Assembly: GCA_001804415.1 (NCBI GenBank)
Contig: MHGA01000006.1
Span: 14,308 to 78,307, forward strand
Direction of reading: 5' to 3'
DNA length: 64,000 nt
Source of the DNA: Candidatus Aquivivens invisus
Lineage (GTDB): Bacteria; Omnitrophota; Gorgyraeia; Aquiviventales; Aquiviventaceae
Positions 1 through 64,000 of the stretch are shown piece after piece; the stretch's first letter is position 1, and the number at the start of each line of letters is the position of its first letter. The notes under the pieces were generated by a model that was not told the origin of the DNA, searched no databases, and saw only the letters and a list, made by a program, of their open reading frames with translations. The position numbers and the translations under genes were made by a program.

Positions 1-1
1 C

Positions 2-604
2 TTGCGGAGGATCCGCGAGGCGCACACGCGGCGCGCGCTCTCGTGGGGGGAGCGCATCTATTTGCCGGCCATCGCCCAGGGGTTGTGGGTGACCTCCGTC
101 CACTTCTGGCGCAACCTCTTGTTGCATCTTGCGCATCGGCTGGGTCTGTTTCGCCACATTCCAGCGTCGGTGACGATTCAATATCCCGATCAGCAGCGGC
201 AGACCTCTCCAAGGCTTCGCACGCGCCACCGGCTCATGCAGCGGGAGGACGGGACCCCTCGGTGCGTGGGCTGCATGTTGTGCGAGACGGTCTGCCCGGC
301 GAAGTGCATCTACATCACGCCGGCGGAGCATCCGGATCCGAACATCGAGAAATACGCGAAGAGCTTCGATCTCGACCTGGGCAAGTGCGTCTACTGCGGC
401 TACTGCGTGGAGGTGTGTCCCGAGGATGCGATTCGGATGGACACGCAACGGCACGACATCGCGGCCTTCTCGCGCGATGGGATGTGGCTGGATATCGTCG
501 AGCTCTTACACCCTGGCTCCAAACACCCGACGGATCCCCCGAAGAAATTTGTCCAGCTTGCGCTCGAGGACTTCAGGCAACTGAAGCGCGAGCGTCCTAC
601 CTAG
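2..604 (+). CDS. nuoI: NADH-quinone oxidoreductase subunit I, C-terminal part (two 4Fe-4S ferredoxin motifs; 5' end lies outside window)
   Basis: CxxCxxCxxxCP twice (CVGCMLCETVCP, CVYCGYCVEVCP); typical NuoI length/ending. Confidence 0.85.
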   Translation: MRRIREAHTRRALSWGERIYLPAIAQGLWVTSVHFWRNLLLHLAHRLGLFRHIPASVTIQYPDQQRQTSPRLRTRHRLMQREDGTPRCVGCMLCETVCPAKCIYITPAEHPDPNIEKYAKSFDLDLGKCVYCGYCVEVCPEDAIRMDTQRHDIAAFSRDGMWLDIVELLHPGSKHPTDPPKKFVQLALEDFRQLKRERPT

Positions 605-1712
605 CGACTCCGGAGGGGGCGAGGTTGCCGGCGCCTGGTTGTTGAGGTGCGTGGGGGTTGGGCGGCCCCCCGAACAGCTCCTTCTGGGTGGCGTGCTGGA
701 GCGCCTCGTCCGTCGTGATCTTCCTTTCCTGCACGAGCGTCTGCAAGCACTGATCCATCGATTGCATCCCTTCCTTCTTCGCCGTCTGAATGATCGAGGG
801 AATCTGGAACGTCTTGCCCTCGCGGATCAGGTTGGCGATGGCCGAATTGGCGATCATGATTTCCACGGCGGCGATGCGTTCCTGGCCATTCGCTTGCCTC
901 AGCAGGTTCTGCGCCACAACCCCGACCAACACGGTCGAGAGGACCTGACGGATCTGCGGCTGCTGGGCAGCCGGAAAGACGTTGATGATCCGGTCCACCG
1001 TGTCGGAGGCGCTGTTGGTGTGCAGCGTGCCGAACACCAGGTGGCCGGTCTCCGCGGCGGTGAGTGCGAGCTCGATCGTCTCCAGGTCCCGCATCTCCCC
1101 GACCAGGATCACGTCAGGATCCTCCCGCAGAGCCGCTCGGAGCGCGCTGGCAAACGAATCCGTATGGACGCCCGCTTCGCGCTGGTTGATGAGGCAGCCT
1201 TTGTTGGGATGCACGAATTCGATCGGGTCTTCGATGGTGATGATGTGCTCTTTGCGGTTGGCGTTGATGTGGTCGATGATGGCGGCCAGCGTGGTGCTCT
1301 TGCCGCTGCCGGTGGCGCCGGTCACCAGCACCAGCCCCGCGCGGCAGGTGGCGAACCGGATGATCTGCTGCGGCAGCCCCAACTGCGCCACGCTTTTGAT
1401 CTCGAAGGGGATATGCCGGAACACCGCCCCGGGCCCTTGCCGCTGGACGAAGGCGTTGACTCGGAACCGTCCGGTGCCGGGCAGCTCGTACGCGAAGTCG
1501 ACATCGTGGTGTTCGTTCCAGCGTTGTTTCTGCTCGGGGCTCATGAGCGGCTCGATCAGCACGCGCGCCGCCTCCGCCGTCACCACCCCCACGCCGTCGC
1601 ACGGCCGCAACTCGCCGTGGATGCGAAAAAGCGGCGGCGAGCCAGTCGTCAGGTGCACGTCGCTGGCGTGATGGTCTCTTGCCGCCACGAGCAACGGGTC
1701 AATGTCCGCCAC
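597..1712 (-). CDS. pilT: Type IV pilus retraction ATPase PilT
   Basis: Walker A GATGSGKST, PilT/PilU family motifs, 371 aa; SD GCAGGAGG upstream of ATG 1712. Confidence 0.85.
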   Translation of the reverse strand: MADIDPLLVAARDHHASDVHLTTGSPPLFRIHGELRPCDGVGVVTAEAARVLIEPLMSPEQKQRWNEHHDVDFAYELPGTGRFRVNAFVQRQGPGAVFRHIPFEIKSVAQLGLPQQIIRFATCRAGLVLVTGATGSGKSTTLAAIIDHINANRKEHIITIEDPIEFVHPNKGCLINQREAGVHTDSFASALRAALREDPDVILVGEMRDLETIELALTAAETGHLVFGTLHTNSASDTVDRIINVFPAAQQPQIRQVLSTVLVGVVAQNLLRQANGQERIAAVEIMIANSAIANLIREGKTFQIPSIIQTAKKEGMQSMDQCLQTLVQERKITTDEALQHATQKELFGGPPNPHAPQQPGAGNLAPSGVAR

Positions 1713-1805
1713 GGGTCGCCTCCTGCGACTGCAACGCTCAACGGATGATAAGGACGCTTAAAATAAGTATACCTGATCGCCGCCCGCGCTGAGGGGTGGG
1801 GAGAA

Positions 1806-3233
1806 TCAAAACGCTATGGCCGAGGAGAGGAGACGGAGAAACGGCTCCTGCACGGTGCCGATGATGACGATGCCAAGGAGCAACAGGAAGAGGACGGCCC
1901 GGCTGATGCCGTCCACCGCGATCGGCTTCGAAGACGCAGGCTTCAGCAGGTACATGCGCCGCACCACACAGAGATAGTAGTACAGCGAGATCGCCACGTT
2001 GAGGCCACCGATCGCCGCCAGCCAGAGCCGATGGCTCTCGACGGCCGAGAGCAGCACGAGCAGCTTGCCGACGAATCCGGCCAGCGGCGGCACGCCGGCC
2101 AGCGACAACAGCGCCACGAACATCGCCGCCGCCAAGAAGGGCGAGCGGTGCGAGAGACCGTTGTACTCCTCCAGCGAGTCGCCGGGGACGATCATCACGA
2201 CGAAGAACGCCGCGAGGGTGCTGACCAGGTACGCCAGGAGGTAAAAGCCCACCGCCTGCGCGCCGGAGAGCAACCCGCTGCACAGCCCCATCAGCAGATA
2301 TCCTGCGTGGCCGATGGAGGAATAGCCGAGCAGCCGCTTGACGTTGGTCTGCGGGATCGCGGCGAGGTTGCCGTACAGCAGGGTCGCGGCGGAGAGCGCG
2401 GCGAGCACGGCCGTCCACACCGCCGCAACCGGCAAGGCCACCGAGTAGAGTAGGCGCAGCAGGACGATCATCCCCGCCATCTTCGAGCCGACCGACAGGA
2501 GTGCCACCACCGGGGTGGGCGCACCCTCGTAGACATCCGGCACCCAGAGATGAAACGGCACGGCCGCCACTTTGAATCCCAATCCCGCCAAGACCAGGAA
2601 CAACCCCGCGAGCACATTCGGGCCGGCCGGGCCGGAGGCCAACAGCGCGCGGAGCGCCTCGAATCCTGTGCCGCCCGCCGCGCCGTAGAGCAAGCTGATG
2701 CCGTACACCAGGAACCCCGAGGAGACAGAGCCCATGATCAGGTACTTCATACCGGCTTCGATGGAGCGGGGATCAGTCTTGACGTACGCGGCCATGACGT
2801 ACAGCGAGAACGTCAGCAGCTCCAAGGCGATGAACAGCAGCAGCAGATCGTTGATGGACGCCAGCACCAGCATCCCCAGCAGTGCGGAGAAGATCAAGAG
2901 GTAGAATTCTCCAAGGTGGGTGATGGCCAGCGGGTTCGCCTGGCGCATCATGGCGATCACGACCGCGGTGGTAATCAGGAAGAGCCACTTGAAGGTGAAG
3001 GCGAACCCATCAAAGAGAAACATGGGTCCGAAGGCCTGCCCGAGCCAACGCGATTGCCATCCCAGCACCCACGCCAGCACCCCGATCCCCAGCATCGCCA
3101 GGCTCCACAGCCGGCGCTGGCGCTTGCCGCGTTCCAGCCCCGCGAACCGGGGGGTGAGCAGCGCATCGCCCGCCAGCAGGACGGCGATCCAGCCGCAGAC
3201 GGCAAGCTCAATCGCGACAACCGGCCAATTCAT
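1806..3233 (-). CDS. nuoN: NADH-quinone oxidoreductase subunit N
   Basis: 14-TM antiporter-like subunit, NuoN-type N-terminus, follows nuoM. Confidence 0.85.
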   Translation of the reverse strand: MNWPVVAIELAVCGWIAVLLAGDALLTPRFAGLERGKRQRRLWSLAMLGIGVLAWVLGWQSRWLGQAFGPMFLFDGFAFTFKWLFLITTAVVIAMMRQANPLAITHLGEFYLLIFSALLGMLVLASINDLLLLFIALELLTFSLYVMAAYVKTDPRSIEAGMKYLIMGSVSSGFLVYGISLLYGAAGGTGFEALRALLASGPAGPNVLAGLFLVLAGLGFKVAAVPFHLWVPDVYEGAPTPVVALLSVGSKMAGMIVLLRLLYSVALPVAAVWTAVLAALSAATLLYGNLAAIPQTNVKRLLGYSSIGHAGYLLMGLCSGLLSGAQAVGFYLLAYLVSTLAAFFVVMIVPGDSLEEYNGLSHRSPFLAAAMFVALLSLAGVPPLAGFVGKLLVLLSAVESHRLWLAAIGGLNVAISLYYYLCVVRRMYLLKPASSKPIAVDGISRAVLFLLLLGIVIIGTVQEPFLRLLSSAIAF

Positions 3234-3248
3234 CTGTAGAAGATGTAA

Positions 3249-4814
3249 TCATCTAACAATCTGTGTAATCGAGGTCTGCTCTTTAGCTATATGCACTTCG
3301 AGAGGTTGCGCGGGTGCCAGGGTGCGCGCGACGAGCGGGCGCGTGGAGAGATCAATCAATCGCACCAGCGGCTTGGGCCAGCATCCCACGATCAACAGTG
3401 CTGCGATCAACACCACATACGGGAGGCGGGCAAACGGGGTGGCGGCGTCTTTCGCGTGGGCGAGGCTCTCGTTGGCGCCTCCGAAGAACACCCCGCGCAC
3501 CATCCGCAGCATGTACACCGAGGTGATCACGATCCCCAGCACCGCCAGCACCGCCTGCAGACGGTACCGATCCCACGACCCGAAGATCACCATCATCTCC
3601 GCCACGAAGTTCGCGAATCCCGGCAGGCCGCTGGACGCCATGGCGGCCATCACCCCGCAGGTGGCGATGAACGGCAGGCGCTTCGCCAGCCCTCCCAGCT
3701 CCGGCAGGGAGCGCGTGTGCGTCTCGTCGTAGATGTGGCCGACCAGCGCGAAGGCGAGCGCCGTCATCACCCCGTGCCCGAACATCAGCAACACCGCACC
3801 GTTGAGCGAGAGCGGAGTGAGCGCACAGATCCCCAGCAGGACGTAGCCCATGTGGCTGGAGGAGGAGTACCCGATGATGAACTTCAAATCTTTCTGGGCC
3901 ATGGCGACCAGCCCGCCGTAGATGATGTTCATCGTGCACAGCCCGGCGATCCACGGCAGCCACGCCTGCGCGCCGAGGGGCAGGAGGTTCAGCGGCAGGC
4001 GGATGATCGCGTAGGAACCCAGCTTCATCAGGACCGCCGCATGCAGCATGCTCACCGCCGACGGAGCCGCGGCGTGTCCGATAGGCGACCAGCTATGCAG
4101 CGGCCACAGCGGCGCGATGACCCCGAAGCCCACCGCCAGCAGGGGAAAGATCCACCACTGCAACCGGGCGTCCAGCGGATGGGCGCGCAGATGCTCCTCC
4201 AGCGCGACCACGTCAAAGGTCTGCGCCCCGCAACTGACGTACAGCCACAAGAGTCCGATCAACGCCAGCACCGCGCCGGAGGTGAGGTAAATCGTCAGCT
4301 TCATCGCGGCGTATTCTTTCGAGAACACCACCCGGCCGCCTTCCTTGGTATCGCTGCCCCAGACGCCGATGAGCGGATACATCGGGATCACCGCCATCTC
4401 GTAGAAGAAGTAGAAGAAGAACAGATCCAGCGACAGGAACACCCCGAACACGCCGGTGATGAGCAGCAGGTAGAAGAGATAGTATTCCTTCACGCGCTCC
4501 TTGATGGCGTACGAGATCAGCACGCCGGCGAAGGCGCAGATCGCATGCAGCAGCACCAGCACGGCGCTGATCCCATCCACCCCGAGGTGAAACCCGACGC
4601 CCAGCGCGGCGATCCACGGCACCTCCACGTGGAACTGATATCCACCGGAGGAGCGGTCGAAATTCGTCACCACCCACAGCGCGGTCAGCAGCGGGATGAA
4701 GGTCGCCCCCACCGCCACCCGCCGGATGAGGCGGATCTCTTGCCGGGGGAGCCACAGCAACAGCATCACGCCCATCGCCGGCGCCAGCAGGATCATCAGC
4801 AGCGGACTCATCAT
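3249..4814 (-). CDS. nuoM: NADH-quinone oxidoreductase subunit M (start ATGATGA overlapping nuoL stop)
   Basis: NuoM-type sequence; ATG at 4814 overlaps TGA of nuoL (4811-4813); the longer ORF to 4931 is rejected as extension. Confidence 0.85.
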   Translation of the reverse strand: MMSPLLMILLAPAMGVMLLLWLPRQEIRLIRRVAVGATFIPLLTALWVVTNFDRSSGGYQFHVEVPWIAALGVGFHLGVDGISAVLVLLHAICAFAGVLISYAIKERVKEYYLFYLLLITGVFGVFLSLDLFFFYFFYEMAVIPMYPLIGVWGSDTKEGGRVVFSKEYAAMKLTIYLTSGAVLALIGLLWLYVSCGAQTFDVVALEEHLRAHPLDARLQWWIFPLLAVGFGVIAPLWPLHSWSPIGHAAAPSAVSMLHAAVLMKLGSYAIIRLPLNLLPLGAQAWLPWIAGLCTMNIIYGGLVAMAQKDLKFIIGYSSSSHMGYVLLGICALTPLSLNGAVLLMFGHGVMTALAFALVGHIYDETHTRSLPELGGLAKRLPFIATCGVMAAMASSGLPGFANFVAEMMVIFGSWDRYRLQAVLAVLGIVITSVYMLRMVRGVFFGGANESLAHAKDAATPFARLPYVVLIAALLIVGCWPKPLVRLIDLSTRPLVARTLAPAQPLEVHIAKEQTSITQIVR

Positions 4815-6760
4815 GGATGGTTCGCCAGATACAGCAACGCGACGACTCCCACAAAAAACACCAACACGTACTGCTGCACCTTCCCGGTTTGGCACAAGCG
4901 CAGCAACCGGCCGGCCGTCTTGGTCGTCCACGCCGTGCCGTTGACCGCCAAGCCGATAATGACGAACCGCTCAAACAGCGCGCAGGCGGAGGCGATGAGG
5001 CGCTGCTGAATCCGATCCACATACCAGGCATACGCGTCGTCGATACGGTAGTGCCGAAGGAGCAGCCGGTAGACCGGGCCGAACGTCTGCGCAATCTTCG
5101 ACGGTGAGATTGAGCGCGTGCCGTAGATCAACCATGCCAGCCCGACGCCGATGGCCACCACCACCAGGGAGGTCCCGGCGATGCCCCAATGCAGCTCGGC
5201 CGCCTGCTCACCCAGAAACGCCGGGATGCCGAGGTAACCGCCGACGATGGACAGCGCCGCCAGCACCGCCAGCGGAACGAGCATGATCGTCGGAGACTCG
5301 TGCGGATGCAATCCGTGGGCGGGCGACCGAGCCGGCACCATCCCTGCTGGCGAGGAAGTGCCGTCAGCCGCAGGGCTGACGGCCTTGCCCACAAACGCCA
5401 CACACCACACCCGCGCCGTGTAGAACGCGGTGAAACCCGCGGTCACCGTCCCCAACCAGTAGAGCGAGGCGTTGTGCTCATGGGCGAGCGCGAGGATGGC
5501 ATCCTTGCTGAAAAAACCGCTCAAGCCCGGCGCGCCGCACAACGCCAGCGCGCCGACGAAAAACGAGAGCGACGTCCATCGCATCGACGTCCACAGTCCC
5601 CCCAGCTCCCAGATGTTCTGCCGGTGGGTGCCGTGGATGACGCTGCCGGCGCTGAGGAACAGCAGCGCCTTGAAAAACGCGTGCGTGGTGAGGTGATACA
5701 TGCCCGCGCCCGCCCCGCCCAACCCCACCGCCATCACCATGTAGCCAAGCTGGCTCAGCGTCGAGTACGCGAGGATGCGCTTCAGGTCCGATTCCACGAT
5801 GGCCAGGCACGCCGAGAGAAACGCCGTCGCGCCACCGACCCACGCGATCACGGTCAAGACGGTGCGCAACTCCTCGAACAGCCAGAAGGTCCGGCAGAGC
5901 ATGTAGACCCCGGCCGCCACCATCGTGGCCGCATGGATGAGCGCGGAGACCGACGTGGGCCCTTCCATCGCATCCGGCAGCCACACGTGCAGCGGAAACT
6001 GCGCCGACTTGCCCAGCACCCCGCAGAACAGCAACAGCCCGATCCCCGTCAGCGCCGTAGGGGACAGCCACCCCAGCTCCATCAGGTGCGGAAGCCGCTG
6101 GTACAGCGTCTGGAACTGCACGCTGCGCTCAGCGGCGATCGGGCTTGAGACGGCCCACAGCCAGACAATCCCCAGCAGGAAGCCGAAGTCCGCGACGCGG
6201 TTGACCATGAACGCTTTCTTGCCGGCCTCAGCGGCGGCGGGTTTCTCGTACCAGTGGCCGATGAGCGCGTAGGAGCAGAACCCCACTAGCTCCCAGCCGA
6301 TGAACAGCTCGATCCAGTTGGTCGCCAGGACGATCGCCAGCATGGAGAAGGCGAACAGCGACAGCAGTCCGAAGTACCGGCTGTAGCCGGCGTCATCCGC
6401 CATGTAGCCGATGGAATAGAGGAAGATGGCACTGCCCACGCCGGTGACCACCAGCGACATGAGCAGGGAGAGCCGGTCGATGAGCACCCCGAACGGAATG
6501 GAGAAGTCCGGCAGCCCGATCCATGTCACCGATAGCTCCAGCGGCAGGGTCAGGCCTCCGCTGCGCGCTTGGACGAACAGCGACAGCGCGCAGGCAAACG
6601 AGAGCAGCAGCCCCCCATTGGCGAGCAGCGCGCTCAACCGCCGTCGGGAGATCCCGAAGAGGAGAATCCCCAGCGCCGAGACGAGCGGGCTGAGCAACAG
6701 GGTCCACGCGCAGAAAACGGCTGAAGGCTGAAGGCTGAAGGCTGAAGGCTGGGCTACCAT
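4811..6760 (-). CDS. nuoL: NADH-quinone oxidoreductase subunit L; 12-aa N-terminal extension encoded by a (GGCTGAA)n heptamer tract
   Basis: 649-aa antiporter-like subunit with long C-terminal helix region; ATG 6760 overlaps nuoK stop. Confidence 0.85.
   Translation of the reverse strand: MVAQPSAFSLQPSAVFCAWTLLLSPLVSALGILLFGISRRRLSALLANGGLLLSFACALSLFVQARSGGLTLPLELSVTWIGLPDFSIPFGVLIDRLSLLMSLVVTGVGSAIFLYSIGYMADDAGYSRYFGLLSLFAFSMLAIVLATNWIELFIGWELVGFCSYALIGHWYEKPAAAEAGKKAFMVNRVADFGFLLGIVWLWAVSSPIAAERSVQFQTLYQRLPHLMELGWLSPTALTGIGLLLFCGVLGKSAQFPLHVWLPDAMEGPTSVSALIHAATMVAAGVYMLCRTFWLFEELRTVLTVIAWVGGATAFLSACLAIVESDLKRILAYSTLSQLGYMVMAVGLGGAGAGMYHLTTHAFFKALLFLSAGSVIHGTHRQNIWELGGLWTSMRWTSLSFFVGALALCGAPGLSGFFSKDAILALAHEHNASLYWLGTVTAGFTAFYTARVWCVAFVGKAVSPAADGTSSPAGMVPARSPAHGLHPHESPTIMLVPLAVLAALSIVGGYLGIPAFLGEQAAELHWGIAGTSLVVVAIGVGLAWLIYGTRSISPSKIAQTFGPVYRLLLRHYRIDDAYAWYVDRIQQRLIASACALFERFVIIGLAVNGTAWTTKTAGRLLRLCQTGKVQQYVLVFFVGVVALLYLANHP
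6718..6752. repeat. Tandem heptanucleotide repeat (GGCTGAA)x4.7 inside the first 15 codons of nuoL
   Basis: ggctgaa repeated 4 times perfectly + ggctggg; read directly. Confidence 0.95.
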
Positions 6761-7056
6761 TTGAGCTGGCGGACCTCATCGACGTTGAGCGTCTTCAATT
6801 GGCGGGACATCAGGATCGCAATCGCGAGTCCCACGGTGACCTCAGCCGCCGCAACGGTGATCACAAACAGCACGATGAGCTGCCCGTTCAGATCCCCCAG
6901 CGCCCGACCGTAGGCGACAAACGACAGGTTGGCCGCGTTGAACATCAGCTCGATGCACAGCAGGATCATCAGCACGTTGCGCCGCGTCATGATCCCGACG
7001 AGCCCGATCGCAAAGAGCACCCCGCTGAGGACGAGGTAGTGATTGAGGGTGATCAT
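6754..7056 (-). CDS. nuoK: NADH-quinone oxidoreductase subunit K
   Basis: 100 aa, 3 TM, conserved NuoK sequence. Confidence 0.9.
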   Translation of the reverse strand: MITLNHYLVLSGVLFAIGLVGIMTRRNVLMILLCIELMFNAANLSFVAYGRALGDLNGQLIVLFVITVAAAEVTVGLAIAILMSRQLKTLNVDEVRQLKW

Positions 7057-7078
7057 CGAGGGAATGAATAGGTCGGGG

Positions 7079-7582
7079 TCATTGATCGTGTCGCGTGACG
7101 CGGGCGAGGGTGATCGCGCCGATGATGGCCGCGAGGATGAGGAAGGACGTCAGTTCAAACGGCAGCAGGTACGTCGTGAAGAGCAGGCGCGCGACCTCCC
7201 GCACCGTCCACGTCGCCGCCGCCGTCGTGCCCGGGCCGGAGGCGGTGCGCACCAACATCCCCACCAGCTGCACGCAGAAGAGTGCGCCCACCAGCGTGCC
7301 GATGGCGCGCAGCGTAAAGGGGCGCATGCGCGAGAGTGCCTCCGGAGCGAGATTGAGCAGCATGATGGCGAACAGGAACAGCACCAGCACCGCCCCGGCG
7401 TACAGGAGGATTTGGATCGCGGCCACAAAAAAGGCCCCCAGCATCACGAACAGGGAGGCCAAGCAGAACATCGCCACCAGGAGGGAGAGCACGCTGTAGA
7501 TCGGCTGGGGACTGGTGACGACCAGCAGCGCGGCCGCCAGCAGGACTGCGCTGAAGAGATAAAAACAGACTGCTTCCACCAT
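7079..7582 (-). CDS. nuoJ: NADH-quinone oxidoreductase subunit J (true start ATG 7582; the longer ORF to 8281 is an antisense extension)
   Basis: 167 aa MVEAVCFYLF..., NuoJ-type TM profile. Confidence 0.8.
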   Translation of the reverse strand: MVEAVCFYLFSAVLLAAALLVVTSPQPIYSVLSLLVAMFCLASLFVMLGAFFVAAIQILLYAGAVLVLFLFAIMLLNLAPEALSRMRPFTLRAIGTLVGALFCVQLVGMLVRTASGPGTTAAATWTVREVARLLFTTYLLPFELTSFLILAAIIGAITLARVTRHDQ

Positions 7583-7654
7583 TGGGCTCTTGCGGGGGGA
7601 TTCGGAAGGCCTTATTATAGAGGCTCCTTGTTGGGGTGTCCACTGAGGCCTCCC

Positions 7655-8779
7655 ATGAATCGTGCCCAACTCATCATCGCCGATAGCGAGAAAAACGCCA
7701 ACCTCTACTACGCCACGAGATTCCTGGCGCCCGATCCGTTCATCTTGGTTCAAGCCGACGGCCGCAAGCAGCTGGTCATGAGCGACCTGGAGCTGGATCG
7801 CGCCAAGGCGCAAGCGACGGTGGATGAGGTCCTCTCGTACACCGCCCTGGCCCGACAGGCCAAGCAACGGCTCAGCGGGGAACCGACGATGCTGGATGTC
7901 GTCGATGAGCTCTTGCAGGCGTACGGGGCGAAGGCGATCGAGGTCCCGCTCGATTTCAGCGTCGGGCACGCGGATGGGCTGAGGCAGCGGGGCTATGAGA
8001 TCGTCGCCAAGCCGGAGCCGTTTTACCCGCAGCGACTGCTGAAGTCCGAGGAGGAAATCGCCTTCCTCACCCAGACGCTTCGCGCGACGGAAGACGCGCT
8101 CGAATCGGCCATCGAGCTGATCCGCAACTCCGAGATCAAGGCCGACGGGACGCTGTGGATCGGTGGCAAGCCCCTCACGGTGGAGATGATCCGGAAGGTC
8201 CTGCACATGCAGCTGCTGGAGCGCAACTGCATCGGGCAGCACACGATCATCGCCTGCGGGGCGCAGGCGGTCGATCCGCACAACGAAGGTTCAGGCCCGC
8301 TGAGGGCCAACGAGCCGATCGTGATGGACGTGTTCCCGCAGCACGCCGATACGCGCTACTTCGCCGACATCACGCGCACCATCGTCAAGGGCAAGGCGGC
8401 TCCGAAAGTCCGCAAGATGTTCGACGCGGTGCGCGAGGGGCAGGAGATCGCCTTTCGGATGATCAAAGACGGCGTGGATGGGTCGGTGGTGCATCAAGCG
8501 ATCCTGGCCTCGTTCGAGTCGCTCGGGTTCAAGACGGGGCCGCAGGACGGCCGCATGCAGGGGTTCTTCCACGGGACGGGTCACGGGGTCGGCTTGGAGA
8601 TCCACGAGCCGCCGCGCATCAGCCCCCGCAAGGACATCTTGAGAGCCGGCATGGTGGTGACGGTTGAGCCCGGACTCTACTACATGGATGCCGGCGGGAT
8701 GCGCCTCGAGGACATGGTCGTGGTGACGAGCGACGGGTGTCTGGTGCTGACCCAGGCCCCGAAAATCTTGGAAGTGTAG
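7655..8779 (+). CDS. M24 family Xaa-Pro aminopeptidase / creatinase-type peptidase
   Basis: Creatinase N-domain plus pita-bread fold motifs (HGTGHGVGLEIHEPP, VEPGLY). Confidence 0.8.
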   Translation: MNRAQLIIADSEKNANLYYATRFLAPDPFILVQADGRKQLVMSDLELDRAKAQATVDEVLSYTALARQAKQRLSGEPTMLDVVDELLQAYGAKAIEVPLDFSVGHADGLRQRGYEIVAKPEPFYPQRLLKSEEEIAFLTQTLRATEDALESAIELIRNSEIKADGTLWIGGKPLTVEMIRKVLHMQLLERNCIGQHTIIACGAQAVDPHNEGSGPLRANEPIVMDVFPQHADTRYFADITRTIVKGKAAPKVRKMFDAVREGQEIAFRMIKDGVDGSVVHQAILASFESLGFKTGPQDGRMQGFFHGTGHGVGLEIHEPPRISPRKDILRAGMVVTVEPGLYYMDAGGMRLEDMVVVTSDGCLVLTQAPKILEV

Positions 8780-8783
8780 CGCC

Positions 8784-10403
8784 ATGCCCGAGACGCTCCA
8801 CACCACCGCCTTGACCCCTGAGCCCATCGTCAGGCTCGAGAACTATTTCCGCGAGCCGTACAACCTCGCCGTCGCGGCGGCGCGCACCTGTTACTCCTCC
8901 CAGGTGATCTCGACGGACGATGTGGACCGCGATGACCAAACCCGCGCCCAGCGGGACCGCATCGCGGAGAGCATCTACAAGGCCGGCCATCACACGACGA
9001 TCCAGCACCCCACCTTCCAGTTCGTCCTTGAGCGCGTGTCACGCCACTGCATTTGGTCCTTCCTCCACGCGCATCCTTTTTATAACAGCGAGCAGGTTTC
9101 ACAACGTTTTGTCGAGGTGAAGCCGGAGCATTTTACGATCCCGCCGCTGGAAGACGCCGCCCGGTCGATCTACCTCAAGGCGGTGCGCGCGCAGATGGAC
9201 GCCTACCACCGCCTGTGCGAGCTGGTGGAGCCGACGGTCAACCTGGAGTATCGGCGGATCTTTCCCCATCGCGAGCTGTCGGACAAACGCTGGAAGGGCG
9301 CCATCAAGAAACGCTGCCAGGAGGTGGCGAGGTACGTCTTGCCGGTGGCGACCCACGCGCACCTCTACCACACGATCAGCGGGATTACCCTGCACCGCTA
9401 CTGGCGGCTATGCCGGCAGTTTGACGTCCCGCTGGAGCAGCGCTTCGTCGTGCAGCGAATGGTCGAGGAGGTGTGCCGGGTCGATCCGAAGTTCATGGCC
9501 CTGGCGGAGGATCCGATGCCGATGGAGGAGACGCTGGAGTATCGCGTGTTCCAGGCTCTCCACGCCGGATCCCCGGCCCGCCTCGATGGCCAGAGTCCGG
9601 GGCGGGCAACCAACGGGACGGGCCGAGGCTTTGTCGATGAATTCGACCGGGAGCTCGGTGCGCACACCTCCAGGCTGGTGGATTACAAGGCGCGCGCGCA
9701 AGAGACCCTGGCGCAGGCGGTGCGATCGGTGCTCGGCGTACCCAGAGGACAGCTGTCAGATCTGCAGGCGATCGATCTGGTGCTCAATCCGGCGCGCAAC
9801 CCCTACCTGTCCGACACGCTGACCCTCACGACGGTCAGCAAGCTCTCCCGCGCCCTGGTGCATCCCCACTTTACATTTAAGAAGAAACTGTCGCACACCG
9901 CTGATTCGCAGGACCAGCGCCACCGCATGGTGCCCGCCTCGCGGCCGATCCTGCTGACCCACTTCGTCGCGGATCGACCGGACTACATCACCCCCGTCCT
10001 GATTCGCGCCACCCCGGAAGCTCTCGCCTGCTACGGCGAGGTGATGACCACGGTCTGGCGCGCCATCACCCGGTTGCTCGAGCTAGGGGTGAGCCACGAA
10101 TTCGCGCTGTACCTGCTCCCCAATGCGTTTCCGATCCGGTTTGAAGAGTCGGGCGATTTGCTGCACTTCCATCACAAGTGGGTGCAGCGGCTCTGCTACA
10201 CGGCGCAGGAGGAAATCTGGAACAGCTGTCGCGAAGAGGTGTTGCAGGTGACCGAGCGTTTTCCGGAGATCGGCCGGTACCTCCAAGCGCCGTGCTGGCC
10301 GAGGTCGCAGGCAGGGATTCGTCCGTACTGTCCCGAAGGCGACCGCTTCTGCGGCGTCGCCGTGTGGAAGCTGCCGGTCGAAGAGTACCAACGGCTCATT
10401 TGA
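8784..10403 (+). CDS. Tandem-domain ThyX-like (flavin-dependent thymidylate synthase family) protein, 539 aa
   Basis: Two ThyX-like halves; the first has GHHTTIQH...SRHCIWSFLHAHPF..SQRF (RHR replaced by HAH), the second retains RHRMVPAS. Confidence 0.55.
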   Translation: MPETLHTTALTPEPIVRLENYFREPYNLAVAAARTCYSSQVISTDDVDRDDQTRAQRDRIAESIYKAGHHTTIQHPTFQFVLERVSRHCIWSFLHAHPFYNSEQVSQRFVEVKPEHFTIPPLEDAARSIYLKAVRAQMDAYHRLCELVEPTVNLEYRRIFPHRELSDKRWKGAIKKRCQEVARYVLPVATHAHLYHTISGITLHRYWRLCRQFDVPLEQRFVVQRMVEEVCRVDPKFMALAEDPMPMEETLEYRVFQALHAGSPARLDGQSPGRATNGTGRGFVDEFDRELGAHTSRLVDYKARAQETLAQAVRSVLGVPRGQLSDLQAIDLVLNPARNPYLSDTLTLTTVSKLSRALVHPHFTFKKKLSHTADSQDQRHRMVPASRPILLTHFVADRPDYITPVLIRATPEALACYGEVMTTVWRAITRLLELGVSHEFALYLLPNAFPIRFEESGDLLHFHHKWVQRLCYTAQEEIWNSCREEVLQVTERFPEIGRYLQAPCWPRSQAGIRPYCPEGDRFCGVAVWKLPVEEYQRLI

Positions 10404-10411
10404 AGCAAGCG

Positions 10412-10460
10412 ACAAGGGACAAGGGACAAGGGACAAGGGACAAGGGACAAGGGACAAGGA
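10412..10460. repeat. Tandem heptanucleotide repeat (ACAAGGG)x7 between thyX-like stop and cld-like start
   Basis: Seven consecutive 7-nt units, last one ACAAGGA. Confidence 0.95.
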
Positions 10461-10462
10461 AC

Positions 10463-11209
10463 ATGACCATGCCGATACCGGTCGAGGAAGCCAAGAGCCA
10501 CGCCCCCGCGGTTCAACGGGAGGCCGTGGCTCGGCAGATCGTGGGGTTCTCGTTCTACCGCGTGGATCCGGAGTGGAGGCGGCTGCCGGCTTCGACGAAG
10601 CGCAGGCAGGGCGGGGAGCTGGCCGGTGTCATCACGCGCTACGCCAAGCAGCTGATGGTGCTGACCTATTCGCTCGTCGGGTTGAAGCCCGACGTCGACT
10701 TCTTGATCTGGCGCGTGGGCAACCGGCTTGAGCAGCTGCAGGCGATGTCGGCGGCGGTTCGGCAGACGGCGATGGCCGGGTACCTGTCGATGCCGCACGC
10801 GTATCTGTCGATGACGAAACGGTCCACCTACGTGGATAAGCTCGATCCCGATCACGCGGATGCGCGGCGGTTCATCACGCCGTTTCACAGCAAGTACCTG
10901 TTCGTCTATCCCTTCGTGAAAACCCACGAATGGTATCAGCTCCCGTTCGAACAGCGCCAGGCGATGATGGACGAGCATATCGTCCTGGGGAACACGTACC
11001 CCTCGGTGCGGATCCACACGACCTACGGCTTCGGGCTGGATGATCACGAGTTCGTCCTCGCCTTTGAAACCGACCACCCTCAGGACTTCCTCGATCTCGT
11101 GATGGCGATGCGCGAGAGCAAGGCTCGCCCCTACACCCTGCGGGATACGCCGATCTTCACCTGTGTGGCCAAACCGTTTGATGAGATTCTCAATGAAATC
11201 GGCTGCTGA
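10463..11209 (+). CDS. Chlorite dismutase family protein (Cld-like/HemQ-like), cytoplasmic (no signal peptide)
   Basis: C-terminal half aligns with Nitrospira Cld (YxFVKTxEWYxLxxxxRxxMMxEH, GLDDxxF..FET); ATG right after the heptamer tract. Confidence 0.75.
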   Translation: MTMPIPVEEAKSHAPAVQREAVARQIVGFSFYRVDPEWRRLPASTKRRQGGELAGVITRYAKQLMVLTYSLVGLKPDVDFLIWRVGNRLEQLQAMSAAVRQTAMAGYLSMPHAYLSMTKRSTYVDKLDPDHADARRFITPFHSKYLFVYPFVKTHEWYQLPFEQRQAMMDEHIVLGNTYPSVRIHTTYGFGLDDHEFVLAFETDHPQDFLDLVMAMRESKARPYTLRDTPIFTCVAKPFDEILNEIGC

Positions 11210-11214
11210 ACGGC

Positions 11215-11913
11215 ATGCCCGAGTGTCTCACCGCTGAGGTCACGTACCCGAGCGACGGCCTCACGCTCAGGGGCTTCCTGGCGCGGCCACACGATGAGCA
11301 GCCTCGTCCCGCCGTGGTGGTGATCCACGAATGGTGGGGGCTCAACGACCACATCAAGGATGTCACCCAGCGGTTTGCGAAGGAAGGTTACGTGGCGCTG
11401 GCGCCTGACCTCTACTCCCGTGTGGGTCACAAGGTGACGAAGGACCCCGACGAGGCGGCGAAGCTGATGGAACGCCTGCAATCGCAACACGCGCTCAAAG
11501 ACCTCAACGCGGCCACGCGCTATCTCAAGACGCTATCGTGTGTCGACCCCATCAAGATCGGGGCGGTGGGGTTGGGCATGGGAGGGACGTTCGCCTTGAT
11601 GGTGGCCTCACACAACTCCGATGTCAAAGCCTCGGTGTCGTTTTACGGGCAGATCCCCCCAACCGATAGCCTCAAGTATCTCCTCGCGCCTATCCTCTAT
11701 CTCCACGGGGGGCAGGACGCGTGGATTCCGTCGCGCGAGGCGCAGCGCCTTGCTCAGGGGCTCAAACAATTCGGACGGCCGGGCGAGGTGCAGAGCTACG
11801 CGGATTGCCCGCACGCCTTTTTCAACGACACCCATCCTGAGGTGTATCGTTCGAACGAGGCCAAGGACGCCTGGCAACGGACCGCGCGTTTCCTCGCAAC
11901 CTACCTGAGGTAG
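11215..11913 (+). CDS. Dienelactone hydrolase family protein
   Basis: VVIHEWWGLNDH, alpha/beta hydrolase DLH layout, 232 aa. Confidence 0.75.
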   Translation: MPECLTAEVTYPSDGLTLRGFLARPHDEQPRPAVVVIHEWWGLNDHIKDVTQRFAKEGYVALAPDLYSRVGHKVTKDPDEAAKLMERLQSQHALKDLNAATRYLKTLSCVDPIKIGAVGLGMGGTFALMVASHNSDVKASVSFYGQIPPTDSLKYLLAPILYLHGGQDAWIPSREAQRLAQGLKQFGRPGEVQSYADCPHAFFNDTHPEVYRSNEAKDAWQRTARFLATYLR

Positions 11914-11915
11914 CC

Positions 11916-12395
11916 ATGGATGCCCAAGCGAAGAAGATCGCGTTGAGGAAAATTCCGCACGGCGTCTATATCATCGGGGTGGCGCAGGACGGCCAGCTCA
12001 ACGCCTTCACCGGCACGTGGCTGACGCAGGTGTCCTTCACGCCTCCGTTGGTCGCGCTGGGGATCAGGAAGGACAGCCACTCCTTGTCCATGATCCAGCA
12101 CGCCAAGGTGTTCTCGGTGAACATCCTGGGCAAAGAGCAGAAGCCGCTCGCCGAGCATTTCGTCAAGCCCGCCACCGTCATCGGGGAGAAACTCAAGACC
12201 GTTGCGCACCGCGCCGGCAAGACCGGGGCTCCGCTCTTGGATGACGCGATCGCCTTCGTGGAGTGCGAGGTGCGGGAAATCGCCAATGAGCTCGGCGACC
12301 ATGCGGTGGTCATCGGCGAGGTGGTGGAGGCCGGCGTGCGCAACGACGTGCCGGCCTTGACGCTGATAGACACCGGCTGGCACTACGGTGGTTAA
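11916..12395 (+). CDS. Flavin reductase-like (FMN-binding split-barrel) protein
   Basis: 159 aa, typical flavin reductase domain (YIIGVAQDGQLNAFTGTWLTQVSFTPP). Confidence 0.7.
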   Translation: MDAQAKKIALRKIPHGVYIIGVAQDGQLNAFTGTWLTQVSFTPPLVALGIRKDSHSLSMIQHAKVFSVNILGKEQKPLAEHFVKPATVIGEKLKTVAHRAGKTGAPLLDDAIAFVECEVREIANELGDHAVVIGEVVEAGVRNDVPALTLIDTGWHYGG

Positions 12396-13929
12396 GTCTC
12401 TGGTTCGCTGGGCGAGGTGGGGCTGGCTGGTTCTCCTCCTCGGCTACTGCGCGCTGTTTTTCGCCGAGCCGATCAATCTCACCACCGCCGACCTGGGCCG
12501 GCATCTCAAGAACGGCCAGCTTGTCTGGCAGCATCCGGAGCTTCTCTCCACCAACTTCTACTCCTACACCGAGCCCACCCACCCCTTCCTCAATCACCAT
12601 TGGGCGAGCGGGATGGTGTTCTTTCTCATCTGGAGGCTCGGTGGGTTCGCCGGCCTGCACCTGTTCTTCATCGCGCTGAATCTCGCGGCTCTGGCCATCG
12701 CATGGCGATGCGCCGAGGAACGGGCCGGGGTCGGCGTCGCCGCGTGGCTCTCCATCCTCCTGCTCCCGCTCCTGGCCATTCGGGCTGAGGTTCGTCCCGA
12801 AGCCTTCAGCCTGCTCTTCACGTCGGTCTTCTTTCAGCGGTTGCTTCGATTCAGAGACCAACGGGCCTCACAACGCTCGGTGTGGTGGTTGCCTCTGCTC
12901 GAAGCCGTGTGGGTGAATCTCCACAGCTATTTTTTCCTGGGCCCGGCGCTGATCGCCGCCTTCCTCGTCGACAGCTTGTGCTCGCCCGCACGGAGGGGAC
13001 AGGCGCGCGTGTTGGCCGTCGTGCTGAGCCTGGCGATGCTGGCCACGCTGCTCAATCCCTTTGGGATCACGGGAGCCCTAGTGCCGTTGACGATCTTTCA
13101 GGAGTATGGCTACCGGTTGTTTGAGAACCAGACGATCCCGTTTCTCCTCGCTCGTTTTCAGATGCCCGCCTTGTGGCTCTTTCTCGGCGTGTTTATGGCG
13201 CTGGCCCTCAGCCTGGGGGGCGCGTGGGCTCGGGTGGGGAAATCAGCGGGAGTGGCCGAGACGCTCATCGCCGTTGGCGTCAGCGCCATGGGCTGGGTGG
13301 CCTATCGGAATCTGGCGTTGTTCGGGCTATTGGCCTTGCCGCTGATCGCCTCAGCGCTTGGCGTGCTGCGAGCGGTCCGTCCGCGCAACGACCGGTTCTT
13401 CGCGCTGGCCGCGGTGCTGTCGCTTGCGCTGGTCATCGCCGTCCCGTCGACGGTGTGGTCGCTTCCTCCGGCCTCCGGACGGCGTCTGGGTCTTGAGCCA
13501 GGCGACGGCGAGGCGGCGGCGTTTATCCGGCAGCAGCATCTTGAAGGCCCCATCTTTAATAACTATGACATCGGCGGCTACCTGATCTTCCACCTGTTTC
13601 CTGAGCACCGCGTCTTTGTCGACAACCGGCCGGAGGCGTATTCCGCGGCGTTCTTCAGGGAGCTCTATATCCCGATGCAAGAGGATGACGCGGTGTGGCG
13701 CGAGGCGGAGGCGAGGTTCGGGTTGAACATGATCGTCTTCCACCGGCACGACTTGACGCCGTGGGGGCAGCGCTTCATGATCGCGCGCGTGGACGATCCC
13801 GCGTGGGCCCCGGTCTTTGCGGACCGCGACACCCTCATCCTGCTGAAGCGAAACGTGCGCAACCGATCAGCGATCGACCGCTTTGAAATTCCCCGAAGCG
13901 CGTTTCACGTGACGCGCGCAAGCCCTTGA
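12388..13929 (+). CDS. Large polytopic membrane protein, unknown function (glycosyltransferase-39/ArnT-like topology possible)
   Basis: 513 aa, about 12 hydrophobic helices plus C-terminal soluble domain; GTG start overlapping previous gene. Confidence 0.5.
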   Translation: MVKSLVRWARWGWLVLLLGYCALFFAEPINLTTADLGRHLKNGQLVWQHPELLSTNFYSYTEPTHPFLNHHWASGMVFFLIWRLGGFAGLHLFFIALNLAALAIAWRCAEERAGVGVAAWLSILLLPLLAIRAEVRPEAFSLLFTSVFFQRLLRFRDQRASQRSVWWLPLLEAVWVNLHSYFFLGPALIAAFLVDSLCSPARRGQARVLAVVLSLAMLATLLNPFGITGALVPLTIFQEYGYRLFENQTIPFLLARFQMPALWLFLGVFMALALSLGGAWARVGKSAGVAETLIAVGVSAMGWVAYRNLALFGLLALPLIASALGVLRAVRPRNDRFFALAAVLSLALVIAVPSTVWSLPPASGRRLGLEPGDGEAAAFIRQQHLEGPIFNNYDIGGYLIFHLFPEHRVFVDNRPEAYSAAFFRELYIPMQEDDAVWREAEARFGLNMIVFHRHDLTPWGQRFMIARVDDPAWAPVFADRDTLILLKRNVRNRSAIDRFEIPRSAFHVTRASP

Positions 13930-13969
13930 CCCCCACACCAATTGTCGCAGACAACAATTGGTGTGGGGG
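13930..13969. promoter_or_regulatory. Perfect 16-bp-arm palindrome (CCCCCACACCAATTGT-N7-ACAATTGGTGTGGGGG) immediately after the stop at 13929
   Basis: Read directly; no T-run on either side. Confidence 0.6.
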
Positions 13970-14015
13970 CTTGACCCTCTCGTTGCGGGGTGTCAGAATA
14001 GCCAGAGGAGGATCG

Positions 14016-14336
14016 GTGATTCGACGCTCGCGTCGTGTCGTCATCATGGGGCTCGCCGTCTGTTGGAGCCTGAGCGGTCCGGCACAACCGGTGTCGGCAG
14101 ATGCCCTTGGGGATCTTGTTGGAGGGCTTGGGCAGCTGCTCATCGGCGCGTTTGCCATTCCGGTTGAAGCCATCCAGGGGACGCTCAACGGGCCGCCGAT
14201 TCTTGGGACCATCGGCGGCATCCTCAGCGGGACGGTCCATACGGTCGGTTCAACACTGGGCGGGGTGCTGCAGATCGCCAAATCCGTCGTCCCCCTCGCC
14301 ACCTCCCTGGTGCCATTTCTTCCCTGGGTTCTCTAG
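14016..14336 (+). CDS. Small secreted Gly-rich protein, divergent member of the small secreted paralog family (see 37489, 47084, 56874)
   Basis: SD AGGAGG 4 nt before GTG; signal peptide; shares PxEAIQG...G...GG..H.V block with paralogs. Confidence 0.55.
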   Translation: MIRRSRRVVIMGLAVCWSLSGPAQPVSADALGDLVGGLGQLLIGAFAIPVEAIQGTLNGPPILGTIGGILSGTVHTVGSTLGGVLQIAKSVVPLATSLVPFLPWVL

Positions 14337-14343
14337 CCCTTCC

Positions 14344-15195
14344 GTGACCGTGCATCGCACCCGGCTGTCAACCTACGCCAACTTCATCAAACTTGAGCAC
14401 ACGATTCTTTCTCTGCCGCTCATCTATGCGGGAGCCGTCGTGGGTGCGGCAGGGTGGCCCTCGATCCGGCTGGCCGGCCTGATCCTGCTTGCGGCGATCG
14501 GAGGACGGGTGATGGCGATGGGATTGAACCGCCTCATCGACGCCGCCATCGATGCGCGCAACCCCCGCACGAAGGGCCGCGAGCTGCCAAGCGGCACGAT
14601 GCGACCGCTTGAGGCGTGGGGGATCGTCGGACTGGCCGGCCTGCTCTATGCAGGCAGTGCGGCGGCGGTTGCGCCGATCTGCCTGATCTGGTCGCCGCTG
14701 CCGGTTGCGCTGTTTGTCCTGTATCCGTATCTGAAGCGATTCACCGCGCTCTCACACGTTGGACTCGGTCTGGCTTGGTCGATGGGCCCGCTCGGTGGAT
14801 GGTTGGCGACTGCGCAGTCGTTGGCGCACCTTGATCAGATCATGTGGCTGTGGCTGTTCGCCGTCTTGTGGGTGGCGGGGTTCGACGTGATCTACGCCAC
14901 CCTGGATGAAGCGTTCGACCGGCAGGAAGGGTTGCATTCGCTGCCTGCGCGGATGGGAAAAGACCGCGCCCTGCGAGTTGCCGCGTTGTTGCACGCCGCC
15001 GCGTTCATGGCTCTGGCCATCTTACAGCGCGACGTCCTGCGCTCACCCGTTGGCTGGCCGTGGCTGCTCGCCATCGCCGCCATTCTCATTTGGGAGCACG
15101 CCATCGCTCCCCGCCGCCCAGAGTTCGCCTTCTTCTACTTAAATGCCGCTCTCGGCTTCCTTGTCTTCGGTCTGGTTGCATCCGGCTTGAGATAA
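14344..15195 (+). CDS. UbiA-family prenyltransferase, probable menaquinone (futalosine-route) prenyltransferase MqnP-like
   Basis: NRLIDAAIDARNPRTKGRELPSG UbiA motif, 8-9 TM; adjacent to UbiX/UbiD homologs. Confidence 0.75.
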   Translation: MTVHRTRLSTYANFIKLEHTILSLPLIYAGAVVGAAGWPSIRLAGLILLAAIGGRVMAMGLNRLIDAAIDARNPRTKGRELPSGTMRPLEAWGIVGLAGLLYAGSAAAVAPICLIWSPLPVALFVLYPYLKRFTALSHVGLGLAWSMGPLGGWLATAQSLAHLDQIMWLWLFAVLWVAGFDVIYATLDEAFDRQEGLHSLPARMGKDRALRVAALLHAAAFMALAILQRDVLRSPVGWPWLLAIAAILIWEHAIAPRRPEFAFFYLNAALGFLVFGLVASGLR

Positions 15196-15216
15196 CGGCG
15201 CTCCTTATCCAATCTA

Positions 15217-15245
15217 TTGATAATATACATTCTATATAGTATAAT
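15217..15245 (+). promoter_or_regulatory. Canonical sigma-70 promoter TTGATA-17nt-TATAAT upstream of phd/yefM antitoxin
   Basis: -35 TTGATA 15217-15222, 17-nt spacer, -10 TATAAT 15240-15245, SD GGGAGGGAGAGG before ATG 15285; AT-rich island. Confidence 0.7.
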
Positions 15246-15284
15246 CATATTAGTGGAATTGAGTTGGTAGCAGGGAGGGAGAGG

Positions 15285-15551
15285 ATGAAGGAGATCACAG
15301 CTCTCGAGCTTCGGAAGCGCTTTGGGGAAGTCATGGAAGATGTTCGTTATCGCAAGGAGCCGTATCTCGTAAAGCGGAACGGACGCCCCATGATCGTGCT
15401 GCTTGATATCGATGCGTATCAGGCCGATGAAAGTCGCCGAAAGGAAGACGTCTTCATTGAAGACTATACCGAGGAGCGTCTTCAGGAATTCTTAGAGGAA
15501 GACCGCCTGGATCCCGGCGTGCAGGCCCGTGTGAATCGGCGTCTGCGATAA
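15285..15551 (+). CDS. Phd/YefM-family antitoxin
   Basis: MKEITALELRKRFGEVMEDV...PYLVKRNGRPMIVLLDIDAYQ typical YefM/Phd N-domain. Confidence 0.8.
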   Translation: MKEITALELRKRFGEVMEDVRYRKEPYLVKRNGRPMIVLLDIDAYQADESRRKEDVFIEDYTEERLQEFLEEDRLDPGVQARVNRRLR

Positions 15552-15983
15552 ATGGTCCGGGTCTTCCTGGATGCGAACGTGTATTTCGCTGGTTGTTATT
15601 CTGCGAAGGGGGCCTCGGCGCTCCTGCTGAAGCTGGCGGTGCGCAAACGCCTCCAAGTGGTGGCATCTCGGCTAGTATTGCGGGAAGCCGAGCGCAACTT
15701 GCATGCGAAAGCCGATCGCAAGGCTCTGCGCGTGTTTCATCGGTTCTTAGAGACTGCCACCCCGCGCATACTTCGAACGCCATCCGCCAAAACGCTCGCT
15801 GCCTACGAGACGATTATTCATCCGAAAGACGTCCCAGTGCTGGCTGCGGCCGTTGAAGCAAAGGTTGACTATCTGGTGACGCTGGACCGCCGGCATTTCT
15901 TTGCCCCCCTCGTCGAGGCCCGAATTAAATCGCCGCGCATTCTGGCCCCCGGCGACTTCCTACAGGAATGGCTGTCGAGATGA
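15552..15983 (+). CDS. PIN-domain (VapC-like) toxin
   Basis: FLDANVY PIN signature, TAAATG junction with antitoxin. Confidence 0.75.
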   Translation: MVRVFLDANVYFAGCYSAKGASALLLKLAVRKRLQVVASRLVLREAERNLHAKADRKALRVFHRFLETATPRILRTPSAKTLAAYETIIHPKDVPVLAAAVEAKVDYLVTLDRRHFFAPLVEARIKSPRILAPGDFLQEWLSR

Positions 15984-16219
15984 AACGTACAAAACGCGAA
16001 GTGGCGGACATCATTGACTCATTTTTATCAGGCGAGGGAGAGGAGTGGGACTGGGATGATTTTACCAGCATTCCAATTCACGATCCCGAGTTAAACAGAA
16101 TTCGTCTGAGGTGCGTTCAACTCGACAAAGAATTTCCTCCAGAGAAACGTGGCGAGTATTGTAATGCTCATGGAATGGACGTGTTGCGGGATTATGTGAA
16201 GCGATTACGGACGAAATAG
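15979..16219 (+). CDS. Small acidic hypothetical protein in low-GC island (80 aa)
   Basis: ATGA overlap with vapC stop; markedly AT-rich codon usage. Confidence 0.4.
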
Positions 16220-16226
16220 AGATCTG

Positions 16227-16790
16227 ATGGAGAGAATGATGCGCATTGTAGTCGGGATGACGGGGGCGTCGGGGGCGGTCTTCGGGGTGGAGTTTCTGCG
16301 GCGATGTCAGGCGGAGAAATACCTGATTCTGACGAAGTGGGGGCGGTACGTGCTGAAAGAAGAAACCGGCCTGACCGAACACCATCTAGCCGAGCATGTC
16401 AAACGCAGCTTTTCAGACGACGATCTCTCCGCGCCGTTTTCCTCAGGGTCGACGCCGTTCGATGCGCTGGTGATCGTGCCCTGCTCCGCCTCGACGATGG
16501 CCAAGCTCGCTGTCGGGATTGCCGATACCCTGCTGACAAGGGCGGCGATGGTCGCTCTCAAAGAACGGCGAAAGCTGATCATCTGCCTTCGCGAGACGCC
16601 GTTGTCCACCATCCACTTGGAACAGGCGCACAAGCTCTCGCAGGCCGGCGCCATCGTGATGCCGATTTGCCCGCCGTTCTATCACCGCCCCCAGACGATC
16701 GACGAGATGGTGAGCCAGTTCACCGAGAAGGTCCTGAGTCTCCTCGGATTCGAAACCTCGCTTGCTTGGAAAGCCGAAGCCCTTGAGTAA
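16227..16790 (+). CDS. ubiX: Flavin prenyltransferase UbiX family (MqnL-like in futalosine route)
   Basis: Flavoprotein fold motifs GMTGASGAV, PCSASTMAKLAVGIADTLLTRAA. Confidence 0.85.
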   Translation: MERMMRIVVGMTGASGAVFGVEFLRRCQAEKYLILTKWGRYVLKEETGLTEHHLAEHVKRSFSDDDLSAPFSSGSTPFDALVIVPCSASTMAKLAVGIADTLLTRAAMVALKERRKLIICLRETPLSTIHLEQAHKLSQAGAIVMPICPPFYHRPQTIDEMVSQFTEKVLSLLGFETSLAWKAEALE

Positions 16791-18548
16791 ATGGCTGATT
16801 TGCAATCCTTCCTCTCCCTCTTAGAACGCGAGGACCAACTCGCCCGCATCCGGGTGGAGGTCGATCCGGAGCTCGAGATCACCGAGATCGCCACGCGCGT
16901 GGTCAAGGAACGGGGGCCGGCGCTGTTGTTCGAGCGGGTGAAAGGCTCGGCCATCCCTCTGGCGATTAACATCTTGGGGACTGAGCGGCGCATCGAGCTC
17001 GCGCTCGGTCGGCACCCGCAAGAGGTTGGGGCCTCGCTGAAGCGCTTGATGGAAGCCGCGATGCCGCCTCGGCCCAAGCGGTTGCTCGAGGAATGGCGCA
17101 CCGTTGGCCGGGTGCTGTCGATGCCGCCCAGGCGGGTGCGTCGCGCGGCGTGCCACGACGTGGAAGAACCGCCCGACCTGGGGAAGCTGCCCATCATGAA
17201 ATGCTGGCCGAACGACGCGGGGCGGTTCATCACCTGCGGGATGGTGCTGACGCATGATCCCAAGACGGAGGTCCGGAACCTTGGCATCTACCGGATGCAG
17301 GTGGTCGGAGGCGATCAGGTGCTCATGCACTGGCAGATCCAGAAGGGCGGAGGATTCCACTATTGGAAAGCCGAGCAGCAGGGCAAGGCGCTGGCGGTCT
17401 CGGTCATCATCGGCGCAGATCCTCTCCTTTATATCGCTTCGGTCGCTCCGCTGCCTGAAGGGATTGACGAGCTGGCGTTCGCCGGATTTCTGGGAGGCCG
17501 GCGCATCCCGCTGGTGCATGGGAAGGCCACACCGACCGTCGCTCCCGCCGAGGCGGAGATCGTGCTGGAAGGTGTGGTGCCGCCTGATGAGCGCCTGCCC
17601 GAAGGGCCGTTCGGGGACCATTTCGGCCACTACTCCCATCCCGCGCCGTTTCCCGTGATGTGGGTTCAGACCATGACGCGCCGCGCCAAGCCGATTTATC
17701 TCTCGGCGGTCGTGGGCAAACCCCCTCAAGAGGACCGGTATATCGGCGACGCGGTGCAGGAGATGCTGCTGCCGATGATCCGGTTGATCCATCCGGAGCT
17801 GAAGGACCTGTGGGCCTATTACGAGGCCGGGTTTCACAGCCTGGCGGTGGCGGCGGTTGAGGAGCGGTACGGCAAGGAAGGGATGAAGACCGCCCTGGGG
17901 CTGCTGGGAACCGGGCAGATGAGCCTCACCAAGTGCCTCATCCTGGTGGATCCGGACGTCAACGCGCGCGACGCCAACGAAGTGCTGCGCGCCGTGCGCG
18001 ATCATTTCGATCCGGCGGAGGACTTTCTCTTGCTCCCTGGTGTCCCTTTTGATACGCTAGATTTTACGAGCCTGACCCCCAATCTGGGCAGCAAGATGGT
18101 GCTCGATGCCACCCGCGACGGGAAGGCATCCCCTCCAGGGGTTCCTCCAGTTGATCTGGAGGCTGTCCGGTGTCTGCATCCACGGATCCAAGCTGCCCGC
18201 ATCATCGGGGGATGTCTGGTGGCGGTCCAGGTCGAGGGCGAAGGCCGCTCGGTGGTGGAGGCGCTCGTTCAGGCGGATGCGTTGCGCGCCGTCAAGCTGA
18301 TCGCCGCGGTCAGCGCCGACGTGGACCTGCGCGAGGGCGAAAGCCTGTTGTGGGGGATCTTCACGCGGTTTGATCCCGCCCGCGACGTCGTCTTCACCGA
18401 GGTGGAGCTCCACGGAGGCTGGCCCATCCACCGAGGCCGCCTCGGCATCGATGCCACCTTCAAGACCGGATACCCTGATCCGATCGTGATGGATCCGGCA
18501 GTCGTCACACGAGTCACCCAACGATGGCCTCACTACTTCAAGGCGTAG
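16791..18548 (+). CDS. ubiD: UbiD-family decarboxylase (MqnM-like in futalosine route)
   Basis: 585 aa, UbiD family conserved blocks; starts 1 nt after ubiX stop. Confidence 0.8.
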   Translation: MADLQSFLSLLEREDQLARIRVEVDPELEITEIATRVVKERGPALLFERVKGSAIPLAINILGTERRIELALGRHPQEVGASLKRLMEAAMPPRPKRLLEEWRTVGRVLSMPPRRVRRAACHDVEEPPDLGKLPIMKCWPNDAGRFITCGMVLTHDPKTEVRNLGIYRMQVVGGDQVLMHWQIQKGGGFHYWKAEQQGKALAVSVIIGADPLLYIASVAPLPEGIDELAFAGFLGGRRIPLVHGKATPTVAPAEAEIVLEGVVPPDERLPEGPFGDHFGHYSHPAPFPVMWVQTMTRRAKPIYLSAVVGKPPQEDRYIGDAVQEMLLPMIRLIHPELKDLWAYYEAGFHSLAVAAVEERYGKEGMKTALGLLGTGQMSLTKCLILVDPDVNARDANEVLRAVRDHFDPAEDFLLLPGVPFDTLDFTSLTPNLGSKMVLDATRDGKASPPGVPPVDLEAVRCLHPRIQAARIIGGCLVAVQVEGEGRSVVEALVQADALRAVKLIAAVSADVDLREGESLLWGIFTRFDPARDVVFTEVELHGGWPIHRGRLGIDATFKTGYPDPIVMDPAVVTRVTQRWPHYFKA

Positions 18549-18574
18549 CCGACCGCCTTCAGCGCCGCGCGCGG

Positions 18575-19702
18575 ATGTCGAGAGCAGAGGCGCTGAAGCT
18601 CTTTGAGGCACGCGATCTCATCGGCCTCGGGCAATTGGCGAACGAGGTCAAGCAAGCCACATGGGGCGATCGCGCCCACTTTGTGATCAACCGCCAGATC
18701 AACCCTACGAACGTCTGCGTCCTGTCCTGCCGGTTCTGCGACTTCGCGACCAAGCGGGGACGCCCTAACGCCTACGAGATGACGATCCAGGACGTCTTAG
18801 ATCGCCTCAGCCCGGAGCTGCGGGAAGTCCACATCGTGCAGGGGCTGCATCCGGACTGGACGTGGGATTTCTACCTGGAGATGCTCCGCGCGATCAAGAC
18901 GAGCTTCCCCCGGATGCAGATCAAAGCCTGGACGGCGGTTGAGATTGACTATTTCTCCAAGAAGTTTCGCCTCTCGGTCGAAGAGGTCCTGGTGCAGATG
19001 AAGGAGGCGGGGCTCTCCGCCTTGCCCGGCGGGGGCGCGGAGGTGTTTTCCGAACGGGTGCGCAAGGCGCTGTTTCCCTTTAAAATCGGCGCGCCGAGGT
19101 GGCTGGAGATTCACCGGATCGCGCATCAGCTGGGCATCCCGACCAACGCGACCTTGCTGTACGGCCACATCGAGACGCGCGAAGAACGCGTGGATCACCT
19201 CCTGAAGCTTCGCGAACTCCAGGATGACACCGGCGGCTTCATGAGCTTCATCCCGTTGGCGTATCAAGTCGGCAAGACGCGCGTGGTCGAGCGCCAGGCG
19301 TCGGCGATCGAGGACCTCAAGACGATGGCGATCTCCAGGCTGCTCCTGGACAACATCCCCCACATCAAAGCCTACTGGGTGACGATGGGTGAAGAGACGG
19401 CGTCGATCGCCCTGAACTTCGGGGCCGATGATCTCGACGGGACGATCGGGGAGGAGCGGATCATGCATGCCGCGGATGCCGCAAGCCCGATTCGGCAGAC
19501 CCGCGAGCGGCTGGTGGAACTCATCCGAGCCTCCGGATGCGTGCCGGTGGAACGCGATGCCCTCTATCACGAGGTCGCGGTGTGCGACCCTTCGACTCGC
19601 GCCACGGCCTCTGGCCGTGGGCTCGCTCAGGATTCCGCCCCACGGGCGCAGGAAGAGGTGCCACGGGCTCTGCCCGTGGGGCTCCACAATGGCCACCGGT
19701 AA
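18575..19702 (+). CDS. Radical SAM menaquinone biosynthesis enzyme, MqnC/MqnE family (paralog 1; alternative start 18524); about 45-aa C-terminal extension encoded by hairpin repeats
   Basis: NPTNVCVLSCRFCDFA cluster motif, CofG/CofH-like fold. Confidence 0.75.
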   Translation: MSRAEALKLFEARDLIGLGQLANEVKQATWGDRAHFVINRQINPTNVCVLSCRFCDFATKRGRPNAYEMTIQDVLDRLSPELREVHIVQGLHPDWTWDFYLEMLRAIKTSFPRMQIKAWTAVEIDYFSKKFRLSVEEVLVQMKEAGLSALPGGGAEVFSERVRKALFPFKIGAPRWLEIHRIAHQLGIPTNATLLYGHIETREERVDHLLKLRELQDDTGGFMSFIPLAYQVGKTRVVERQASAIEDLKTMAISRLLLDNIPHIKAYWVTMGEETASIALNFGADDLDGTIGEERIMHAADAASPIRQTRERLVELIRASGCVPVERDALYHEVAVCDPSTRATASGRGLAQDSAPRAQEEVPRALPVGLHNGHR

Positions 19703-19736
19703 AGTCAGAAGTCAAAAGTCAGAAGTCGGAAGTACA
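19702..19736. repeat. Tandem heptanucleotide repeat (AAGTCAG)x5 (imperfect) between mqnC/E paralog 1 and mqnA
   Basis: aagtcag aagtcaa aagtcag aagtcgg aagtaca, followed by CT-rich run. Confidence 0.9.
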
Positions 19737-19766
19737 CTTCCCTCTTCCCCCTTCGCTCTTCCCCCT

Positions 19767-20522
19767 TTGACGGTGGCCCGCATTCCGTATCTCAACTGCG
19801 CGCCGTTTTTTGCCGGCCTTCCGCTCAAGCCAGGATGGGAGGTGGTCGACGTTGCGCCCAGGCGTTTAGGCCAGATGGCTGAGGAGGGCAAGTTCTTGGC
19901 GGGCGTGATGTCGCTGGCGGATTACCTGCGGTTGCAGGATCGCTTCGAGCGGATCGGGCCGCTGGGGGTGGCGGTGCGGGGACGGGTGGGCAGCGCGCTG
20001 CTGTTTTCGCGCAAACCCCTTCGGCAGCTGGACGGCGCCTGCGTCGCGGTGACGGACGAAACGTCGACGACCGCCCTGTTGCTTCGCGTGATCCTGGAAC
20101 AGCGTTACCACCTGACGGTTCGACTCGCGCCGCACGCCCACCCGACCCAGCAGGATGCTGACGCGGTGCTGCTGATCGGCGATGAGGCCTTGCGGTTTGG
20201 CAGCGTCAACCGGCTCTATCCGTTTGAGATTGATGTCGCCTTTGAATGGTGGTTGTGGCAGCATCTGCCCTGCGTCTTCGCCGTGTGGGCGATCCGCGCG
20301 GACGCCGGCGCGAGCACCAAGCGGGAGGTGAGCGAAGCCCTCCAGCGCACCCTGGCGGTCAACCTGCGTCGCCTCGATGAGCTCGTCATCCAACCGGCTG
20401 CCTCCCTGCACGTTCCGGCCGAGGACCTCACGATGTATCTGAGCCGGTTCATCTATCGTCTCAGCGCCGAGGAGGAGCGCGCCATCCAGCGCTTCGCCCA
20501 ACTGTCCCAATCCATGGCATGA
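19767..20522 (+). CDS. mqnA: Chorismate dehydratase MqnA (start uncertain: TTG 19767/GTG 19773, or ATG 19689 if heptamer tract is translated)
   Basis: RIPYLNCAPF MqnA signature, PF02621-type fold. Confidence 0.75.
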   Translation: MTVARIPYLNCAPFFAGLPLKPGWEVVDVAPRRLGQMAEEGKFLAGVMSLADYLRLQDRFERIGPLGVAVRGRVGSALLFSRKPLRQLDGACVAVTDETSTTALLLRVILEQRYHLTVRLAPHAHPTQQDADAVLLIGDEALRFGSVNRLYPFEIDVAFEWWLWQHLPCVFAVWAIRADAGASTKREVSEALQRTLAVNLRRLDELVIQPAASLHVPAEDLTMYLSRFIYRLSAEEERAIQRFAQLSQSMA

Positions 20523-21604
20523 GCCCCGTCTGCTGCGACTCGCTCGAGGAGAAGGTGTTCGCCGGGGAGCGGCTGACGCGCGAGGAAGGCCGCTCCCTCT
20601 TGCAAGACGCCTCCCTCCTTGAGCTAGGTCAGCTCGCCAACTCCGTGCGCTCCCGCCACAATCCCGACCCCGCCGTGACGTTTGTGATCGACTCGAATCC
20701 GAACTACACGAATGTGTGCATCACCGACTGCGTCTTCTGCGCGTTCTACCGCAAGCCCGGCTCGAAGGACGGCTATGTCCTGACGGTGGACCAAGTCATG
20801 GAGAAGGTCCGTCGGGCCGTTGAGTTGGGGGCGACGACCGTCTTGCTGCAAGGAGGGCACAACCCGCAGATTCCCCTCAGCTATTACCTGGCGTTGGTCT
20901 CCGAAACCCGCCGCCGGTTTCCGCAGGTGACCCCGCATTTCTTCACCGCCTCGGAAGTGACGACGATGGCGCAGGTCTCCGGGCTGCCGATCGGCGATGT
21001 GCTCAGACAGCTCAAAGACGCGGGGCAGTCCACCTTGCCGGGCGGGGGCGCGGAGATCCTCTCCGATCGCATTCGGCGGAGGCTCAGTCCGAAGAAAGGC
21101 GGAGCCGAGGCGTGGTTATCGGTCCATCGCGAAGCGCACCGCCTCGGCTTCAAATCGACCGCGACCATGATGTTCGGTCACCTCGAGGACGACGACGATC
21201 TCCTCCAACACCTTGAGCACATCCGCGGGCTGCAAGATGAGACGAGAGGGTTCACCGCTTTTATCCCGTGGAGCTTCAAGCCCGGCAACACCCCGCTCGA
21301 GAAACCGATCCCGCATCACGCCGACCCAACCCGTTACCTTCGGATCATCGCGCTCTCGCGACTCTACCTCGACAACGTCCCGCACATCCAGGCTTCCTGG
21401 TTCTCTGAAGGCAAGAAGACCGGCCAGGTCGCTCTGCACTTCGGGGCCGACGATTTCGGAGGGACCTTGTTCGAGGAGAACGTGCACGCCGCCACCAACT
21501 TTATCAACACAACGAGCGTTGAGGACCTCGTCACCGTGATCCGTGAAGCGGGATTTCGGCCGGTTCAACGCACCACGTTGTACGAACGCATCAAGGAGTG
21601 GTAA
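20519..21604 (+). CDS. Radical SAM menaquinone biosynthesis enzyme, MqnC/MqnE family (paralog 2)
   Basis: NYTNVCITDCVFCAF motif; ATGA overlap with mqnA. Confidence 0.75.
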   Translation: MSPVCCDSLEEKVFAGERLTREEGRSLLQDASLLELGQLANSVRSRHNPDPAVTFVIDSNPNYTNVCITDCVFCAFYRKPGSKDGYVLTVDQVMEKVRRAVELGATTVLLQGGHNPQIPLSYYLALVSETRRRFPQVTPHFFTASEVTTMAQVSGLPIGDVLRQLKDAGQSTLPGGGAEILSDRIRRRLSPKKGGAEAWLSVHREAHRLGFKSTATMMFGHLEDDDDLLQHLEHIRGLQDETRGFTAFIPWSFKPGNTPLEKPIPHHADPTRYLRIIALSRLYLDNVPHIQASWFSEGKKTGQVALHFGADDFGGTLFEENVHAATNFINTTSVEDLVTVIREAGFRPVQRTTLYERIKEW

Positions 21605-21606
21605 GG

Positions 21607-22077
21607 ATGGGACAGGAGATTCCGCTTTCCAACGGTGTGGGCGAGGTCATGGCGCCGCAGACGCTCGTGACGGCCTTCGTCATCGCGCCGGACGGCAGCA
21701 TTCGGTTGGATGCCGGCGCGCTGCATGGACGCAGCCAGATCGAGGGCCAGGTGACGATGGTCTCGCGGCAGGAGCTGGCGGGTGAGTCCCAGCCGGTGCT
21801 CGTCGTGTGGGTGGCCCTGGAGCTTGACGGGGCCAATCGGCCGGTGCGGTACAAAGGCTTGTCGGTGTGCCAGATCCTCGTGAACTCGAAGCAGCAGATG
21901 GGCTACAAGAGCCTCTCCGAGCACGTCAACCGCATGGGCGAAGCGATTCGAGGAGACATCAACATTGCGCGTCTCAGCCCCGAGCAGCGGCGCGCGGTCA
22001 AGCAACAACTCGTGGCCTTGGGCGCTTCGTTCTGGGACGCGTCCGACCCGGTGCTCAAGCAGGCCCTTGAGTCGTGA
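21607..22077 (+). CDS. Hypothetical protein (156 aa), translationally coupled to downstream BioB-like gene
   Basis: SD AAGGAG upstream; ATGA overlap at 22074. Confidence 0.45.
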   Translation: MGQEIPLSNGVGEVMAPQTLVTAFVIAPDGSIRLDAGALHGRSQIEGQVTMVSRQELAGESQPVLVVWVALELDGANRPVRYKGLSVCQILVNSKQQMGYKSLSEHVNRMGEAIRGDINIARLSPEQRRAVKQQLVALGASFWDASDPVLKQALES

Positions 22078-23048
22078 TGGAGTGGTCCTCCATCATCTCG
22101 CGCTCGCTGACGGACGAGGCGATTGCCCGCGAGGAAGCCCTCGACATCCTGCGGCTGCCTGACGAGCAGATCGTGGAGGTCTTACGCGCCGCCTTCGAGG
22201 TGCGCCAAGCCACCTACGGCAAGCGGGTGAAAATCTGCCTGCTGCAAAACGCCCGCAGCGGGCTGTGCCCCGAGGATTGCCACTACTGTTCCCAGTCCGC
22301 CGTATCCACCGCGCCGATTGCGAGGTACCTGCTGCTTCCCCTTGACCAGCTGATGGAGGGGGCTCGTCGCGCGCGCGAGGCCGGGGCAAGACGCTACTGC
22401 ATGGTGACCAGCGGACGGGGCCCCAGCGAAGAAGACATCGCGCACTTCTGTGAAGCCGCCCGACTGATCAAATCCCAGTATCCCCTGGAGATCTGCGTGT
22501 CGCTGGGCATCCTGTCGGGGACGCAGGCCCACCAACTCAAAGAGGCCGGTGTGGGGTGGGTGAACCACAACCTGAACACCAGCGCTCGGCATCATCCCGC
22601 CATCTGTACGACCCACACGTATCAGGATCGCCTCCAAACCGTCCGGAATGTCCAGCAGGCCGGGCTGATGACGTGCAGCGGAGGCATCGTGGGCATGGGC
22701 GAAACGGACGAGGATCTTCTCGAACTCGCCCTGGCCCTGCGGGAGTTGCGCGTCAACTCGCTGCCGGTCAATTTCCTCAATCCGATCCCCGGCACGCCGC
22801 TGGAGGCGTGCCGCGCGCTGACCCCCATGCGGTGTCTGAAAATCCTCTGCCTGTTCCGGTTTCTGAATCCGAAAAGCGATCTGCGCGCCGCGGGAGGCCG
22901 CGAGGTCAATCTGCGCTCCCTCCAGCCGCTGGCGCTGTATCCCGCCAATTCCATCTTCGTGGACGGTTACCTGACCACGCCGGGCCAGGCCGCGCAGGCC
23001 GCCCGGCAGATGGTCAGCGACATGGGGTTTGAGCTGGAGGAGTCATGA
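22074..23048 (+). CDS. bioB: Biotin synthase-like radical SAM protein
   Basis: CPEDCHYCSQS plus BioB-type 2Fe-2S cysteines (RYCMVTSGRG, EICVSLGIL, MTCSGGIVG). Confidence 0.6.
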   Translation: MMEWSSIISRSLTDEAIAREEALDILRLPDEQIVEVLRAAFEVRQATYGKRVKICLLQNARSGLCPEDCHYCSQSAVSTAPIARYLLLPLDQLMEGARRAREAGARRYCMVTSGRGPSEEDIAHFCEAARLIKSQYPLEICVSLGILSGTQAHQLKEAGVGWVNHNLNTSARHHPAICTTHTYQDRLQTVRNVQQAGLMTCSGGIVGMGETDEDLLELALALRELRVNSLPVNFLNPIPGTPLEACRALTPMRCLKILCLFRFLNPKSDLRAAGGREVNLRSLQPLALYPANSIFVDGYLTTPGQAAQAARQMVSDMGFELEES

Positions 23049-23181
23049 TCCCCCCACCTCCTGAGGGCTGCCAATGGCAGCCCATGCAACGCGAGACAGC
23101 GCGCGAGGGGATGGCGAAATTTGCAGAGACAGAGCATGGTTGCATTGCCACGCCATTGGTGTGGCATCAGGAGGTGGGGGG

Positions 23182-23721
23182 ATGAAGCGAACCTGGATCC
23201 TGACGGCGATCGGCAGGGATCGGCCCGGCATCGTGGCGCATGTGACCAAGGTCTTGTACGCGCTCGGCGGCAATCTCGAAGACTCCGCGATGACGCGGCT
23301 GTGCGGCGAATTTGCGATCATGCTGGTCTTCTCCGCGCCGGGTCTGGTGACGGCGAAGCGGCTGGAGAGGGCCTTTCGACCGGTCGCCTCCCGACTAGGG
23401 CTGGCGACTCATCTCAAGCCGCTGGCGGCAACCGCGCAGCGTTCGACGACGCGGCCCCGCGTCTCTCTCATCTCCGTCTACGGGGCTGACCACCCGGGCA
23501 TTGTGTATCGGGTTGCCGAGTTGCTCGCCCGCTCCAAGATCAACATCACCGACCTATCGACCCATCGAACCACGGGCAACCGTCCGCTGTACCATCTCCT
23601 CCTTGAAGTCGAGCTGCCAAACCGACTCGACCCCGCACGGCTCGAACGCCGCCTGAAGACGCTGGGCAGACGACTTGGCGTCACGGTGAGCCTCCGAGCG
23701 GCTGAGACGACAGTCCTCTAG
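23182..23721 (+). CDS. Tandem ACT-domain protein (GcvR/UPF0237-like)
   Basis: Two ACT repeats (GRDRPGIVAHVT..., GADHPGIVYRVAELL...). Confidence 0.6.
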   Translation: MKRTWILTAIGRDRPGIVAHVTKVLYALGGNLEDSAMTRLCGEFAIMLVFSAPGLVTAKRLERAFRPVASRLGLATHLKPLAATAQRSTTRPRVSLISVYGADHPGIVYRVAELLARSKINITDLSTHRTTGNRPLYHLLLEVELPNRLDPARLERRLKTLGRRLGVTVSLRAAETTVL

Positions 23722-23732
23722 CTGCCGCGCGC

Positions 23733-24236
23733 ATGGCCGTGCTGCCTGTCCGACGGTTTCCCGATCCGCTCCTCAAGACCATCACTCGCCCTGTCGATCC
23801 AAACGCCCCGCCTGTCCGGCGGCTCATCGCGGATCTTATCGACACCATGCGGCATCATCCCCGTTGTGTCGGCTTGGCCGCGCCGCAGGTGGGGCAGCTG
23901 CTGCGCGTGGCGGTGGTGGATGTGACCGGCCACCCGAAAGCCGAGCAGTCGCACGGCCTGCTGGTGTTGGTGAATCCCCGCCTCACGGCCCGAGACGGTC
24001 TGCGCATGCAACGGGAGGGATGCCTGTCGGTGCCTGATCTCACCGGGAACGTCAGCCGGGCCGTCCGGGTGCACGTCGAGGCGTGGGATGGCTCAGGCGC
24101 CCGGTGGACCAGGCGGCTGGAGGGATTTGAGGCGGTGGCGGTTCAGCACGAGCTCGATCACCTGGACGGCACGCTCTTCCTGGATCGCGTGGTGAATGCG
24201 CGCACCGACGTGTTCAGGCGACAACGATACGCCTAA
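23733..24236 (+). CDS. def: Peptide deformylase
   Basis: GLAAPQVG, EGCLSVP, HELDHLDG motifs. Confidence 0.9.
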   Translation: MAVLPVRRFPDPLLKTITRPVDPNAPPVRRLIADLIDTMRHHPRCVGLAAPQVGQLLRVAVVDVTGHPKAEQSHGLLVLVNPRLTARDGLRMQREGCLSVPDLTGNVSRAVRVHVEAWDGSGARWTRRLEGFEAVAVQHELDHLDGTLFLDRVVNARTDVFRRQRYA

Positions 24237-25087
24237 CGATCCGCGGTCCGCGTCGGCGGCTGGATCAACGCGAGACGGGGCACGCGCGGGATCAGGCCGC
24301 GCGCATGCGCCTCGCGGTAGAGCAGGCGCAGGGCCTGCCGGCAGGGACGGGAAAAACTCAGGGTGTCTTCGTTCACATACATGCTGACGAACTGTCTGGC
24401 GCGCACCGGATCAATGCCTCGCCCGTAGCGAAGCGACCAGGCCATGGCTTCATCCTGATGCGTCATCGCATAGACGATGCTGTCCCGCAGCAGCTGCGCA
24501 AATTTCGAAGCGAGGGGTTTGCCCAACGAGCGTTTGATGACGTTCAACCCCAGCGGCAGCGGCAATTTTTTCTGCTGCTGCCACCACATCCCTAAATCCA
24601 GGATCGGCAGCAAGCCTTGATCGCGGTAGGTCAGTTGCCGCTCGTGGATGAGCAGCCCCGCCTCCACTTCGCCGTTGAGCACCGCGTCGGGAATCCGCTC
24701 GAAGGCCATCTCGATCGGCACAATCCCCTGGACGGCAAGCGAGAGGAGGAGGGAGGCCGTGGTGTGGAGACCGGGAACCGCCACGCGGCACTTGGCGAGG
24801 TCAGACGGCGCGTAGCCCTTCATCGCCACCACGACCGGCCCGTAGCTTCGCCCCACGCTTGACCCAACGCCCAACATCCAGTAGTCATGGGCGATCAGGG
24901 GGTAGCTCGCCGCCGAGACGGCCGTGACGTCCAGCTCGGCGTGGAGGGCTCGTCGGTTCAGGGTTTGGATGTCTTCGATTGTCTGTCGGACACGGAGTCC
25001 CTCCATCGCGACCTTTCCTTCCGCGATGGCGTAGAACATGAACGCATCGTCCATGTCCGGCGTATGCCCAACAGTGAGCGTCCTCAT
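24233..25087 (-). CDS. MqnA/MqnD-family protein, probable 1,4-dihydroxy-6-naphthoate synthase MqnD (start 25087 or 25096)
   Basis: GHTPDMDDAFMFYA aligns with MqnD GxSPCPNDTFxFYA; N-terminal 55 aa of the longer ORF rejected. Confidence 0.6.
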   Translation of the reverse strand: MRTLTVGHTPDMDDAFMFYAIAEGKVAMEGLRVRQTIEDIQTLNRRALHAELDVTAVSAASYPLIAHDYWMLGVGSSVGRSYGPVVVAMKGYAPSDLAKCRVAVPGLHTTASLLLSLAVQGIVPIEMAFERIPDAVLNGEVEAGLLIHERQLTYRDQGLLPILDLGMWWQQQKKLPLPLGLNVIKRSLGKPLASKFAQLLRDSIVYAMTHQDEAMAWSLRYGRGIDPVRARQFVSMYVNEDTLSFSRPCRQALRLLYREAHARGLIPRVPRLALIQPPTRTADR

Positions 25088-25797
25088 CAGCTCCATTCCT
25101 CGTAGTGGATCTGCCCAGGCTGCACCCCGTAGGCGCGCAGGTCGTGGGCCACCGCCTTCACCACCTCGAGCCAGCCGCAGATGTAAATTTCTTTGTTGGT
25201 GAAGTCGGTGATATACTTGCGGAACGCGTCTTGCACGTGTCCGACCTCGCCCTGCCATTCTTTCGGCCGGCTGACGATCGGAACATACTGGAAGTTATGG
25301 CGCAGGGAGGCCAGCGTGCGGAACTCAGCCTCGAACAAGGTGCCGTGCTCGTACCGGCAGCCGAAGAACAGCCGCACCGGTTGGGTCGCATGCAGGTGAA
25401 AGAGATGATGAATCATGCTCCGCAGCGGGGCGACACCGGTTCCAGTGGCCATGAAGATCGGCTCATACGTGAGGGGTTGCTTGAGGACGAAGCGCCCGTG
25501 CGGGCCGGAGAGGGTGACGGGGGAGCCGGTTTTTAATTGCCAGAAGAAGGTCGAAGCCGCCCCGCCGTCCACATGCTGGAGGCAAATCTCCACCACGCCC
25601 TCCTCATGCGGGGGCGAGGCGATGGAGTAGGCTCGCTTGACGACCGCCCCGTTCTTCGGCACATGGACAATCACGAACTGCCCGGCTTCGAAGGGCAGGT
25701 GGGTGGGTTCGGCCAGCCGAAGCCGGAAACAGCGGACGTTATACGACAAGATGTCAATCCGATCGACGACCGTGCGATACGGTTGCGCTGCCATCAT
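25087..25797 (-). CDS. Ferredoxin-NADP reductase-like FAD/NAD(P)-binding oxidoreductase, translationally coupled (TGATG) to the mqnD-like gene
   Basis: RAYSIAS FAD motif, GTGVAP NAD motif. Confidence 0.65.
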   Translation of the reverse strand: MMAAQPYRTVVDRIDILSYNVRCFRLRLAEPTHLPFEAGQFVIVHVPKNGAVVKRAYSIASPPHEEGVVEICLQHVDGGAASTFFWQLKTGSPVTLSGPHGRFVLKQPLTYEPIFMATGTGVAPLRSMIHHLFHLHATQPVRLFFGCRYEHGTLFEAEFRTLASLRHNFQYVPIVSRPKEWQGEVGHVQDAFRKYITDFTNKEIYICGWLEVVKAVAHDLRAYGVQPGQIHYEEWS

Positions 25798-25866
25798 CTG
25801 GTATTCTAACAGAGCGGCTCGCGCATTGTAAATTGACGTCGTCGGGCGGCGTGGTGAACCTCGCGC

Positions 25867-26568
25867 ATGCGCGCATTGATTCGAACGTTCCAGCGACGGG
25901 TGGTGCGGTGGTACGCGCGCCACCAGCGGAGGCTACCGTGGCGGCGGACGCATGATCCCTATAAGATTCTGGTCTCGGAGATCATGCTGCAGCAGACCCA
26001 GGTGGATCGCGTCATCCCCAAATACCGCGAATTCCTAAAGCGGTACCCCACCGTCGAAGACCTGGCGAAGGCGCGGCCAACCGAGGTTCGCAAGCTGTGG
26101 TACCCGCTGGGCTACAACATCAGGCCGCTGCGCCTGCGCAGGATCGCCAAGCAGGTTGTGGAGCAACACGGCGGCTCAATCCCTGGGTCGTATGACGGCC
26201 TGCTGGCGATGGACGGGATCGGCCGGTACACCGCAGGCGCGGTGCTGAGCTTCGCGTTCAAACAGGACGCGCCCATTCTCGATACGAATGTAGCGCGACT
26301 ACTCTCGCGCTATTTCGGCATCCGAGCGTCTCTCGCGCGCGGGAGGACGCGGCGTCGTCTCTGGGACCTGGCTGCGGCGGTGATCCCCACAGGGCATGGC
26401 TACACCATCAACCAGGCGATGATGGATTTCGGCGCCTTGGTGTGCACGGCACACAACCCTAAGTGTCCCACCTGTGTCTTGCGTCGATCGTGTCGGAGTT
26501 ATCCGTATGCGGCCGCTGCCTCACGTGCGCGTGGTACCCACCTGCAAGGTCGCCCTCGCCGTCGTTGA
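25867..26568 (+). CDS. mutY: A/G-specific adenine glycosylase MutY, catalytic HhH-GPD plus 4Fe-4S domain only (reading frame ends early)
   Basis: HhH motif, CTAHNPKCPTCVLRRSC cluster loop. Confidence 0.75.
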   Translation: MRALIRTFQRRVVRWYARHQRRLPWRRTHDPYKILVSEIMLQQTQVDRVIPKYREFLKRYPTVEDLAKARPTEVRKLWYPLGYNIRPLRLRRIAKQVVEQHGGSIPGSYDGLLAMDGIGRYTAGAVLSFAFKQDAPILDTNVARLLSRYFGIRASLARGRTRRRLWDLAAAVIPTGHGYTINQAMMDFGALVCTAHNPKCPTCVLRRSCRSYPYAAAASRARGTHLQGRPRRR

Positions 26569-26980
26569 GCGGCGCAAGCGCTACCTGATCTGCCGGCGCC
26601 GCGCCGATGCTCATTTCGGCGGCTACTGGGAGTTCCCAGGCGGGAAGAAAGAGGCACGGGAATCATGGGAGGCGTGTCTTCGTCGGGAGCTTCGAGAGGA
26701 ATTAGGCGTGTCGGTGCGGGCGTTGCGAGGGTTCGGGCGTCTGCAGCACCGATATCCTGATCGCCGGATCTCCTTTCGGATCTATCGCTGTCAGATCGCG
26801 CGTGGGCGCCCCAAGCCGTTGGGGACCGCAGACATCCGGTGGGCGACGGCCGAGGAGCTACCGCGCTACCGTTTCCCGCCCGCCGATCTGGCGTTGATTG
26901 CTCGCCTGACTGAAGCAGGGTCGTTGCCTCGTCGTCGACGGCATGCTATACTAACAAGACAGAGGAGGAATCGCTCATGA
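26507..26980 (+). CDS. NUDIX-fold domain corresponding to MutY C-terminal domain, in a different frame (frameshift or split gene)
   Basis: YWEFPGGKKE NUDIX-like block; overlaps mutY ORF by 62 nt. Confidence 0.55.
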   Translation: MRPLPHVRVVPTCKVALAVVERRKRYLICRRRADAHFGGYWEFPGGKKEARESWEACLRRELREELGVSVRALRGFGRLQHRYPDRRISFRIYRCQIARGRPKPLGTADIRWATAEELPRYRFPPADLALIARLTEAGSLPRRRRHAILTRQRRNRS

Positions 26981-27303
26981 TTGCACTGACACCAACAGCG
27001 GTTGAGGAAGTGAAACGGCTGATCGCCAAAGAACAGAAGCCGAACCTGGCTCTGCGTCTCGGGGTCAAGGGGGGCGGGTGCTCCGGCTTCAGCTACCAGA
27101 TGCTCGTGGACGAGGCGACGCCGAAGACCTACGACACCACCTTCGAGCAAGATGGCGTCAAAATCGTCGTTGATGCAAAGAGCCATCTCTACCTGGATGG
27201 CACCACCATCGACTTCAAGAGTGGTTTGGTCGGCGGTGGGTTTGAATTCAACAACCCGTTGGCCAAGAAGAGCTGCGGGTGCGGCTCATCGTTCAGCGTG
27301 TAG
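26977..27303 (+). CDS. erpA: A-type iron-sulfur carrier (ErpA/IscA/HesB family)
   Basis: C-terminal CGCGSSF, 108 aa. Confidence 0.85.
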   Translation: MIALTPTAVEEVKRLIAKEQKPNLALRLGVKGGGCSGFSYQMLVDEATPKTYDTTFEQDGVKIVVDAKSHLYLDGTTIDFKSGLVGGGFEFNNPLAKKSCGCGSSFSV

Positions 27304-27735
27304 AGTCTGAGCCTACTGCCTTCCGAACAGCCTTACAAAGTCTTCACGGTTGAAGAAGCCAACGCGCTCCTGCCTCGCGTTCGCCCGCTCGTCGAGCAGC
27401 TTCGGGCGCTGCAAGGCTCAATCGTCACGACCAACGAGCAGCTCGACGAGAAAGTGCACAAGCTCTCCGGAGGAAACGGCTATCCCTTGCAGGACCTGCG
27501 CCATCACATCGAGAAGCTGACCCGGCATCAGCTCCAACTGATCGAAGCCTTCCATTCCGCCCTCCAGCAGCTTGAGGAACTGGGGTGCGTGTTGAAAGAC
27601 CTCAGCCTCGGCCTGATCGATTTCTATACCGTGCGTGACGGCGAGCCGGCGTTCCTGTGCTGGAAGCTGGACGAAGAGACCGTACGGTTTTGGCATCCGC
27701 TCGATGCCGGCTACGCCGCCCGCCGACCCCTCTAA
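27304..27735 (+). CDS. DUF2203-like hypothetical protein with no canonical start codon; the frame opens directly after the erpA TAG in the same frame
   Basis: Conserved-looking N-terminus KVFTVEEANALLP begins 7 codons after TAG; first ATG/GTG only at 27454. Confidence 0.4.
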   Translation, partial: SLSLLPSEQPYKVFTVEEANALLPRVRPLVEQLRALQGSIVTTNEQLDEKVHKLSGGNGYPLQDLRHHIEKLTRHQLQLIEAFHSALQQLEELGCVLKDLSLGLIDFYTVRDGEPAFLCWKLDEETVRFWHPLDAGYAARRPL

Positions 27736-27737
27736 GC

Positions 27738-28088
27738 ATGGAATCCCGCCCGATCCCGTTTCACAAGATCCTCTTCGTGTGCGTCAACCGGAGGGCTGCG
27801 AACGAGATCTGCTGCGCCCATCGGGATAGCGAGACGATCGCCGCTCAGCTCAAGGAGCGCATCAAAGCCCTGGGGTTGTCTCGCGTCGTGCGGGTCAGCA
27901 AATCAGGATGCCAAGATCTCTGCGCGAAGGGGCCCAACGTGATGGTGTTTCCGGACGGTGTGTGGTATGACGGGGTGACGCCTACGGATGTGGAGCAGAT
28001 TATTCAGGACGCGATCCGTGACGTGCCAGGTGCACGAGCGCTTCCCGTACCACCAGCACCGCCAGTCCCAGCAAGACCAGGGCGATGA
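27738..28088 (+). CDS. Thioredoxin-like [2Fe-2S] ferredoxin (NuoE-like fold)
   Basis: Cys pattern FVCVNRRAANEICC...SGCQDLCAKGP; 3' end overlaps cstA on opposite strand. Confidence 0.65.
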   Translation: MESRPIPFHKILFVCVNRRAANEICCAHRDSETIAAQLKERIKALGLSRVVRVSKSGCQDLCAKGPNVMVFPDGVWYDGVTPTDVEQIIQDAIRDVPGARALPVPPAPPVPARPGR

Positions 28089-29667
28089 CGCCGATCCAAT
28101 CCCAGGCGCCTCGGCCCTGCAGCAGCGTGCTCACCCAGGGCTTGATCGTCAGCACCAGCGACCAGAGCGTCATCGTCACCATGAAGGCGGCAGGAATCCC
28201 GGTCAGCCACCAGGGACGGCGACTTCGTTTCAGCCAGACCGTGATGGTCAACAGGGTGAGCGCGGCCAGCAGTTGATTCGAGGTGCCGAAGATCGTCCAG
28301 AACACCTTCCACGCCGGCACGATCTGGCCTGAGGCGTCTCGGATGGTCAAGCTCACGCACACCGCCGGCAGGGCCAGGGTGCACAGCGTCGAGCCCACCC
28401 GTCCCCACCATCCGGTCCAGCCAGTCAGCTCCTGGAAGACATAGCGTCCTAATCGTGTCGCCACATCCAGCGTGTCGTAGATGAACGTGGCAAACGCCAG
28501 GAGCGCAAACGACCGGGCGAAATCCCGGTTGACCCCGAAGCGCGCCACGAATTGGCTCAGGCCATTGGCGTAAATCCGGTCGGGGGATTGGGCGGTCGTC
28601 GGATCCCCCGGAGCCAGCAGCATCAGCGTGGCCAGCGCGATCACGGCAACCAACCCTTCCAGCAGCATCCCACCATAGCCCACCAACCGGCAGTCTGATT
28701 CCCGGCTGATCTGCTTGGACGTCGTGCCTGAGCTCACGATGCCGTGGAAACCGGAGCACGCCCCGCAGGCGATCGTGACGAACAACATGGGGAACAATGG
28801 GAGCCCCCGTTGGCTCGTCCATCCGAGGAACGCCGGATACTGAATGCGCTCGCCCCCGAGGAAGAGGCCCACCACACCTGCGGCCAGCACGACGTACAAG
28901 AAGAACCCCCCGAGATACCCGCGCGGTTGCAGGAGTAGCCACATCGGCGCGATCGAGGCGAGCAGGCAGTAGGTGAGGATGATTCCGTTCCAGAGCACCT
29001 GCGGGCGCACCCCACCGAGCGCTGGCAAGGTCAGCGGGATGGATTGGCCGAGCCAGATGATCGCTCCCACCAGCGGCAGGAACACGCACGTCGCCAGCCA
29101 CAGCGGCAGGCGCAGCTTATAGAGGGAGAATCCCATCGCCATCGCGGCAGCGAGATACATCGCCGAGGAGGCGGCGACCCCTCCGCCGTAGGTCGCTTCC
29201 ACGAACGAGCCACTCGTCAAATCCGTAAACGCGATGATCACGTAGAGCAGGGACAGCCACACGAAGCCCATGAACAACCCGTGGGCTTTCGGGCCCAGCT
29301 GGTCGCGGACGATTTCCACAATCGAACGCGCGCGATGACGCACCGAGCCGACGAGGCTGGAGAAGTCGTGCACCGCGCCGAAGAAAATCGCCCCGAAGAC
29401 GATCCACAGCAGGGCCGGCAGCCATCCGAACCACAGCCCGGCGAGGATCGGGCCGACGATCGGACCGGCCGCGGCGATCGCCGAGAAATGTTGACCGAGC
29501 AGGAACGGGGCTTTGGCGGGCACGTAGTCCACGCCGTCGTTGAGCTCGCAGGCCGGCGTGGGTCGGCTGGGGGAGAGCTCAAAGCGTCTGGCCAGCCACC
29601 GTCCATAGAGGAGATAGCCGGCCAGAAACAATCCGCACGACGCAAGCGCGATGACGAACAGCGGCAT
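28000..29667 (-). CDS. cstA: Carbon starvation protein A (peptide/pyruvate transporter CstA family)
   Basis: 555 aa, CstA-family conserved blocks. Confidence 0.85.
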   Translation of the reverse strand: MPLFVIALASCGLFLAGYLLYGRWLARRFELSPSRPTPACELNDGVDYVPAKAPFLLGQHFSAIAAAGPIVGPILAGLWFGWLPALLWIVFGAIFFGAVHDFSSLVGSVRHRARSIVEIVRDQLGPKAHGLFMGFVWLSLLYVIIAFTDLTSGSFVEATYGGGVAASSAMYLAAAMAMGFSLYKLRLPLWLATCVFLPLVGAIIWLGQSIPLTLPALGGVRPQVLWNGIILTYCLLASIAPMWLLLQPRGYLGGFFLYVVLAAGVVGLFLGGERIQYPAFLGWTSQRGLPLFPMLFVTIACGACSGFHGIVSSGTTSKQISRESDCRLVGYGGMLLEGLVAVIALATLMLLAPGDPTTAQSPDRIYANGLSQFVARFGVNRDFARSFALLAFATFIYDTLDVATRLGRYVFQELTGWTGWWGRVGSTLCTLALPAVCVSLTIRDASGQIVPAWKVFWTIFGTSNQLLAALTLLTITVWLKRSRRPWWLTGIPAAFMVTMTLWSLVLTIKPWVSTLLQGRGAWDWIGVIALVLLGLAVLVVREALVHLARHGSRPE

Positions 29668-30008
29668 GCCAGAAGTCTACCAAAGGCATCGATGTCAGAG
29701 CAAGTCGTTAGGAGAGTGGATGGTGAACTAAATGCGCCCAAGAATGCACGTTAACATGATGGGGCGCATTTAAATGGAACCCCCCTGAATGTTAAGATGC
29801 ATTGGTGGTTCCATTTAGGACGGGGTGAGGGAGCGCAGCAATTCGCAGAGGATCTGGTTCGTTCGCTTGGCGCGCGCCTGCAGGAGCGGCACCTTCTGCT
29901 CGAGATGCTTGCGCACCTCCTTGCGCAAATCCCATGTCCGATCCAACACCGCGCACAGCTTGCCGATGTTGAGCTCCGCGATGGAGGCAAGCCTCTCTGC
30001 TCAAGAGT

Positions 30009-30746
30009 CTACCTGCGGCTGCGCAGCTTCGCCAAGAGCCTGATGATCTCGAGGTACAGCCACACCAAGGTCACCGTCAGGCCGAAGGCGGCGTACCACT
30101 CCATATACTTCGGGAGATTGTTCCGGGCGCCCTGCTCGATGAAGTCGAAATCCAGCACCAGGTTGAGCGCGGCCACCACCACGATGAACAGACTGATCCC
30201 GATGCCGATGGGGCCGCTGTCATGAAGAAATGGGATGGAGATGCCGAAGAAGGCCAGGACAAAGCTCGCGAGATAGACGAGCATGATCCCGCCGGTGGCC
30301 GCGGCGACCCCGAGGCGGAAGTTGGCCGTCACCGGAATCAGGCGGGAGGTGTAAGCGATCAACAGCGCCGCCAGCACGCCGAAGGTCAACGTCACCGCCT
30401 GCATCGCGATGCCGGGGTAGCTGACCTCGAACATCGCCGAGATGCCACCCAGCGCGAGCCCTTCCAGCGCGGCATAGAGCGGGGCTGTGAGCGGCGCCCA
30501 CGTTTTCTTGAGGATCGTCACGAACGCCACGACCAGCCCGCCTAACGCCCCCAGGGCGATGAAGCCCTGCACGGGAACGCCCATGAAGGCTTTGCCCCAC
30601 ACCCACGCGCTGGTCACCAGCAGCAGGCCCAGGAGCACCGCGGTTTTGTTGACGGTGCCCTGGATGCTCATGGCCGCGCCCGAGACCATGCCGCGCGCGC
30701 CGATAAACGTCCCAGCCCCTAACGCCGGATTGGCGGTTCGCATCAT
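30009..30746 (-). CDS. Bax inhibitor-1/YccA family membrane protein
   Basis: 7-TM, BI-1 family conserved regions. Confidence 0.8.
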   Translation of the reverse strand: MMRTANPALGAGTFIGARGMVSGAAMSIQGTVNKTAVLLGLLLVTSAWVWGKAFMGVPVQGFIALGALGGLVVAFVTILKKTWAPLTAPLYAALEGLALGGISAMFEVSYPGIAMQAVTLTFGVLAALLIAYTSRLIPVTANFRLGVAAATGGIMLVYLASFVLAFFGISIPFLHDSGPIGIGISLFIVVVAALNLVLDFDFIEQGARNNLPKYMEWYAAFGLTVTLVWLYLEIIRLLAKLRSRR

Positions 30747-30788
30747 CTGCGTGCTCCTGGTTGTTCGTGGTACCCACCCGTAGGGCGG

Positions 30789-30954
30789 TTACTCGTCCAC
30801 CTCAAACTGCGCCTCGCACACCCCGCACTCGTAGACCAAGACTTCGTAGCGCATCCCCACGAACCGCGTCTGCGTCAGGCCACAGTTCGGACAGGCGACC
30901 GGCGGCCGCCACGACTCCGGCTCTTCCTCGCCGATGTCCCCGCTCGCTGCCATG
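30789..30954 (-). CDS. Unlisted 55-aa zinc-ribbon protein (CPNCG...CGVC) downstream of hflC
   Basis: Own translation: MAASGDIGEEEPESWRPPVACPNCGLTQTRFVGMRYEVLVYECGVCEAQFEVDE; no clear SD. Confidence 0.4.
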
Positions 30955-30976
30955 GCGGCGTTTCGGCGTGCGCCGT

Positions 30977-31939
30977 TTACTTCGAAGCGGCGCCTGAGAG
31001 CCGTTTGAGGTAGCGGAAGTAATCGCTGTCGGTCGTGAGGATCAGCGTGCTGTGCTCGTCCACGGTGGCGCGGTAGGTCTCCAGCGTCTTCAAAAACGTG
31101 TAGAACTCGGGATCCTTGTTGAACGCCTCGGCATAGACCGCGGTTGACTCGGCATCGGCCTGGCCCTTCACCTCCTGCGCCGTGCGATATGCCTCGGAAG
31201 TGATCCGCTTCAACTCCTTCTCCATCTGGCCCTCGATCTCGGCCCGCTTGCCCTGGCCTTCCGAGCGGGACTTCTCGGCGGCTTGCTTGCGCTCGGCGAT
31301 CATCCGGTCGTAGATCTTCTGGCGGACCTCCTCGATGTAGTTGATCCGCTTGACCCGCATGTCCACCAGCTCGATCCCGTAGCTGGGGACCAGTTCAGAC
31401 GCCCGCGCCAGGATCAGACGGGTCAGCTCATCGCGGCCTTTCTCGATCCGCTCGCCGACTTCAGCCGGCAGGATGATGTCTTCTCCCGTCTCGATGGGTT
31501 CATCCAGCAGCCGGTTGGAGGACCGCACTACCTCCTGGAGGATGTGGCCGGTGACCACGTCCCGGGTGGCGGAGCCGATGATGTCGTTCAAGCGGGCCAT
31601 GGCGCCAAGCTCGCTGCCGACCGTCTGCATGAAGAGCAGCGGATCGGTGATGCGCCAGCGGGCCACCTCATCGATCAAGATGAACTTCTTGTCCTTGGTC
31701 GGAATCTGCGTCGGCAGCCCGTCCCATTCGATGAGCCGTTTGTCAAAGTAGTTCGCCTGTTGGATAAACGGGCGCTTGAGGTGCAAGCCGGCCGCGGTGA
31801 TCGGCGCTCCGATCGGCTCCCCGAATTGGGTAATGACTACCTGATGAGCCTCGGTGACCACGTAGAACACCCCGCCGGCCAGCACCAGGGCCACGAGGAT
31901 GACGAGCACGAGCAGCCCAGAGATGAATCGCGCCATCAC
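30977..31939 (-). CDS. hflC: Protease modulator HflC
   Basis: SPFH/band-7 domain, N-terminal TM, follows hflK with 4-nt overlap. Confidence 0.85.
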   Translation of the reverse strand: MMARFISGLLVLVILVALVLAGGVFYVVTEAHQVVITQFGEPIGAPITAAGLHLKRPFIQQANYFDKRLIEWDGLPTQIPTKDKKFILIDEVARWRITDPLLFMQTVGSELGAMARLNDIIGSATRDVVTGHILQEVVRSSNRLLDEPIETGEDIILPAEVGERIEKGRDELTRLILARASELVPSYGIELVDMRVKRINYIEEVRQKIYDRMIAERKQAAEKSRSEGQGKRAEIEGQMEKELKRITSEAYRTAQEVKGQADAESTAVYAEAFNKDPEFYTFLKTLETYRATVDEHSTLILTTDSDYFRYLKRLSGAASK

Positions 31940-32916
31940 TCCGCTCCTCCCTTCTGCAGCTGCAGGAACGGCAGGAGCGCCTGCTGGCTGGGATCGATGA
32001 TGTACTTCTGCTTCGAGGTCGCCAGCACCTGCGCCATGGCATCGAGATAGAGGCGCTTGCGGGTCACCTCCGGGGCCTGGCGGTACGCCTCCCAGGTGGC
32101 CAGGAAGCGCTGCGCCTCCCCCTTGGCGCGATTGACCACGTCCACGGCATAGCCCTCCGCCTCGCGGATCGTCTTCTCAGCCTCGCCTTTGGCCCTTGGG
32201 ATGACCTTGTTGTAGGCCTCCCACGCCTGGTTGATCGTTCGTTCTTTTTCCTGCTTAGCCTCGTTGACCTCGTTGAAGGCTGGCTGCACGCGCTCGGGCG
32301 GAGTGACATCCTGCAACTTCACGGTGACGATCTGCACGCCTGCCCCATAGCTATCGAGGATCCGCTGGAGCTCCTCCTGCGCCTGCACGTCGATCTCGGC
32401 CCGCTTGATCGTGAGGACCTCATCCACCGAGTAGTCGCCGGTGACCCGCCGCATGACCGCCTCGGAGATGTCACGGAGGGTTTCGCGCTGATCCCGGACC
32501 CGGAACAAAAACTGCACCGGATCCTTGATCTGGAATTGGACGATCCAGCGGATCTCCAGGACATTTAAGTCCCCGGTGAGCATCAGGGATTCGTCCCGGT
32601 AGAAGTCGGAACGGGTCTGGCGCGCCCCTTGAGCCTCCGCGCGAAACCCGAATTCCTCCTTGAAGATGCGCTTGACCTTGATGGGGATGGCCCGCTCCAC
32701 CAACAACGGGATCTTCATGTGCAGGCCCGGCGTCGTCGTCCGCACGTACTTGCCAAATCGCAAGATCACCCCCGCTTCATCCGGACCGATCGAGTAAAAC
32801 GACGTCAGGGCCGCCGCAAGCAGCAGGACCAACACGATGATCGCCGGCAGCCCTTTCAGCCAGCGTTGGACTTGAACGCTCTTCAAAATGTCCTCAGGAG
32901 ACTCGAAGTCAGCCAT
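31936..32916 (-). CDS. hflK: Protease modulator HflK
   Basis: SPFH domain, HflK-type. Confidence 0.85.
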   Translation of the reverse strand: MADFESPEDILKSVQVQRWLKGLPAIIVLVLLLAAALTSFYSIGPDEAGVILRFGKYVRTTTPGLHMKIPLLVERAIPIKVKRIFKEEFGFRAEAQGARQTRSDFYRDESLMLTGDLNVLEIRWIVQFQIKDPVQFLFRVRDQRETLRDISEAVMRRVTGDYSVDEVLTIKRAEIDVQAQEELQRILDSYGAGVQIVTVKLQDVTPPERVQPAFNEVNEAKQEKERTINQAWEAYNKVIPRAKGEAEKTIREAEGYAVDVVNRAKGEAQRFLATWEAYRQAPEVTRKRLYLDAMAQVLATSKQKYIIDPSQQALLPFLQLQKGGAE

Positions 32917-33154
32917 GCGTCACCTCCGTCCGTTGGCCTGAGCGCGAATCAGCGGCAGGTGGCGCCTGAGACCGCTCGGCGTGCTGCATGTGGATCGTGC
33001 GGATGGGAAACGGAATCGTAATGTTTTCTTGGTCATACCGTTTGTGGAGCCGCTTCACGAACTCATGCTTGAGGAGGTACTGATCCACGTACTCTTTGGC
33101 TCCGAGCCGATTTCCTCTCAGCTTCACTGCCACAGAAAAACGAGAAACCGCCAT
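32909..33154 (-). pseudogene. Remnant of an MscS-family channel (C-terminal about 55 aa only)
   Basis: FVKRLHKRYDQENITIPFPIRTIHMQ matches MscS C-terminus (cf. VKNRFDELGIEIPFPHRTLYW of 35020 gene). Confidence 0.55.
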
Positions 33155-33232
33155 CCGTTGTTTCCTCGGATGGCGGCCCGACCACCGACAACTCCTCTAA
33201 GAAGGAGCATGCGCTGCCTTCTTAGACCCTTC
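33134..33232 (-). terminator. Copy 1 of a repeated two-hairpin module ending (minus orientation) in GC hairpin plus U-run; downstream of ArsB/NhaD-family gene
   Basis: Hairpins ctctaagaagg/ccttcttagag and ccgccatccg/cggatggcgg, conserved linker GGTGGTCGGGCC. Confidence 0.6.
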
Positions 33233-33288
33233 GCAGTGCTTTCAGTGTACGTGCGCGAATGGAAAAAGCAAGAAATTTCCGGCCAACC

Positions 33289-34704
33289 TCAGTGCGGCAT
33301 GAGCGACAGTTGTGCCACGAGCAGCAGGTTCGCAACCAGCAGCGTCGGAACCGCAACCAGTAGACCCGCCCTAGCCCACTGAGCAAATGTGATGGTTCCG
33401 AGCTGGCGCCGCTCTAGCATCCCAGCGGCGACGATATTCGCGGTCGAACCGATCAGCGTTGCGTTCCCCATGAGTGTCCCGCCCATCAGCATGGCCCACC
33501 ATAGCGGAAAGGGATTGAGCCCCACGCGGGCCACATCCGAGACAATCGGCACAAATGTTGCCACGGCCAGCACATTGTCCATCACCGCCGTCAGGACGCC
33601 CGAGCTCCAGGCAAACAGCGTCGTGAGCACACCGAGATGTCCGCCGGAGAGTACCACAATCCGTTGCGCCAGCACATCGGTCACCCCAGTTTGCTTCAGC
33701 GTCCCGACCGAGGCGAACAAGAACAGGAAGAATGTCAGCGTCCACCAGTCCACACGCTTCTCCACCAGTTGACGCGCCTGATCGCCGCTCATCATCAGCG
33801 CCGCCCCGGCGCCCAGAAGCGCCACACCCAAGAGCATCGTATTTGGCGGCAGATGCAGCCAATGTTCGATGGGATGGTGGAGCACAAGTCCCACCACCAC
33901 ACTGCCGAAGAGCCAGCCGCTTTGCCGCACACCTGTCTTAGCGAGCCGGGCATCCGCCACGACGTGTTCGATGTGCTCCTCGCCGCGCTTGCCCGTCAAC
34001 ACGCCCTTCAGGCCAGCAATGTCCTTGGCGAAGAGCTTGAAGCAGATGGGAATCGTGATGGCCAGGCACACGGCCGAGATTGGTGTGGCCCAGCGCAGGA
34101 AATCGAGGAATGTGAGCCCGCTGCGCAACGCAATGATGACCCCGACCGGATTGCCCACCACCGTGGCGCTGGAGCCGATATTGGTCGTGAAGACCAGCAT
34201 CAGGATGAAAGGGATCGGGTTGAGTTTTGAGCCTTTGAGCAGGTTGAGCATTGCGGCGACCATGAACAGGATGGATGTCACCTCGTCCACCAGCGCCGCG
34301 GACACCGCAGCCATCATCATCATGGCCAGCATGATCCGCCTGGGGTGCGGGCCAACGAGTTTGAGTAGGCGCTCGATGAGATGCTCGAAGAATAGCTGCT
34401 CCTCCATGAAGCCGATCACCATCATCATGGCCAGGAGGAACGCGATGATGTCCAATCCGGCGAACTCGACGAAGTGTGGGACGTCGAGGAGTCCAGCCGC
34501 CAGCAGACCAGCGATGCCAAAGCAGGCGAAGGCCAGCCGCTGGCGCCAGAACAAGATGGCGCCGTACAAGACCACGCAGAAGCCGCCGACCGCGAGAGTT
34601 TGGGAAGCGGTGAGACCCAGTCGGGCGAGGAGCAAGGGCGTCAGGACAACACCGGCGAGATACCACAGCCAGTCTCGCTTCGCTGAGACGAGGTCACCGA
34701 TCAT
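33289..34704 (-). CDS. ArsB/NhaD-superfamily (CitMHS-type) ion transporter
   Basis: 12-TM, duplicated halves typical of the ArsB/NhaD permease superfamily. Confidence 0.7.
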   Translation of the reverse strand: MIGDLVSAKRDWLWYLAGVVLTPLLLARLGLTASQTLAVGGFCVVLYGAILFWRQRLAFACFGIAGLLAAGLLDVPHFVEFAGLDIIAFLLAMMMVIGFMEEQLFFEHLIERLLKLVGPHPRRIMLAMMMMAAVSAALVDEVTSILFMVAAMLNLLKGSKLNPIPFILMLVFTTNIGSSATVVGNPVGVIIALRSGLTFLDFLRWATPISAVCLAITIPICFKLFAKDIAGLKGVLTGKRGEEHIEHVVADARLAKTGVRQSGWLFGSVVVGLVLHHPIEHWLHLPPNTMLLGVALLGAGAALMMSGDQARQLVEKRVDWWTLTFFLFLFASVGTLKQTGVTDVLAQRIVVLSGGHLGVLTTLFAWSSGVLTAVMDNVLAVATFVPIVSDVARVGLNPFPLWWAMLMGGTLMGNATLIGSTANIVAAGMLERRQLGTITFAQWARAGLLVAVPTLLVANLLLVAQLSLMPH

Positions 34705-34819
34705 GATCGTCTTTCTTGCCCTTCTTCTCTTCCTGGCGGCTCTTGATGACCACGTACGCAAAGAAATACAGGACGCCGCCGACGAGAATGAGCACTACCC
34801 AATTTGCCGGGTCATGCAT
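34694..34819 (-). CDS. Unlisted 41-aa single-TM protein with Lys-rich C-tail, overlapping start of transporter
   Basis: SD GGAGGG 6 nt upstream of ATG 34819; MHDPANWVVLILVGGVLYFFAYVVIKSRQEEKKGKKDDHDR. Confidence 0.45.
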   Translation of the reverse strand: MHDPANWVVLILVGGVLYFFAYVVIKSRQEEKKGKKDDHDR

Positions 34820-34842
34820 CGTGATCCCTCCGTAACGGGAAG

Positions 34843-34925
34843 CGCAAAATAAAAACCGCCATCTAGCAAACGCTAGGTGGCGGCCCGACCACTAGAAACT
34901 CCTCCGGGCGATATACCCGGACCCT
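34843..34925 (-). terminator. Copy 2 of the repeated two-hairpin/terminator module (downstream of mscS)
   Basis: GGAAGCGCAAAATAAAAACCGCCATC identical to copy 3; first hairpin replaced by ccggg/cccgg stem. Confidence 0.6.
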
Positions 34926-35019
34926 TATTGGTACACTCGATTATGTTTGCAATTCTATCGCAAGCGATCTACGCGATCAAGCAGAACAACGGACCCACTC
35001 GTCATGCTGCACGTGATTA

Positions 35020-36174
35020 TCACGTTTGCTGAAGACCTCTCTGTGCGGCAGCAGCGCTCTCCTTCTGCACGCCCCAATAGAGCGTCCGGTGAGGAAACGG
35101 GATCTCGATGCCCAACTCATCGAACCGATTCTTTACGCGGCGCCGGAATTCCCGGGCCACGTCCCACTGTTTGATCGGCACCGTTTTAAAGAAACACTTG
35201 AGCGTCACTTGCGACTCCCCAAATTCCTCAACGCCAAGCATCTGGAGATCCTCCAGGATGAGCTTGCCGAAAACCGGATCCTGCCGCAGCTGCCGGCCCA
35301 GTTCTTTGAGGACGTCCATGACGTGATCCACATTCTCCTTGTAGGCGACGCCGATGTTGAACACCGCTCGGGACCATTCCTTCGTCATGTTGATGACGGC
35401 TTTGATCTCGCCGTTGGGGATGTAAATGACCCTGCCTTCAAGGTCTCTGAGGACCGTCACCCGCAGATTGACGTTCTCGACCATGCCCGCCAAGTCCCCG
35501 ATTTTGATCACGTCGTTGATCCGGTACTGCCCCTCGAATAAAATGAAGATGCCGTTGATAAGATCGCGGATCAGATACTGGCCGCCGAACCCGAAGGCCA
35601 ACCCGGCAATCCCGACGCCCGCCAGGAGTGGGGCCACATTGATCCCGATGGTTTCGAGGATGACATACAGCAGACACCCAACCAGGGTGACGGTTCCCAG
35701 CCAATAGGCCAGCCGGGAGAGCGTCTTAGCCCGCAGCCGTGCCTCGCTCTCGCGGATGGCGTCTTTCTGCGACATGAGCGTTTCGATCCGGCTGATGCCT
35801 CTCTTCAACAGGAGAAACAGCACCCCGCCGAAGAACAGGATCACCATGATCTTGATGGCCTTCTCGATCCAGAGCCAGACGGCCGAGCGTTCATGCGTGA
35901 CCGCGGCTTGTAATTTGGCCTCGGCCACCACCGCCTGCTGGGCCAACTGTTCGGCTTGCGCGCCAGAGACCTGCACTTGCTCCTGGAGCGCGGCTGACTC
36001 TTTGGCCAGCGCTTCAATGCGCTGTTCGAGGACTGCGGTCTCCGGGGTTCGCTCTGTCGCTGCAGTCCCAGTAGACTGCCATGCCAGTACACAGTAGATA
36101 GCTGCAATCCCGAGCAGCCACGGCGCGCCTGTGCGCCCGGTTCCCATTCGATGTCTCATGGCGGTAGCCTCCAC
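35020..36174 (-). CDS. Mechanosensitive ion channel, MscS family, with N-terminal periplasmic coiled-coil
   Basis: MscS TM3/beta domain, C-terminus IEIPFPHRTLY. Confidence 0.8.
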   Translation of the reverse strand: MEATAMRHRMGTGRTGAPWLLGIAAIYCVLAWQSTGTAATERTPETAVLEQRIEALAKESAALQEQVQVSGAQAEQLAQQAVVAEAKLQAAVTHERSAVWLWIEKAIKIMVILFFGGVLFLLLKRGISRIETLMSQKDAIRESEARLRAKTLSRLAYWLGTVTLVGCLLYVILETIGINVAPLLAGVGIAGLAFGFGGQYLIRDLINGIFILFEGQYRINDVIKIGDLAGMVENVNLRVTVLRDLEGRVIYIPNGEIKAVINMTKEWSRAVFNIGVAYKENVDHVMDVLKELGRQLRQDPVFGKLILEDLQMLGVEEFGESQVTLKCFFKTVPIKQWDVAREFRRRVKNRFDELGIEIPFPHRTLYWGVQKESAAAAQRGLQQT

Positions 36175-36203
36175 ACGTTGTTCACCTCTTCATGGCTCTT
36201 TCC

Positions 36204-36911
36204 TCAACAACGACTCAGTGGTAGTTTTTCTGCAAGGAGCACAAGACTTGGAAGATGTGGACGCGCTCTGAGCCGCTCATATTCTATCTCACGCAAGCCG
36301 TGACGTCGGATCAGAGTGCGCAGCGATGTGATGGTGAAATAGCGAAAGTACCGTGGCCCCAATCCCGATTCGTTGACGAATCCTTCTTGCGTGCCATATC
36401 GGACAAAGAGGTAGAGTAACCCGCCAGGCTTCAGGACGCGGACGAGCTCACCCAGAGCCGCATCGGCCGCCCGCCGGGTCAGGTGGTGGAACAGCGCCTG
36501 GGCCCGCACCGCGTCAATGCTCGCCTCCCGGAGACCCAGCCGCCGGATGTCCATTTGAACCAGCGCGCCCGAATCCAGCCCGAGTGCCCGTCTTCCCGCC
36601 TGGAGCATCGCCAAGGAAGAGTCGACACCGAACGCACGAACACCTGGTTGGGCCTTCAACCAGGCCAGGTCGCGTCCGTATCCGGTGCCGGCGTCAAGGA
36701 TGAGCGGAGGCTGGGTTTCGCGCAAGCCGAGCATCTGGCGCCGTGAACGAGCGACGGCCAGCAACCGGCGCAGCCATCGCGCCTCATGGGGCCTGGGACG
36801 ATCGCCCCGGAGCCGCCGAAACGCCTCGACAAATTCCGGGTTCGCATATTGCAAGCGTGTCACCTCTTCAAAGGTGAATTCAGCGGAACGAGAGGCCCGT
36901 TTCATCCCCAT
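36204..36911 (-). CDS. Class I SAM-dependent methyltransferase
   Basis: LDAGTGYG motif I, VLKPGGLL post-I. Confidence 0.7.
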   Translation of the reverse strand: MGMKRASRSAEFTFEEVTRLQYANPEFVEAFRRLRGDRPRPHEARWLRRLLAVARSRRQMLGLRETQPPLILDAGTGYGRDLAWLKAQPGVRAFGVDSSLAMLQAGRRALGLDSGALVQMDIRRLGLREASIDAVRAQALFHHLTRRAADAALGELVRVLKPGGLLYLFVRYGTQEGFVNESGLGPRYFRYFTITSLRTLIRRHGLREIEYERLRARPHLPSLVLLAEKLPLSRC

Positions 36912-37098
36912 CAGAGCTTCCAAGAAGATAAAAGGAGCTGGGCCCCATTCTGCTTCCGCCACCACACCAACCACGCTGAGGCGGAACCACGCGAAGGAGG
37001 TGAGTCCTCGTCAGGCCCAGCTCTCATCACCAGTTAGCCGGTCTCGTCGTTCAAAGCGGGTCCATTACCACCCCTGTCTGTGGCCGATCAAGATTCCC

Positions 37099-37476
37099 TC
37101 ACTGCCCCTTGTAACGCAATTCCACCCCGTGGTTCGGGCAGAATTTGATCCCTTCGGTATAAATCTCGCCACCGACCGGGCAGATTTTGGTCTGGCCGGA
37201 TGTCAGTGGATACTGCTGTCGTTGGAGCTTCTTGTCTTGTGCCTCCAGCGCTGAGCCGATCAATCCCCCACTCAGCGCTCCTAATCCGGCGCCGATCGCC
37301 GTCCCAGCTCCGGCTTTCCCTTTTTGCTCGCCGATGATCGCGCCGGTGCCTGCCCCGAGCAATCCGCCCAGCGCTGCGCCCTGCACGGCTTTGGACTGCG
37401 CGGCGGTCTGTGCGCCTTCACATCCGACCACACCCACGAGGCTCAAGCACAACACGGACCGAGCCATCCACGCCAT
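37099..37476 (-). CDS. Glycine-zipper lipoprotein with C-terminal zinc ribbon
   Basis: Lipobox LVGVVGC, GxxxG zipper run, CPVGG...CPNHG. Confidence 0.55.
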   Translation of the reverse strand: MAWMARSVLCLSLVGVVGCEGAQTAAQSKAVQGAALGGLLGAGTGAIIGEQKGKAGAGTAIGAGLGALSGGLIGSALEAQDKKLQRQQYPLTSGQTKICPVGGEIYTEGIKFCPNHGVELRYKGQ

Positions 37477-37488
37477 CGTTGTTCCTCC

Positions 37489-37929
37489 TTAACGCCGCTG
37501 CGGCCTGGGGCGCGTGATCTCCACGGGAATCCCGCCTTCCGGCAACGGCACATCAATGCGTGTGACGGGAAAGGTGACGAGGTGCACGGCACCTCCCACC
37601 GTATCGCCGATTGCGTTCCACACCCCCTCGGCAACTCCGCGACCGATGGACTGCTTTCGCCTGAAGGCTTCCCAGGGCTCAGTCACCAGTTTGGTCCATC
37701 CAAAGACAACGTTCGTGAGTCCGAAGGCGAATTTCGCCTTGACCCGAGTACCCTGCCCGACTTCACGCGTCCAATAACTGCCCTTCCAGGGAGTGGTTGT
37801 CTTCGCCTGGGTCGGCTTCGACGATAAAGGAGAGCGACCGGTCCGCGGCCCCTCGTCTTTCGCCAACGCCAATGTGGGCGCGATGCCAAGAAGGACGATG
37901 AGCGCCCACCCATTCCATCTTGTCAACAT
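37489..37929 (-). CDS. Small secreted protein, paralog family member (KFxxGLxNxxxGWxEI...VGGAxHxxTFP)
   Basis: Signal peptide plus conserved block shared with 47084 and 56874. Confidence 0.6.
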   Translation of the reverse strand: MLTRWNGWALIVLLGIAPTLALAKDEGPRTGRSPLSSKPTQAKTTTPWKGSYWTREVGQGTRVKAKFAFGLTNVVFGWTKLVTEPWEAFRRKQSIGRGVAEGVWNAIGDTVGGAVHLVTFPVTRIDVPLPEGGIPVEITRPRPQRR

Positions 37930-37964
37930 GCCTGCCTCCTTTGTGTGAGTCATCAGACGCTCCG

Positions 37965-38411
37965 TTACTCCTCAGGAAGATAGCTCGCGAGCCTCGCCCA
38001 GGTTTTCGGCCCGACTTTGCCATCGGCTGAGAGTCCGTTGGTCCGCTGGAACTCCTTGATGGCCTGTTTGGTCTGTGGACCGATCTTGCCGTCGACGCTC
38101 CCCGTGTAGTGCCCGGCGTTCTTCAGTGCCGTCTGGATCCGCCTCGGGGTGGATTTAACGGCAGCGGCTCGTCCCGACTGGCCGAACCCTGCTTGCATTC
38201 CCTCGACACGACCTCGAAGGTAGGAGACATCCTCCCGCTGGTTCCAGGCCTTGCCTTCGATGAGTCCCAAGTGGTTCTCCAGCATGCTGACCCGGCCATC
38301 AAGCTGGGCCACCTGCATATTCAGATTCTGCGTCTGCGCTGCCCGATGGCCGGCGCATCCCGTCAGGGTGACCACCATCAGACCCAGCAAACCCATGTAC
38401 CGTCCTTTCAT
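37965..38411 (-). CDS. Lipoprotein with C-terminal peptidoglycan-binding (PG_binding_1) domain
   Basis: Lipobox LTGC; LKNAGHYTGSVDGKIGPQTKQAIKEFQRTNGLSADGKVGPKTW. Confidence 0.7.
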   Translation of the reverse strand: MKGRYMGLLGLMVVTLTGCAGHRAAQTQNLNMQVAQLDGRVSMLENHLGLIEGKAWNQREDVSYLRGRVEGMQAGFGQSGRAAAVKSTPRRIQTALKNAGHYTGSVDGKIGPQTKQAIKEFQRTNGLSADGKVGPKTWARLASYLPEE

Positions 38412-38433
38412 GTCCTCTTACCTCCTTTGCGGC

Positions 38434-39066
38434 TTACTTCATCCATCCGTCGTCGTCTGCGCGACTGACATTCTTTTCTGGCAGCGACACCATCACTGAC
38501 ACCGGCTCCGTTCTCGTGGCCATGCGGGGACGATCCAGGAAGAGCCGCACGCTGTAGGCCATGCCATCCCAGACCGGCAGCACGCATTCCCGCAACAGCT
38601 CGGATTCGTGCCTCGGTGGCAACTTCGTCATCGTGTTGAGCAGGGTGGTCACGTCGTAGTGCCGCTCCACGTCGCGTTGCCAGCGCACGGACTGCCCAGG
38701 CGACTCGGTGATTGAGCAGCTCAGCATGGCCTCATGTCTGACGTGTGTAGGATAACGCCGGCGGATGGTGTAGCCCAAGCGGGGGACGGTACACGTCAGG
38801 ATATAATCAGCTGTGCCTGTCTCCGCCGTGACAGCACGAACGCCTTTTGACCGGAGCTGATGGAGTAGAAGCTGGGTGAACTCTTCGGGGCTCAGGTGGC
38901 TTGTTTGCCGCGCCGCGGCATCAGAGACCACAGGGTTTACCAAGAGCGTCTGTGCGGCTTCGCCAGAGAACAGCGGAGGGCCTGATCGCTTCAGACCTGC
39001 GCCGGTGCCGCACCCTGTGATCCCAACAACGCACGCTACCAGGAACCACCACCACCACTGGTTCAT
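38434..39066 (-). CDS. Hypothetical lipoprotein
   Basis: MNQWWWWFLVACVVGITGC lipobox; N-terminal extension of the longer ORF rejected. Confidence 0.45.
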   Translation of the reverse strand: MNQWWWWFLVACVVGITGCGTGAGLKRSGPPLFSGEAAQTLLVNPVVSDAAARQTSHLSPEEFTQLLLHQLRSKGVRAVTAETGTADYILTCTVPRLGYTIRRRYPTHVRHEAMLSCSITESPGQSVRWQRDVERHYDVTTLLNTMTKLPPRHESELLRECVLPVWDGMAYSVRLFLDRPRMATRTEPVSVMVSLPEKNVSRADDDGWMK

Positions 39067-39079
39067 GACGTTCGACGTG

Positions 39080-39481
39080 TTACCACCTTGCTTTCTTCTT
39101 GGTCTGGGTTGCCGACGGCTTTGCTGCGGGCTGCACAGCCTTGGGCGTCTCAACGAAAATGCGCTTCGCAATGTTGTTGCCCCGCCTGACTTCGTAGTCG
39201 GCTCGGAGGAGATCGCCCATGCGGATGTTTGACGCGGGGATCACCTTGTCGTTCTTCATGATCAGGGTTTTCTTGGGGTCAATCTGGAGCGTGACCGCCT
39301 GACCCTGTGTGGGCTTCACCGTGACCATTGGGCGTTTGCTGTCCTTGACGTTCACGACGGTCACTTTGCCACTGGCAAATGATGCCGTAGACGCCTTCTT
39401 CCCCATCACCGAAGCCAGCGAACCGATCACGAACAGGCTGGCAACAGCCAGCCCGATGGCAACAATCCAACGTCTACGCAT
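39080..39481 (-). CDS. Secreted hypothetical protein
   Basis: Signal peptide, 133 aa. Confidence 0.45.
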   Translation of the reverse strand: MRRRWIVAIGLAVASLFVIGSLASVMGKKASTASFASGKVTVVNVKDSKRPMVTVKPTQGQAVTLQIDPKKTLIMKNDKVIPASNIRMGDLLRADYEVRRGNNIAKRIFVETPKAVQPAAKPSATQTKKKARW

Positions 39482-39502
39482 GGACTCCCCCTCCTTCCGT
39501 GG

Positions 39503-40243
39503 CTAATCTTCAAGCGCTGCGCGCTCCTGGGCGCGCAGGCTTCCCGGCTCCAGATACTCGCTCAACGCCGTCCACGTCTTCACCCCCACGACTCCATCCG
39601 GCTCCAGGCCGTTGGCTCGCTGAAACGACCGCAGCGCCTGGTCAGTCCGGGGGCCGAGCTCGCCATCAATCGGTCCCAGATCGAAGCCGGCCTGCGTGAG
39701 GGCGAGCTGGACTTTCTTGATTCGCTCCGGGGAGCGCAGGCGAGATTCGAGGATCGCGGAGCGGACCTCATCCCTCTTGCTCGCTGAAGCAGGAGCCTTC
39801 TCTACCTCGGTCGTTGCACTGACCTCAGGGGCATCAGACACCTGTTCCGGCGAGGGATCGAACATGGATGTGGCGGCAGCAGCGAGACGCTGAGGCGCCG
39901 GATCTTCCAGCGCTGAGCGGTCGCGGCTGCGGGCTTGTAAGGCGTTCCACGTTTCGGTGTTCACCTCGCCTGTCGGCTTCAGGTCGTTGGCGGACTGAAA
40001 CGCTTTGAGCGCACGTCGCGTCCGGTGGCCCATCTGACCATCGATCGGCCCTGGATCAAATCCTGCCTGTTGTAAGGCACGCTGGACATCGGCCAGTGGT
40101 GGAGGGAAGGCGGCCTTCGAGGACTGTCGTTCTGGTGAAGCATTAATGGTCTGCTGAAAGAACTGCCCGATGCCTTCGCGCAGCGGCCCCGCAAGCCACA
40201 GCACGATGGCGCCGATTCCGAGAATGACCAGCAGCCGTTTCAT
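39503..40243 (-). CDS. Secreted protein with two peptidoglycan-binding (PG_binding_1) domains
   Basis: Two copies of LxxAGFDxGPIDGxxGxRTxxALxxFQxANxLxxxG. Confidence 0.7.
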   Translation of the reverse strand: MKRLLVILGIGAIVLWLAGPLREGIGQFFQQTINASPERQSSKAAFPPPLADVQRALQQAGFDPGPIDGQMGHRTRRALKAFQSANDLKPTGEVNTETWNALQARSRDRSALEDPAPQRLAAAATSMFDPSPEQVSDAPEVSATTEVEKAPASASKRDEVRSAILESRLRSPERIKKVQLALTQAGFDLGPIDGELGPRTDQALRSFQRANGLEPDGVVGVKTWTALSEYLEPGSLRAQERAALED

Positions 40244-40252
40244 CGTGGACGA

Positions 40253-40960
40253 TCAGCCTCCCTGCCGCCGGAAGGCGAGCAAGGCGTTGGCAAGACGCCG
40301 GGCGATCTCTTCACGCACAGCAGGATCATTGAGCAGTGCTTCATCCTTCGAGTTGGTGAGAAAGCCGGTCTCCACCAGGACCGCTGGAATGGGCGTATGT
40401 TTCAGCACATGAAACCTGGCCTGCTTGATGCCGCGATCCTTGAGCGGCCAGTCGCGCCGAAACTCGCGCTGAATGAGCTGGGCGAGCCGATAGCTGGCAT
40501 CGGGTGAGCGAGCGCTGGCGTACGCAATACCGCGGCCGTACCGCGCGGCATCAGGCAGGTAGTACACCTCAAAGCCCGAGGCGGAGGTATTTTTGGCGGC
40601 ATTGGCGTGGATGCTCAGGAACGCCCAGGCGCCTGAGCGTTTCCCGAGATCACTACGCTGGGCCAGCGTGACCGTCTGATCTCCGGCTCGTGTCAGCATC
40701 ACGCGCAAGCCCGCTTGCTCCAACTGGCGCTTGAGGCGCCGGGTGATATCCAGCGTGACCACTTTCTCCGCGGTACCGCGTCGGCCCCGCGCGCCGACTT
40801 GCTGCCCGCCGTGCCCTGGGTCAAGAACGACATCCCAACCTGCGGGCTTGGCCGGCAGACGCGCAGGCGGCACGCGGGACGGGGCATAGACCCCTGGCGT
40901 AGCGCAGCCGGCAACGACCAATATGAGGGCCAGAGCGCCCCATCGCATGCTCCTCATCAC
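40253..40960 (-). CDS. N-acetylmuramoyl-L-alanine amidase (Amidase_3/AmiC family) lipoprotein
   Basis: LDPGHGG, FLSIHANA, VLVETGFLTN motifs. Confidence 0.8.
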   Translation of the reverse strand: MMRSMRWGALALILVVAGCATPGVYAPSRVPPARLPAKPAGWDVVLDPGHGGQQVGARGRRGTAEKVVTLDITRRLKRQLEQAGLRVMLTRAGDQTVTLAQRSDLGKRSGAWAFLSIHANAAKNTSASGFEVYYLPDAARYGRGIAYASARSPDASYRLAQLIQREFRRDWPLKDRGIKQARFHVLKHTPIPAVLVETGFLTNSKDEALLNDPAVREEIARRLANALLAFRRQGG

Positions 40961-41023
40961 ACCACTGGTTTGGATACCATGTCCCTACTTGATAGAAGCG
41001 CAGAAATCGTGCCAACGTCCTGT

Positions 41024-41058
41024 CAAAAACAAAAACCTCGTAACTGTCGTTACGAGGC
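41024..41058 (-). terminator. Intrinsic terminator after the sigma-54 two-component operon (minus strand: CCUCGUAAC-GACA-GUUACGAGG plus UUUUUGUUUUU)
   Basis: Perfect 9-bp stem and U-run read on minus strand. Confidence 0.7.
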
Positions 41059-41148
41059 TATGTTACAAGCAGCGCGTCGAGTGAAATGTTTAGGTCATAA
41101 CCGATCCTGGCTGGTTAACGGCTTGCCAGTAAGGAAAGCGTGTTGCCT

Positions 41149-42576
41149 CTAGCCCTCCCGTTGGTTGAGGTGCACCCTACGCTGGATACGGTACTTGGAG
41201 ATTTTTTCCCGAAGCGTCGGCCGGGTGATGCCCAGCAACTTCGCGGCTTGAGCCAGATTCCCCTGGGTCTGCATGAGCGCCTCCAGGATGAGCTGCGCCT
41301 CGACCTGCTCGATCAGGTGTTGGTGGGCACTGCCAGGCGCCTGCTCCAGATGCTGCCGCGCCAACTCGCGCACGGCGTTCAAGCTCTCCGGAGCCGACCG
41401 GAGCTGAACGGCCGAGCTCTGCCCGAGGCGTAGATGTTCCGGCATCAGCACATCGCCCTGGCCCAGTACCATCGCCTGCTTGATGCAGTTCTCCAGCTCG
41501 CGGACATTGCCCGGCCACTCGTAGGCGCTTAACCGCTCCAACGCCTCCGGGGATAACCGCATGCCGCTTTTCTGGAGCTCCCGGCTGTACCGCTTCAGGA
41601 AGTATTCCGCCAGCAGCGGGATGTCCTCTTTACGCTCCCGGAGTGACGGCACGGTAATCGTCACGACATGGAGCCGGTAGTAAAGATCCTCCCGAAACCG
41701 CCGGTCGCGGATCAACGCTTCGAGGTCCTGATTGGTCGCCGCCAGCAGCCGCACATCCACGCGGATCGTCTCGTGGCCTCCGAGACGTTCACACGTGCCC
41801 TCTTGGAGCACCCGTAACACCTTCGCTTGGGTGGAAGGGCTCATGTCTCCCACTTCATCTAGGAGTATGGTCCCACCGCTGGCCTGCTCAAACTTGCCCG
41901 GCTTGCGAGCCACCGCCCCCGTAAAGGCCCCCTTTTCATAGCCGAACAGTTCGCTCTCCAGGAGTGTTTCAGGAATCGCCGCGCAGTTGACCGCGATGAA
42001 CGGCCGTTCCGCCCGCTGGCTATGATGGTAGATGGCCCGGGCCACCAGCTCCTTACCGGTGCCGCTCTCCCCCCGGATCAGCACGGTCACATTGGAGGGC
42101 GCGACTTGCCCGATAAGTTTATACACCTCAATCATCTTGGAGGACTTTCCAATGATCCGCTGCGCGCGCGCATCAGCATCAGCGGCGCCGTAGGTCACAG
42201 GGGTGCGCATGAGCTGCCCCATGGCCAAGGCCCGCTCGATCAGCGCGGTCAGCTTCGGGATATCGAAGGGCTTCAGGGTGTACTCGAACGCCCCGAGCTT
42301 CATCGCCTCAATGGCGGTATCGGTCGTGCCATACGCGGTCATCATGATCACGGGCACCTTCGGGACGATGGCCTTCGCCTGCCGGAAGGTCTCCAGGCCG
42401 GAGAGCCCGGCCATGCGGATATCCATGAGAATAAGATCGGGCGAATTCGATCCGAGCAGCGAGAGCGCCTGCTCGCCGCTTTTGGCCGTGAGGACCTCAT
42501 GTCCCTTCTTACCGAGCAGGTGCTGGAATGACGTCAAGACGTTGCGCTCGTCATCTACGACGAGGATGCGGCTCAT
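41149..42576 (-). CDS. Sigma-54-dependent response regulator (NtrC family)
   Basis: REC domain MSRILVVDDE, AAA+ sigma-54 activator GESGTGKE/GAFTGA, C-terminal HTH; start at 42576 (4-nt overlap with kinase). Confidence 0.85.
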   Translation of the reverse strand: MSRILVVDDERNVLTSFQHLLGKKGHEVLTAKSGEQALSLLGSNSPDLILMDIRMAGLSGLETFRQAKAIVPKVPVIMMTAYGTTDTAIEAMKLGAFEYTLKPFDIPKLTALIERALAMGQLMRTPVTYGAADADARAQRIIGKSSKMIEVYKLIGQVAPSNVTVLIRGESGTGKELVARAIYHHSQRAERPFIAVNCAAIPETLLESELFGYEKGAFTGAVARKPGKFEQASGGTILLDEVGDMSPSTQAKVLRVLQEGTCERLGGHETIRVDVRLLAATNQDLEALIRDRRFREDLYYRLHVVTITVPSLRERKEDIPLLAEYFLKRYSRELQKSGMRLSPEALERLSAYEWPGNVRELENCIKQAMVLGQGDVLMPEHLRLGQSSAVQLRSAPESLNAVRELARQHLEQAPGSAHQHLIEQVEAQLILEALMQTQGNLAQAAKLLGITRPTLREKISKYRIQRRVHLNQREG

Positions 42577-43901
42577 GCGACCGCTCCGACAGGTTGGAGC
42601 AGCGGGAGCCGGATCGCCACCGTCGTGCCCGCCCCATGGCGATCCTTCAGTGCAATGCTGCCTCGATGCTGCTCCACCACCTTCTTGGCCAGTGACAGTC
42701 CAAGCCCGATCCCATTGGCCTTCGTCGTGAAGAAGGGCTCGAAGAGATTGGCCCGCGACTCCTTGGGGATGCCGGGGCCGGTGTCGCTCACGGAGACTTC
42801 GAGCGATCCATCCGCCCAAGAAGCCCCGATATCGACCACCCCACCTTCCGGCATGGCCTGGACGGCATTGAGGAGCAGATTCAATAGCACCTGTTCCAGC
42901 TGCTCCGCATCGCCGTGCACCAAGGGCAGGCCGTCGGACAGGCTGGTGCGGACTTGTATCGCTTGTTCCTCAAGAGTTGGCTTCATGACCTCAAGCGCCC
43001 GCGTGATGACGTCGCTGACCGCAAGCAACCGGAGGCAGGGCTCCGGCAGCCGCGCGAGGTCCAGAAAGTTCTGGACCATTCGCTCCAGCCGCTCGATCTC
43101 CTGCCGGATGACGGTCACGTGATCCTGGCTGGCGTGTGACGCCTCGAGTTCGTCCTGCAACGCGTGGATGCGCATTTTGATCGCGGTCAGGGGATTGCGC
43201 ACCTCGTGGGCGACGAGGCCTGCCATGTGCCCCAGGGAGGCGAGCTTCTCCGACTGCACCAGCCGTCGCGTCATGCTCCGCGCGATCAGCCAGCCACCGA
43301 GCACCCCCAACAGGATGGCGGTGGCCACGCTGCCCCAGAGCATCGTCTGAAACCAAATGAGCCGGTGACCGCTGGCTTGCTGCGACTCCGCGATCAGCTG
43401 CTCATTGAAGAAGAGCAGTTCCTCGCAGGAATCATAAAGCCGATCCGCCAGCTCGCGGCCATGCTGGAACAACAGCTGCTCGGCCGCGCGCGTCTCGCCA
43501 TCCTGAGCAAGCTGGATGACGTGATACCGCAGACGGTCGTACTCTTGATAGAGCAAACGAATCCGATCCAAGATTCGCTGCTCATGTGTTGTCAAGGCGA
43601 CCTGTTTAGCTTTGTTAAACCACTCCTCGAATTTGGCACGCTTCTCTTCCAGGAGCTTCAGCCATTGCGGATCGCCGTTCACCAGGTAGCTGCTGACCAG
43701 GCCTTTTTGGTCCAACAGCGTGATCTCAAGCTCTTCTGCAGCCTTGAGACTAGAGACGTTCTCGGTGAGAATGGCTTGCGAAGATCGAGCCACCGTATGG
43801 CTCATCTGCCCGGCAAGCAGACCAATCGCCACGACGAGCAGCCCGAGCAACACGGACCAGGCGAGTACTCTTGTCTTAAAGGACCACATGAGAGATTTCA
43901 C
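42573..43901 (-). CDS. Sensor histidine kinase (HisKA/HATPase, NtrB/AtoS-like)
   Basis: H-box HEVRNPLTAIK, N/G boxes, 2 TM. Confidence 0.8.
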   Translation of the reverse strand: MKSLMWSFKTRVLAWSVLLGLLVVAIGLLAGQMSHTVARSSQAILTENVSSLKAAEELEITLLDQKGLVSSYLVNGDPQWLKLLEEKRAKFEEWFNKAKQVALTTHEQRILDRIRLLYQEYDRLRYHVIQLAQDGETRAAEQLLFQHGRELADRLYDSCEELLFFNEQLIAESQQASGHRLIWFQTMLWGSVATAILLGVLGGWLIARSMTRRLVQSEKLASLGHMAGLVAHEVRNPLTAIKMRIHALQDELEASHASQDHVTVIRQEIERLERMVQNFLDLARLPEPCLRLLAVSDVITRALEVMKPTLEEQAIQVRTSLSDGLPLVHGDAEQLEQVLLNLLLNAVQAMPEGGVVDIGASWADGSLEVSVSDTGPGIPKESRANLFEPFFTTKANGIGLGLSLAKKVVEQHRGSIALKDRHGAGTTVAIRLPLLQPVGAVA

Positions 43902-44023
43902 GACGCTATTATAGCCTCATCGGCCTGGTTTCTTGTATTGCGTCCCAAATTGCTCCGTAATTGCCCGAAGATCTTGGATTGCTCGTTCGATGGTTCGCTG
44001 GCTGGCTCGTTTTCCGTCGCGGA

Positions 44024-44120
44024 AGCGCAAAATAAAAACCGCCATCCAGCAATGCTAGATGGCGGCCCGACCACCGAACCTCCTCTAAGAAGGGGCACAA
44101 GACATCCTTCTTAGACCCTT
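44024..44120 (-). terminator. Copy 3 of the repeated two-hairpin/terminator module (downstream of APC permease)
   Basis: Minus orientation: GGGUCUAAGAAGG..CCUUCUUAGAGG-AGGUUCGGUGGUCGGGCC-GCCAUCUAGCAUUGCUGGAUGGCGG-UUUUUAUUUU. Confidence 0.65.
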
Positions 44121-44167
44121 TGTGTTGTTTAGTCTACCGACATGCATAAAGCAGTCAAGAGGTATTT

Positions 44168-45487
44168 TCACCCCACTCGCCGGCGGGAGAGCGCGTAAAA
44201 GGGTAGCGCTAGGACGAGGAGGCCGAAGCCGAAGAGCGCCTCACGCGGCTGCTTCACGCAGACGTCGAGGATGAAGCCGCACATCACCAAGGAGAACAGC
44301 AGCGGGGTCAGCGGATACCCCCAGGCGCGGTAGGGCCTTGGGCGCGTGGGATGCGCGCGCCGCAGGACGATCACCCCCAGCACCGCCATCACGAAGAACA
44401 CGGAGATGACGACCGTGGAGTAGGTCATGATCTGGTCAAACGTCTTGGTGAACACTAGCACCACGGCGATCGCCGCGTTGGTCCACAAGGCCAGGGCCGG
44501 CGTGTGATACGTCGGGTGCACGGCGCTCAACCATTCGAAGAGGGGATGATCCTTGCCCATCGCATACAGGATGCGCGCGCCGGTGAGGATGTAGCCGTTG
44601 AGCGCGCCGAACGCCGAGCAGGCTACCATGACGGCGATGAACGTCGCCCCCGGATTTCCCCACAGGCGTTCCAGCACATGCGAGGCGACCAGCGTGGTGG
44701 TCGGCAAGTCGGTCATGTCCACGCAGACCAAGTAGCTGATGTTCACCAGCAGATACAAGACAGTCACCAGCGCCAGGCCTCCGAGAATCGAACGCGGCAG
44801 CGTGCGGGACGGATCGCGGATTTCTTCGGCGACGTAGGCGGCCTCCGTCCATCCGCCGAAGGTCCACAGCACAAACACAAACGCCACGCCGGACGACTGG
44901 ATGACGGGCAGGGTCAGGGCGGGGAGGCGCCAGTCAACGGCCACGCCGCGCCCGCCGGCCAACGCAATCACGCCGGTTGCGATCACGCTGACCAACGCCC
45001 CGATCTTCAGCACGGTAAAAATGTTTTGGACCGCTGTGCCCCGCCGCACCCCCAAGACGTTGATGGCGGTCAGCAGCACAATCGAGCCGGCGGCGAGGCC
45101 TCGCAGCGCAACCGGCGACATCGGGAACAACCGCCCGAGGTACTCCGCGAACACAAAACCCAGGATGGCGATGGTGCCGGTTCGCTCGATGAACAGTTTC
45201 GTCCAGCCGAAGAGAAAGCCCCAGAACCGGCCGTAGCCTTGCGTGATGTAGACGTAGTCGCCCCCGCTCTGTGGAAACAGCGTGGACAATTCGGCGTAGC
45301 ACAACGCACCGCACAATGACACGAGTCCCCCGACGACCCAGAGCGCGAGGATCAGCGAGGGACTTGGGAGGTGCGTGGCGATTGAGCTGGCCGTGCGGAA
45401 GATCCCGACGCCGACGATGCAGCCCACCACCAGCATCGTCGCATCGAAGAGCCCCAGCGCCCTAATGAGGGAAGACGGCTTGCTCAT
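44168..45487 (-). CDS. APC-family amino acid permease (start ATG 45487; the GTG 45505 alternative lies inside the repeat)
   Basis: 12-TM APC family profile. Confidence 0.75.
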   Translation of the reverse strand: MSKPSSLIRALGLFDATMLVVGCIVGVGIFRTASSIATHLPSPSLILALWVVGGLVSLCGALCYAELSTLFPQSGGDYVYITQGYGRFWGFLFGWTKLFIERTGTIAILGFVFAEYLGRLFPMSPVALRGLAAGSIVLLTAINVLGVRRGTAVQNIFTVLKIGALVSVIATGVIALAGGRGVAVDWRLPALTLPVIQSSGVAFVFVLWTFGGWTEAAYVAEEIRDPSRTLPRSILGGLALVTVLYLLVNISYLVCVDMTDLPTTTLVASHVLERLWGNPGATFIAVMVACSAFGALNGYILTGARILYAMGKDHPLFEWLSAVHPTYHTPALALWTNAAIAVVLVFTKTFDQIMTYSTVVISVFFVMAVLGVIVLRRAHPTRPRPYRAWGYPLTPLLFSLVMCGFILDVCVKQPREALFGFGLLVLALPFYALSRRRVG

Positions 45488-45492
45488 AGCGG

Positions 45493-45559
45493 CGACAAGC
45501 GACACGCGACAAGCGACAAGAAGAGAATCATGTCACTTGTCCCTTGTCACTTGTCACTC
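45493..45559. repeat. Inverted arrays of heptamers: (CGACAAG)x4, 10-nt spacer, (CTTGTCA/TGTCACT)x4; long hairpin between M15 peptidase stop and permease start
   Basis: Read directly; right arm supplies the last codons and stop of the peptidase. Confidence 0.9.
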
Positions 45560-46419
45560 TGTTCAAAGTGCCAATGCCACGGCTCGAACGCCGTGTTGTG
45601 CGGATTATCGCGGGGGTACGACAGCACGAATCCAAACTCGTGCGCATGGTGCGCAAGCCACTGGTATTCCGGGAGGGCTTCGAACGCCTCAGGGTTGTCC
45701 TCGCCATTGATGCCCTCCTCGTTGATGAAATCGACGGCTTGGCGGGGAGGGTAGCCGTGCTCGCTGTGTCCCGGCAAGGCGACGAAACGGTTGGTCTCGC
45801 GGATGGAATGGTCGTGCTTCGGCAGATAGAAGAGGAACAAATACAGCTGATAAGCCGGCGAGCGATAGCCGGACTCAACCAGGAGGCGCTTGCCGAGGTC
45901 GTGCGCCATGGCCTCCATCATGGCCTCGTAGGCCAGCATGGCTTCCCGAGGCAGAACCTGGGCGTCCAGCAAGATCGGTTGGCCTTCCTTGAGGTATTCC
46001 TGGGGACCCACCGGCACCACGTCGGGCGGTTCGCTCAACTCCCCGAAATAGTGGGAGGTTGCGCCGAGATCGGTTCCGCGCAAGGCGCGGACGGCATCGA
46101 GGAACGCGCGCTGCTCCTCGGTGAGGGGTTGGTACAGCTCCTCCCAGGTGAGCAGGTTGGCCGTGCCGGATTGCTTGTGGGAACTGATGAGCGGATCGAG
46201 GCGTTCAAGGACCGCCTGGAGCTGCGCGGTCTCTTCAGGATCCAGACGATCGACGTGGAGGGCGAGAGCCGACGCGGCAACACACAGCAGCCCGACCGTT
46301 GCCAGAACGCCGGCGAGGAACGGTCGGGCTGCGCGCGCGTGCACGGCGAGAATTACCGTCTCTTCGATGACAATTCGTCGACCACGCCGTTGAACCAGCG
46401 CCCCGCCTGATCCTTGCAT
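45547..46419 (-). CDS. D-alanyl-D-alanine carboxypeptidase, VanY/peptidase M15B family
   Basis: ESGYRSP and LPGHSEHGYPPRQAVD motifs; signal peptide. Confidence 0.75.
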   Translation of the reverse strand: MQGSGGALVQRRGRRIVIEETVILAVHARAARPFLAGVLATVGLLCVAASALALHVDRLDPEETAQLQAVLERLDPLISSHKQSGTANLLTWEELYQPLTEEQRAFLDAVRALRGTDLGATSHYFGELSEPPDVVPVGPQEYLKEGQPILLDAQVLPREAMLAYEAMMEAMAHDLGKRLLVESGYRSPAYQLYLFLFYLPKHDHSIRETNRFVALPGHSEHGYPPRQAVDFINEEGINGEDNPEAFEALPEYQWLAHHAHEFGFVLSYPRDNPHNTAFEPWHWHFEQSDK

Positions 46420-47027
46420 CCCAGGCCGAAGGCCAGCGCCAACCCAAAGCTGACGGCGGCGAGGACGATGAGGAACGCTTCCCCCACCAACTGGATTTGC
46501 AGTTGTCGCAGGGCGGCGGAGATGGCGAAGATCACCACGATGGCTTGGACCGCCTGGCCCAGCAGCCTGGAGGCATCCACCCCCGCATTGCTCGCCGCGG
46601 TACGCACGGTGCTGGCGAGAAACGCTCCCGTGACAATGCCAGCCACGAGGATGAAGATGGCCGCCACCACGTTCGGGAGGAAGGCGACGATGTGCTCAAG
46701 CAGTTGGGCTGCGACGGTGAGCTGCAGGGCGTTGAGGGTGGCAATGAGGACGACCAGCGTCACAAGCCAGTAGATGATCACCCCGATGACTTCCGAGAGC
46801 TTGCGTTTGATACCACCTTTGCTTAACACCTCGGTCAATTGCACCTTATCCGCGAGCTTGTCCAGCTTCGCCGTCTTGAGCAACTTGACGATCACGCCTT
46901 CCACCCCCTTGGCGACCGCCCATCCGACCAGCAGGATGAACAGGGCCCCCAGCACGTTGGGGAGAAACCCCATGAGCTGGCTGAAAAAGACTTGGACCGG
47001 CTGAATGAGCACCAACTGCCAATCCAT
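46353..47027 (-). CDS. Membrane protein with conserved TM-helix repeats (MscS-associated TM_helix type)
   Basis: Three similar TM repeats (FLPNVxxAxFILxxG). Confidence 0.55.
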   Translation of the reverse strand: MDWQLVLIQPVQVFFSQLMGFLPNVLGALFILLVGWAVAKGVEGVIVKLLKTAKLDKLADKVQLTEVLSKGGIKRKLSEVIGVIIYWLVTLVVLIATLNALQLTVAAQLLEHIVAFLPNVVAAIFILVAGIVTGAFLASTVRTAASNAGVDASRLLGQAVQAIVVIFAISAALRQLQIQLVGEAFLIVLAAVSFGLALAFGLGCKDQAGRWFNGVVDELSSKRR

Positions 47028-47083
47028 CCCTCACCTCCCGTGTTCAGGTACGGTGACACGACAACCCGAACCCACTTCAGGAT

Positions 47084-47431
47084 TTATGGGACAGCGCTGG
47101 ATTCTTCCCAGAAGACGAACTCGGGCTGGATGACCGGCTCGTAGTCAGGCGGGGCCGGAAAGGGGAACGTGAAGAACTCGTAGAACCCTGCGGCGGTCCG
47201 GACGAATCCGTGGCCCATCCCGCGCAGCAGCCCCCACGTGAGCCCGGCCGCCATCCCTTCGGTGTTGGAGGTCTCGGCGATGCGTTTGGGGATTTCGACC
47301 CACCCCGTGATGATGTTCGCGAGGCCTCGACCCAACTTGGTCGTCGGGCTGGCAGCGTGACTGAGGGAGGGAACGCTCAGGAAGGCAATCGTCAGGAAGG
47401 TCAGGGTCCGTGCAGCTTGCGACCGTGACAT
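47084..47431 (-). CDS. Small secreted protein, paralog family member
   Basis: Signal peptide; [18 protein letters not shown]...TFPFP. Confidence 0.6.
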
Positions 47432-47487
47432 GCGCGTACTGTAGCATGAGCAGCCTCCGAACGCAAGCGCTTGTTATAATAGGGAGG

Positions 47488-49635
47488 ATGCGAAGGAAAG
47501 AGTGGCTCTTGGTGATCATGGTCGGGGGGATCGCCGGTGCCATCTGGTTGGCCGGCACACGTCCCTGGCCGCACACGGAGTCAGTCCCTATGGTGCAGGA
47601 ACATCCGGGTCGTCAGCCGAACCGTCTCATTAAGGAAAAGAGTCCCTACCTCTTACAACACGCCTACAACCCGGTGGCCTGGTATCCGTGGGGCGACGAG
47701 GCGCTCGCCACAGCTGCGCGTGAGGACAAACCCATTCTCCTGTCGATCGGCTACTCCACCTGCTACTGGTGCCATGTGATGGAGCAGGAGTCGTTCGAAG
47801 ATCCGGAAATCGCCCGGCTCATGAACGAGTGGTTTGTATCCATCAAGGTGGATCGGGAGGAGCGGCCTGATCTTGACGCCCTGTACATGACGGCAGTGCA
47901 GGCGATGTCGGGGCAGGGCGGATGGCCCATGACCGTCTTTCTGACTCCCGAGGGCAGGCCGTTCTGGGGCGGGACGTATTTCCCCCCCGAGGACGCGTAC
48001 GGTCGTCCGGGATTCAGGACGGTCCTGCGCTCGATCCACGAGGCCTGGCAAGCCAAACGCGCCGATCTCCTGGCCACCAGCCAATCAATCACCCAAGCGC
48101 TCCAAGCCGAGACCCAGCGCCTGACGACGGTGCCGTTAACGCGCGAGACCCTCCAGGAGGCGGTTGCGCAGTTGAGCGCCCAATACGATCCCGACCACGG
48201 CGGATTTGGACCGGCCCCGAAGTTCCCCCGACCGCACGCGCTCTCCTTCCTCTTGCGCGTGTGGTATCGGGATCGTGACCCCAAGCCCTTGGAGATGGTC
48301 GAGACGACGCTTCAGGCGATGGCTCGCGGCGGCATCCACGATCATCTCGGCGGCGGGTTCCATCGGTATTCCACCGACGAGCGGTGGCTCGTCCCCCATT
48401 TCGAGAAGATGCTCTACGACCAAGCCTTGTTGGCCCTGGCGTATCTTGAGGCGTTTCAGATTACCGGCAAGGCCGACTACGCGCAGGTCGCCCGAGGCAT
48501 CTTCACCTATGTGCTGCGCGATCTGCGCGATCCGCAGGGGGCCTTCTTGTCCGCAGAGGACGCCGGCGAGGTCGGCAAGGAAGGGGAGTTTTACGTGTGG
48601 AGTCCATCACAGGTTGAGGCCGTCTTGGGAGTGGAGGGCGCGGCGCCGTTCAACCAGGCGTATGACGTGACTGACCAGGGAAATTTTGAGGGGCATAGCC
48701 TCCTTCACCTGAACCAACAGTTATCAGCCGTTGAGCACCTTGCCTTGGCACGCGCCAAGCTGCTGCAAGAGCGCAACCGGCGCCCGAGGCCGCACCGTGA
48801 CGACAAGATCCTCACCGACTGGAACGGCTTGATGATCGGCGCGCTGGCCTATGGCGCGAAGGCACTTGGGGAACCGGCTTACGGCGAGGCGGGCGCAGGC
48901 GCCGCGACGTTTCTTCTCGATCGACTGCAGCGTTCGGGGCAACTGCTCCACCGCTATCGGGACGGCCAGGCCGAGATCCACGCGTTTCTTGATGACTACG
49001 CGTTCCTCAGTTGGGGGTTGCTTGCGTTGTATGAGGCCACGGGTGAGGCGCGCTGGCTGTCGGAGGCCAAACGACTGATGACGCAAGCGCTGCCACTCTT
49101 CTGGGACGATGCCGCAGGCGGGTTGTTCCTGAGTGGTGCTAAGAATGAAACCCTGATCGCCCGCACCAAGGAGCTGTACGACGGCGCGATTCCGTCAGGC
49201 AACTCAGTGGCCGCCCTGGTGTTGGTGCGCTTGAGTCAACTGACCATGGACGAAGCGATGCAGGACAAGGCGAAGCGGCTCATTGAAGCCTTTTCGGGAG
49301 AGGTCGCCCGCGCTCCGCACGCGTTTCCCCAATTTCTGATCGCGGTGGACGGATGGCTGGGTCCCTCGCAGGAGATCGTCATTGCGGGTGATCCCGATGC
49401 CCCGGCGACCCGCCGGATGCTGGAGCACGTCCACCGCCGGTTCCTGCCTCGGGCCTCGGTCGTCTTGCATCCACCAGGGGAAGCGGGCCGGACGATTGAA
49501 TCGCTCATCCCCTTTGTGGCCAATCAGGTCCAGCTCAACGGCCAGCCCACGGCCTATGTGTGTGAGAACTACCTCTGCAAGCTGCCGACGACGGATGTGG
49601 CAAAGCTGGTGGAACTGCTTGATGCGATCCGGTGA
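47488..49635 (+). CDS. Thioredoxin-domain protein YyaL/DUF255 with six-hairpin glycosidase-like domain
   Basis: [12 protein letters not shown] thioredoxin-like motif, about 715 aa. Confidence 0.8.
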
Positions 49636-49672
49636 GGGTGTATAATAACGCCACACAGGAGGGCGAGTCATC

Positions 49673-50293
49673 ATGCCGGATCTGTACAGCAATCTCCACC
49701 TGATCATCCGATGGCTGCATGTGATCGCGGGCATTACGTGGATCGGGCATCTCTATTTCTTCAATTTCGTGAATGTCCCCCTCCAAGGCTCGCTCGATGA
49801 CGCGGCGAAAAAGGCCGTCAACCCGCAGCTGATGCCCCGCGCCCTGTGGTGGTTCCGGTGGGGTGCGATGGTCACGTTCCTCGCGGGACTTTCGCTGTTC
49901 GTCCTGACCTACTTCTACACCCCAGGCGTCGGCTTCGGTGCGACCAGTCTCTTGATCGACACGATGGGCCTGACCCACCGGGCTATGTGGATTCTCTTCG
50001 GGATGCTCCTGGGAACCATCATGTGGTTCAACGTGTGGTTCATCATTTGGCCCACCCAGAAACGTCTCCTCACCGGCAAGGTCCCGGCTGACCAGATTCC
50101 CGCCGCGAGGAAGAAAGCCCTGCTGACCTCGCGGATCAATACGTATCTCTCCGGCCCTATGCTCTTCGGCATGCTCGCCCCGGCGCACTACGGCGCGATG
50201 AGCACGCCGGCACTCCTCATCGCCCTCGGCCTGGGGCTCCTGGCGATCTGGGCGAGCATTCGCTCCTCCTCGAACGTTGGCAAGCTCGCGTAA
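49673..50293 (+). CDS. Membrane protein of the HemJ / urate-hydroxylase-N-domain (DUF989)-like type
   Basis: LHVIAGITWIGHLYFFNFVNVP resembles HemJ/PuuD-N signature; 4-5 TM. Confidence 0.45.
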   Translation: MPDLYSNLHLIIRWLHVIAGITWIGHLYFFNFVNVPLQGSLDDAAKKAVNPQLMPRALWWFRWGAMVTFLAGLSLFVLTYFYTPGVGFGATSLLIDTMGLTHRAMWILFGMLLGTIMWFNVWFIIWPTQKRLLTGKVPADQIPAARKKALLTSRINTYLSGPMLFGMLAPAHYGAMSTPALLIALGLGLLAIWASIRSSSNVGKLA

Positions 50294-51923
50294 TCAGGCC
50301 ACAGTTCTCGCACGGCACGAGGCCCGCCTCGTGTCGTTTCTGTCGAATCCCGCTAGCTACACTCCTCCGGTCGATTGCGTCGAGCGACGGGAAACGCACG
50401 TCTCCCACGTGTTCCTCGCCGGGGCCTTCGCCTACAAGTTGAAGAAGCCGGTCACCTTTCCATTTCTCGACGCCTCCACCCTGGCGCTGCGACGGCGGTG
50501 GTGCGGTTTGGAGCTGACGCTCAACCGGCGGCTCGCTCCCCGCATCTATCTGGGCCTTGCGCCGGTGGTGGAGGGCACCGAGGGCCTGTGTCTCGGAGGG
50601 AAGGGTCGAGTGGTGGAGTGGCTGGTTGCGATGCGCCGACTGCCTGAGGCGCGGATGCTCGATCAGCTCGTGGCGAAAGACCGGGTCAGCCGGCGCGATA
50701 TGTTCCGGATCGCAGACATCCTGGCGCGGTTCTTCAGGACGTGTGCGCGCAGCGCACGCATCAACCGGTTTGGCGCTTCCCGGCTCGTTGCGGAGCTTGT
50801 GCTTGGCAACCTCCGGGAGTGCGCCCCATTTGTGGGGCGGCTGCTGTCGGAGAAGGACCTCCGGTTGCTGGAATCGGCGTATCGGCAGTTCCTCTCGCTC
50901 CATGAACCTCTGCTGCAACGGCGGGTGCGCGAGGGACGCATCATCGACGGCCACGGGGATCTGCGCTGCGAGAACATTTGCATGACTGAGCCGGTGACGA
51001 TCTTTGATTGCGTGGAGTTCCAGCCGGCGTTTCGCTGCGGCGACGCCATCAACGACCTGAGTTTCCTGGCGATGGATCTCGAGTTTCGCGGCAAGCCCAG
51101 ACTGGCCGAGGCGCTGGTGGCGCGCTATCGTCGGAACAGCCGCGATGTCACGTGCGAGCCGCTCCTGCCGTTCTACAAATGCCACCGCAGCCTGGTGCGG
51201 GGCAAGGTCAGGGGGCTTTCGTGGCTGCAGCATCCGCGCGCCGCGGAAGGTCGACGGGTACGGAAGCTTTCCCGACGGCACTTTGCGCTGGCCGTGCGGT
51301 ACGCCAGGCAATTTGCCCCCCCGCGGCTCATCGCAGTCGGCGGCCTGATCGGCACAGGGAAGAGCACCCTGGCCCGCGGGCTGGCCGAGCGGTTGGGGGC
51401 GGTGTGGCTGCGGACCGATGAGATCCGGCTGAAAGAATTTGCGAGATTTCGGCGGCTCGCCTCTGCGAAGCCAGGTGGCGAAGCAGGGGAGGATGCAAGG
51501 GGTTTCTCGGACGGGCTCTACGCCCCGCGCGTCTCAGCCCTGGTGTACGAACGGTTGATCGAGCGAGCCGAAGCCGTCATCCGCCAGGGCCGGTCGGTGG
51601 TCTGCGACGGGACGTTCTCAAGGGCCGAAGGGCGCCGGGCGCTGAGACGCATCGCGAAACGCGCCGGTGGTTCGTTCTATTTCTTTGAGTGCACAGCACC
51701 TCGGCAGGTGGCGAGGCAACGGGTGGGGAGGCGCCTGGCCAGGCAGAGCGACCTGTCAGAAGCCAGACCGGAGCACTACGACCGCCTGAAACACGGGTTT
51801 GAGCCGGTCCGAAGACCTGAGGCTGCTTGCTGGAGGCGGCTGCCCACCACGAGCTCACCGGAGCGCGTGGTGCAGGAGGCGCTGGAGACCCTGCGCCGCG
51901 CCTGGCGTATCGGGGCCTATTGA
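50277..51923 (+). CDS. Bifunctional aminoglycoside-phosphotransferase-like kinase / P-loop ATP-binding protein (start uncertain, TTG)
   Basis: APH catalytic loop HGDLRCENI plus DxxE; C-terminal Walker A GLIGTGKST. Confidence 0.65.
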   Translation: MASSRNQATVLARHEARLVSFLSNPASYTPPVDCVERRETHVSHVFLAGAFAYKLKKPVTFPFLDASTLALRRRWCGLELTLNRRLAPRIYLGLAPVVEGTEGLCLGGKGRVVEWLVAMRRLPEARMLDQLVAKDRVSRRDMFRIADILARFFRTCARSARINRFGASRLVAELVLGNLRECAPFVGRLLSEKDLRLLESAYRQFLSLHEPLLQRRVREGRIIDGHGDLRCENICMTEPVTIFDCVEFQPAFRCGDAINDLSFLAMDLEFRGKPRLAEALVARYRRNSRDVTCEPLLPFYKCHRSLVRGKVRGLSWLQHPRAAEGRRVRKLSRRHFALAVRYARQFAPPRLIAVGGLIGTGKSTLARGLAERLGAVWLRTDEIRLKEFARFRRLASAKPGGEAGEDARGFSDGLYAPRVSALVYERLIERAEAVIRQGRSVVCDGTFSRAEGRRALRRIAKRAGGSFYFFECTAPRQVARQRVGRRLARQSDLSEARPEHYDRLKHGFEPVRRPEAACWRRLPTTSSPERVVQEALETLRRAWRIGAY

Positions 51924-51968
51924 CAAATTATTTTTTATCAGCTAATATTTAGCATAAGCGAATTAAAC

Positions 51969-52403
51969 ATGACGATCAGCCGATCCCACGTCAGCGAAGC
52001 GGTGGCCCAGCTCATGCCCAACATCATCCGGGGCGTGCAGCTGGACTTTTTTGTCAAGCGCCGGGTCACCCAGACCCAGTTGCTCATGCTGCTGGCGATC
52101 CGAGGATACGGACATCCCTCAATGGGTCGTCTGGCCGATGGCCTCCACGTGAAGATGCCCACCGCCACCGGCATCGCGAGCCGCTTGGCCCGTGCGGGGT
52201 ACGTCCGGCGCGCCCCAGGAGAAACCGATCGCCGGCAAGTCCTGGTGCAGCTCACGCCGAGGGGCGAGCAGTTTATCCGCGATTTTCAATCCGTCATCCG
52301 CCGGCGCTGGGAGGACGTGCTGGGTTCGCTCAACGCCGGGGAGCTGGCGGCGTTCCACCGGGTGGTTACCAAACTCTCCGCATCGCTGCAAGGAACCCTC
52401 TAA
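51969..52403 (+). CDS. MarR-family transcriptional regulator
   Basis: wHTH MarR core, 144 aa. Confidence 0.8.
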   Translation: MTISRSHVSEAVAQLMPNIIRGVQLDFFVKRRVTQTQLLMLLAIRGYGHPSMGRLADGLHVKMPTATGIASRLARAGYVRRAPGETDRRQVLVQLTPRGEQFIRDFQSVIRRRWEDVLGSLNAGELAAFHRVVTKLSASLQGTL

Positions 52404-52407
52404 CCTC

Positions 52408-53658
52408 ATGCGCATCCTGTGTGGGATCGTCCTTCTGCTGTTCATGCCCTCGGGGATTTCCTCCGCCTCTGACGTCTTGACGCTCGAAGAGTGTTATGAG
52501 CTCGCGCTGGCGCGCAGCGAGGAGCTCCTGATCCACCAGGAGAAGATCCGGGAAGCCGAAGGGCGGTTCCTCGAGGCGCTCGGCACCGTGATGCCCACCG
52601 CGACGTTCGAATGGTCTCGCAAGCGGCAGGACGGCAACAACGCCTCGGCGTTCAGCCTCCAGGATATCCCAGAGCGAAAATTTGTCTTCACGCAGCCGAT
52701 CTTCTCCGGCTTCAAGGAGTTTGCGGCGTTGGCCGCCTCGCGCGCCCAGCGCCGCGAGCGCGCGTTCGAGCGCCGGCGGGCGGAGCACCTGTTGTTCCTC
52801 GACGTCGTGGACGCGTTCTCCCTGTTGAGGCAGCAGCGGGAAGATTTGGCGACGCTGGAGGCGATCCGCCTGGCGCTGGTGGAGCGACTCGATGAGCTGG
52901 CTGCGCGGCAGCGGCTGGGCCGCTCAAGGCCGAGCGATCGGGTCAGCGCCGAGGCGCGGCTTCGGCGCGACGAAGCTGAGATCGAACGCGTCCGGCGGCA
53001 GGAGGCGACGGCGCGTCACCTGCTTGAGTTCCTCACCGGTCTGCCGCAGATCAGCGGACTCGCGGACGATGCGGCGGGCGCGCCGATGCTCGACGACGAG
53101 GAGACGTGCGTCCAGCGCGCACACCTGCGTCCGGATGTGCAAGCGGAGGAGGAGGCCTGGCGGATCGTCAAGCACGAGGTGGTGGTGGCCCAATCCGGGC
53201 TGTGGCCCGACGTCGATGTGGAGGGCAACTACTACACCCGTCGGGTCGGGAACGCCTCGGGGGTTGATTGGGACGTCCTCTTGAAGGTGGAGGTGCCGAT
53301 CTTCAAGGGCAGCGAGGTGCTCGGGGATATCCAGACGGCCTCGGCGAAAGCCCGTCAGGCAAAATGGCGTTTCGAGCAGGTTCACCGGGAGGCGCAACGC
53401 GAGATTCGGGACGCCTACTCGGACGTGCAGTTGGCGATCGCCCGGCAACAGGCCTTGGATCGCGCGTGGAAAGCCGCCGAGGACAACTACCGGCTCCAAC
53501 TGGACGACTACCGTCTCAACATCGTCAATAACCTCGACGTCCTCCAGACGCTTCAGGAGCTTCAAGATGTGCGCCGCGACCTCATCGCGGCGACGTACGA
53601 CGTGCAACGGCTCTACCAACGCTTGCAAATCGCCACCGCTCATGATCCCACCACCTGA
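52408..53658 (+). CDS. Outer-membrane efflux protein (TolC-like OMF)
   Basis: Signal peptide plus two OEP repeats; 416 aa. Confidence 0.75.
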   Translation: MRILCGIVLLLFMPSGISSASDVLTLEECYELALARSEELLIHQEKIREAEGRFLEALGTVMPTATFEWSRKRQDGNNASAFSLQDIPERKFVFTQPIFSGFKEFAALAASRAQRRERAFERRRAEHLLFLDVVDAFSLLRQQREDLATLEAIRLALVERLDELAARQRLGRSRPSDRVSAEARLRRDEAEIERVRRQEATARHLLEFLTGLPQISGLADDAAGAPMLDDEETCVQRAHLRPDVQAEEEAWRIVKHEVVVAQSGLWPDVDVEGNYYTRRVGNASGVDWDVLLKVEVPIFKGSEVLGDIQTASAKARQAKWRFEQVHREAQREIRDAYSDVQLAIARQQALDRAWKAAEDNYRLQLDDYRLNIVNNLDVLQTLQELQDVRRDLIAATYDVQRLYQRLQIATAHDPTT

Positions 53659-53757
53659 GCATCAAGGCAGCTCCGGTGCGGCGATCCCGGGCTGCCTTGA
53701 TACGCGTGGGGGGCTTAACCGTTGGCCCCGCCTTCGGCGGGGCGCACAGGTGGGGGG

Positions 53758-56700
53758 ATGACCCTCTCTGATCTGTCGATCAAGAAACCGGTGTTCGCCT
53801 GGATGCTCATGGCCGGGCTGATCGTCTTCGGCACGATCAGTTTTAAGCGACTGGGCGTGAGCCAGATGCCGGATGTCGAGTTTCCGGTCGTGTCCGTCGA
53901 TCTGCGATGGGAGGGTGCCGCCCCGGAGGTGATGGAGACCGACGTCGTGGATGTCACGGAAGACGTCATCACGAGCATCCAAGGCATCCGGGATATCTCT
54001 TCCTCGATCCGCCAGGGACAAGCGACGATCACCATTGAATTCGATCTGGAGCGCGACATCGACGTCGCCGTGCAGGAGGTGCAGACCAAGCTCGCCCAGG
54101 CGCAGCTGCGCCTGCCACGCGAGCTGGATCCGCCGATCGTGACCAAGGTCAATCCGCAGGATCAACCCATCATGTGGCTGGGCGTTTCAGGCGACGTGCC
54201 GAAGCGCGAGCTGATGGAGTACGTGCAGGACCACCTGAAGGATCAGTTTCAGACGATCAGCGGCGTGGGTGAAATCTTCCTGGGCGGATTTCTCGAGCGC
54301 AACCTGCGCGTCTGGATCGATGCGGACAAGCTGGAGGTCGCTCAGTTGACCATCGAGGATGTCATCACGGCGATCCAACGGGAGCACGCGGAGCTGCCGG
54401 CCGGCCGCCTGGAGACCGGCGCGAAAGAGTTCAACGTGCGCGCCATGGGCGAGGCGAGCAGCGTGGAGGAGTTCGGCAGGATCCTCATCCCGAGCCGCGG
54501 GGGCCAGCCGATCTACACCCCGATTGCCTTGAAGGATGTGGCGGTCATCGAGGACGGGCTGGCGGACCAACGGCGCATCTCCCGCATCATGGGCGAGACG
54601 GCGGTGGGCTTAGGGATCCGCAAGCAGCGCGGGGCGAACGACGTGGAGGTCGCCCGGCGGGTGCGCCGGAAAATGGCGGAGGTGGCGCAACGACTGCCTC
54701 AGGGGATCCAGCTCGGCGTCAACTTTGACCGGACGCGCTTCATCGAGGACTCGATCAACGAGCTCACCTTCACGCTGATCCTCTCGGCCATCCTGACGTC
54801 CCTGGTCTGCTGGGCGTTCCTCGGGTCGTGGAGTGCGACGCTCAACATCCTCATGGCGATCCCGACCTCGATCGTCGGATCGTTCATCTGTTTGTATTTC
54901 CTCGGCTTCACCCTCAACACCTTCACGCTGCTCGCACTCTCCCTGGCGATCGGCGTGGTGGTGGATGACGCCATCATGGTACTGGAAAACATCGTGCGCC
55001 ACCGCGAGCAGGGCCTCGCGCGGATCGAGGCGGCCAGGCTGGGCGCCCGGCAGATCACCTCGGCGGCGCTGGCGGCCACGCTGTCGATCATCGCGATCTT
55101 CCTGCCGGTGGCGTTCATGGCCGGCCTCATCGGGAAATTTTTCTTCGAATTCGGCATGACCATCTCCATCGCGGTCGCACTCTCCCTCCTGGAAGCCTTG
55201 ACGCTGGCCCCGATGCGCTGCGCCCAGTTCCTTCGGATCGGCGAGCGGCGCACGCAATTCGGCAAAGCGGTGGAATCGGCGTTTCGGATCCTGGCGGTTC
55301 GCTATCACGCGGCGCTGATCTGGTCCCTGCGGAATCGGCGAATGGTGCTCCTGGCCTCCGCGGCGATCTTCGTCGTGTCGTTGGGGGTGCTGCCGTGGCT
55401 GCGGAAGGAGTTCGTGCCGCCGCAGGATCAAAGCATGTTTTTGGTCCGGCTGCAGACGCCGGTCGGCTCGTCGATCGAGTTCACGGATGAGCAATTCAAG
55501 CTGGCGGAGCAGTTCGCGATGAGCCGCCCGGAGATCAAGCGCTATTTCGGAGCCATCGGCGGCTTCGGCGGCGGGGAGGTGAACGCGGGCATCTTGTTCA
55601 TCACCCTCCATCCGCCGCGCCAGCGCCGGATCGTGCCGCCGGACAGACATCCCCTGTCGCAACGCGAGTTGATGGCGCTCTTCCGGAAGGAGCTCAACGC
55701 CATTCCCGATGTGAAGGCCTCGATTCAAGACCTGAGCCTCAGCGGGTTCTCCGCCCAGCGGGGATTTCCCATTGAGTTCAGCATCCGCGGACCGGACTGG
55801 GAGCAGCTCGGCGTCATCGCGCAGGAGATGGAACGGCGGATGAGCCGAAACCCCCTCATGGTGGACGTCGACAGCGACTACTTGACCGGCGTGCCGGAGG
55901 TGCGCGTGCGGCCCGACCGCCGGCAGGCGGCGGCGCGCGGTGTCAGCATGGCGACGATCGCGCGGACCATCAACGCGCTCATCGGGGGGGAGCGGGTGGC
56001 CAAGTACACCCGCGGAGGCCGGCGCTACGACGTGCGGGTGCGGTTGATGCCGACCCAGCGTCTGCAGGCCGATGACATCGAGCGGTTATGGGTCTGGAAC
56101 CGCCACGGCGAGCTGGTCCAACTGAAGGACATCGTGACGATCACCGAAAATCCGTCGCTGTTGACCATCACGCGCAAGAACCGCGAGCGGGCCATCAGCG
56201 TTTTCTCGAACATCGCCCCGGGCCGGTCGCAGGCGGAGGCATTGCGGGAGGTGCAGCGGATCGCCAAGGACGTCCTGCCGCAGGGCTATCACGCGGTCTT
56301 CGGCGGCAGCGCGCAGACGTTCCGCGAGTCGTTTCAAAGCCTCCTGTTTGTCCTGTGGCTCGGCGTCCTCGTGGCGTACATGGTGCTGGCGTCGCAGTAC
56401 AACAGCTACCTCCATCCCGTCCTGGTGCTCTTAGCACTTCCGTTCAGCGTCTCCGGCGCCCTGATGGCGCTCTGGGTGGGAGGGCAGTCGCTGAACATTT
56501 ACAGTTTCATCGGACTGATCTTGCTGATGGGGATCGTCAAGAAAAACTCCATCCTGTTGGTGGACTTCACCAACCAGCTTCGGGAACAAGGGCAGGGCGT
56601 CCATGAGGCGCTCCTGAACGCGTGCCCCATGCGGCTGCGTCCGATCCTCATGACGTCCATCTCGACGGTGGCGGCCGCTGTCCCTCCGGCCCTGGCCGTG

Positions 56701-56880
56701 GGGCCTGGGGCGGAGACGCGCATCCCGATGGCGGTCGCGGTCATCGGCGGGGTGCTGCTCTCAACCCTCCTGACCTTGTTTGTGGTGCCGTGCGCGTATA
56801 GCCTCATCCCTGAGAAAAACAAAGGCCCTTGGGGATTCCCAAGGGCCTTGTCGATTGCGCAGGAAGCAAAAGGCTATTGA
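53758..56880 (+). CDS. RND efflux transporter (AcrB/CzcA superfamily)
   Basis: 1040 aa, 12-TM RND topology with two large periplasmic loops. Confidence 0.85.
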   Translation: MTLSDLSIKKPVFAWMLMAGLIVFGTISFKRLGVSQMPDVEFPVVSVDLRWEGAAPEVMETDVVDVTEDVITSIQGIRDISSSIRQGQATITIEFDLERDIDVAVQEVQTKLAQAQLRLPRELDPPIVTKVNPQDQPIMWLGVSGDVPKRELMEYVQDHLKDQFQTISGVGEIFLGGFLERNLRVWIDADKLEVAQLTIEDVITAIQREHAELPAGRLETGAKEFNVRAMGEASSVEEFGRILIPSRGGQPIYTPIALKDVAVIEDGLADQRRISRIMGETAVGLGIRKQRGANDVEVARRVRRKMAEVAQRLPQGIQLGVNFDRTRFIEDSINELTFTLILSAILTSLVCWAFLGSWSATLNILMAIPTSIVGSFICLYFLGFTLNTFTLLALSLAIGVVVDDAIMVLENIVRHREQGLARIEAARLGARQITSAALAATLSIIAIFLPVAFMAGLIGKFFFEFGMTISIAVALSLLEALTLAPMRCAQFLRIGERRTQFGKAVESAFRILAVRYHAALIWSLRNRRMVLLASAAIFVVSLGVLPWLRKEFVPPQDQSMFLVRLQTPVGSSIEFTDEQFKLAEQFAMSRPEIKRYFGAIGGFGGGEVNAGILFITLHPPRQRRIVPPDRHPLSQRELMALFRKELNAIPDVKASIQDLSLSGFSAQRGFPIEFSIRGPDWEQLGVIAQEMERRMSRNPLMVDVDSDYLTGVPEVRVRPDRRQAAARGVSMATIARTINALIGGERVAKYTRGGRRYDVRVRLMPTQRLQADDIERLWVWNRHGELVQLKDIVTITENPSLLTITRKNRERAISVFSNIAPGRSQAEALREVQRIAKDVLPQGYHAVFGGSAQTFRESFQSLLFVLWLGVLVAYMVLASQYNSYLHPVLVLLALPFSVSGALMALWVGGQSLNIYSFIGLILLMGIVKKNSILLVDFTNQLREQGQGVHEALLNACPMRLRPILMTSISTVAAAVPPALAVGPGAETRIPMAVAVIGGVLLSTLLTLFVVPCAYSLIPEKNKGPWGFPRALSIAQEAKGY

Positions 56881-57212
56881 AGGAGCTGCGTCCCGCCTTC
56901 CGGAAGGGGGACGTCGATCTGCGGGATGGGGAAGGTTGCCACGTGCAACGCCCCGCCGACGGTCTGCCCGATGCCGTTGAAGAGCCCTTCGCCGATGCCG
57001 AGGAAGAAGTTCCCTCCACCCTGGATGGCTTCCGCCGGTTCGCTGAAGATCTCCGTCCAGCCCAGCAGCCCGTTCTTGAGGCCGTAGACGAACTTGCCCT
57101 TTACCTTGCCAAGATAGTCCACCTCTTGCGTCCACGGGCTTGCCGCAAACGCCGCAATGGGCGCTGCCACCAACGCGAGGACCACTGCGATTGCCCCTAA
57201 CCGTCTGGTCAT
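56874..57212 (-). CDS. Small secreted protein, paralog family member
   Basis: Signal peptide; GKFVYGLKNGLLGWTEIFSEPAEAIQG...VGGALHVATFPIP. Confidence 0.6.
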   Translation of the reverse strand: MTRRLGAIAVVLALVAAPIAAFAASPWTQEVDYLGKVKGKFVYGLKNGLLGWTEIFSEPAEAIQGGGNFFLGIGEGLFNGIGQTVGGALHVATFPIPQIDVPLPEGGTQLLQ

Positions 57213-57348
57213 GGGTACCCTCCTCTGTTAACACAACACTCTAGCAGGGTTCTATAAAAATGCAACAAAAATTATCAAAAACCATCAAACGTTAAATCTG
57301 AATTTTCGTTTTCCTTGAGCCCATTAATCAGTACACTATTCTCGGCCC

Positions 57349-58221
57349 ATGAAACGGGTGTTGGTCGTCTACAAGAAAAGCGCCTATCAGCTCCACGTGG
57401 TGGAGCGGAAGGATCCGTGGCTGAGGCGGCTGCTGCGAGCGAGTCACCCCGATGCCCTCGACTGGCTCGCGGCCCACCGCGTGCAACAACGCACCCTCGA
57501 TGCCGTGGTGCGCAGCCTGCGCAGCCTCGGCGTGCGGGAGACCCTGGTCTATCGCGAGCGCCTTCGGCCCGCCACCGGCTACGATCTGGTGCTGAGTGTG
57601 GGAGGCGACGGGACGGTGCTGCAGGCCTCCCACTTCATGAAGGACACGCCGCTCCTGGGCGTGAACTCAGATCCGACGCGCAGTGAGGCCGTGTTCTGCG
57701 CGGCCACCGCCTCGGACGTCCATCGAGTCGTGCGGGACGCGTTGGAGGGCCGGCTGCCCGCGCTCTTGCTCTACCGCTTGGCCGTTGCGCTCAACGGCCG
57801 GCGGCTGGGTCCGTTAGCGCTCAATGACGTGCTGATCGCCCATGAGGATCCCGCCACGATGAGCCGCTATCGCCTGCGGCTCGGCGCCCGGTGTGAAGAT
57901 CACAAGAGTTCAGGATTGTGGGTGGCCACCGCCGCGGGCTCCAGCAGCGCGATGGCCGCGGCGGGAGGAAGGCGCCTGCCCTGGGGGGCCAAGCGGTTTC
58001 AGTACCGGCCTCGCGAGCTGTACCAGGGGCGCTTGACCCGTTGTCGCCTGACAGGCGGGCAGCTTTCGCCCCCACGGTGTCTTGAGTTGGTCTGGTTGAT
58101 GCGGGAGGGTGCGGTCTTTCTCGACGGGCCGCATCTCAAACACCGACTGCGATTCGGGGATCGGGTGACGGTGTCGCTCTCGCCGCAACATCCATTCCGC
58201 GTGCTGGGCTTACGCCGATGA
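57349..58221 (+). CDS. nadK: NAD kinase
   Basis: GGDGT motif, NAD kinase fold. Confidence 0.8.
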   Translation: MKRVLVVYKKSAYQLHVVERKDPWLRRLLRASHPDALDWLAAHRVQQRTLDAVVRSLRSLGVRETLVYRERLRPATGYDLVLSVGGDGTVLQASHFMKDTPLLGVNSDPTRSEAVFCAATASDVHRVVRDALEGRLPALLLYRLAVALNGRRLGPLALNDVLIAHEDPATMSRYRLRLGARCEDHKSSGLWVATAAGSSSAMAAAGGRRLPWGAKRFQYRPRELYQGRLTRCRLTGGQLSPPRCLELVWLMREGAVFLDGPHLKHRLRFGDRVTVSLSPQHPFRVLGLRR

Positions 58222-58228
58222 GACAGAG

Positions 58229-58336
58229 CGACAAGCGACAAGCGACAGGTAACAAGTCGAACAGGCCTACTCGAGGGCAGCTTCCTCTGTTGTGGTGTTG
58301 CCTTGTCGCTTGTACCTTGTCGCTTGTCCCTGTCCT
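58229..58336. repeat. Inverted arrays of heptamers (CGACAAG)x3-5 ... 37-nt spacer ... (CTTGTCG/CTTGTMC)x5 between nadK and memo-ammecr1
   Basis: Read directly; ATG 58218 (overlapping nadK TGA) is in frame through the array with the downstream gene. Confidence 0.9.
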
Positions 58337-58367
58337 TGAGGTCACGGCGGAGCCGCGAAGCGCCCGC

Positions 58368-59735
58368 GTGGCCGGGGCGTTCTATCCCGATGACCCTGCC
58401 GTCTTGCGCGCGACGATTGAGCAGCTCCTCGCGGGCCACGACGGCGCACCGGCATCGCCCGACAAGCCCCGCATACTCATCAGCCCCCACGCCGGCTACC
58501 CCTATGCGGGGTCAGTGGCCTCCCGCGCCTTCCACGAGGTCCAGGGGCGTGCCTATGATGGAGTCGTCGTCGTGGGCTTCACACACCGCTTGAACTTCGA
58601 GGGTACCTCCGTCGAGACCCGCGACGCCTACCACACGCCGCTGGGTCCCATCCCCGTCGACACGGAGGCCGTGGAGTTCCTGCAGGCGCAACCCGGCATC
58701 ACGCACGTCGAGGAGGCGCATGAGGCCGACGAGCACTCGATGGAGGTGATGCTGCCGTTCTTGCAGGTTGCCTTAGGCGAGTTCCGGGTGGTCCCGATGC
58801 TGATGGGCCGCCATGATTTCTCAGACGCCCAGGAACTGGCCGCGGCCCTGGCGCAGTTGGCGCAGCACGGCGAGTATCTGTTCGTGTTCAGCACCGACCT
58901 CTCCCACTACCATCCGTACGACGAGGCGAAACGGCTCGATGACCAGACCGTCAACCTCATCCTGCGCGAAACCGCGGGGGCGGTTGATCGGCTCTTCTCC
59001 CAGGGCCACCTGGAGGCGTGCGGTCGGGGGCCGGTGGTCGCCGGGTTGCTGCTCGCCCAACGGTTCGGCTATCTGGAGCGTCGGTTGCTCCTCTACGCGA
59101 ATTCGGGCGATACGACGGGTGAGGCGAGTCGCGGGGTCGTGGGGTATGCCGCCATCGGGATGTATCCGCCGAAGACGTCCGCGTCGGTGGAGACGGTGTC
59201 CCGCGACGCGGGGATGGCGCTGGTGCGCGCGGCCCGGCAGGTCATCACCGCGAAACTTCAACCCACCCCCTCGACCGAGGCCGTTGCGCTGGACGTGTTT
59301 CCTGAGCTGCAGCAAGCGCGCGGCATGTTCGTGACGCTGCGCAAGCACGGGGAGTTGCGCGGCTGCATCGGCCGCATCGAGACAGACGAGCCGATGGCCT
59401 CGCTGCTGCCGACCGTCTCGGTCGAAGCGGCGCTGGCGGATACGCGCTTCCTGCCTGTGACTGCGGAGGAGCTGGACGACATCACCGTCGAAGTCTCCGT
59501 CCTGAGCCCGCCGGCACCGGTCAGCTTCCAAGACATCGTCGCCGGGCGTGACGGGGTGGTGCTGCGGAAGGACGGCCGCAGCGGGGTGTTCCTGCCGCAG
59601 GTCTGGACAGAGAGCGGCTGGACGAGGCTGGAATTCTTACGCGAGCTGGCCCACCAGAAGGCCGGGCTCCAGCCGGATGCCTGGCAATCCGCGCAGCTGT
59701 TCACCTTCCAGGATCAGGTGTTTGAAGAACACTGA
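58368..59735 (+). CDS. Fused MEMO1-like (AmmeMemoRadiSam protein B-type) and AMMECR1 (protein A-type) protein; GTG start 58368, alternative ATG 58218
   Basis: N-terminal VAGAFYP...ISPHAGYPYAGSVASRAF (MEMO), C-terminal FVTLRKHGELRGCIGRIE (AMMECR1). Confidence 0.7.
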   Translation: MAGAFYPDDPAVLRATIEQLLAGHDGAPASPDKPRILISPHAGYPYAGSVASRAFHEVQGRAYDGVVVVGFTHRLNFEGTSVETRDAYHTPLGPIPVDTEAVEFLQAQPGITHVEEAHEADEHSMEVMLPFLQVALGEFRVVPMLMGRHDFSDAQELAAALAQLAQHGEYLFVFSTDLSHYHPYDEAKRLDDQTVNLILRETAGAVDRLFSQGHLEACGRGPVVAGLLLAQRFGYLERRLLLYANSGDTTGEASRGVVGYAAIGMYPPKTSASVETVSRDAGMALVRAARQVITAKLQPTPSTEAVALDVFPELQQARGMFVTLRKHGELRGCIGRIETDEPMASLLPTVSVEAALADTRFLPVTAEELDDITVEVSVLSPPAPVSFQDIVAGRDGVVLRKDGRSGVFLPQVWTESGWTRLEFLRELAHQKAGLQPDAWQSAQLFTFQDQVFEEH

Positions 59736-61015
59736 TTCGTCTGGCAGGCGGTGTTGCGGTGGAAGAGGAAGCGGCGCGCCGCCACCCAATCGTAGGCTCG
59801 TACGCCGACCCAGCGTGCGCCGGGGAGGTACAGCAGCGGCACAAGCCACCACAGCAGCACGAGCCGGACGCTGATCCGGCGAAACGCGTCAAACCCCTCC
59901 GCGATCCTCCCGTACGGCTCCACCAGTTGCATGCGACTCTGGCAGCCCTCCCGAGTCAGCGACGGGTGGATGGCGCGTAGATCCGCGACCCCGTGAAAGT
60001 CAATCGGCTCCAGCCGACCGAACAGGTCAAGCGCGAACAGCCGCGCAACACTCGCCAGGCAAAATCCGCATCGTCCGTCGTAGAGCAGGCGGATCCGCCC
60101 GCGCTGCGCATGACGGGTTCTCCGCCGTTCAATCCACCGCACGAGGGTTTCCGGCTCGACGAACAGCAGCAGCTGCGGGGGAAAGAGGAAGAAGAAGATC
60201 GTCGGCACATGGAGGGTCACCAGCAGCAGCACGTGAAAGCTGACACCCCACAGCAGCGCGAAGGGGCGCGTGCGCCGGATGAAGAGCAGGAACGGCAGGG
60301 CGAATTCCCCCGTGATGACCACCAGCTCAATCCACTGGCACACCTCAGGCTGCCCCGCCAGCCATGCGCGGAAGGGGAACTGTCGCACCACACCCTGCGG
60401 CGGGTAGCGCAGAAGATAGTAGTATGGGTTGTCGGTGAGCCAGTTGCCTCCGGCGGTGATCTTGCTCAAGCCGGTGTAGAGAAAGGTCCAGGCGATCTGC
60501 AATTGCAACAGCCGCTGCACGAAAAACGGCCGGAGGCGTTTGTACGCATGGGCGCCGGCTCGGTCGCCGCGCAGGAAGCTGTCGACCGAGAGGAAGTCGC
60601 CGGGGTAGCTCGTGACGTACATCAGCGAGAGTGTGACCAGCAAAATGTCAAATGACAGCGTGCCGATGTGGAGGGAATTGAGCGCGTAAAAGTAGTAACA
60701 GGACACTCCCATGAGGAGGCAGCTTGCCTGGGTATTGAGGCCGATCAGCACGCAGGCCCAGGAGCCGCCGAAGAGCCCGACGAACGTCCACACCAGCCAG
60801 TCGGGACTTTGCTCGATGAGCTGCAGGGCCCAGAGCGGGAAGAACGAGCCGTTCTTCTCCTTGAAGGCGGTGGCGAGGTAATTGTCCTCCATCTGAAAGA
60901 ACCCGGGGAACAGATGAGCCCCGACCGTGATCGCCACCGCGATCCGGAACAACCCCAGGCTGAGCGACGGTCTCTCGACCAAGAACGCCTTGTGCCACCA
61001 CGCTCTCACGGACAT
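59714..61015 (-). CDS. HTTM-domain (vitamin-K-dependent gamma-carboxylase-like TM domain) protein fused to a DCC-family thiol-disulfide oxidoreductase (DUF393) domain
   Basis: N-terminal LGLFRIAVAITVGAH HTTM; C-terminal LLYDGRCGFC DCC motif. Confidence 0.65.
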   Translation of the reverse strand: MSVRAWWHKAFLVERPSLSLGLFRIAVAITVGAHLFPGFFQMEDNYLATAFKEKNGSFFPLWALQLIEQSPDWLVWTFVGLFGGSWACVLIGLNTQASCLLMGVSCYYFYALNSLHIGTLSFDILLVTLSLMYVTSYPGDFLSVDSFLRGDRAGAHAYKRLRPFFVQRLLQLQIAWTFLYTGLSKITAGGNWLTDNPYYYLLRYPPQGVVRQFPFRAWLAGQPEVCQWIELVVITGEFALPFLLFIRRTRPFALLWGVSFHVLLLVTLHVPTIFFFLFPPQLLLFVEPETLVRWIERRRTRHAQRGRIRLLYDGRCGFCLASVARLFALDLFGRLEPIDFHGVADLRAIHPSLTREGCQSRMQLVEPYGRIAEGFDAFRRISVRLVLLWWLVPLLYLPGARWVGVRAYDWVAARRFLFHRNTACQTNQCSSNT

Positions 61016-61449
61016 CGGTACATGACCTGCCGTTGAATCTCGTCCGGACGATTCGCAAGGTCCGGATGCGCCGCGTAGACCACCGTGAAACCGTCATACT
61101 GAGGAAACTTTCGCCGCAGGTATCGGCAGAATCGCGGCGCGTCGTGCAAAGAGAGCACGCTGATGAGGACGTTACGGTGAATGTTGTCGTACCAGACAAA
61201 GCGGGTTTCAAAAATCTCGTGGGGATCGATCAGAGACGGCTGGCCGTGCTTGAGGCCGTAGACCTCCGTGAACCCGTAGGAGCGGTCCACGTTGAAGAAC
61301 ATGATCCAGCCAGCCGGCGGGTACAGAAATTTCAGCTTCGGCAGCTCCCGCCCGATGAGGGGGCTGAGGTAGTTCAGGCGGAGGGTCTCGTAATGGAAGA
61401 CGGCGATCCAGAGGATCACGAATCCACTGATCCAGACATGGCGTCGCAT
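61006..61449 (-). CDS. Hypothetical membrane-anchored protein co-transcribed with HTTM-DCC gene
   Basis: ATG 61449; N-terminal TM; 10-nt overlap with downstream gene. Confidence 0.4.
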   Translation of the reverse strand: MRRHVWISGFVILWIAVFHYETLRLNYLSPLIGRELPKLKFLYPPAGWIMFFNVDRSYGFTEVYGLKHGQPSLIDPHEIFETRFVWYDNIHRNVLISVLSLHDAPRFCRYLRRKFPQYDGFTVVYAAHPDLANRPDEIQRQVMYRCP

Positions 61450-61471
61450 GCCACTACTATATCGCATCGCC

Positions 61472-61512
61472 GGAAAAAGAAAACGGCCCCGCGCTCGCAA
61501 GAGCGCAGGGCC
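61472..61512 (-). terminator. Intrinsic terminator of cspA (GGCCCUGCGCUC-UUGC-GAGCGCGGGGCC plus UUUUCUUUUUCC)
   Basis: Read on minus strand directly after cspA stop. Confidence 0.7.
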
Positions 61513-61531
61513 GCTTCCGGCGAGCCCAACG

Positions 61532-61735
61532 CTAGGCGGCCTTCGTCACGTTGGCAGCCTGAGGACCTTTCGGTCCTTGGGTGACCTCGAACTCCACCTG
61601 TTGGCCTTCCTGAAGGCTGCGAAAGCCGTCAGCTTTGATGGCGCTGTGATGGACGAACACGTCCTTCGACCCGTCCTCCGGGGTGATGAACCCATACCCC
61701 TTCTGGTCGCTGAACCACTTCACGGTACCCTTCGC
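61532..61735 (-). CDS. cspA: Cold-shock protein CspA family
   Basis: [18 protein letters not shown]..., RNP motifs; long 5' leader. Confidence 0.9.
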
Positions 61736-62032
61736 CATGCTCCGTACACCCCCCTTCATTTTCGGTCACACAACTTACGTTTCCGCCAAACCACTCGGCG
61801 GATCCGCCAAGTCTTGTGGCGGACGCTGTCGCTCCGTAAGTGACGGCCTCAAATGAAAAAACCGCTGGACGACCGAACAGATCGCCCTGCGGTTTCCCCA
61901 ACCAACTACTTCTGGATCAACGCCTTCCCGACGTTCAGAAGGGCGCATAGACACTGTAACTATATCAGGACGGTGAGGTGGTTGTCAAGGACATGTTTGT
62001 CGGCGGAGAGGCATAGTATATAATGAACGGTC

Positions 62033-64000
62033 ATGTCGAACGGCGAACACGAGCCTCTGAAGGCGTTGTACGCCGGCCTGGCCCAGCGGCACGCGGCGCT
62101 GCGCAAGCGGTTGGGCCGCCCGCTGACGCTGGCCGAGAAGATTCTCGGCGCGCACGCGGCGGATGCCGAGACACAGGCCTTCGCCCGCGGCACCAGCTAC
62201 CTGACGCTGAAGCCCGATCGGGTGATCATGCAGGATGCCACCGCCCAGATGGCGATCCTCCAGTTCATGCTCGCCGGCCGAGACGCCGTGGCGGTGCCGA
62301 CGACGGTCCACTGCGATCACCTCATCCAGGCGCGCGTCGGAGCCTCCGGCGACATGCAGGCGGCGCTGGACGCCAACCGCGAGGTGTATGACTTCCTCCG
62401 CTCCGCGTCCCAGCGCTACGGGATGGGCTTCTGGCAGCCGGGGGCGGGCATCATTCATCAAGTGTTCCTGGAACAGTACGCGTTTCCCGGCGGGCTGATC
62501 ATCGGGACGGACTCGCACACCCCCAATGCCGGCGGCCTGGGGATGCTGGCGATTGGCGTGGGGGGATCGGAAGCGGCCGACGTGATGGCCGGGCTGCCAT
62601 GGGAAGTCAAATGCCCGAAGCTCATCGGCGTGCGGCTGACCGGACGCTTAAGCGGCTGGACCTCGCCGAAAGACGTCATCCTGAAGGTCTGCGGCCTCCT
62701 GACGACGAAAGGCGGTACGAACAAGATCCTCGAGTATTTCGGGGCCGGCACGCGCTCCATCAGTTGCACGGGCAAGGCGACGATCACGAACATGGGCGCG
62801 GAGCTGGGTGCGACCACCTCGGTGTTTCCGTTCGATGAGCGGATGAGCACGTATCTGCGCGCCACCGGCCGCGCCGGCGTGGCGGATCTGGCGCAGCGAC
62901 ACGCCGAGGACCTGGGAGCGGATCCGCAGGTCCAGGAGGACCCCCGGCGGTTCTACGACGAGGTCATTGAGATCGACCTTTCTTGGCTTGAGCCGCACAT
63001 CGTCGGGCCTCGTTCGCCCGACGTCGCGAGGCCGATTTCGCAATTGGCGAAGGACGTGGAGCGCGGCGGCTGGCCGCCCCAGATCAACGTTGCGCTGATC
63101 GGCAGTTGCACCAACTCCTCCTACGAAGATATCGGCCGCGCCGCCTCGGTGGCCCGGCAGGCCCGGCAGGCCGGCCTCAAGGCGAAATGCTACTTCCTGA
63201 TCACGCCGGGGTCGGATCAGATCTACGAGACGATCCGGCGCGACGGGCAGCTCGAAGCGCTGGAGGCGATCGGCGGCACGGTATTAGCGAATGCCTGCGG
63301 GCCGTGCATCGGCCAGTGGAGGCGCGATGACATCGCGCCCGGCGAAGTGAACTCGATCCTCACGTCGTTCAACCGCAACTTCCCGCGCCGCAACGACGGC
63401 ACCGCCGAGACGCTGGCGTTCATGGGCAGCCCAGAACTTGTGACCGCGATGGCGCTGGCGGCGGACCTGCGGTTCAATCCACTGACCGACTCGGTGGACA
63501 CGCCCGATGGACGCCGCGTGAAGCTGAGCCCTCCGGAGGCGCCGGAGCTGCCGTCCAACGGCTTTGCGCGCGGCATGGCGGGCTGCTTGCCGCCCCTGCC
63601 GCAGGCGGAGCGCCGGACGATCAGCGTGCTGGTGCCGCCGGGTAGCGAGCGGCTGCACGTATTGGAGCCGTTTCGGCCATGGAACGGGCGTGACTTCGAG
63701 CGCCTGCCGGTGTTGATCAAAGTCCGGGGGCAGTGCACCACCGACCACATCTCCCCGGCGGGGAAGTGGCTGCGGTTCCGCGGTCATCTGGATCGGATCA
63801 GCGACAACATGTTCACCGCCGCGGAAAACGTCTTCACGAAACACACCGGCATGGCGATCGATCAGCTCGATGGAAACGAGAAGCCGATCCCAGAGGCGGC
63901 GCGCCACTACAAGGCGGAGGGCTTGGGGTGGGTTGCCGTCGGCGATGAGAACTACGGGGAGGGCTCCAGCCGCGAGCACGCGGCCATGTCACCCCGGCAT
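62033..64000 (+). CDS. acnA: Aconitate hydratase (mitochondrial-type/AcnA-like), N-terminal 656 codons; continues beyond window
   Basis: Own translation: RVIMQDATAQMA, GSCTNSSYED, ANACGPCIGQW cluster-ligand motifs; not in ORF track because no stop within window. Confidence 0.85.
   Translation, partial: MSNGEHEPLKALYAGLAQRHAALRKRLGRPLTLAEKILGAHAADAETQAFARGTSYLTLKPDRVIMQDATAQMAILQFMLAGRDAVAVPTTVHCDHLIQARVGASGDMQAALDANREVYDFLRSASQRYGMGFWQPGAGIIHQVFLEQYAFPGGLIIGTDSHTPNAGGLGMLAIGVGGSEAADVMAGLPWEVKCPKLIGVRLTGRLSGWTSPKDVILKVCGLLTTKGGTNKILEYFGAGTRSISCTGKATITNMGAELGATTSVFPFDERMSTYLRATGRAGVADLAQRHAEDLGADPQVQEDPRRFYDEVIEIDLSWLEPHIVGPRSPDVARPISQLAKDVERGGWPPQINVALIGSCTNSSYEDIGRAASVARQARQAGLKAKCYFLITPGSDQIYETIRRDGQLEALEAIGGTVLANACGPCIGQWRRDDIAPGEVNSILTSFNRNFPRRNDGTAETLAFMGSPELVTAMALAADLRFNPLTDSVDTPDGRRVKLSPPEAPELPSNGFARGMAGCLPPLPQAERRTISVLVPPGSERLHVLEPFRPWNGRDFERLPVLIKVRGQCTTDHISPAGKWLRFRGHLDRISDNMFTAAENVFTKHTGMAIDQLDGNEKPIPEAARHYKAEGLGWVAVGDENYGEGSSREHAAMSPRH

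Follow-up and report, generated by a model that had tools for sequence, protein, structure and literature searches.

A fast-mutating heptanucleotide array between thyX-like and cld-like genes in the uncultivated bacterium Candidatus Aquivivens invisus

The stretch of DNA analysed here, called the window below, comprises 64,000 nucleotides (nt) of contig MHGA01000006.1 from Candidatus Aquivivens invisus (Omnitrophota). It contains a compact group of genes in which a tandem array of a 7-nt unit separates a thyX-like gene from a cld-like gene. The features of the locus, numbered from the first letter of the window, are:

7655..13929, plus strand: tight cluster of six co-directional genes (M24 peptidase, thyX, cld-like, dienelactone hydrolase, flavin reductase and a 513-aa protein).
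8784..10403, plus strand: thyX-like upstream cistron, 539 aa, with two stretches of Pfam Thy1 and the stop codon TGA at 10401-10403.
10404..10410, plus strand: degenerate leading unit AGCAAGC, which in the phase used by TRF reads CAAGCGA and is of the GCGACAA type seen in the arrays at 45.5 kb and 58.2 kb.
10411..10459, plus strand: perfect heptanucleotide array (GACAAGG)x7 of 49 nt, equivalently (GGGACAA)n.
10460..10465, plus strand: AAC linker and start codon ATG (10463-10465) of the cld-like gene, invariant in all alleles.
10463..11209, plus strand: cld-like downstream cistron, 248 aa, a chlorite-dismutase-family protein (HemQ/ChdC-like; Pfam Chlor_dismutase).

The gap between thyX and cld is 59 nt long, and 49 nt of it are perfect array. 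The array begins 7 nt past the thyX stop, ends 3 nt before the cld ATG and lies on the same strand as both flanking genes. This confirmed an earlier note on this DNA, which had claimed that a perfect 49-nt array of 7-nt units fills the spacer. The note had written the array as (ACAAGGG)x7; the array stands, but in that phase it consists of six perfect units (10412-10453) followed by ACAAGGA, and it is the GACAAGG phase that gives seven. The six GGG tracts (10416-18, 10423-25, 10430-32, 10437-39, 10444-46 and 10451-53) have ACAA loops between them. TRF reported a repeat at 10406-10463 with period 7, 8.3 copies, 96% matches and a score of 102. Its span exceeds the perfect array because it takes in the degenerate CAAGCGA on the 5' side and CAAGGAA on the 3' side. 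With a per-position match probability of ~0.27, taken from base composition, the 42 consecutive lag-7 matches have P ~1e-24 per site, and a chance origin of the array is excluded. Among periods 5-12, period 7 alone gave perfect arrays of at least three copies in the window. The GACAAGG unit has no stop codon in any frame, and open reading frames cross the array on both strands (10178-11209 on the plus strand, 10083-10457 on the minus strand). The plus-strand frame starts with GTG inside thyX. It was noted earlier that the array is in frame with cld and has no ATG upstream of 10463, and both points hold. The frame itself is merely incidental, because the 6- and 5-unit alleles described below shift it by 7 and 14 nt and the 6-unit allele is the commonest.

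All other gaps in the gene cluster are at most 5 nt or overlaps, and the array is the sole sizeable spacer. This layout suggests that the cluster is an operon and that the array is transcribed as part of a polycistronic mRNA. A motif search at the thyX-cld junction found no sigma-70-like promoter and no intrinsic terminator; the only strong promoter-like match lay at 7642-7614 on the minus strand, in the divergent region between nuoJ and the M24 peptidase gene. The idea that unit number alters the spacing between a promoter or Shine-Dalgarno sequence and the start codon was not borne out: the array is 3 nt from the ATG, its 3' units are invariant, no promoter was found at the junction, and 49 nt is too long to fit between -35 and -10 elements. 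Every allele has the same sequence from the penultimate unit through the AAC linker to the ATG, and therefore any Shine-Dalgarno-like AAGG/AAGGA keeps its distance from the start codon. The array was also considered as a supplier of the Shine-Dalgarno sequence itself. The AAGGA of the last unit is merely 2 nt from the ATG and the AAGG of the penultimate unit is a 4-nt match; this reading was weakened because Shine-Dalgarno-like motifs at a usable distance occur in only ~5 of the 29 called genes in this genome. In the centroid fold the array is unpaired, and the array alone folds at -3.6 kcal/mol (z -1.4). No inverted partner of the array was found within 400 nt, and an Rfam E-value search of 9800-11000 gave no family match.

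Comparison of unit number in related genomes, which the earlier note had suggested, revealed variation. Contigs of the same species were gathered through exact-protein matches of neighbouring genes; a scan of metagenome contigs with the Cld protein gave only other species, at no more than 83% identity. Among 18 distinct same-species contigs, some of which re-assemble the same Rifle-type groundwater samples or related ones, so that fewer independent populations than contigs are represented, the array has six units in 14, five in one (L180) and seven in the window, while one (L184) carries a second 7-unit form and one (L187) has NN inside the array. The form in L184 is a 7-nt duplication (AAGCGAC) at the 5' boundary of the array. 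Units were gained or lost inside the array or at its 5' edge, so the thyX stop and the cld start are 45, 52 or 59 nt apart according to the allele, with 4, 5 or 6 GGG tracts. The flanks (599 + 712 = 1,311 nt) have no SNPs across the 15 contigs compared. Over 17.1 kb, L164 differs from the window by two SNPs and one 7-nt indel, which is in the array. Short-read assemblers can miscount tandem units; the 49-nt array is within read length and within k = 127-141 (k127/k141 assemblies). The array is a genuine fast-mutating microsatellite, and its units change much faster than the flanks gain point mutations. The shorter or imperfect arrays of the window were invariant in the 2-10 contigs compared, as expected if arrays with more perfect units slip more often.

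The origin of the spacer can be followed in relatives. In an NJ tree of the ThyX C-terminus and Cld, the sisters of the window have TGAcATG (L003) and TAGtccATG (L004) at the junction, and the next groups out have TAATG, TAGATG and TGATG. The comparison shows that the ancestral junction of the clade has overlapping or abutting stop and start codons, and that the lineage of the window opened it into a spacer of 45-59 nt that is almost wholly repeat. Since the sister species have no spacer, the array is a recent insertion into a formerly abutting junction. Different heptamer units are present at the thyX-cld junction of other lineages of the clade (L008, L090, L091, L096, L108, L009, L010 and L113), and heptamer arrays recur at the same junctions, thyX-cld and nuoJ-nuoK, in several species.

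Heptamer arrays also occur elsewhere in the window:

6719..6751, minus strand: GGCTGAA x4.7, perfect, with an unrelated unit, at the nuoK/nuoL junction; invariant in 9 contigs.
19702..19767, plus strand: AAGTCAG x4.6 and CTTCCCC-type x4.4 arrays, from the stop codon of the 18575-19702 gene up to the start of the next gene.
45492..45558, minus strand: GACAAG-core inverted pair (GCGACAA x4 + TGTCACT x4) between co-directional VanY-like and amino-acid permease genes, in that order; invariant in 7 contigs.
58222..58335, plus strand: GACAAG-core inverted pair (GCGACAA x3.6, then CCTTGTC/GCTTGTA); invariant in 10 contigs.

The pair at 45492..45558 is predicted to form a hairpin of -43.9 kcal/mol on the sense strand (z -7.2). 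The pair at 58222..58335 lies directly after the stop codon of an NAD-kinase-like gene and upstream of a Memo/AMMECR1 gene, and its predicted energy is -55.4 kcal/mol (z -5.0). GACAAG is a cyclic 6-mer common to three of the five array loci in 64 kb, which is unlikely by chance (P ~0.002). The sharing of this core with the 45.5-kb and 58.2-kb arrays, pointed out in the earlier note, is real. The cld array is the one G-tract array in the window, and its GACAAG-core relatives use GCGACAA or GTGACAA. The pattern GACAAGN x3 was not found in the loci of other species.

In a census of loci around one gene neighbourhood, 21 period-7 arrays were counted in 546 kb from the clade (~38 per Mb), compared with 5 in 1.5 Mb from other phyla (~3 per Mb). 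About 20 of 26 array loci lie between genes of the same direction and start no farther than ~11 nt from the stop codon upstream of them. The array is thus shown to be one case of a clade-wide habit, in which period-7 arrays occupy short co-directional spacers. G-quadruplex (G4) potential was rejected as the cause of the period-7 excess because most of the arrays have no G-tracts. A consistent purine or G strand bias of the arrays relative to transcription was considered and not established.

Recurrence at the same junctions and sharing of the GACAAG core are not obviously explained by pure local slippage. The recurrence and the non-random sharing are hints of selection, or of a process of templating or dispersal.

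We consider it reasonably probable that the array is a recent, slippage-born, hypermutable simple sequence repeat (SSR) of the G3N4 type, which serves as an intercistronic linker on the operon mRNA and is near-neutral or mildly modulatory. The host is an uncultivated, high-GC groundwater bacterium related to 'Omnitrophica WOR_2' MAGs, in which slipped-strand amplification of (GACAAGG)n probably took place recently at the thyX-like/cld-like junction. The transcribed array would be a purine-rich linker that lacks canonical secondary structure and is predicted to be G4-capable, with which cld translation might start independently at its own ATG instead of being coupled to that of thyX. Gain or loss of units would alter the length of the linker and the number of G-tracts and leave the start-codon context unchanged, so that the unit-number polymorphism is likely to be close to neutral, or to tune cld translation mildly at most, and not to act as an on/off switch.

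We think a stronger role for the G-tracts unlikely. A three-layer G4 formed by (GGGACAA)n immediately 5' of the cld start codon, either in the mRNA or on the non-template strand of the DNA, would repress or tune cld translation or transcription, with unit number setting the alternative G4 registers and whether the start-proximal tract is free. The array fits G3N4G3N4G3N4G3, and ViennaRNA G-quadruplex energies predict a G4 (-8.4 kcal/mol in isolation) at five or more units and none at four or fewer. The natural alleles have 5, 6 or 7 units and never fewer; the retention of at least four GGG tracts in every observed allele is compatible with a selected G4, although only three length classes were sampled and the threshold may be a coincidence. 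GGGAATC and GGGGA(C/T)T heptamers form G4s in vitro and are similarly positioned, and the laboratory that described them has reported that translation in E. coli is repressed by G4s located at ribosome-binding sites (PMC4692102). On the other hand, the G4 at this locus is a prediction, Rehm et al. themselves saw no regulatory role for their repeats (PMC4692102), the sister species have no spacer, so that cld needs no such element, and G-tract repeats are a minority among the other heptamer arrays of the window and the clade. A broader proposal extends selection to the whole clade, and we regard it as quite improbable. Here the heptamer arrays of these Omnitrophota-like bacteria would be selected intercistronic control elements instead of mutational debris, repeatedly installed at thyX-cld, nuoJ-nuoK and nuoK-nuoL with fast unit turnover; the cld array would act as a tunable rheostat of G4 formation or ribosome access, its 5-7 units being adjusted in groundwater populations to set the ThyX:Cld ratio.

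It is very unlikely that the array is a classical contingency locus, in which changes of unit number would switch cld or thyX-cld on and off or stepwise through promoter geometry, frame or 5'-UTR processing. The repeat is indeed hypermutable, polymorphic in nature and directly upstream of a start codon, and a transcribed heptamer SSR acts through the 5'-UTR in the H. influenzae hmw genes (ATCTTTC, PMC12721329). However, the array lies in neither ORF, has no promoter-like hexamers on either side and cannot serve as a -35/-10 spacer, the context from the Shine-Dalgarno-like motif to the ATG is the same in all alleles, and there is no complementary arm for a long hairpin of the hmw type. The genes belong to housekeeping metabolism (thymidylate synthesis and a heme-related Cld-family protein) and not to surface structures, and Rehm et al. 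argue likewise for heptamers associated with metabolic genes (PMC4692102). A protein-binding array, which we rate as very improbable indeed, would make the GACAAG-core repeats sites for a CsrA-like, cold-shock-domain or S1-like binder and thereby define a small post-transcriptional regulon. The last unit, ACAAGGA, resembles the GGA-centred consensus of CsrA sites, and a cold-shock-domain gene is located in the window at ~61.5 kb. The non-random sharing of the core, the GCGACAA-type leading unit of the cld array and a position 3 nt from the start codon, like that of the TAACTGA repeats (PMC4679880), also fit a binder. But the other two loci hold the core in both orientations as hairpin-forming inverted pairs, which points to RNA structure and not to a single-strand site; at the thyX-cld junction, relatives carry units of unrelated sequence, GACAAGN x3 is absent from the other species' loci examined, and no candidate for the binder was found. 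It is extremely unlikely that assembly error produced the array or its length differences, or that the array is coding. One MAG (L187) does have NN inside the array, and the stop-free unit lets ORFs traverse it on both strands. Yet all 18 same-species contigs, which come from JGI, ENA and NCBI and were built by different assemblers, contain the array, and its length is below that of the reads and below the k-mer sizes stated for several contigs. The readings as an N-terminal extension of Cld and as a minus-strand ORF were rejected, since the 7-nt alleles would frameshift any ORF and yet the flanking genes are intact. In addition, all gene callers place the cld start at 10463 or 10469, and the start ATGAC(C), Met-Thr, is conserved among relatives.

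The locus offers a clean natural case of the birth and hypermutation of a bacterial microsatellite. Public metagenomes show the ancestral overlap of stop and start, the derived spacer and the length alleles on a SNP-free background. Our study extends the poorly understood excess of 7-nt repeats in bacteria to an uncultivated candidate phylum, in which the same operon junctions were hit repeatedly in different species. In practice, heptamer arrays can be used as strain-level markers for these MAGs; they are also a hazard, leading to assembly ambiguity and mis-called start codons. If the arrays are functional, through G4 formation or tuning of linker length inside operons, the thyX-cld locus would be a simple test system.

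Several known repeat systems resemble this array in part. The REP/BIME elements of enterobacteria are short repeats that accumulate between co-directional genes of operons, and REPs are palindromic and not tandem heptamers. The inverted heptamer pairs at 45.5 kb and 58.2 kb are like REPs in forming strong predicted hairpins, whereas the cld array has no palindromic partner. Cyanobacterial STRR (short tandemly repeated repetitive) heptamers comprise several unit families dispersed in the non-coding DNA of one genome; their unit sequences and phylum differ from those of the present arrays. Heptanucleotides of Calothrix are mentioned in PMC4692102. The (ATCTTTC)n repeat of H. influenzae hmw1A/hmw2A is also a heptanucleotide SSR before a start codon, transcribed, as is likely here, and naturally polymorphic (PMC12721329). 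In hmw, base-pairing of the repeats with a G-rich arm gives a long hairpin that RNase III cleaves, and the gene under their control encodes a surface adhesin (PMC12721329). In contrast, the cld array lacks a complementary arm, is flanked by housekeeping genes and was seen with only 5-7 units; neither a switching placement nor genes for surface or host-interaction functions, which mark phase-variable loci, were found.

The TAACTGA repeats of marine Beggiatoaceae, cyanobacteria and Bacteroidetes are another partial parallel (MacGregor 2015, PMC4679880). They are direct heptamers a few nt from the start codon in Shine-Dalgarno-poor genomes, upstream of housekeeping genes that include intra-operon genes. 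The cld array likewise consists of forward direct repeats a few nt from a start, in place of a canonical ribosome-binding site. TAACTGA is one fixed unit at ~169 loci with 2-6 copies each, whereas many units are found here and that of the cld array is GACAAGG; a regulatory network for the TAACTGA repeats has been hypothesised only (PMC4679880). Among the papers searched, none links Omnitrophota to heptamer repeats. A 2025 tree-of-life STR survey, which mentions neither heptamers nor this phylum, notes enrichment in prokaryotic phyla for a subset of STRs of 6-9 bp.

The array was also compared with two classes of SSRs. Heptanucleotides are the most abundant class of long SSRs (LSSRs) in many large, high-GC genomes of non-pathogens, and polymerase slippage has been proposed as their source (Mrazek 2007, as summarised in PMC4679880 and PMC4692102). 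As described in those summaries, LSSRs have units of 5-11 nt (Mrazek, Guo and Shah 2007), and the cld array shares with them a head-to-tail unit within that range, a perfect length beyond chance, the dominance of period 7 with a lineage-wide excess, a high-GC environmental genome, an intergenic position and slippage-type polymorphism in unit number. The LSSR survey, as summarised there, did not cover this candidate phylum; in the present case the birth of the array is datable to after the split from the sister species, and the ancestral overlap of stop and start is visible. G-rich heptamer SSRs occur between aligned ORFs, at most 50 bp from a stop codon; their unit number varies, and no function has been assigned to them (PMC4692102). 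Those of Rehm et al. 2015, GGGAATC in Xanthomonas and GGGGA(C/T)T in Nostoc (PMC4692102), resemble the cld array in having a G3 tract with a 4-nt loop and at least four tracts, a high-GC non-pathogen host, unit numbers that vary among close relatives, inverted pairs elsewhere, metabolic neighbours and no demonstrated function. The unit GGGACAA departs from their consensus GGGNATC or GGGGA(C/T)T, and only the G3 + N4 architecture is common. The host phylum also differs (Omnitrophota-like MAGs), the G4 here is an energy-model prediction, and the cld array is the lone G-tract repeat of the window, the other heptamer units of the genome and clade being unrelated and not G-rich. With these differences, the array belongs to a known kind of bacterial repeat, that of the LSSRs of Mrazek 2007, as those two papers describe them, and of the GGGAATC repeats of Rehm 2015.

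The junction between the thyX-like and cld-like genes (window 10401-10465) reads TGA AGCAAGC (GACAAGG)x7 AAC ATG, and the perfect array (the cld array) spans 10411-10459 (49 nt). The perfect 49-nt ACAAGGG array described in the earlier note was borne out; in that phase it comprises six perfect units followed by ACAAGGA. Tandem Repeats Finder reported 10406-10463, period 7, with 96% matches and 8.3 copies, a count reached because degenerate CAAGCGA on the 5' side and CAAGGAA on the 3' side add copies. The array amounts to 42 consecutive lag-7 matches at ~0.27 each, or ~1e-24 per site, and among periods 5-12 the perfect arrays of at least three copies in the whole 64 kb were of period 7 only. 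The array is therefore real, and it cannot have a chance origin. The features concerned are as follows.

6719-6751, minus strand, nuoK-nuoL array, GGCTGAA
8784-10403, thyX-like ORF, 539-aa ThyX-family protein with two Thy1 stretches
10404-10459, GACAAG-core array locus (cld array)
10463-11209, cld-like ORF, 248-aa chlorite-dismutase-family (HemQ/ChdC-like) protein
45492-45558, GACAAG-core array locus
58222-58335, GACAAG-core array locus

Gene calls on identical public contigs give a co-directional string of M24 peptidase, thyX, cld-like, dienelactone hydrolase, flavin reductase and a 513-aa protein, with gaps of 4, 59, 5 and 2 nt and then an 8-nt overlap. The cld array is the sole real spacer in this string. 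Neither a sigma-70-like promoter nor an intrinsic terminator motif was found at the thyX-cld junction, Rfam gave no family match for the array region, and no inverted partner lies within 400 nt. The centroid structure of a 211-nt fold leaves the array unpaired; folded alone, the array reaches -3.6 kcal/mol (z -1.4). We infer transcription of the array within an operon mRNA, as a linker between cistrons. Many gene junctions in the window overlap or have gaps of 5 nt or less. The ThyX homologue, with its two Thy1 matches, is about twice the usual length, and this tandem-domain form is kept throughout the clade (Omnitrophota-like bacteria, the window's lineage and related MAGs). A PhdYeFM antitoxin/PIN toxin pair at 15285-15983 is inserted into a UbiA-UbiX-UbiD-MqnA/CofH-like (menaquinone/futalosine-type) cluster. 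Window 11749-11954, which spans the dienelactone-hydrolase/flavin-reductase junction, differs from contig Ga0103681_1001153 by ~47 substitutions in ~206 nt, with near identity elsewhere, and looks like a short recombination tract.

Exact-protein matches to neighbouring genes brought up many same-species contigs, in NCBI MAGs (GCA_001805685.1, GCA_001805925.1, GCA_003528865.1 and GCA_003508135.1) as well as in groundwater metagenomes of JGI and ENA. The comparison of related genomes proposed in the earlier note revealed variation in unit number among these contigs. Several of the contigs re-assemble related samples, and repeat counts by short-read assemblers can err, although 49 nt is well below the read length and also lies inside the k of 127-141 used for several of them.

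Alleles of the cld array in distinct same-species contigs spanning the thyX-cld junction
6 units: 14 contigs
5 units: 1 contig (L180, ERZ27254842)
7 units: 1 contig (the window)
AGCAAGC GACAAGC (GACAAGG)x6: 1 contig (L184, ERZ27254750)
NN within the array: 1 contig (L187, DOGU01000087.1)

The L184 allele is the expected product of a 7-nt AAGCGAC duplication at the 5' boundary of the array, and the alleles imply three or more separate events. In L187, a public same-species MAG, NN stands inside the array in the 4655 region (GGGACNNGGACAAGG), which points to length heterogeneity met during assembly or consensus calling. The flanks (599 + 712 nt) carry 0 SNPs and are identical in 15 of the 15 contigs compared, and the differences between the window and one contig over 17.1 kb amount to only two SNPs and the single 7-nt indel in the cld array. 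Array length therefore changes much faster than the flanks are substituted. The shorter or imperfect heptamer arrays of the window (6719, 19702/19737, 45492/45531 and 58222/58301) showed no variation in 2-10 contigs each, which fits a slippage rate that climbs as perfect units increase. Our data indicate that the cld array is a hypermutable heptanucleotide microsatellite that is polymorphic in natural populations.

The closest relatives in the genome collections are MAGs from groundwater and comparable habitats that bear the labels Candidatus Omnitrophota, Omnitrophica WOR_2 or 'Planctomycetales'; their Cld proteins are 64-89% identical and their GC contents 59-68%. The adjacency of thyX to cld is kept in 47 fetched loci, most often with stop and start codons that overlap (TGATG or TAATG). 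By an NJ tree built from the ThyX C-terminus and Cld, the sisters of the window are L003, with TGAcATG at the junction, and L004, with TAGtccATG; the next-out groups have TAATG, TAGATG and TGATG. The 59-nt repeat spacer is therefore an insertion of recent date, specific to this lineage. The array was born recently within an operon junction, which had been translationally coupled or abutting beforehand. Other lineages have different heptamer arrays at this junction, often starting on the thyX stop codon.

Heptamer arrays at the thyX-cld junction of other lineages
L008: TAGTGAA x4
L009: GTGATGA x2
L010: TGTGTAA x4 + inverted copies
L090: (T/C)AGTGA(T/C) x5
L091: TGAGTGA / TCAGTGA
L096: TAAGCAG x4
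L108: GAGTGAC x4

Palindromic or inverted heptamer-based structures occupy this spacer in some relatives (L089 9122-9180, L010 9819-9990 and L021 9767-9990); L089 has GGTACCAGGTACCGG ... CGGTACCTGGTACC, and in L010 the TGTGTAA arrays are accompanied by TTACACA copies. In L004 (Cld 88% identical), region 922-972 has an ACGA(A/G)AT x4.9 array (928-961) after an in-frame ATG (922), with no further start codon between that ATG and the conserved part of Cld. This array appears to encode part of the Cld N-terminus, and gain or loss of a single unit would put the gene out of frame.

The clade loci (546 kb) contain 21 period-7 arrays and a further 18 of period 14 or 21, mostly heptamer-based, whereas loci of other phyla fetched by the same query (1.5 Mb) contain five of period 7 (~38 versus 3 per Mb). 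Of 26 array loci, ~20 start at most ~11 nt from the upstream co-directional gene's stop codon, and such arrays in effect make up the spacer. The nuoJ-nuoK spacer holds arrays in five relatives (L003 4431-4507, L010 5354-5392, L011 6465-6497, L016 603-632 and L021 6253-6284) with unrelated units (GAAGTCG + AAATCCA, ATTGCGG, TGATGGG, GGTGACA and CGTGTCACGTGAAA), and nuoK-nuoL arrays occur in L003 (4043-4114) and in the window. The same operon junctions are struck repeatedly across species, and the cld array belongs to a period-7 repeat habit characteristic of the clade. This recurrence and the clean record of birth and polymorphism are the most notable results. The window's nuoK-nuoL array, a perfect GGCTGAA x4.7, was invariant in 9 contigs. 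It falls at residues 4-14 of the 649-aa NuoL ORF called in public assemblies, and NuoL models align only from residue 18; the array is thus either in-frame coding sequence built of heptamers (33 nt) or a spacer that precedes a start further downstream.

The GACAAG core that the earlier note saw in the cld, 45.5 kb and 58.2 kb arrays was confirmed by unit comparison. The units are GCGACAA with reverse complement AGTGACA/AGGGACA at 45.5 kb, and GCGACAA with reverse complement GACAAGG/TACAAGC at 58.2 kb; the degenerate leading unit of the cld array is of the GCGACAA type. A cyclic 6-mer common to three of the five heptamer-array loci in 64 kb has P ~0.002, and among 201 loci GACAAGN x3 occurred in same-species loci only and in none from other species. 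Local slippage alone does not explain this recurrence. Some heptamer arrays are inverted pairs that fold to long hairpins, unlike the cld array, a lone direct array. The 58.2 kb pair (58219-58340) reaches -55.4 kcal/mol (z -5.0), and the 45.5 kb pair (45488-45562) reaches -43.9 kcal/mol (z -7.2) when read as sense and -31.5 as antisense. For the 45.5 kb pair the difference of 12 kcal/mol in favour of the flanking genes' sense strand comes from G-U pairs, and this modelled asymmetry suggests RNA-level structure.

The idea that unit number alters the spacing between a promoter or Shine-Dalgarno site and the start codon did not hold. The array ends 3 nt 5' of the ATG, with no promoter-like site, and the last units, the AAC linker and the ATG are common to all alleles; therefore the distance from the in-array AAGG/AAGGA to the start is unchanged. 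The proposal was also rejected because motifs of the Shine-Dalgarno type are rare, with only ~5 of 29 called genes window-wide having one at -13 to -6. The frame noted as shared with cld is indeed open through the array, but this is a by-product of a unit that contains no T, and the common 6-unit allele shifts the frame by 7 nt. A classical phase-variation switch is unlikely, and the array lacks the features that define a contingency locus. The alleles do differ in linker length, which is 45, 52 or 59 nt, and in GGG tracts, of which they have 4, 5 or 6. As (GGGACAA)n the array matches the G3N4 quadruplex motif, and ViennaRNA with G-quadruplex (G4) energies gave, at five or more units, a G4 of three layers (-8.4 kcal/mol for the array by itself) and none below. 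All observed alleles have at least five units, and the array is predicted to form a G4; G-tract repeats are absent from most other heptamer arrays of the clade. A regulatory role, through a G4 or through linker-length tuning of cld translation, is possible.

In H. influenzae, the hmw (ATCTTTC)n repeat (PMC12721329) is a case of a transcribed heptamer repeat that acts on expression by way of a 5'-UTR hairpin and RNase III; the hairpin that defines hmw is missing from the cld array. In Beggiatoaceae genomes with few Shine-Dalgarno sites, TAACTGA heptamers lie immediately 5' of start codons (MacGregor 2015, PMC4679880). In many large, high-GC genomes of non-pathogens, the largest class of long simple sequence repeats (5-11 nt units) is that of the heptanucleotides, for which slippage of the polymerase has been proposed as the cause (Mrazek et al. 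2007, as cited in PMC4679880 and PMC4692102); the cld array has every feature of the long-repeat class that could be tested. The closest described class is the G-rich heptamer repeats of Rehm et al. 2015 (PMC4692102), in which GGGAATC (Xanthomonas) and GGGGA(C/T)T (Nostoc) form G4s in vitro. Those repeats lie near metabolic genes, mostly between aligned ORFs and <50 bp from a stop codon, with no function identified; their unit number differs among close relatives, and inverted pairs are also found. The cld array is like them in architecture and position but differs in unit sequence.

Follow-up and report, generated by a model that had tools for sequence, protein, structure and literature searches.

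The curated family closest to the proteins described here, TIGR04073, is wholly uncharacterised, even though it occurs in Omnitrophota, Verrucomicrobiota, and other phyla. Its full name is "exosortase system-associated protein, TIGR04073 family," and that name rests on phylogenetic profiling. A literature search found no paper that names the accession (two papers have phrases such as "exosortase-associated," under titles on other subjects) and no experiment on any family member. Another group of small proteins with G-x3-G ladders is the glycine-zipper envelope proteins (Pfam Gly-zipper_Omp/YMGG/OmpA). In eukaryotes, the lipid-transfer protein VPS13 ends in an ATG_C (ATG2_C) region, also present in ATG2, in which an amphipathic antiparallel helical pair of ~75 aa occurs twice (PMC7613979); this region binds lipid droplets and senses membrane packing defects (PMC12081312, PMC13430412). 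An amphipathic helix at about positions 3550-3584 of VPS13C, or 2993-3027 of VPS13A, is needed for binding to lipid droplets (Kumar et al. 2018, PMC6168267).

We analyzed a 64-kb stretch of an Omnitrophota MAG ("the window") that encodes four TIGR04073-type proteins of 106-146 aa, which we call c1 to c4 (Table 1). Each has an apparent signal peptide and a single domain of ~75 aa (the TIGR04073 model has 75 positions). Public gene callers call the same four proteins, as we found by exact-sequence look-ups, and GenBank labels all of them "hypothetical protein." Six-frame translation of the window gave 928 ORFs of 40 aa or more, and an HMM built from the four identified no fifth copy in this set.

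Table 1. The four genes and nearby features, in window coordinates.
Feature	Position	Strand	Details
Perfect 16-bp inverted repeat	13930..13969	+	Read from sequence; between the gene for an upstream 513-aa membrane protein and c1
c1	14016..14336	+	106-aa exported protein; hydrophobic third subfamily of the TIGR04073 superfamily
Gly-zipper (YMGG/Omp) lipoprotein	37099..37476	-	Pfam Gly-zipper_YMGG, 32.2 bits; directly downstream of c2 (12-nt gap)
c2	37489..37929	-	146-aa exported protein; c2/c4 subfamily; basic Pro/Thr/Lys-rich linker and basic C-terminal tail
PG_binding_1 lipoprotein	37965..38411	-	Pfam, 70.3 bits; directly upstream of c2 (35-nt gap)
VanY-type D-Ala-D-Ala carboxypeptidase	45547..46344	-	Pfam VanY, 83.7 bits; third gene of the c3 unit
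PF05552 "conserved TM helix" membrane protein	46353..47027	-	Pfam MS_channel_1st_1, 78.8 bits; 56 nt downstream of c3
c3	47084..47431	-	115-aa canonical TIGR04073 family member
Intrinsic-terminator-like hairpin	56822..56849	-	12-pair stem with 8 GC pairs, then TGTTTTTCTC; 25 nt past the c4 stop
c4	56874..57212	-	112-aa exported protein; c2/c4 subfamily; mature N-terminus ASPW, C-terminal DVPLPEGG
AT-rich divergent intergenic region, c4/NAD kinase gene	57213..57348	.	Read from sequence

These are real coding genes. They have low dN/dS ratios (0.24 for c1, versus its ortholog in L098; 0.13 for c3, versus its counterpart in the sister species L018; and 0.16 for c4), c1, c2, and c4 have strong Shine-Dalgarno (SD) sites, and c4 has its own terminator. 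c1 starts with the GTG at 14016, which is preceded by AGAGGAGG, and c4 starts with the ATG at 57212, behind GAGGAGG. For c2, AGGAGG lies ahead of the ATG at 37929, so this is the correct start, not 37953. c3 starts with the ATG at 47431 and lacks a well-spaced SD. Judged by eye, all four N-termini run from a basic n-region through a hydrophobic stretch to an A-x-A-type site (VSA before D, ALA before K, SHA before A, and AFA before A), and they look like Sec signal peptides; AlphaFold models of c3 and c4 have a helix in this segment. The mature proteins would have 78-123 aa.

The initial annotation had pointed to TIGR04073, and this was correct: it is the sole significant match in NCBIfam for each of the four proteins (nothing else has E < 0.1). 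Only c3, with 96.6 bits, clears the curated 50-bit cutoff and so belongs to the family in the strict sense; c2 (34.2 bits), c4 (30.8 bits), and c1 (23.3 bits) do not, despite E-values from 2e-8 to 5e-5. Pfam has no model that covers the four copies (at E <= 1) or 93 of their relatives (at E <= 10). All 31 of the 31 sampled members of the c2/c4 subfamily match TIGR04073 individually, again below 50 bits (best E = 5.3e-11), and profile-profile comparison of the c2/c4 family with the c3 family gives 97.5% by hhalign (E = 7.9e-12, 94 columns). In pairwise BLASTP, c4 is 52% identical to c2 (E = 3.5e-30), 38% identical to c1 (E = 4e-6), and 27% identical to c3 (E = 7e-4). The block that had been noticed in all four is genuine.

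c1 had rightly been described as the most divergent copy, and it lacks the GW and TFP motifs. If the resemblance were a by-product of glycine-rich low complexity, then the copies, and c1 especially, would not be paralogs. BLASTP of c1 against c3 or c2 gives E-values of only ~0.02, a profile from c1's own seven sequences matches the c3 family with just 7% probability, and c1 scores no better than shuffled sequences against a c3-only HMM (62/1000). But with 40 sequences, the c1 family (A6) aligns in register with the canonical c3 family (hhalign 94.3%, E = 9.5e-8, 65 columns) and with c2/c4 (81%). Also, 28 of the 40 match TIGR04073 individually, and a search with the c1 profile reaches canonical TIGR04073-type sequences. 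Against a family HMM that was built without c1, mature c1 scores 15.9 bits and beats all 1,000 of its shuffles (mean -1.6 bits, maximum 8.8 bits). These sequence comparisons largely refute the low-complexity reading; together, the shuffling controls and the purifying selection (dN/dS of 0.13-0.24) rule out such an artefact, and we consider it extremely unlikely that the four are not paralogs.

By sequence comparison, then, the four copies are confirmed as diverged paralogs of a TIGR04073 superfamily in the broad sense: the profiles align in register across the whole domain, and the architecture is the same (~100-150 aa, a signal peptide by eye, and one 75-residue domain with no other). The window holds three subfamilies. 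On the profile evidence, c2/c4 is a sister subfamily to the c3 family, and c1 represents a third one, which is more hydrophobic. c3 fits the curated motifs (K-L-x-R-G-x-x-N-x-x-T-G-W-x-E-I-P and T-F-P-x-P). In contrast to the curated family, members of the c2/c4 group share an invariant ASPW of their own at the mature N-terminus and a D-V-P-L-P-E-G-G tail, and c1 has neither the Trp nor the TFP cap and carries almost no charge. More broadly, the non-invariant positions are charged in c3, rich in Gly/Ser/Thr with few charges in c4, and almost uncharged in c1, whose mature form has a GRAVY of 1.07 and 4 charged residues in 78 aa. Related genomes likewise have several copies, which bears out the proposal of an expanded exported family. 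We found 435 homologs of c3 (70-80% identical in the domain), 136 homologs of c4 (all of them unnamed or "hypothetical"), and 74 representatives of c1's own family (~100-110 aa). c2 keeps the invariant residues of the c2/c4 group; among the proteins and loci that we fetched, there was no closer ortholog of c2, as all matches of the c4 search were nearer to c4.

Each copy had been said to lie beside envelope genes, an argument that is only partly borne out. Among the four, conserved neighbors were seen only for c3. Of the 28 closest Omnitrophota-type loci (L018-L045), 17 have a PF05552 gene after the c3 ortholog, as do L001-L008. VanY is downstream in 21 of the 28, including 5 with no detectable PF05552 gene in between. 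The full gene order is kept in most of ~22 related Omnitrophota species, with short intergenic gaps. c2 is packed tightly between its two lipoprotein genes. c1 heads the menaquinone (UbiA/futalosine) cluster: its stop codon is ~8 nt from the start of UbiA, which places it at the head of the UbiA unit.

c4 is a stand-alone transcription unit, and its adjacency to the RND pump is incidental. The AT-rich region upstream likely contains its promoter plus SD, and the terminator-like hairpin lies within the 3' end of the convergent RND ORF. We considered a link between c4 and the pump and rejected it: the genes are convergent and c4 has its own terminator; the RND operon is missing at that spot in the sister species L018, which retains the adjacency of c4 to the NAD kinase gene; and c4-type genes elsewhere have varied, unrelated neighbors.

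One alternative to lipid binding is that the proteins serve in the periplasm as small adaptors or regulatory subunits, each for specific envelope proteins. c3 might act with the co-transcribed VanY and/or the PF05552 protein, and c2 with the PG-binding or Gly-zipper lipoproteins, whose genes are just 12-35 nt away. The succession from c3 to VanY, with or without PF05552, is kept across ~20 related species with short gaps. Also, the c3 family is highly conserved (58% mean column identity) with many invariant charged residues, which points to a specific protein partner more than to generic lipid binding, and the confident, compact model of c4 (see below) suggests a folded domain. But the synteny of c3 with VanY occurs within a single Omnitrophota clade only. 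The neighbors differ in Verrucomicrobiota, with an ispE-like gene directly after the family gene in 28 loci and a TatC-like gene just upstream in 13, and the c4-type genes are monocistronic with unrelated neighbors. Overall, we think an adaptor role is unlikely, but not strongly so.

The curated name raises another explanation, that these proteins are accessory components or substrates of a PEP-CTERM/exosortase sorting system. PEP-CTERM-like tails do occur in related loci from Omnitrophota and Verrucomicrobiota, and two of these are within ~5 kb of c3 orthologs. However, the four proteins lack a PEP-CTERM or other C-terminal sorting signal, the 64-kb window has no PEP-CTERM tail and no exosortase-like match, and across ~100 loci there is no conserved adjacency to exosortase genes. 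A role in sorting seems improbable.

Structure prediction, which had been suggested as a check, gave a helical hairpin for both proteins that we modeled with AlphaFold 2. For c3, the helices span residues 29-58 and 60-88 (pLDDT 79). For c4, they span residues 33-64 and 69-92 (pLDDT 90.4, pTM 0.74), and the protein is modeled confidently as a compact monomer whose C-terminal tail is ordered. The mature protein is predicted to be one antiparallel two-helix hairpin of ~60 residues. The residues that are invariant across the family are K, G, N, and G-W in helix 1; a G-x3-G-x3-G ladder, T, and G-G in helix 2; and the T-F-P cap. In the models, the invariant Gly and Asn line one face of each helix as small-residue stripes. 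Packing of the helices against each other would by itself also predict an amphipathic pattern, and the compact c4 monomer suits a folded soluble domain no less than a membrane binder; both points count against the membrane-binding reading given below. Fold searches were non-specific, with no solved structure that specifically matches the hairpin. Although the ladders recall the glycine-zipper proteins, one of which is encoded beside c2, the four copies have no lipobox Cys, their predicted fold is a long two-helix hairpin, and neither they (at E <= 1) nor the 93 relatives (at E <= 10) match PF13488, PF13441, or PF13436.

The G-x3-G ladder in helix 2 might instead indicate secreted glycine-zipper peptides that oligomerise into pores, as bacteriocins or toxins do. 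The hairpin has a generic structural resemblance to those of alpha-pore-forming toxins, and c4 has a very weak match to lactococcin G-alpha, but this falls short of significance (E = 0.64). A double-glycine leader, an immunity gene, and a dedicated exporter are all absent, and the genes lie in housekeeping synteny and are under purifying selection across phyla. We consider pore formation very improbable.

Unexpectedly, the c2/c4 subfamily resembles VPS13. Among 177,635 PDB sequences, a profile of the c2/c4 family (105 sequences) matched only VPS13C (E = 1.7e-5, in two tandem stretches) and VPS13A (E = 1.2e-3), even at E <= 10. Conversely, when we compared the VPS13 fragments to 18,950 NCBIfam models, TIGR04073 was the sole match (E = 7e-4 and 2e-3). 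The fragments beat 2,000 of 2,000 shuffles against both the c2/c4 and the whole-family HMMs (z = 10-16), and hhalign places them in the same register on the c2/c4 family (94%, E = 1.4e-7) and the c3 family (63%). The matched stretch includes a near-identical segment that Kumar et al. 2018 (PMC6168267) placed in the lipid-droplet-binding helix; the VPS13 chains appear to be numbered as in the native proteins. Most of the match comes from one subfamily: a c3-only profile had no match in the PDB, and a c1-only profile had weak, unrelated matches (best E = 0.09) and not VPS13. The first VPS13C repeat does not match TIGR04073, the four copies and the 93 relatives do not match Pfam's ATG_C, and the VPS13 fragments have no Pfam match of any kind. 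Either homology or convergence could account for the likeness.

Helix 2 is also similar in its physical chemistry. Averaged over 28-40 members of each subfamily, its hydrophobicity is 0.60-0.68, its moment is 0.41-0.47, its content of Gly+Ser+Thr is 31-35%, and it has 1.7-3.1 charges in ~30 residues. These values are close to those of the VPS13 helix (hydrophobicity 0.45, moment 0.47, 32% Gly+Ser+Thr, 4 charges).

Our best guess, which we hold tentatively, is that the hairpins of these four diverged paralogs act as peripheral membrane-binding modules in the periplasm. The small-residue stripes would let the two helices pack very closely, and the hairpin would attach to the envelope membranes on their periplasmic side. 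Helix 2, with bulky hydrophobic residues, a polar face of Gly/Ser/Thr, and few charges, may enter lipid where it is loosely packed, much like its VPS13A/C match at lipid droplets and damaged lysosomes. The paralogs might serve different settings in the envelope: c3 with VanY and the PF05552 protein, c2 in the peptidoglycan-lipoprotein cluster, c1 probably embedded more deeply, and c4 as a constitutive stand-alone gene.

The true extent of the family exceeds its curated model, two sister subfamilies are systematically labelled "hypothetical," and one genome can have several specialised copies within 64 kb. There is now a confident structural model and a testable hypothesis, namely a membrane-binding helical pair akin to the lipid-droplet-binding helix of VPS13.

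We also speculate that TIGR04073-type proteins correspond, as free-standing bacterial units, to the ATG_C/ATG2_C helical-pair repeat of eukaryotic VPS13 and ATG2, and that this repeat possibly evolved from them. In this view, they would act from the periplasm as sensors or binders of lipid-packing defects in diderm envelope membranes, and they would have diversified in Omnitrophota into a set of specialised paralogs. We are doubtful of this, but if it is true, a widespread "hypothetical" family would gain a function, and the origin of eukaryotic bridge-like lipid transporters would involve a second module of periplasmic ancestor type alongside the AsmA/TamB-like groove. A genuine link to VPS13 would tie a bacterial periplasmic family to a module in lysosome repair and in the Parkinson-related biology of VPS13C; otherwise, this is an ordinary expansion of a family of small envelope proteins. 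Judged by the AF2 models, the amphipathicity statistics, and the definition in PMC7613979, the bacterial domain is predicted to be an antiparallel amphipathic helical pair of ~75 residues, with the same unit size and predicted architecture as in VPS13 (and ATG2). The likeness to VPS13 is specific in its order, running from the end of helix 1 through the loop into helix 2 (T-G-x-x-x-I-x-x-P-x-E ... F-F-x-G-I-G-x-G-L ... T-x-G-G). However, none of the four belongs to a bridge-like (RBG) lipid-transfer protein. Each is exported and stands alone as a single unit, while the VPS13 modules are cytosolic and are carried on a giant lipid-bridge protein.

Each of the four ORFs proposed in the initial annotation, which encode the small exported proteins c1 to c4, is present (see the table). 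Strong, correctly spaced Shine-Dalgarno sequences precede c1 (AGAGGAGG-GTG), c2 (AGGAGG-ATG) and c4 (GAGGAGG-ATG); because of this spacing, we place the start of c2 at 37929. The sequence upstream of the c3 start (47431) has no Shine-Dalgarno at normal spacing, yet the N-terminus of c3 agrees with its orthologs and with public gene calls. The sole GGAGG 5' of c3 (47454-47458) has a spacing that fits an out-of-frame ATG at 47447, which starts an overlapping frame. The exact c1-c4 proteins are predicted genes in Omnitrophica WOR_2 MAGs such as GWA2_63_20, and GenBank names all four "hypothetical protein." Relative to sister-species orthologs, dN/dS is 0.24 for c1, 0.13 for c3 and 0.16 for c4, values that mark these as coding genes subject to purifying selection. 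A search of the window with an HMM made from c1-c4 gave no fifth copy. In other genomes, paralog pairs lie from a few hundred bases to about 10 kb apart (loci L047, L051, L064, L012, L018, L021 and L027; tandem or near-tandem in the first three), so local clustering of paralogs is common for this family.

Features of the window and of related loci (L-numbers, other genomes)
Feature	Coordinates	Strand	GRAVY (mature)	Remarks
513-aa multi-pass membrane protein	12388-13929			
Inverted repeat	13930-13969			perfect, 16 bp
c1	14016-14336	+	1.07	4 charged residues in 78 aa; transmembrane hydropathy borderline
Menaquinone gene set	14344-25258			
PhdYeFM/PIN toxin-antitoxin pair	15264-15983			
Membrane-related cluster	30009-36174			
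BaxI-like gene	30009-30746			
Two tandem SPFH/Band 7 genes	30977-32916			
MscS-type channel gene	35020-36174			
Gly-zipper (YMGG/Omp) lipoprotein	37099-37476			
c2	37489-37929	-	-0.53	net charge ~+10; linker and tail basic
c3	47084-47431	-	0.02	charged; helix 1 hydrophobic moment 0.65-0.68
Frame overlapping c3	47145-47576			
MarR-OEP-RND (ACR_tran) operon	51969-56880			
Terminator-like hairpin	56822-56849			12-bp stem
c4	56874-57212	-	0.13	helix 2 with one charge
AmmeMemoRadiSam B-A fusion	58218-59735			505 aa
ORF with PEP-CTERM-like tail, L029	5193-5684	-		
ORF with PEP-CTERM-like tail, L031	6267-6956	-		
ORF with PEP-CTERM-like tail, L066	7588-8433	-		
ORF with PEP-CTERM-like tail, L079	3472-4041	+		

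The suggested assignment to TIGR04073 was correct: this is the single significant NCBIfam match for each protein, with 96.6 bits for c3, 34.2 for c2, 30.8 for c4 and 23.3 for c1 (the cutoff is 50 bits). No Pfam model matches any of them. By pairwise BLASTP, c2 and c4 are 52% identical (E = 3.5e-30), and E is 4e-6 for c1-c4 and 7e-4 for c3-c4. The c2/c4 subfamily (n = 31) aligns with the c3 family (n = 28) over 94 columns (hhalign 97.5%, E = 7.9e-12). All 31 c2/c4-type sequences match TIGR04073 and none reaches the cutoff, which explains their "hypothetical" labels. Close relatives of c1 are few. Searching 1.84 billion representatives with a profile turned up 74 proteins, each about 100-110 aa long, and the hits shade into canonical TIGR04073-type sequences. 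The c1-type proteins (n = 40, of which 28 match TIGR04073 individually) align with the c3 family (hhalign 94.3%, E = 9.5e-8) and, in the same register, with c2/c4 (81%). Mature c1 also outscores 1000/1000 composition-preserving shuffles against a family HMM built without c1. Given these profile and shuffle results, the likeness is not confined to a low-complexity glycine segment, and a low-complexity artefact is extremely improbable. Taken together, the NCBIfam, BLASTP, profile and shuffle results indicate that c3 is the only strict TIGR04073 member in the window and that the other three copies fall into two sister subfamilies that have gone unrecognised. What is new is the added members of a known, uncharacterised family and two subfamilies that current annotation overlooks.

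By eye, each protein opens with a signal-peptide-like segment that closes at an A-x-A-type site, and none has a lipobox cysteine. AlphaFold2 predicts helices at 29-58 and 60-88 of c3, followed by a Pro-rich tail (93 sequences, pLDDT 79), and at 33-64 and 69-92 of c4 (105 sequences, pLDDT 90.4, pTM 0.74). In the c4 model, a further short helix lies N-terminally, at the invariant ASPW motif, and the C-terminal tail is placed with confidence. The residues that are invariant across subfamilies form stripes of small residues. In helix 1 they are K, G(+4), N(+7), G-W(+11/12) and E; helix 2 has a G-x3-G-x3-G ladder, T and G-G, and T-F-P-x-P comes next. These stripes would permit very close packing of the two helices, so the glycines are probably structural rather than low complexity. 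The surface outside the stripes depends on the subfamily. Diverged, under selection and apparently exported, c1-c4 are paralogs for which a helical hairpin packed through glycines is predicted.

Gly/Ser/Thr make up 31-35% of helix 2 in all three subfamilies; its roughly 30 residues also include 11-12 bulky hydrophobic ones and 1.7-3.1 charges. Helices so rich in glycine are generally more stable at or within a membrane than in aqueous surroundings. We tentatively suggest that the hairpin might act in the periplasm as a peripheral membrane-binding module. Pore-forming or bacteriocin-like peptides are another reading of these proteins, and a very unlikely one.

The initial annotation placed every copy beside envelope genes, which is right for c2 and c3. 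The gene 56 nt 3' of c3, on the same strand, encodes a membrane protein of the PF05552 ("conserved TM helix") type, and a VanY carboxypeptidase gene begins 8 nt later. When each species is represented by a single genome, the c3 ortholog is followed by the PF05552 gene in 17, and by VanY in 21, of the 28 Omnitrophota-type loci that are closest; the trio is also present in L001-L004. This synteny and the invariant charged residues of c3 favor the main rival to membrane binding, that these are specific protein adaptors (c3 for VanY or the PF05552 protein, for example), which is possible but somewhat less likely. The link is lost in more distant relatives. In Verrucomicrobiota, an ispE-like gene is directly 3' of the family gene at 28 loci and a TatC-like gene is just 5' at 13 loci.

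Gaps of 12-35 nt separate c2 from its two neighbors, which encode lipoproteins of the PG_binding_1 and Gly-zipper types; genes for an amidase and a further PG-binding protein lie 5' of them. The Gly-zipper lipoprotein ends in C-P-x-G ... C-P-x-H, a Cys/His pair that is unusual for an exported lipoprotein. Just upstream of this peptidoglycan-lipoprotein cluster is the membrane-related cluster, which also includes a CitMHS transporter gene.

For c4, the proposed tie to the RND pump is rejected. c4 is a stand-alone unit. It shares a likely promoter region, AT-rich and divergent, with the NAD kinase gene, and its terminator-like palindromic hairpin falls inside the convergent RND ORF, in the final 60 nt. 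The sister species (L018) lacks the MarR-OEP-RND operon at the equivalent position, the gene order there being NADK-c4-AAA33, and c4-type genes elsewhere have unrelated neighbors, so the adjacency is incidental. The RND and c4 stops overlap by 7 nt, and a gene for a membrane-fusion (HlyD-type) adaptor is missing from the operon. Nearby, a single ORF fuses AmmeMemoRadiSam system protein B (residues 47-313) to A (334-502).

c1 is about 8 nt 5' of a UbiA-family gene, the first of a futalosine-type menaquinone cluster, and this arrangement is conserved in the sister species. The cluster includes UbiA, a UbiX-like flavoprotein, UbiD, two CofH_C radical-SAM and two VitK2_biosynth/MqnA-like genes, and is broken up by a toxin-antitoxin pair. 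Upstream of c1, the inverted repeat cccccacaccaattgt / acaattggtgtggggg follows the stop of a multi-pass membrane protein gene with no Pfam or NCBIfam match; lacking a T-run, it is not a classic terminator.

TIGR04073 carries the label "exosortase-associated"; an accessory role in an exosortase system seems unlikely. The examined ORFs of the 64-kb window include no PEP-CTERM tail or exosortase-like protein. PEP-CTERM-like tails (such as VLPEPSSLVLVGLGGLGLALRRRLRGR) do occur in related Omnitrophota and Verrucomicrobiota genomes, and two of these ORFs are about 5 kb or less from c3 orthologs.

The new members and overlooked subfamilies are of moderate interest; only a likeness to VPS13A and VPS13C, eukaryotic lipid-transfer proteins, could make the case important. 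Among all PDB sequences, the family profile matches VPS13C and VPS13A only. The c2/c4 subfamily carries this signal, and c3-only and c1-only profiles have no VPS13 match in PDB. With a 105-sequence profile, E for VPS13C falls to 1.7e-5, and two tandem stretches (3436-3478 and 3527-3578) match the same columns (the end of helix 1, the loop and helix 2). Although not independent, because the fragments were picked for their match, follow-up tests found that 48-aa VPS13 fragments outscore 2000/2000 shuffles against c2/c4 and whole-family HMMs (z = 10-16; z ~ 2.5-3 for c3 and c1), match only TIGR04073 among 18,950 NCBIfam models (E = 6.7e-4 and 1.8e-3), and align in the same register with c2/c4 (hhalign 94%, E = 1.4e-7) and c3 (63%). 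The first VPS13C repeat does not match TIGR04073, and Pfam scans of family proteins and VPS13 fragments gave no link between the family and VPS13/ATG_C. The VPS13/ATG_C literature cited here does not mention bacterial relatives of ATG_C. True relatedness, with a shared membrane-binding function, is conceivable but doubtful.

The helix-2 part of the match includes a segment that is nearly identical in human VPS13A and VPS13C. By sequence and approximate numbering, we equate this segment with an amphipathic helix (VPS13C ~3550-3584, VPS13A 2993-3027) in which a one-residue mutation abolishes lipid-droplet binding (Kumar et al. 2018, PMC6168267). The ATG2_C helices of VPS13C bind to membranes in which lipid packing is defective (PMC12081312, PMC13430412). 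The VPS13 helix resembles helix 2 of the family in its make-up (bulky hydrophobic residues, Gly/Ser/Thr and few charges). In the ATG_C region, a pair of antiparallel helices about 75 aa long occurs as two repeats (Levine 2022, PMC7613979), and the TIGR04073 domain has the same size and the same predicted architecture as this pair.

What the first reader, a model, noticed from the sequence alone, without database searches (positions are those of the whole stretch)
14344..25096. Near-complete futalosine-route menaquinone supercluster
Within 11 kb lie a UbiA prenyltransferase (MqnP-like), UbiX (MqnL-like), UbiD (MqnM-like), two MqnC/MqnE-family radical-SAM paralogs flanking MqnA (one overlapping it by ATGA), and an MqnD-like gene. 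The MqnD-like gene is translationally coupled to an FNR-like reductase. The early (MqnA/E/C/D) and late (prenylation/decarboxylation) steps are normally scattered. Only MqnB/MTAN and the C-methyltransferase are missing. The co-located BioB-like radical SAM with its coupled 156-aa protein, and the FNR-like reductase, are candidate accessory components.
Basis: partly seen in the sequence, partly recalled or inferred. Interest (0 to 1): 0.55.

Follow-up and report, generated by a model that had tools for sequence, protein, structure and literature searches.

The report
Ordinary conserved futalosine menaquinone operon
An uncultured Omnitrophota bacterium keeps seven genes for making the respiratory lipid menaquinone by the futalosine route in one 11-kb block, but the same block occurs in several other bacterial phyla, so it is a normal conserved operon and not an oddity.

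Summary
The genes are there as described. HMMs and solved-structure matches resolve them as MqnP-like UbiA, UbiX (MqnM), UbiD (MqnL), MqnE, MqnA, MqnC and, convergent, MqnD. The paralogs are not CofG/CofH.

The claim that the layout is unusual fails. I fetched 80 loci around MqnA relatives from species-level genomes. MqnE-MqnA-MqnC is present wherever the flank is long enough (74/74 and 60/60). UbiA-UbiX-UbiD lies directly upstream in 33/59. All seven genes occur in 21/41 loci, across Omnitrophota, Ignavibacteriota and Bacteroidota.

The "BioB-like" gene is a canonical biotin synthase. Its coupled 156-aa protein is a YwhD-family protein that travels with BioB, not with mqn genes. BioB, ACT, deformylase, the FNR-like gene and the upstream HemQ-like/DLH/flavin-reductase genes are neighbours only in Omnitrophota.

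The FNR-like gene is a Fre-type NAD(P)H-flavin reductase homolog. It forms a stable two-gene unit with mqnD in every Omnitrophota locus examined and is the only plausible lineage-specific accessory, but this is untested.

No nucleosidase (MqnB/MTAN) and no MenG/UbiE methyltransferase lies in the 64-kb window.

Verdict: a new member of a known kind, of low interest.

The parts
14344..15195 (+). mqnP-like UbiA-family polyprenyltransferase (283 aa, GTG start)
   Evidence: PF01040 at 6e-43 and TIGR01475 ubiA_other 239.5 against 180.8. The MqnP exception models score 213, 174 and 154 bits, all below their cut-offs. In 33/59 related loci it lies immediately upstream of UbiX-UbiD-MqnE.
15285..16219 (+). 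Insertion that is not part of the pathway: PhdYeFM antitoxin (15285-15551), PIN toxin (15552-15983) and a 79-aa ORF (15980-16219), preceded by an AT-rich promoter-like spacer
   Evidence: Pfam PF02604 and PF13470. GC is 52.6% against 64% in the flanks. The insertion is absent from L012, L015 and L016, where UbiA and UbiX are 7-19 nt apart.
16239..16790 (+). mqnM (UbiX-family flavin prenyltransferase, makes prFMN)
   Evidence: TIGR00421 192.8 against 108.9; PF02441. Naming follows PMC4746308.
16791..18548 (+). mqnL (UbiD-family decarboxylase, 585 aa with a ~150-aa C-terminal extension)
   Evidence: TIGR03701 mena_SCO4490 514.8 against 495.9; UbiD_N, UbiD and UbiD_C domains. The start codon directly abuts the UbiX stop.
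18524..19702 (+). mqnE (aminofutalosine synthase, radical SAM)
   Evidence: TIGR03700 471.8 against 434.55. CofH scores 310 against 374. The motif CVLSCRFC is present.
19689..20522 (+). mqnA (chorismate dehydratase)
   Evidence: PF02621 at 8e-48. Best PDB hits are SCO4506 / chorismate dehydratase (1e-23) and D. radiodurans MqnA (1.7e-14). The LNC motif aligns.
20519..21604 (+). mqnC (cyclic dehypoxanthinyl futalosine synthase, radical SAM)
   Evidence: TIGR03699 467.5 against 428.1. The start overlaps the MqnA stop as ATGA. The motif CITDCVFC is present.
21607..23048 (+). Intervening genes that are not part of the pathway: YwhD-family protein (21607-22077) translationally coupled to the canonical biotin synthase BioB (22077-23048)
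   Evidence: PF08741 at 2.6e-25; TIGR00433 391.3 against 225. YwhD follows BioB, not MqnC, in L091. Neither occurs in the mqn loci of other phyla.
23182..24236 (+). Intervening genes that are not part of the pathway: tandem-ACT protein (23182-23721) and peptide deformylase (23733-24236)
   Evidence: Pfam ACT_6 and PF01327; NCBIfam. They are neighbours only in Omnitrophota.
24233..25087 (-). mqnD (1,4-dihydroxy-6-naphthoate synthase); an alternative in-frame ATG lies at 25096
   Evidence: PF02621 at 1e-66. PDB hits are AF1704 at 4e-80 and T. thermophilus MqnD at 3e-56.
25087..25797 (-). Fre-type FAD/NAD(P)H oxidoreductase (FNR-like, no Fe-S domain), upstream of mqnD and overlapping it by 1 nt. 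A candidate accessory specific to this lineage.
   Evidence: PF00970 plus PF00175. 28% identical to E. coli Fre, E 1e-19. PDB neighbours are MmoC, NqrF, BenC and Fre. It is paired with MqnD in L012, L016, L018-L020 and L090-L092 and is absent from the other phyla.

Best explanation
The block is the standard futalosine (aminofutalosine) menaquinone biosynthesis operon of an uncultured Candidatus Omnitrophota bacterium. It keeps a gene order shared with Ignavibacteriota, Bacteroidota and other lineages.

Pathway steps, assigned by homology (established biochemistry; inference for this organism):
1. MqnA dehydrates chorismate to 3-[(1-carboxyvinyl)oxy]benzoate.
2. The radical-SAM enzyme MqnE adds the adenosyl moiety of SAM to give aminofutalosine.
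3. A nucleosidase encoded elsewhere removes the base: either MTAN directly, or a deaminase plus MqnB.
4. The radical-SAM enzyme MqnC cyclises dehypoxanthinyl futalosine.
5. MqnD releases 1,4-dihydroxy-6-naphthoate.
6. The UbiA-type MqnP prenylates it.
7. The UbiD-type MqnL, loaded with prFMN made by the UbiX-type MqnM, removes the 6-carboxyl.
8. A MenG/UbiE-type methyltransferase encoded elsewhere finishes menaquinone.

Tight spacing and overlapping stop/start codons (UbiX|UbiD, UbiD/MqnE, MqnE/MqnA, MqnA/MqnC) indicate one translationally coupled transcription unit on the + strand. MqnD is expressed from the convergent strand as the second gene of a Fre-like-reductase/mqnD bicistron.

BioB, YwhD, ACT and deformylase are housekeeping passengers of lineage-specific synteny. 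The toxin-antitoxin cassette between mqnP and mqnM is a recent insertion.
For: Family assignments pass curated equivalog cut-offs for MqnE, MqnC and MqnL, and subfamily cut-offs for UbiA and UbiX. MqnA and MqnD are separated by their closest solved structures. The junction sequences show the couplings.

Identical proteins and gene order occur in GenBank MAG GCA_001805925.1 and in many metagenome contigs. The closest named homologs are Candidatus Omnitrophica.

Conservation across the 80 loci: the MqnE-A-C triad in 74/74 and 60/60 loci, UbiA-X-D upstream in 33/59, and all seven genes in 21/41. The non-mqn neighbours are confined to Omnitrophota.

Literature: MqnP, MqnL and MqnM were predicted from co-occurrence with mqn genes (PMC4746308). 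The futalosine pathway was found in 4,157 of 26,264 genomes across 279 orders. It is almost mutually exclusive with the Men pathway, with only 20 genomes holding both (PMC13386864). nuo genes for complex I lie 6-12 kb upstream, which fits a respiratory quinone.
Against: - No enzyme activity or quinone analysis exists for this organism.
- The nucleosidase and the C-methyltransferase are not in the 64-kb window. Completeness of the pathway, and whether the product is menaquinone or demethylmenaquinone, cannot be shown here.
- The UbiA protein fails the three narrow MqnP 'exception' models: 213 against 430, 174 against 420 and 154 against 375. Its substrate is inferred from conserved context only.
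- The 80 comparison loci were retrieved with peptide patterns taken from Omnitrophota MqnA. They are therefore biased towards that MqnA subfamily, and the frequencies are not genome-wide rates.
Confidence: 0.85

Rival explanations
1. The cluster carries accessory redox enzymes dedicated to the pathway and specific to this lineage. One is the Fre-type reductase co-translated with MqnD. Another may be the PF01613 flavin reductase (11916-12395) upstream of mqnP. Possible roles are supplying FMNH2 to UbiX/MqnM for prFMN synthesis, keeping 1,4-dihydroxy-6-naphthoate in the quinol state for prenylation, or feeding electrons to the MqnE/MqnC [4Fe-4S] clusters.
For: The FNR-like to MqnD order holds in all nine Omnitrophota loci examined: the window, L012, L016, L018-L020 and L090-L092. 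Start/stop codons overlap in the window, L090 and L092. The pair stays intact when other neighbours change, as in L091. The protein has the size and architecture of E. coli Fre (28% identity, E 1e-19). In E. coli K-12, fre lies 45 nt downstream of ubiD on the same strand. A Flavin_Reduct gene lies upstream of UbiA in six Omnitrophota loci.
Against: Neither reductase occurs in the mqn loci of any other phylum sampled. Clearly unrelated housekeeping genes (BioB, deformylase, HhH-GPD glycosylase) are conserved in position to the same degree, so adjacency here may only reflect slow genome rearrangement. The MqnD reaction needs no redox partner (established biochemistry). The protein scores below the Fre equivalog cut-off, 104.5 against 230.
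Confidence: 0.15
2. The UbiA/UbiX/UbiD trio serves a benzoquinone pathway (of the ubiquinone, plastoquinone or methyl-plastoquinone type) and merely sits beside the mqn genes.
For: UbiA, UbiX and UbiD homologs perform prenylation and decarboxylation in the UQ, PQ and mPQ pathways (PMC11874023). The UbiA protein fails the specific MqnP models.
Against: UbiD passes the menaquinone-specific equivalog TIGR03701 and fails the UbiD equivalog PRK10922, 370 against 788. UbiA scores only 108.5 against 275 on proteobacterial UbiA. The UbiD stop overlaps the MqnE start. The trio is glued to mqnE in 33 loci from several phyla. No UbiC, hydroxylase or UbiE/MpqE is present; MpqE scores 21.8 against 335.
Confidence: 0.04
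3. The BioB-like radical SAM enzyme and its coupled YwhD protein are additional steps or maturation factors of menaquinone synthesis.
For: They lie between MqnC and MqnD, and the YwhD start is 2 nt after the MqnC stop.
Against: BioB scores 391 against the 225 cut-off of the BioB equivalog. By comparison with E. coli BioB from memory, it keeps the three auxiliary-cluster Cys residues and the GGRE arginine. YwhD is missing in L012, L013, L018-L020 and L090. It stays with BioB, not MqnC, in L091. Neither gene occurs in the mqn loci of other phyla. Firmicute YwhD genes are not near bioB or mqn genes.
Confidence: 0.03
4. The two radical-SAM paralogs are CofG/CofH (F420 chromophore synthesis) rather than Mqn enzymes.
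For: They share the CofH_C domain, and the CofH models give E-values of about 1e-93.
Against: Both fall below the CofH cut-off (310 and 313.5 against 374.1) and far below CofG. Each passes a different Mqn equivalog. They flank MqnA in all 60-74 informative loci.
Confidence: 0.01

Closest known systems
mqn gene clusters of Ignavibacteriota and Bacteroidota (FCB group) MAGs, e.g. L027, L030, L041, L077
   Same: They share the order and orientation UbiA-UbiX-UbiD-MqnE-MqnA-MqnC, followed by a convergent MqnD. Protein identities to the window are 35-67%.
   Different: In those loci MqnE and MqnA are fused into one ORF of about 620 aa. Many carry extra genes: a PF10137 TIR-like protein between MqnA and MqnC, and an Amidohydro_2 or ABC-membrane protein before MqnD. 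They lack BioB, YwhD, ACT, deformylase and the Fre-like reductase.
Streptomyces coelicolor futalosine genes (SCO4490 UbiD-like, SCO4491 MqnP, SCO4492 UbiX-like, SCO4494 MqnE; SCO4506 MqnA; SCO4550 MqnC; SCO4326/4327 MqnD/B; SCO4556 methyltransferase)
   Same: The enzyme families are the same. Late-step genes are already linked to the early gene mqnE within five locus tags. The NCBIfam models hit here are named after these genes (gene list in PMC3937554).
   Different: In Streptomyces MqnA, MqnC and MqnD/B are dispersed. Here they are contiguous. Streptomyces uses a deaminase plus MqnB, and neither is visible here.
Chlamydia trachomatis CT426-CT427-CT428 operon
   Same: The MqnC paralog (now MqnE) lies next to MqnA in one operon that links first and last pathway steps (PMC3937554).
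   Different: The Chlamydia operon includes the methyltransferase and lacks the prenyltransferase, the decarboxylase pair and MqnC. The window shows the reverse.
E. coli ubiD-fre gene pair
   Same: A Fre-type NAD(P)H-flavin reductase without an Fe-S domain lies next to quinone-pathway genes that depend on prFMN. It is 28% identical to the window's reductase.
   Different: In E. coli fre follows ubiD. Here the reductase precedes mqnD on the opposite strand, 6.5 kb from the UbiD homolog. No functional link is proven in either case.

Membership tests
Futalosine pathway: MqnA chorismate dehydratase | PF02621 fold, with closest similarity to characterised chorismate dehydratases rather than to MqnD | tested here: met
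   PF02621 163.5 bits. PDB hits: SCO4506/7AHR at 1e-23 and D. radiodurans MqnA at 1.7e-14, against MqnD TTHA1568 at 7e-8. No NCBIfam model hit.
Futalosine pathway: MqnE aminofutalosine synthase | Passes the TIGR03700 equivalog cut-off; radical-SAM CxxxCxxC motif | tested here: met
   471.8 against 434.55; MqnC model 359.8 against 428.1. The motif is at residue 65.
Futalosine pathway: MqnC | Passes the TIGR03699 equivalog cut-off; radical-SAM CxxxCxxC motif | tested here: met
   467.5 against 428.1; MqnE model 354.1 against 434.55. The motif is at residue 67.
Futalosine pathway: MqnD | PF02621 fold, closest to the characterised MqnD of T. thermophilus | tested here: met
   PF02621 225.5 bits. 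PDB hits are only AF1704 at 4e-80 and TTHA1568 at 3e-56.
Futalosine pathway: MqnB or MTAN nucleosidase | A PNP_UDP_1-family nucleosidase gene | tested here: not met
   No PF01048 appears in any called gene across the window or up to 10 kb beyond it. The rest of the genome could not be searched with these tools.
Futalosine pathway: MqnP prenyltransferase | UbiA-family protein of the MqnP clade | tested here: inconclusive
   Passes TIGR01475 ubiA_other (239.5 against 180.8). Fails the lineage-specific MqnP models NF041586, NF041584 and NF041585 (213, 174 and 154 against 430, 420 and 375). Its position upstream of UbiX-UbiD-MqnE is conserved in 33/59 loci.
Futalosine pathway: MqnL (UbiD-type decarboxylase) | Passes the TIGR03701 equivalog cut-off | tested here: met
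   514.8 against 495.9. E. coli-type UbiD PRK10922 scores 370 against 788.
Futalosine pathway: MqnM (UbiX-type flavin prenyltransferase) | UbiX-family protein; no Mqn-specific model is available | tested here: met
   TIGR00421 192.8 against 108.9 and NF004685 190 against 188. The assignment to the Mqn pathway rests on context.
Futalosine pathway: MenG/UbiE/MqnG C-methyltransferase | A TIGR01934 / PF01209 methyltransferase | tested here: not met
   The only SAM methyltransferase nearby (36204-36911, - strand) scores 28.8 against 158.35. No PF01209 occurs in the window.
CofG/CofH (F420 FO synthase) | Passes TIGR03551 or TIGR03550 | tested here: not met
   CofH scores 310.1 and 313.5 against 374.1. 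CofG scores 33 and 48 against 213.
Biotin synthase BioB | Passes the TIGR00433 equivalog; Radical_SAM plus BATS domains | tested here: met
   391.3 against 225; PF04055 plus PF06968.
NAD(P)H-flavin reductase Fre | Passes the PRK08051 equivalog | tested here: not met
   104.5 against 230. 28% identity to E. coli Fre, with the same two-domain architecture. It resembles Fre in form but is not shown to be an ortholog.
Classical Men pathway (MenFDHCEB) in the same genome | Presence of men genes | not testable with these tools
   The full MAG cannot be scanned here. Published base rate: only 20 of 13,096 menaquinone-pathway genomes carry both routes (PMC13386864).

The most novel reading that the evidence does not exclude
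Omnitrophota have recruited a Fre-type NAD(P)H-flavin reductase, always co-expressed with mqnD, as a dedicated redox helper of the futalosine pathway. A second PF01613 flavin reductase just upstream of mqnP may serve the same purpose. One possible role is delivering FMNH2 to the UbiX-type MqnM for prFMN synthesis. Another is keeping 1,4-dihydroxy-6-naphthoate reduced for prenylation. This would parallel the unexplained ubiD-fre adjacency in E. coli.
Probability: 0.15. Interest if true: 0.4.

Novelty: new member of a known kind. Interest (0 to 1): 0.15.

Why it matters
It matters little beyond annotation. The locus shows that this Omnitrophota lineage makes a naphthoquinone by the futalosine route. 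It also gives a clean example of the compact mqnP-M-L-E-A-C/D layout, which helps when propagating MqnP, MqnL and MqnM annotations.

The comparative set shows that the textbook picture of scattered mqn genes, based on Streptomyces, Thermus and Helicobacter, does not hold for Omnitrophota and FCB-group bacteria.

Two leads are worth a short follow-up. One is the Omnitrophota-specific pairing of the Fre-like reductase with mqnD. The other, outside this window, is a TIR-like protein conserved inside the FCB-group clusters, which could be a non-orthologous futalosine/aminofutalosine nucleosidase.

Tried and rejected
1. CofG/CofH identity of the radical-SAM paralogs: rejected by the HMM cut-offs.
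2. The SAM methyltransferase at 36204-36911 as the missing MenG: rejected, 28.8 against 158 bits.
3. Search for MqnB/MTAN or UbiE anywhere in the window, using the Pfam lists of all called genes: none found.
4. YwhD as a general partner of BioB or of the mqn genes: rejected. It is variable within Omnitrophota and is unlinked to bioB in Paenibacillus. No functional literature exists.
5. Nitrospirota methyl-plastoquinone pathway (PMC11874023) as an alternative use of UbiA/X/D. I considered it because a chlorite-dismutase-family gene lies upstream. Rejected: the organism is Omnitrophota, the gene is HemQ-like, UbiD is the menaquinone type, and MpqE is absent.
6. Relaxed tblastn (E 1e-2) for the FNR-like, Flavin_Reduct, DLH, HemQ-like, p106, BioB, ACT and PDF proteins in the mqn loci of other phyla: nothing found.
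7. Homologs in the window of the extra genes of the FCB-group clusters (TIR-like, Amidohydro_2, ABC_membrane_3): none, E > 0.04.
8. Literature searches for an explicit description of this operon layout, or of futalosine genes in Omnitrophota: none found.
9. The PDB sequence search with the TIR-like protein gave only noise.
10. Rfam found no riboswitch and ARAGORN no tRNA inside the cluster.

Full report
**Observation**

The + strand between 14.3 and 24.2 kb carries a tight array of ORFs, and the - strand carries a convergent pair at 24.2-25.8 kb. Curated profile HMMs give clear assignments.

- 14344-15195 is a UbiA-family prenyltransferase: TIGR01475 'ubiA_other' 239.5 bits against a cut-off of 180.8.
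- 16239-16790 is UbiX: TIGR00421 192.8 against 108.9.
- 16791-18548 is a UbiD-family decarboxylase that passes the menaquinone-specific equivalog TIGR03701 'mena_SCO4490' (514.8 against 495.9).
- 18524-19702 is MqnE: TIGR03700 471.8 against 434.55.
- 20519-21604 is MqnC: TIGR03699 467.5 against 428.1.

Each radical-SAM paralog passes one Mqn equivalog only.

The two PF02621 proteins have no NCBIfam model, but solved structures separate them. The 19689-20522 protein is closest to S. coelicolor chorismate dehydratase SCO4506 (E 1e-23) and to D. radiodurans MqnA (alignment). The 24233-25087 (-) protein hits only AF1704 (4e-80) and Thermus thermophilus MqnD (3e-56).

The junction sequences show several couplings:

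- The UbiX stop directly abuts the UbiD start.
- UbiD overlaps MqnE, and MqnE overlaps MqnA.
- MqnA and MqnC overlap as ATGA.
- The FNR-like gene and MqnD overlap as TGATG.

**Corrections to the description**

- Ravcheev and Thiele named the UbiD homolog MqnL and the UbiX homolog MqnM (PMC4746308).
- UbiA is separated from UbiX by 1.04 kb of lower-GC DNA (52.6% against 64%). This stretch encodes a PhdYeFM antitoxin, a PIN toxin and a 79-aa ORF behind an AT-rich spacer. In the relatives L012, L015 and L016 the two genes are 7-19 nt apart, so this is a recent insertion.
- The 'BioB-like' enzyme is a canonical biotin synthase: TIGR00433 391 against 225, with Radical_SAM and BATS domains.
- Its coupled 156-aa partner belongs to the uncharacterised YwhD family (PF08741, 2.6e-25).
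- A tandem-ACT protein and peptide deformylase lie between BioB and MqnD.

**Source**

Identical proteins and gene order occur on GenBank contig MHHE01000042.1 (GCA_001805925.1, 96.4 kb) and on dozens of groundwater and soil metagenome contigs. The closest named homologs of MqnA, the reductase and YwhD are all 'Candidatus Omnitrophica bacterium'.

The wider window carries nuoJKLMN, ThyX, a HemQ-like protein, transporters and cell-wall enzymes. This is ordinary chromosomal context.

**Is the layout unusual?**

I aligned Omnitrophota MqnA sequences and used the alignment to fetch 80 loci around MqnA relatives from species-representative genomes. I then mapped all window proteins onto these loci by tblastn, resolving paralogs by best score.

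- Where the flank is long enough, MqnE lies directly upstream of MqnA in 74/74 loci, and MqnC lies downstream in 60/60.
- UbiA-UbiX-UbiD lies directly upstream of MqnE in 33/59 loci.
- MqnD lies within 10 kb in 34/47 loci.
- All seven genes are present in 21/41 loci: Omnitrophota 2/2, Ignavibacteriota 9/13, Bacteroidota 9/12, and one Chlorobi-labelled MAG.
- Dehalococcoidia carry MqnE-A-C(-D) without the late genes.

The sample is biased towards the MqnA subfamily that shares the two search peptides, so these are not genome-wide frequencies. Even so, the 'supercluster' is clearly a widespread, conserved operon.

Partial linkage of early and late genes also exists in the model organisms:

- S. 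coelicolor has SCO4490, 4491, 4492 and 4494. The NCBIfam models hit here are named after them, and the gene list is given in PMC3937554.
- Chlamydia has CT426-CT427-CT428.

I found no paper that describes this exact layout or futalosine genes in Omnitrophota. That reflects a lack of attention, not biological novelty.

**Missing steps**

None of the Pfam lists for the called genes of the window and its flanks contains a PNP_UDP_1 nucleosidase or a UbiE-type methyltransferase. The only SAM methyltransferase (36204-36911, - strand) scores 28.8 against the 158 cut-off of TIGR01934.

They must be encoded elsewhere. MTAN is a housekeeping enzyme in most bacteria (my own knowledge). The whole MAG could not be searched here.

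On the men-gene test, a survey of 26,264 genomes found both menaquinone routes in only 20 of 13,096 menaquinone-pathway genomes (PMC13386864). A co-resident classical pathway is therefore unlikely a priori.

**Candidate accessory genes**

A relaxed tblastn search (E 1e-2) finds the following proteins only in the Omnitrophota loci, and never in the mqn loci of other phyla:

- HemQ-like protein, DLH and Flavin_Reduct
- the 106-aa protein
- YwhD, BioB and ACT
- deformylase, the FNR-like protein and HhH-GPD

They are therefore lineage-specific synteny, not conserved cluster members.

YwhD is missing in six of the eleven informative Omnitrophota loci. In L091 it stays overlapped with BioB while a toxin-antitoxin insertion separates it from MqnC. 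In Paenibacillus it lies next to a PBP gene and is not near bioB. BioB and YwhD are thus not mqn accessories.

The FNR-like protein is more consistent.

- It is a 236-aa FAD_binding_6/NAD_binding_1 protein without an Fe-S domain.
- It is 28% identical to E. coli Fre (E 1e-19).
- Its closest solved relatives are the reductase domains of MmoC, NqrF and BenC, and Fre.
- It scores below the Fre equivalog cut-off, 104.5 against 230.
- It precedes mqnD in all nine Omnitrophota loci examined.
- Its codons overlap mqnD in three of these loci, and the pair survives rearrangement of the downstream neighbours.
- E. coli offers a parallel: fre lies 45 nt downstream of ubiD.

A role in supplying reduced flavin to the UbiX/UbiD system, or in keeping the naphthoquinol reduced, is conceivable. 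However, MqnD chemistry needs no reductant. The pairing is also no better conserved than that of clearly unrelated housekeeping neighbours. I put this reading at about 15%.

**Mechanism**

The most likely mechanism is inferred from homology to characterised enzymes:

1. MqnA converts chorismate to 3-[(1-carboxyvinyl)oxy]benzoate.
2. MqnE, using SAM, converts that to aminofutalosine.
3. MTAN, or a deaminase plus MqnB, encoded elsewhere, gives dehypoxanthinyl futalosine.
4. MqnC cyclises it to cyclic DHFL.
5. MqnD releases 1,4-dihydroxy-6-naphthoate.
6. MqnP prenylates it.
7. MqnL, with prFMN made by MqnM, decarboxylates it.
8. A methyltransferase encoded elsewhere gives menaquinone.

The product then serves the complex I encoded upstream. 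Family membership, gene order, coupling and conservation are shown here. Substrates, the final product and the operon boundaries are inferred.

**Verdict**

The finding is real but ordinary. It is a new member of a known kind, namely the compact futalosine operon shared by Omnitrophota and FCB-group bacteria. The claim of unusual organisation and the proposed BioB/YwhD accessories are not supported. Interest is about 0.15. The residual novelty lies in the Omnitrophota-specific pairing of the Fre-like reductase with mqnD.

Noticed in passing
window 15196-16238: A PhdYeFM/PIN toxin-antitoxin pair and a 79-aa ORF are inserted between mqnP and mqnM, inside an otherwise contiguous biosynthetic operon. 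GC is 52.6% against 64% in the flanks, and an AT-rich promoter-like spacer precedes the pair. Relatives L012, L015 and L016 lack the insertion. L091 has a different antitoxin insertion after MqnC.
   Followed up: partly
L045 8903-10768; L048 8903-10777; L030 8912-10789; L034 8873-10780: In Ignavibacteriota, Bacteroidota and Acidobacteriota loci MqnE and MqnA are fused into a single ORF of about 620-645 aa. In the window they are separate genes that overlap by 14 nt.
   Followed up: partly
L048 10777-11598 and 27 other loci (e.g. L034 10781-11614, L045 10790-11578): A protein of about 270 aa with a C-terminal PF10137 (CAP12/Pycsar TIR-like) domain (E 2e-8) sits between MqnA and MqnC in 28 of the 80 loci. 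TIR-like folds hydrolyse N-glycosidic bonds, so it could be a non-orthologous futalosine/aminofutalosine nucleosidase that fills the MqnB gap. No homolog occurs in the window, no literature was found, and the PDB sequence search was uninformative.
   Followed up: partly
L048 12699-13619 (-) and 11 other loci; L045 12791-13657 (-) and 5 other loci: An Amidohydro_2 (PF04909) protein lies between MqnC and MqnD in 12 FCB-group loci, and an ABC_membrane_3 protein does so in 6. These are further lineage-specific members of the mqn clusters, of unknown role.
   Followed up: no
window 21607-23048; L010, L016, L091, L092: A YwhD-family protein (PF08741, function unknown) is translationally coupled to the canonical BioB in several Omnitrophota. 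In Paenibacillus the YwhD gene lies next to a PBP gene instead. This may hint at a lineage-specific BioB partner.
   Followed up: partly
window 33168-33229 (-), 34875-34924 (-), 44057-44118 (-): There are three nhaA-I (Na+/Li+ riboswitch) RNA matches above the gathering score within 11 kb. They lie upstream of a 72-aa ORF plus two Band_7 genes, an ArsB/CitMHS transporter, and a histidine kinase / sigma-54 response regulator pair.
   Followed up: no
window 59714-61015 (-): A 433-aa protein combines an HTTM domain (vitamin K-dependent gamma-carboxylase-like) with a DCC1-like thiol-disulfide oxidoreductase domain, in a genome that makes a naphthoquinone.
   Followed up: no
window 12388-14336: A 513-aa polytopic membrane protein with no Pfam or NCBIfam hit overlaps the Flavin_Reduct stop. 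It is followed by a perfect inverted repeat of about 17 bp (13928-13967). It is absent from the equivalent position in relatives L012-L016 and L024. The next gene, a 106-aa secreted-looking protein directly upstream of UbiA, is weakly conserved in Omnitrophota (34-49% identity).
   Followed up: partly
window 8784-10403: The ThyX (PF02511) ORF is 539 aa, roughly twice the usual length. This suggests a tandem-duplicated or fused flavin-dependent thymidylate synthase.
   Followed up: no
window 16791-18548: The MqnL/UbiD homolog is 585 aa, whereas the TIGR03701 model ends at residue 435. The C-terminal extension of about 150 aa (a second partial UbiD_C hit) is conserved in length in the FCB-group homologs.
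   Followed up: no
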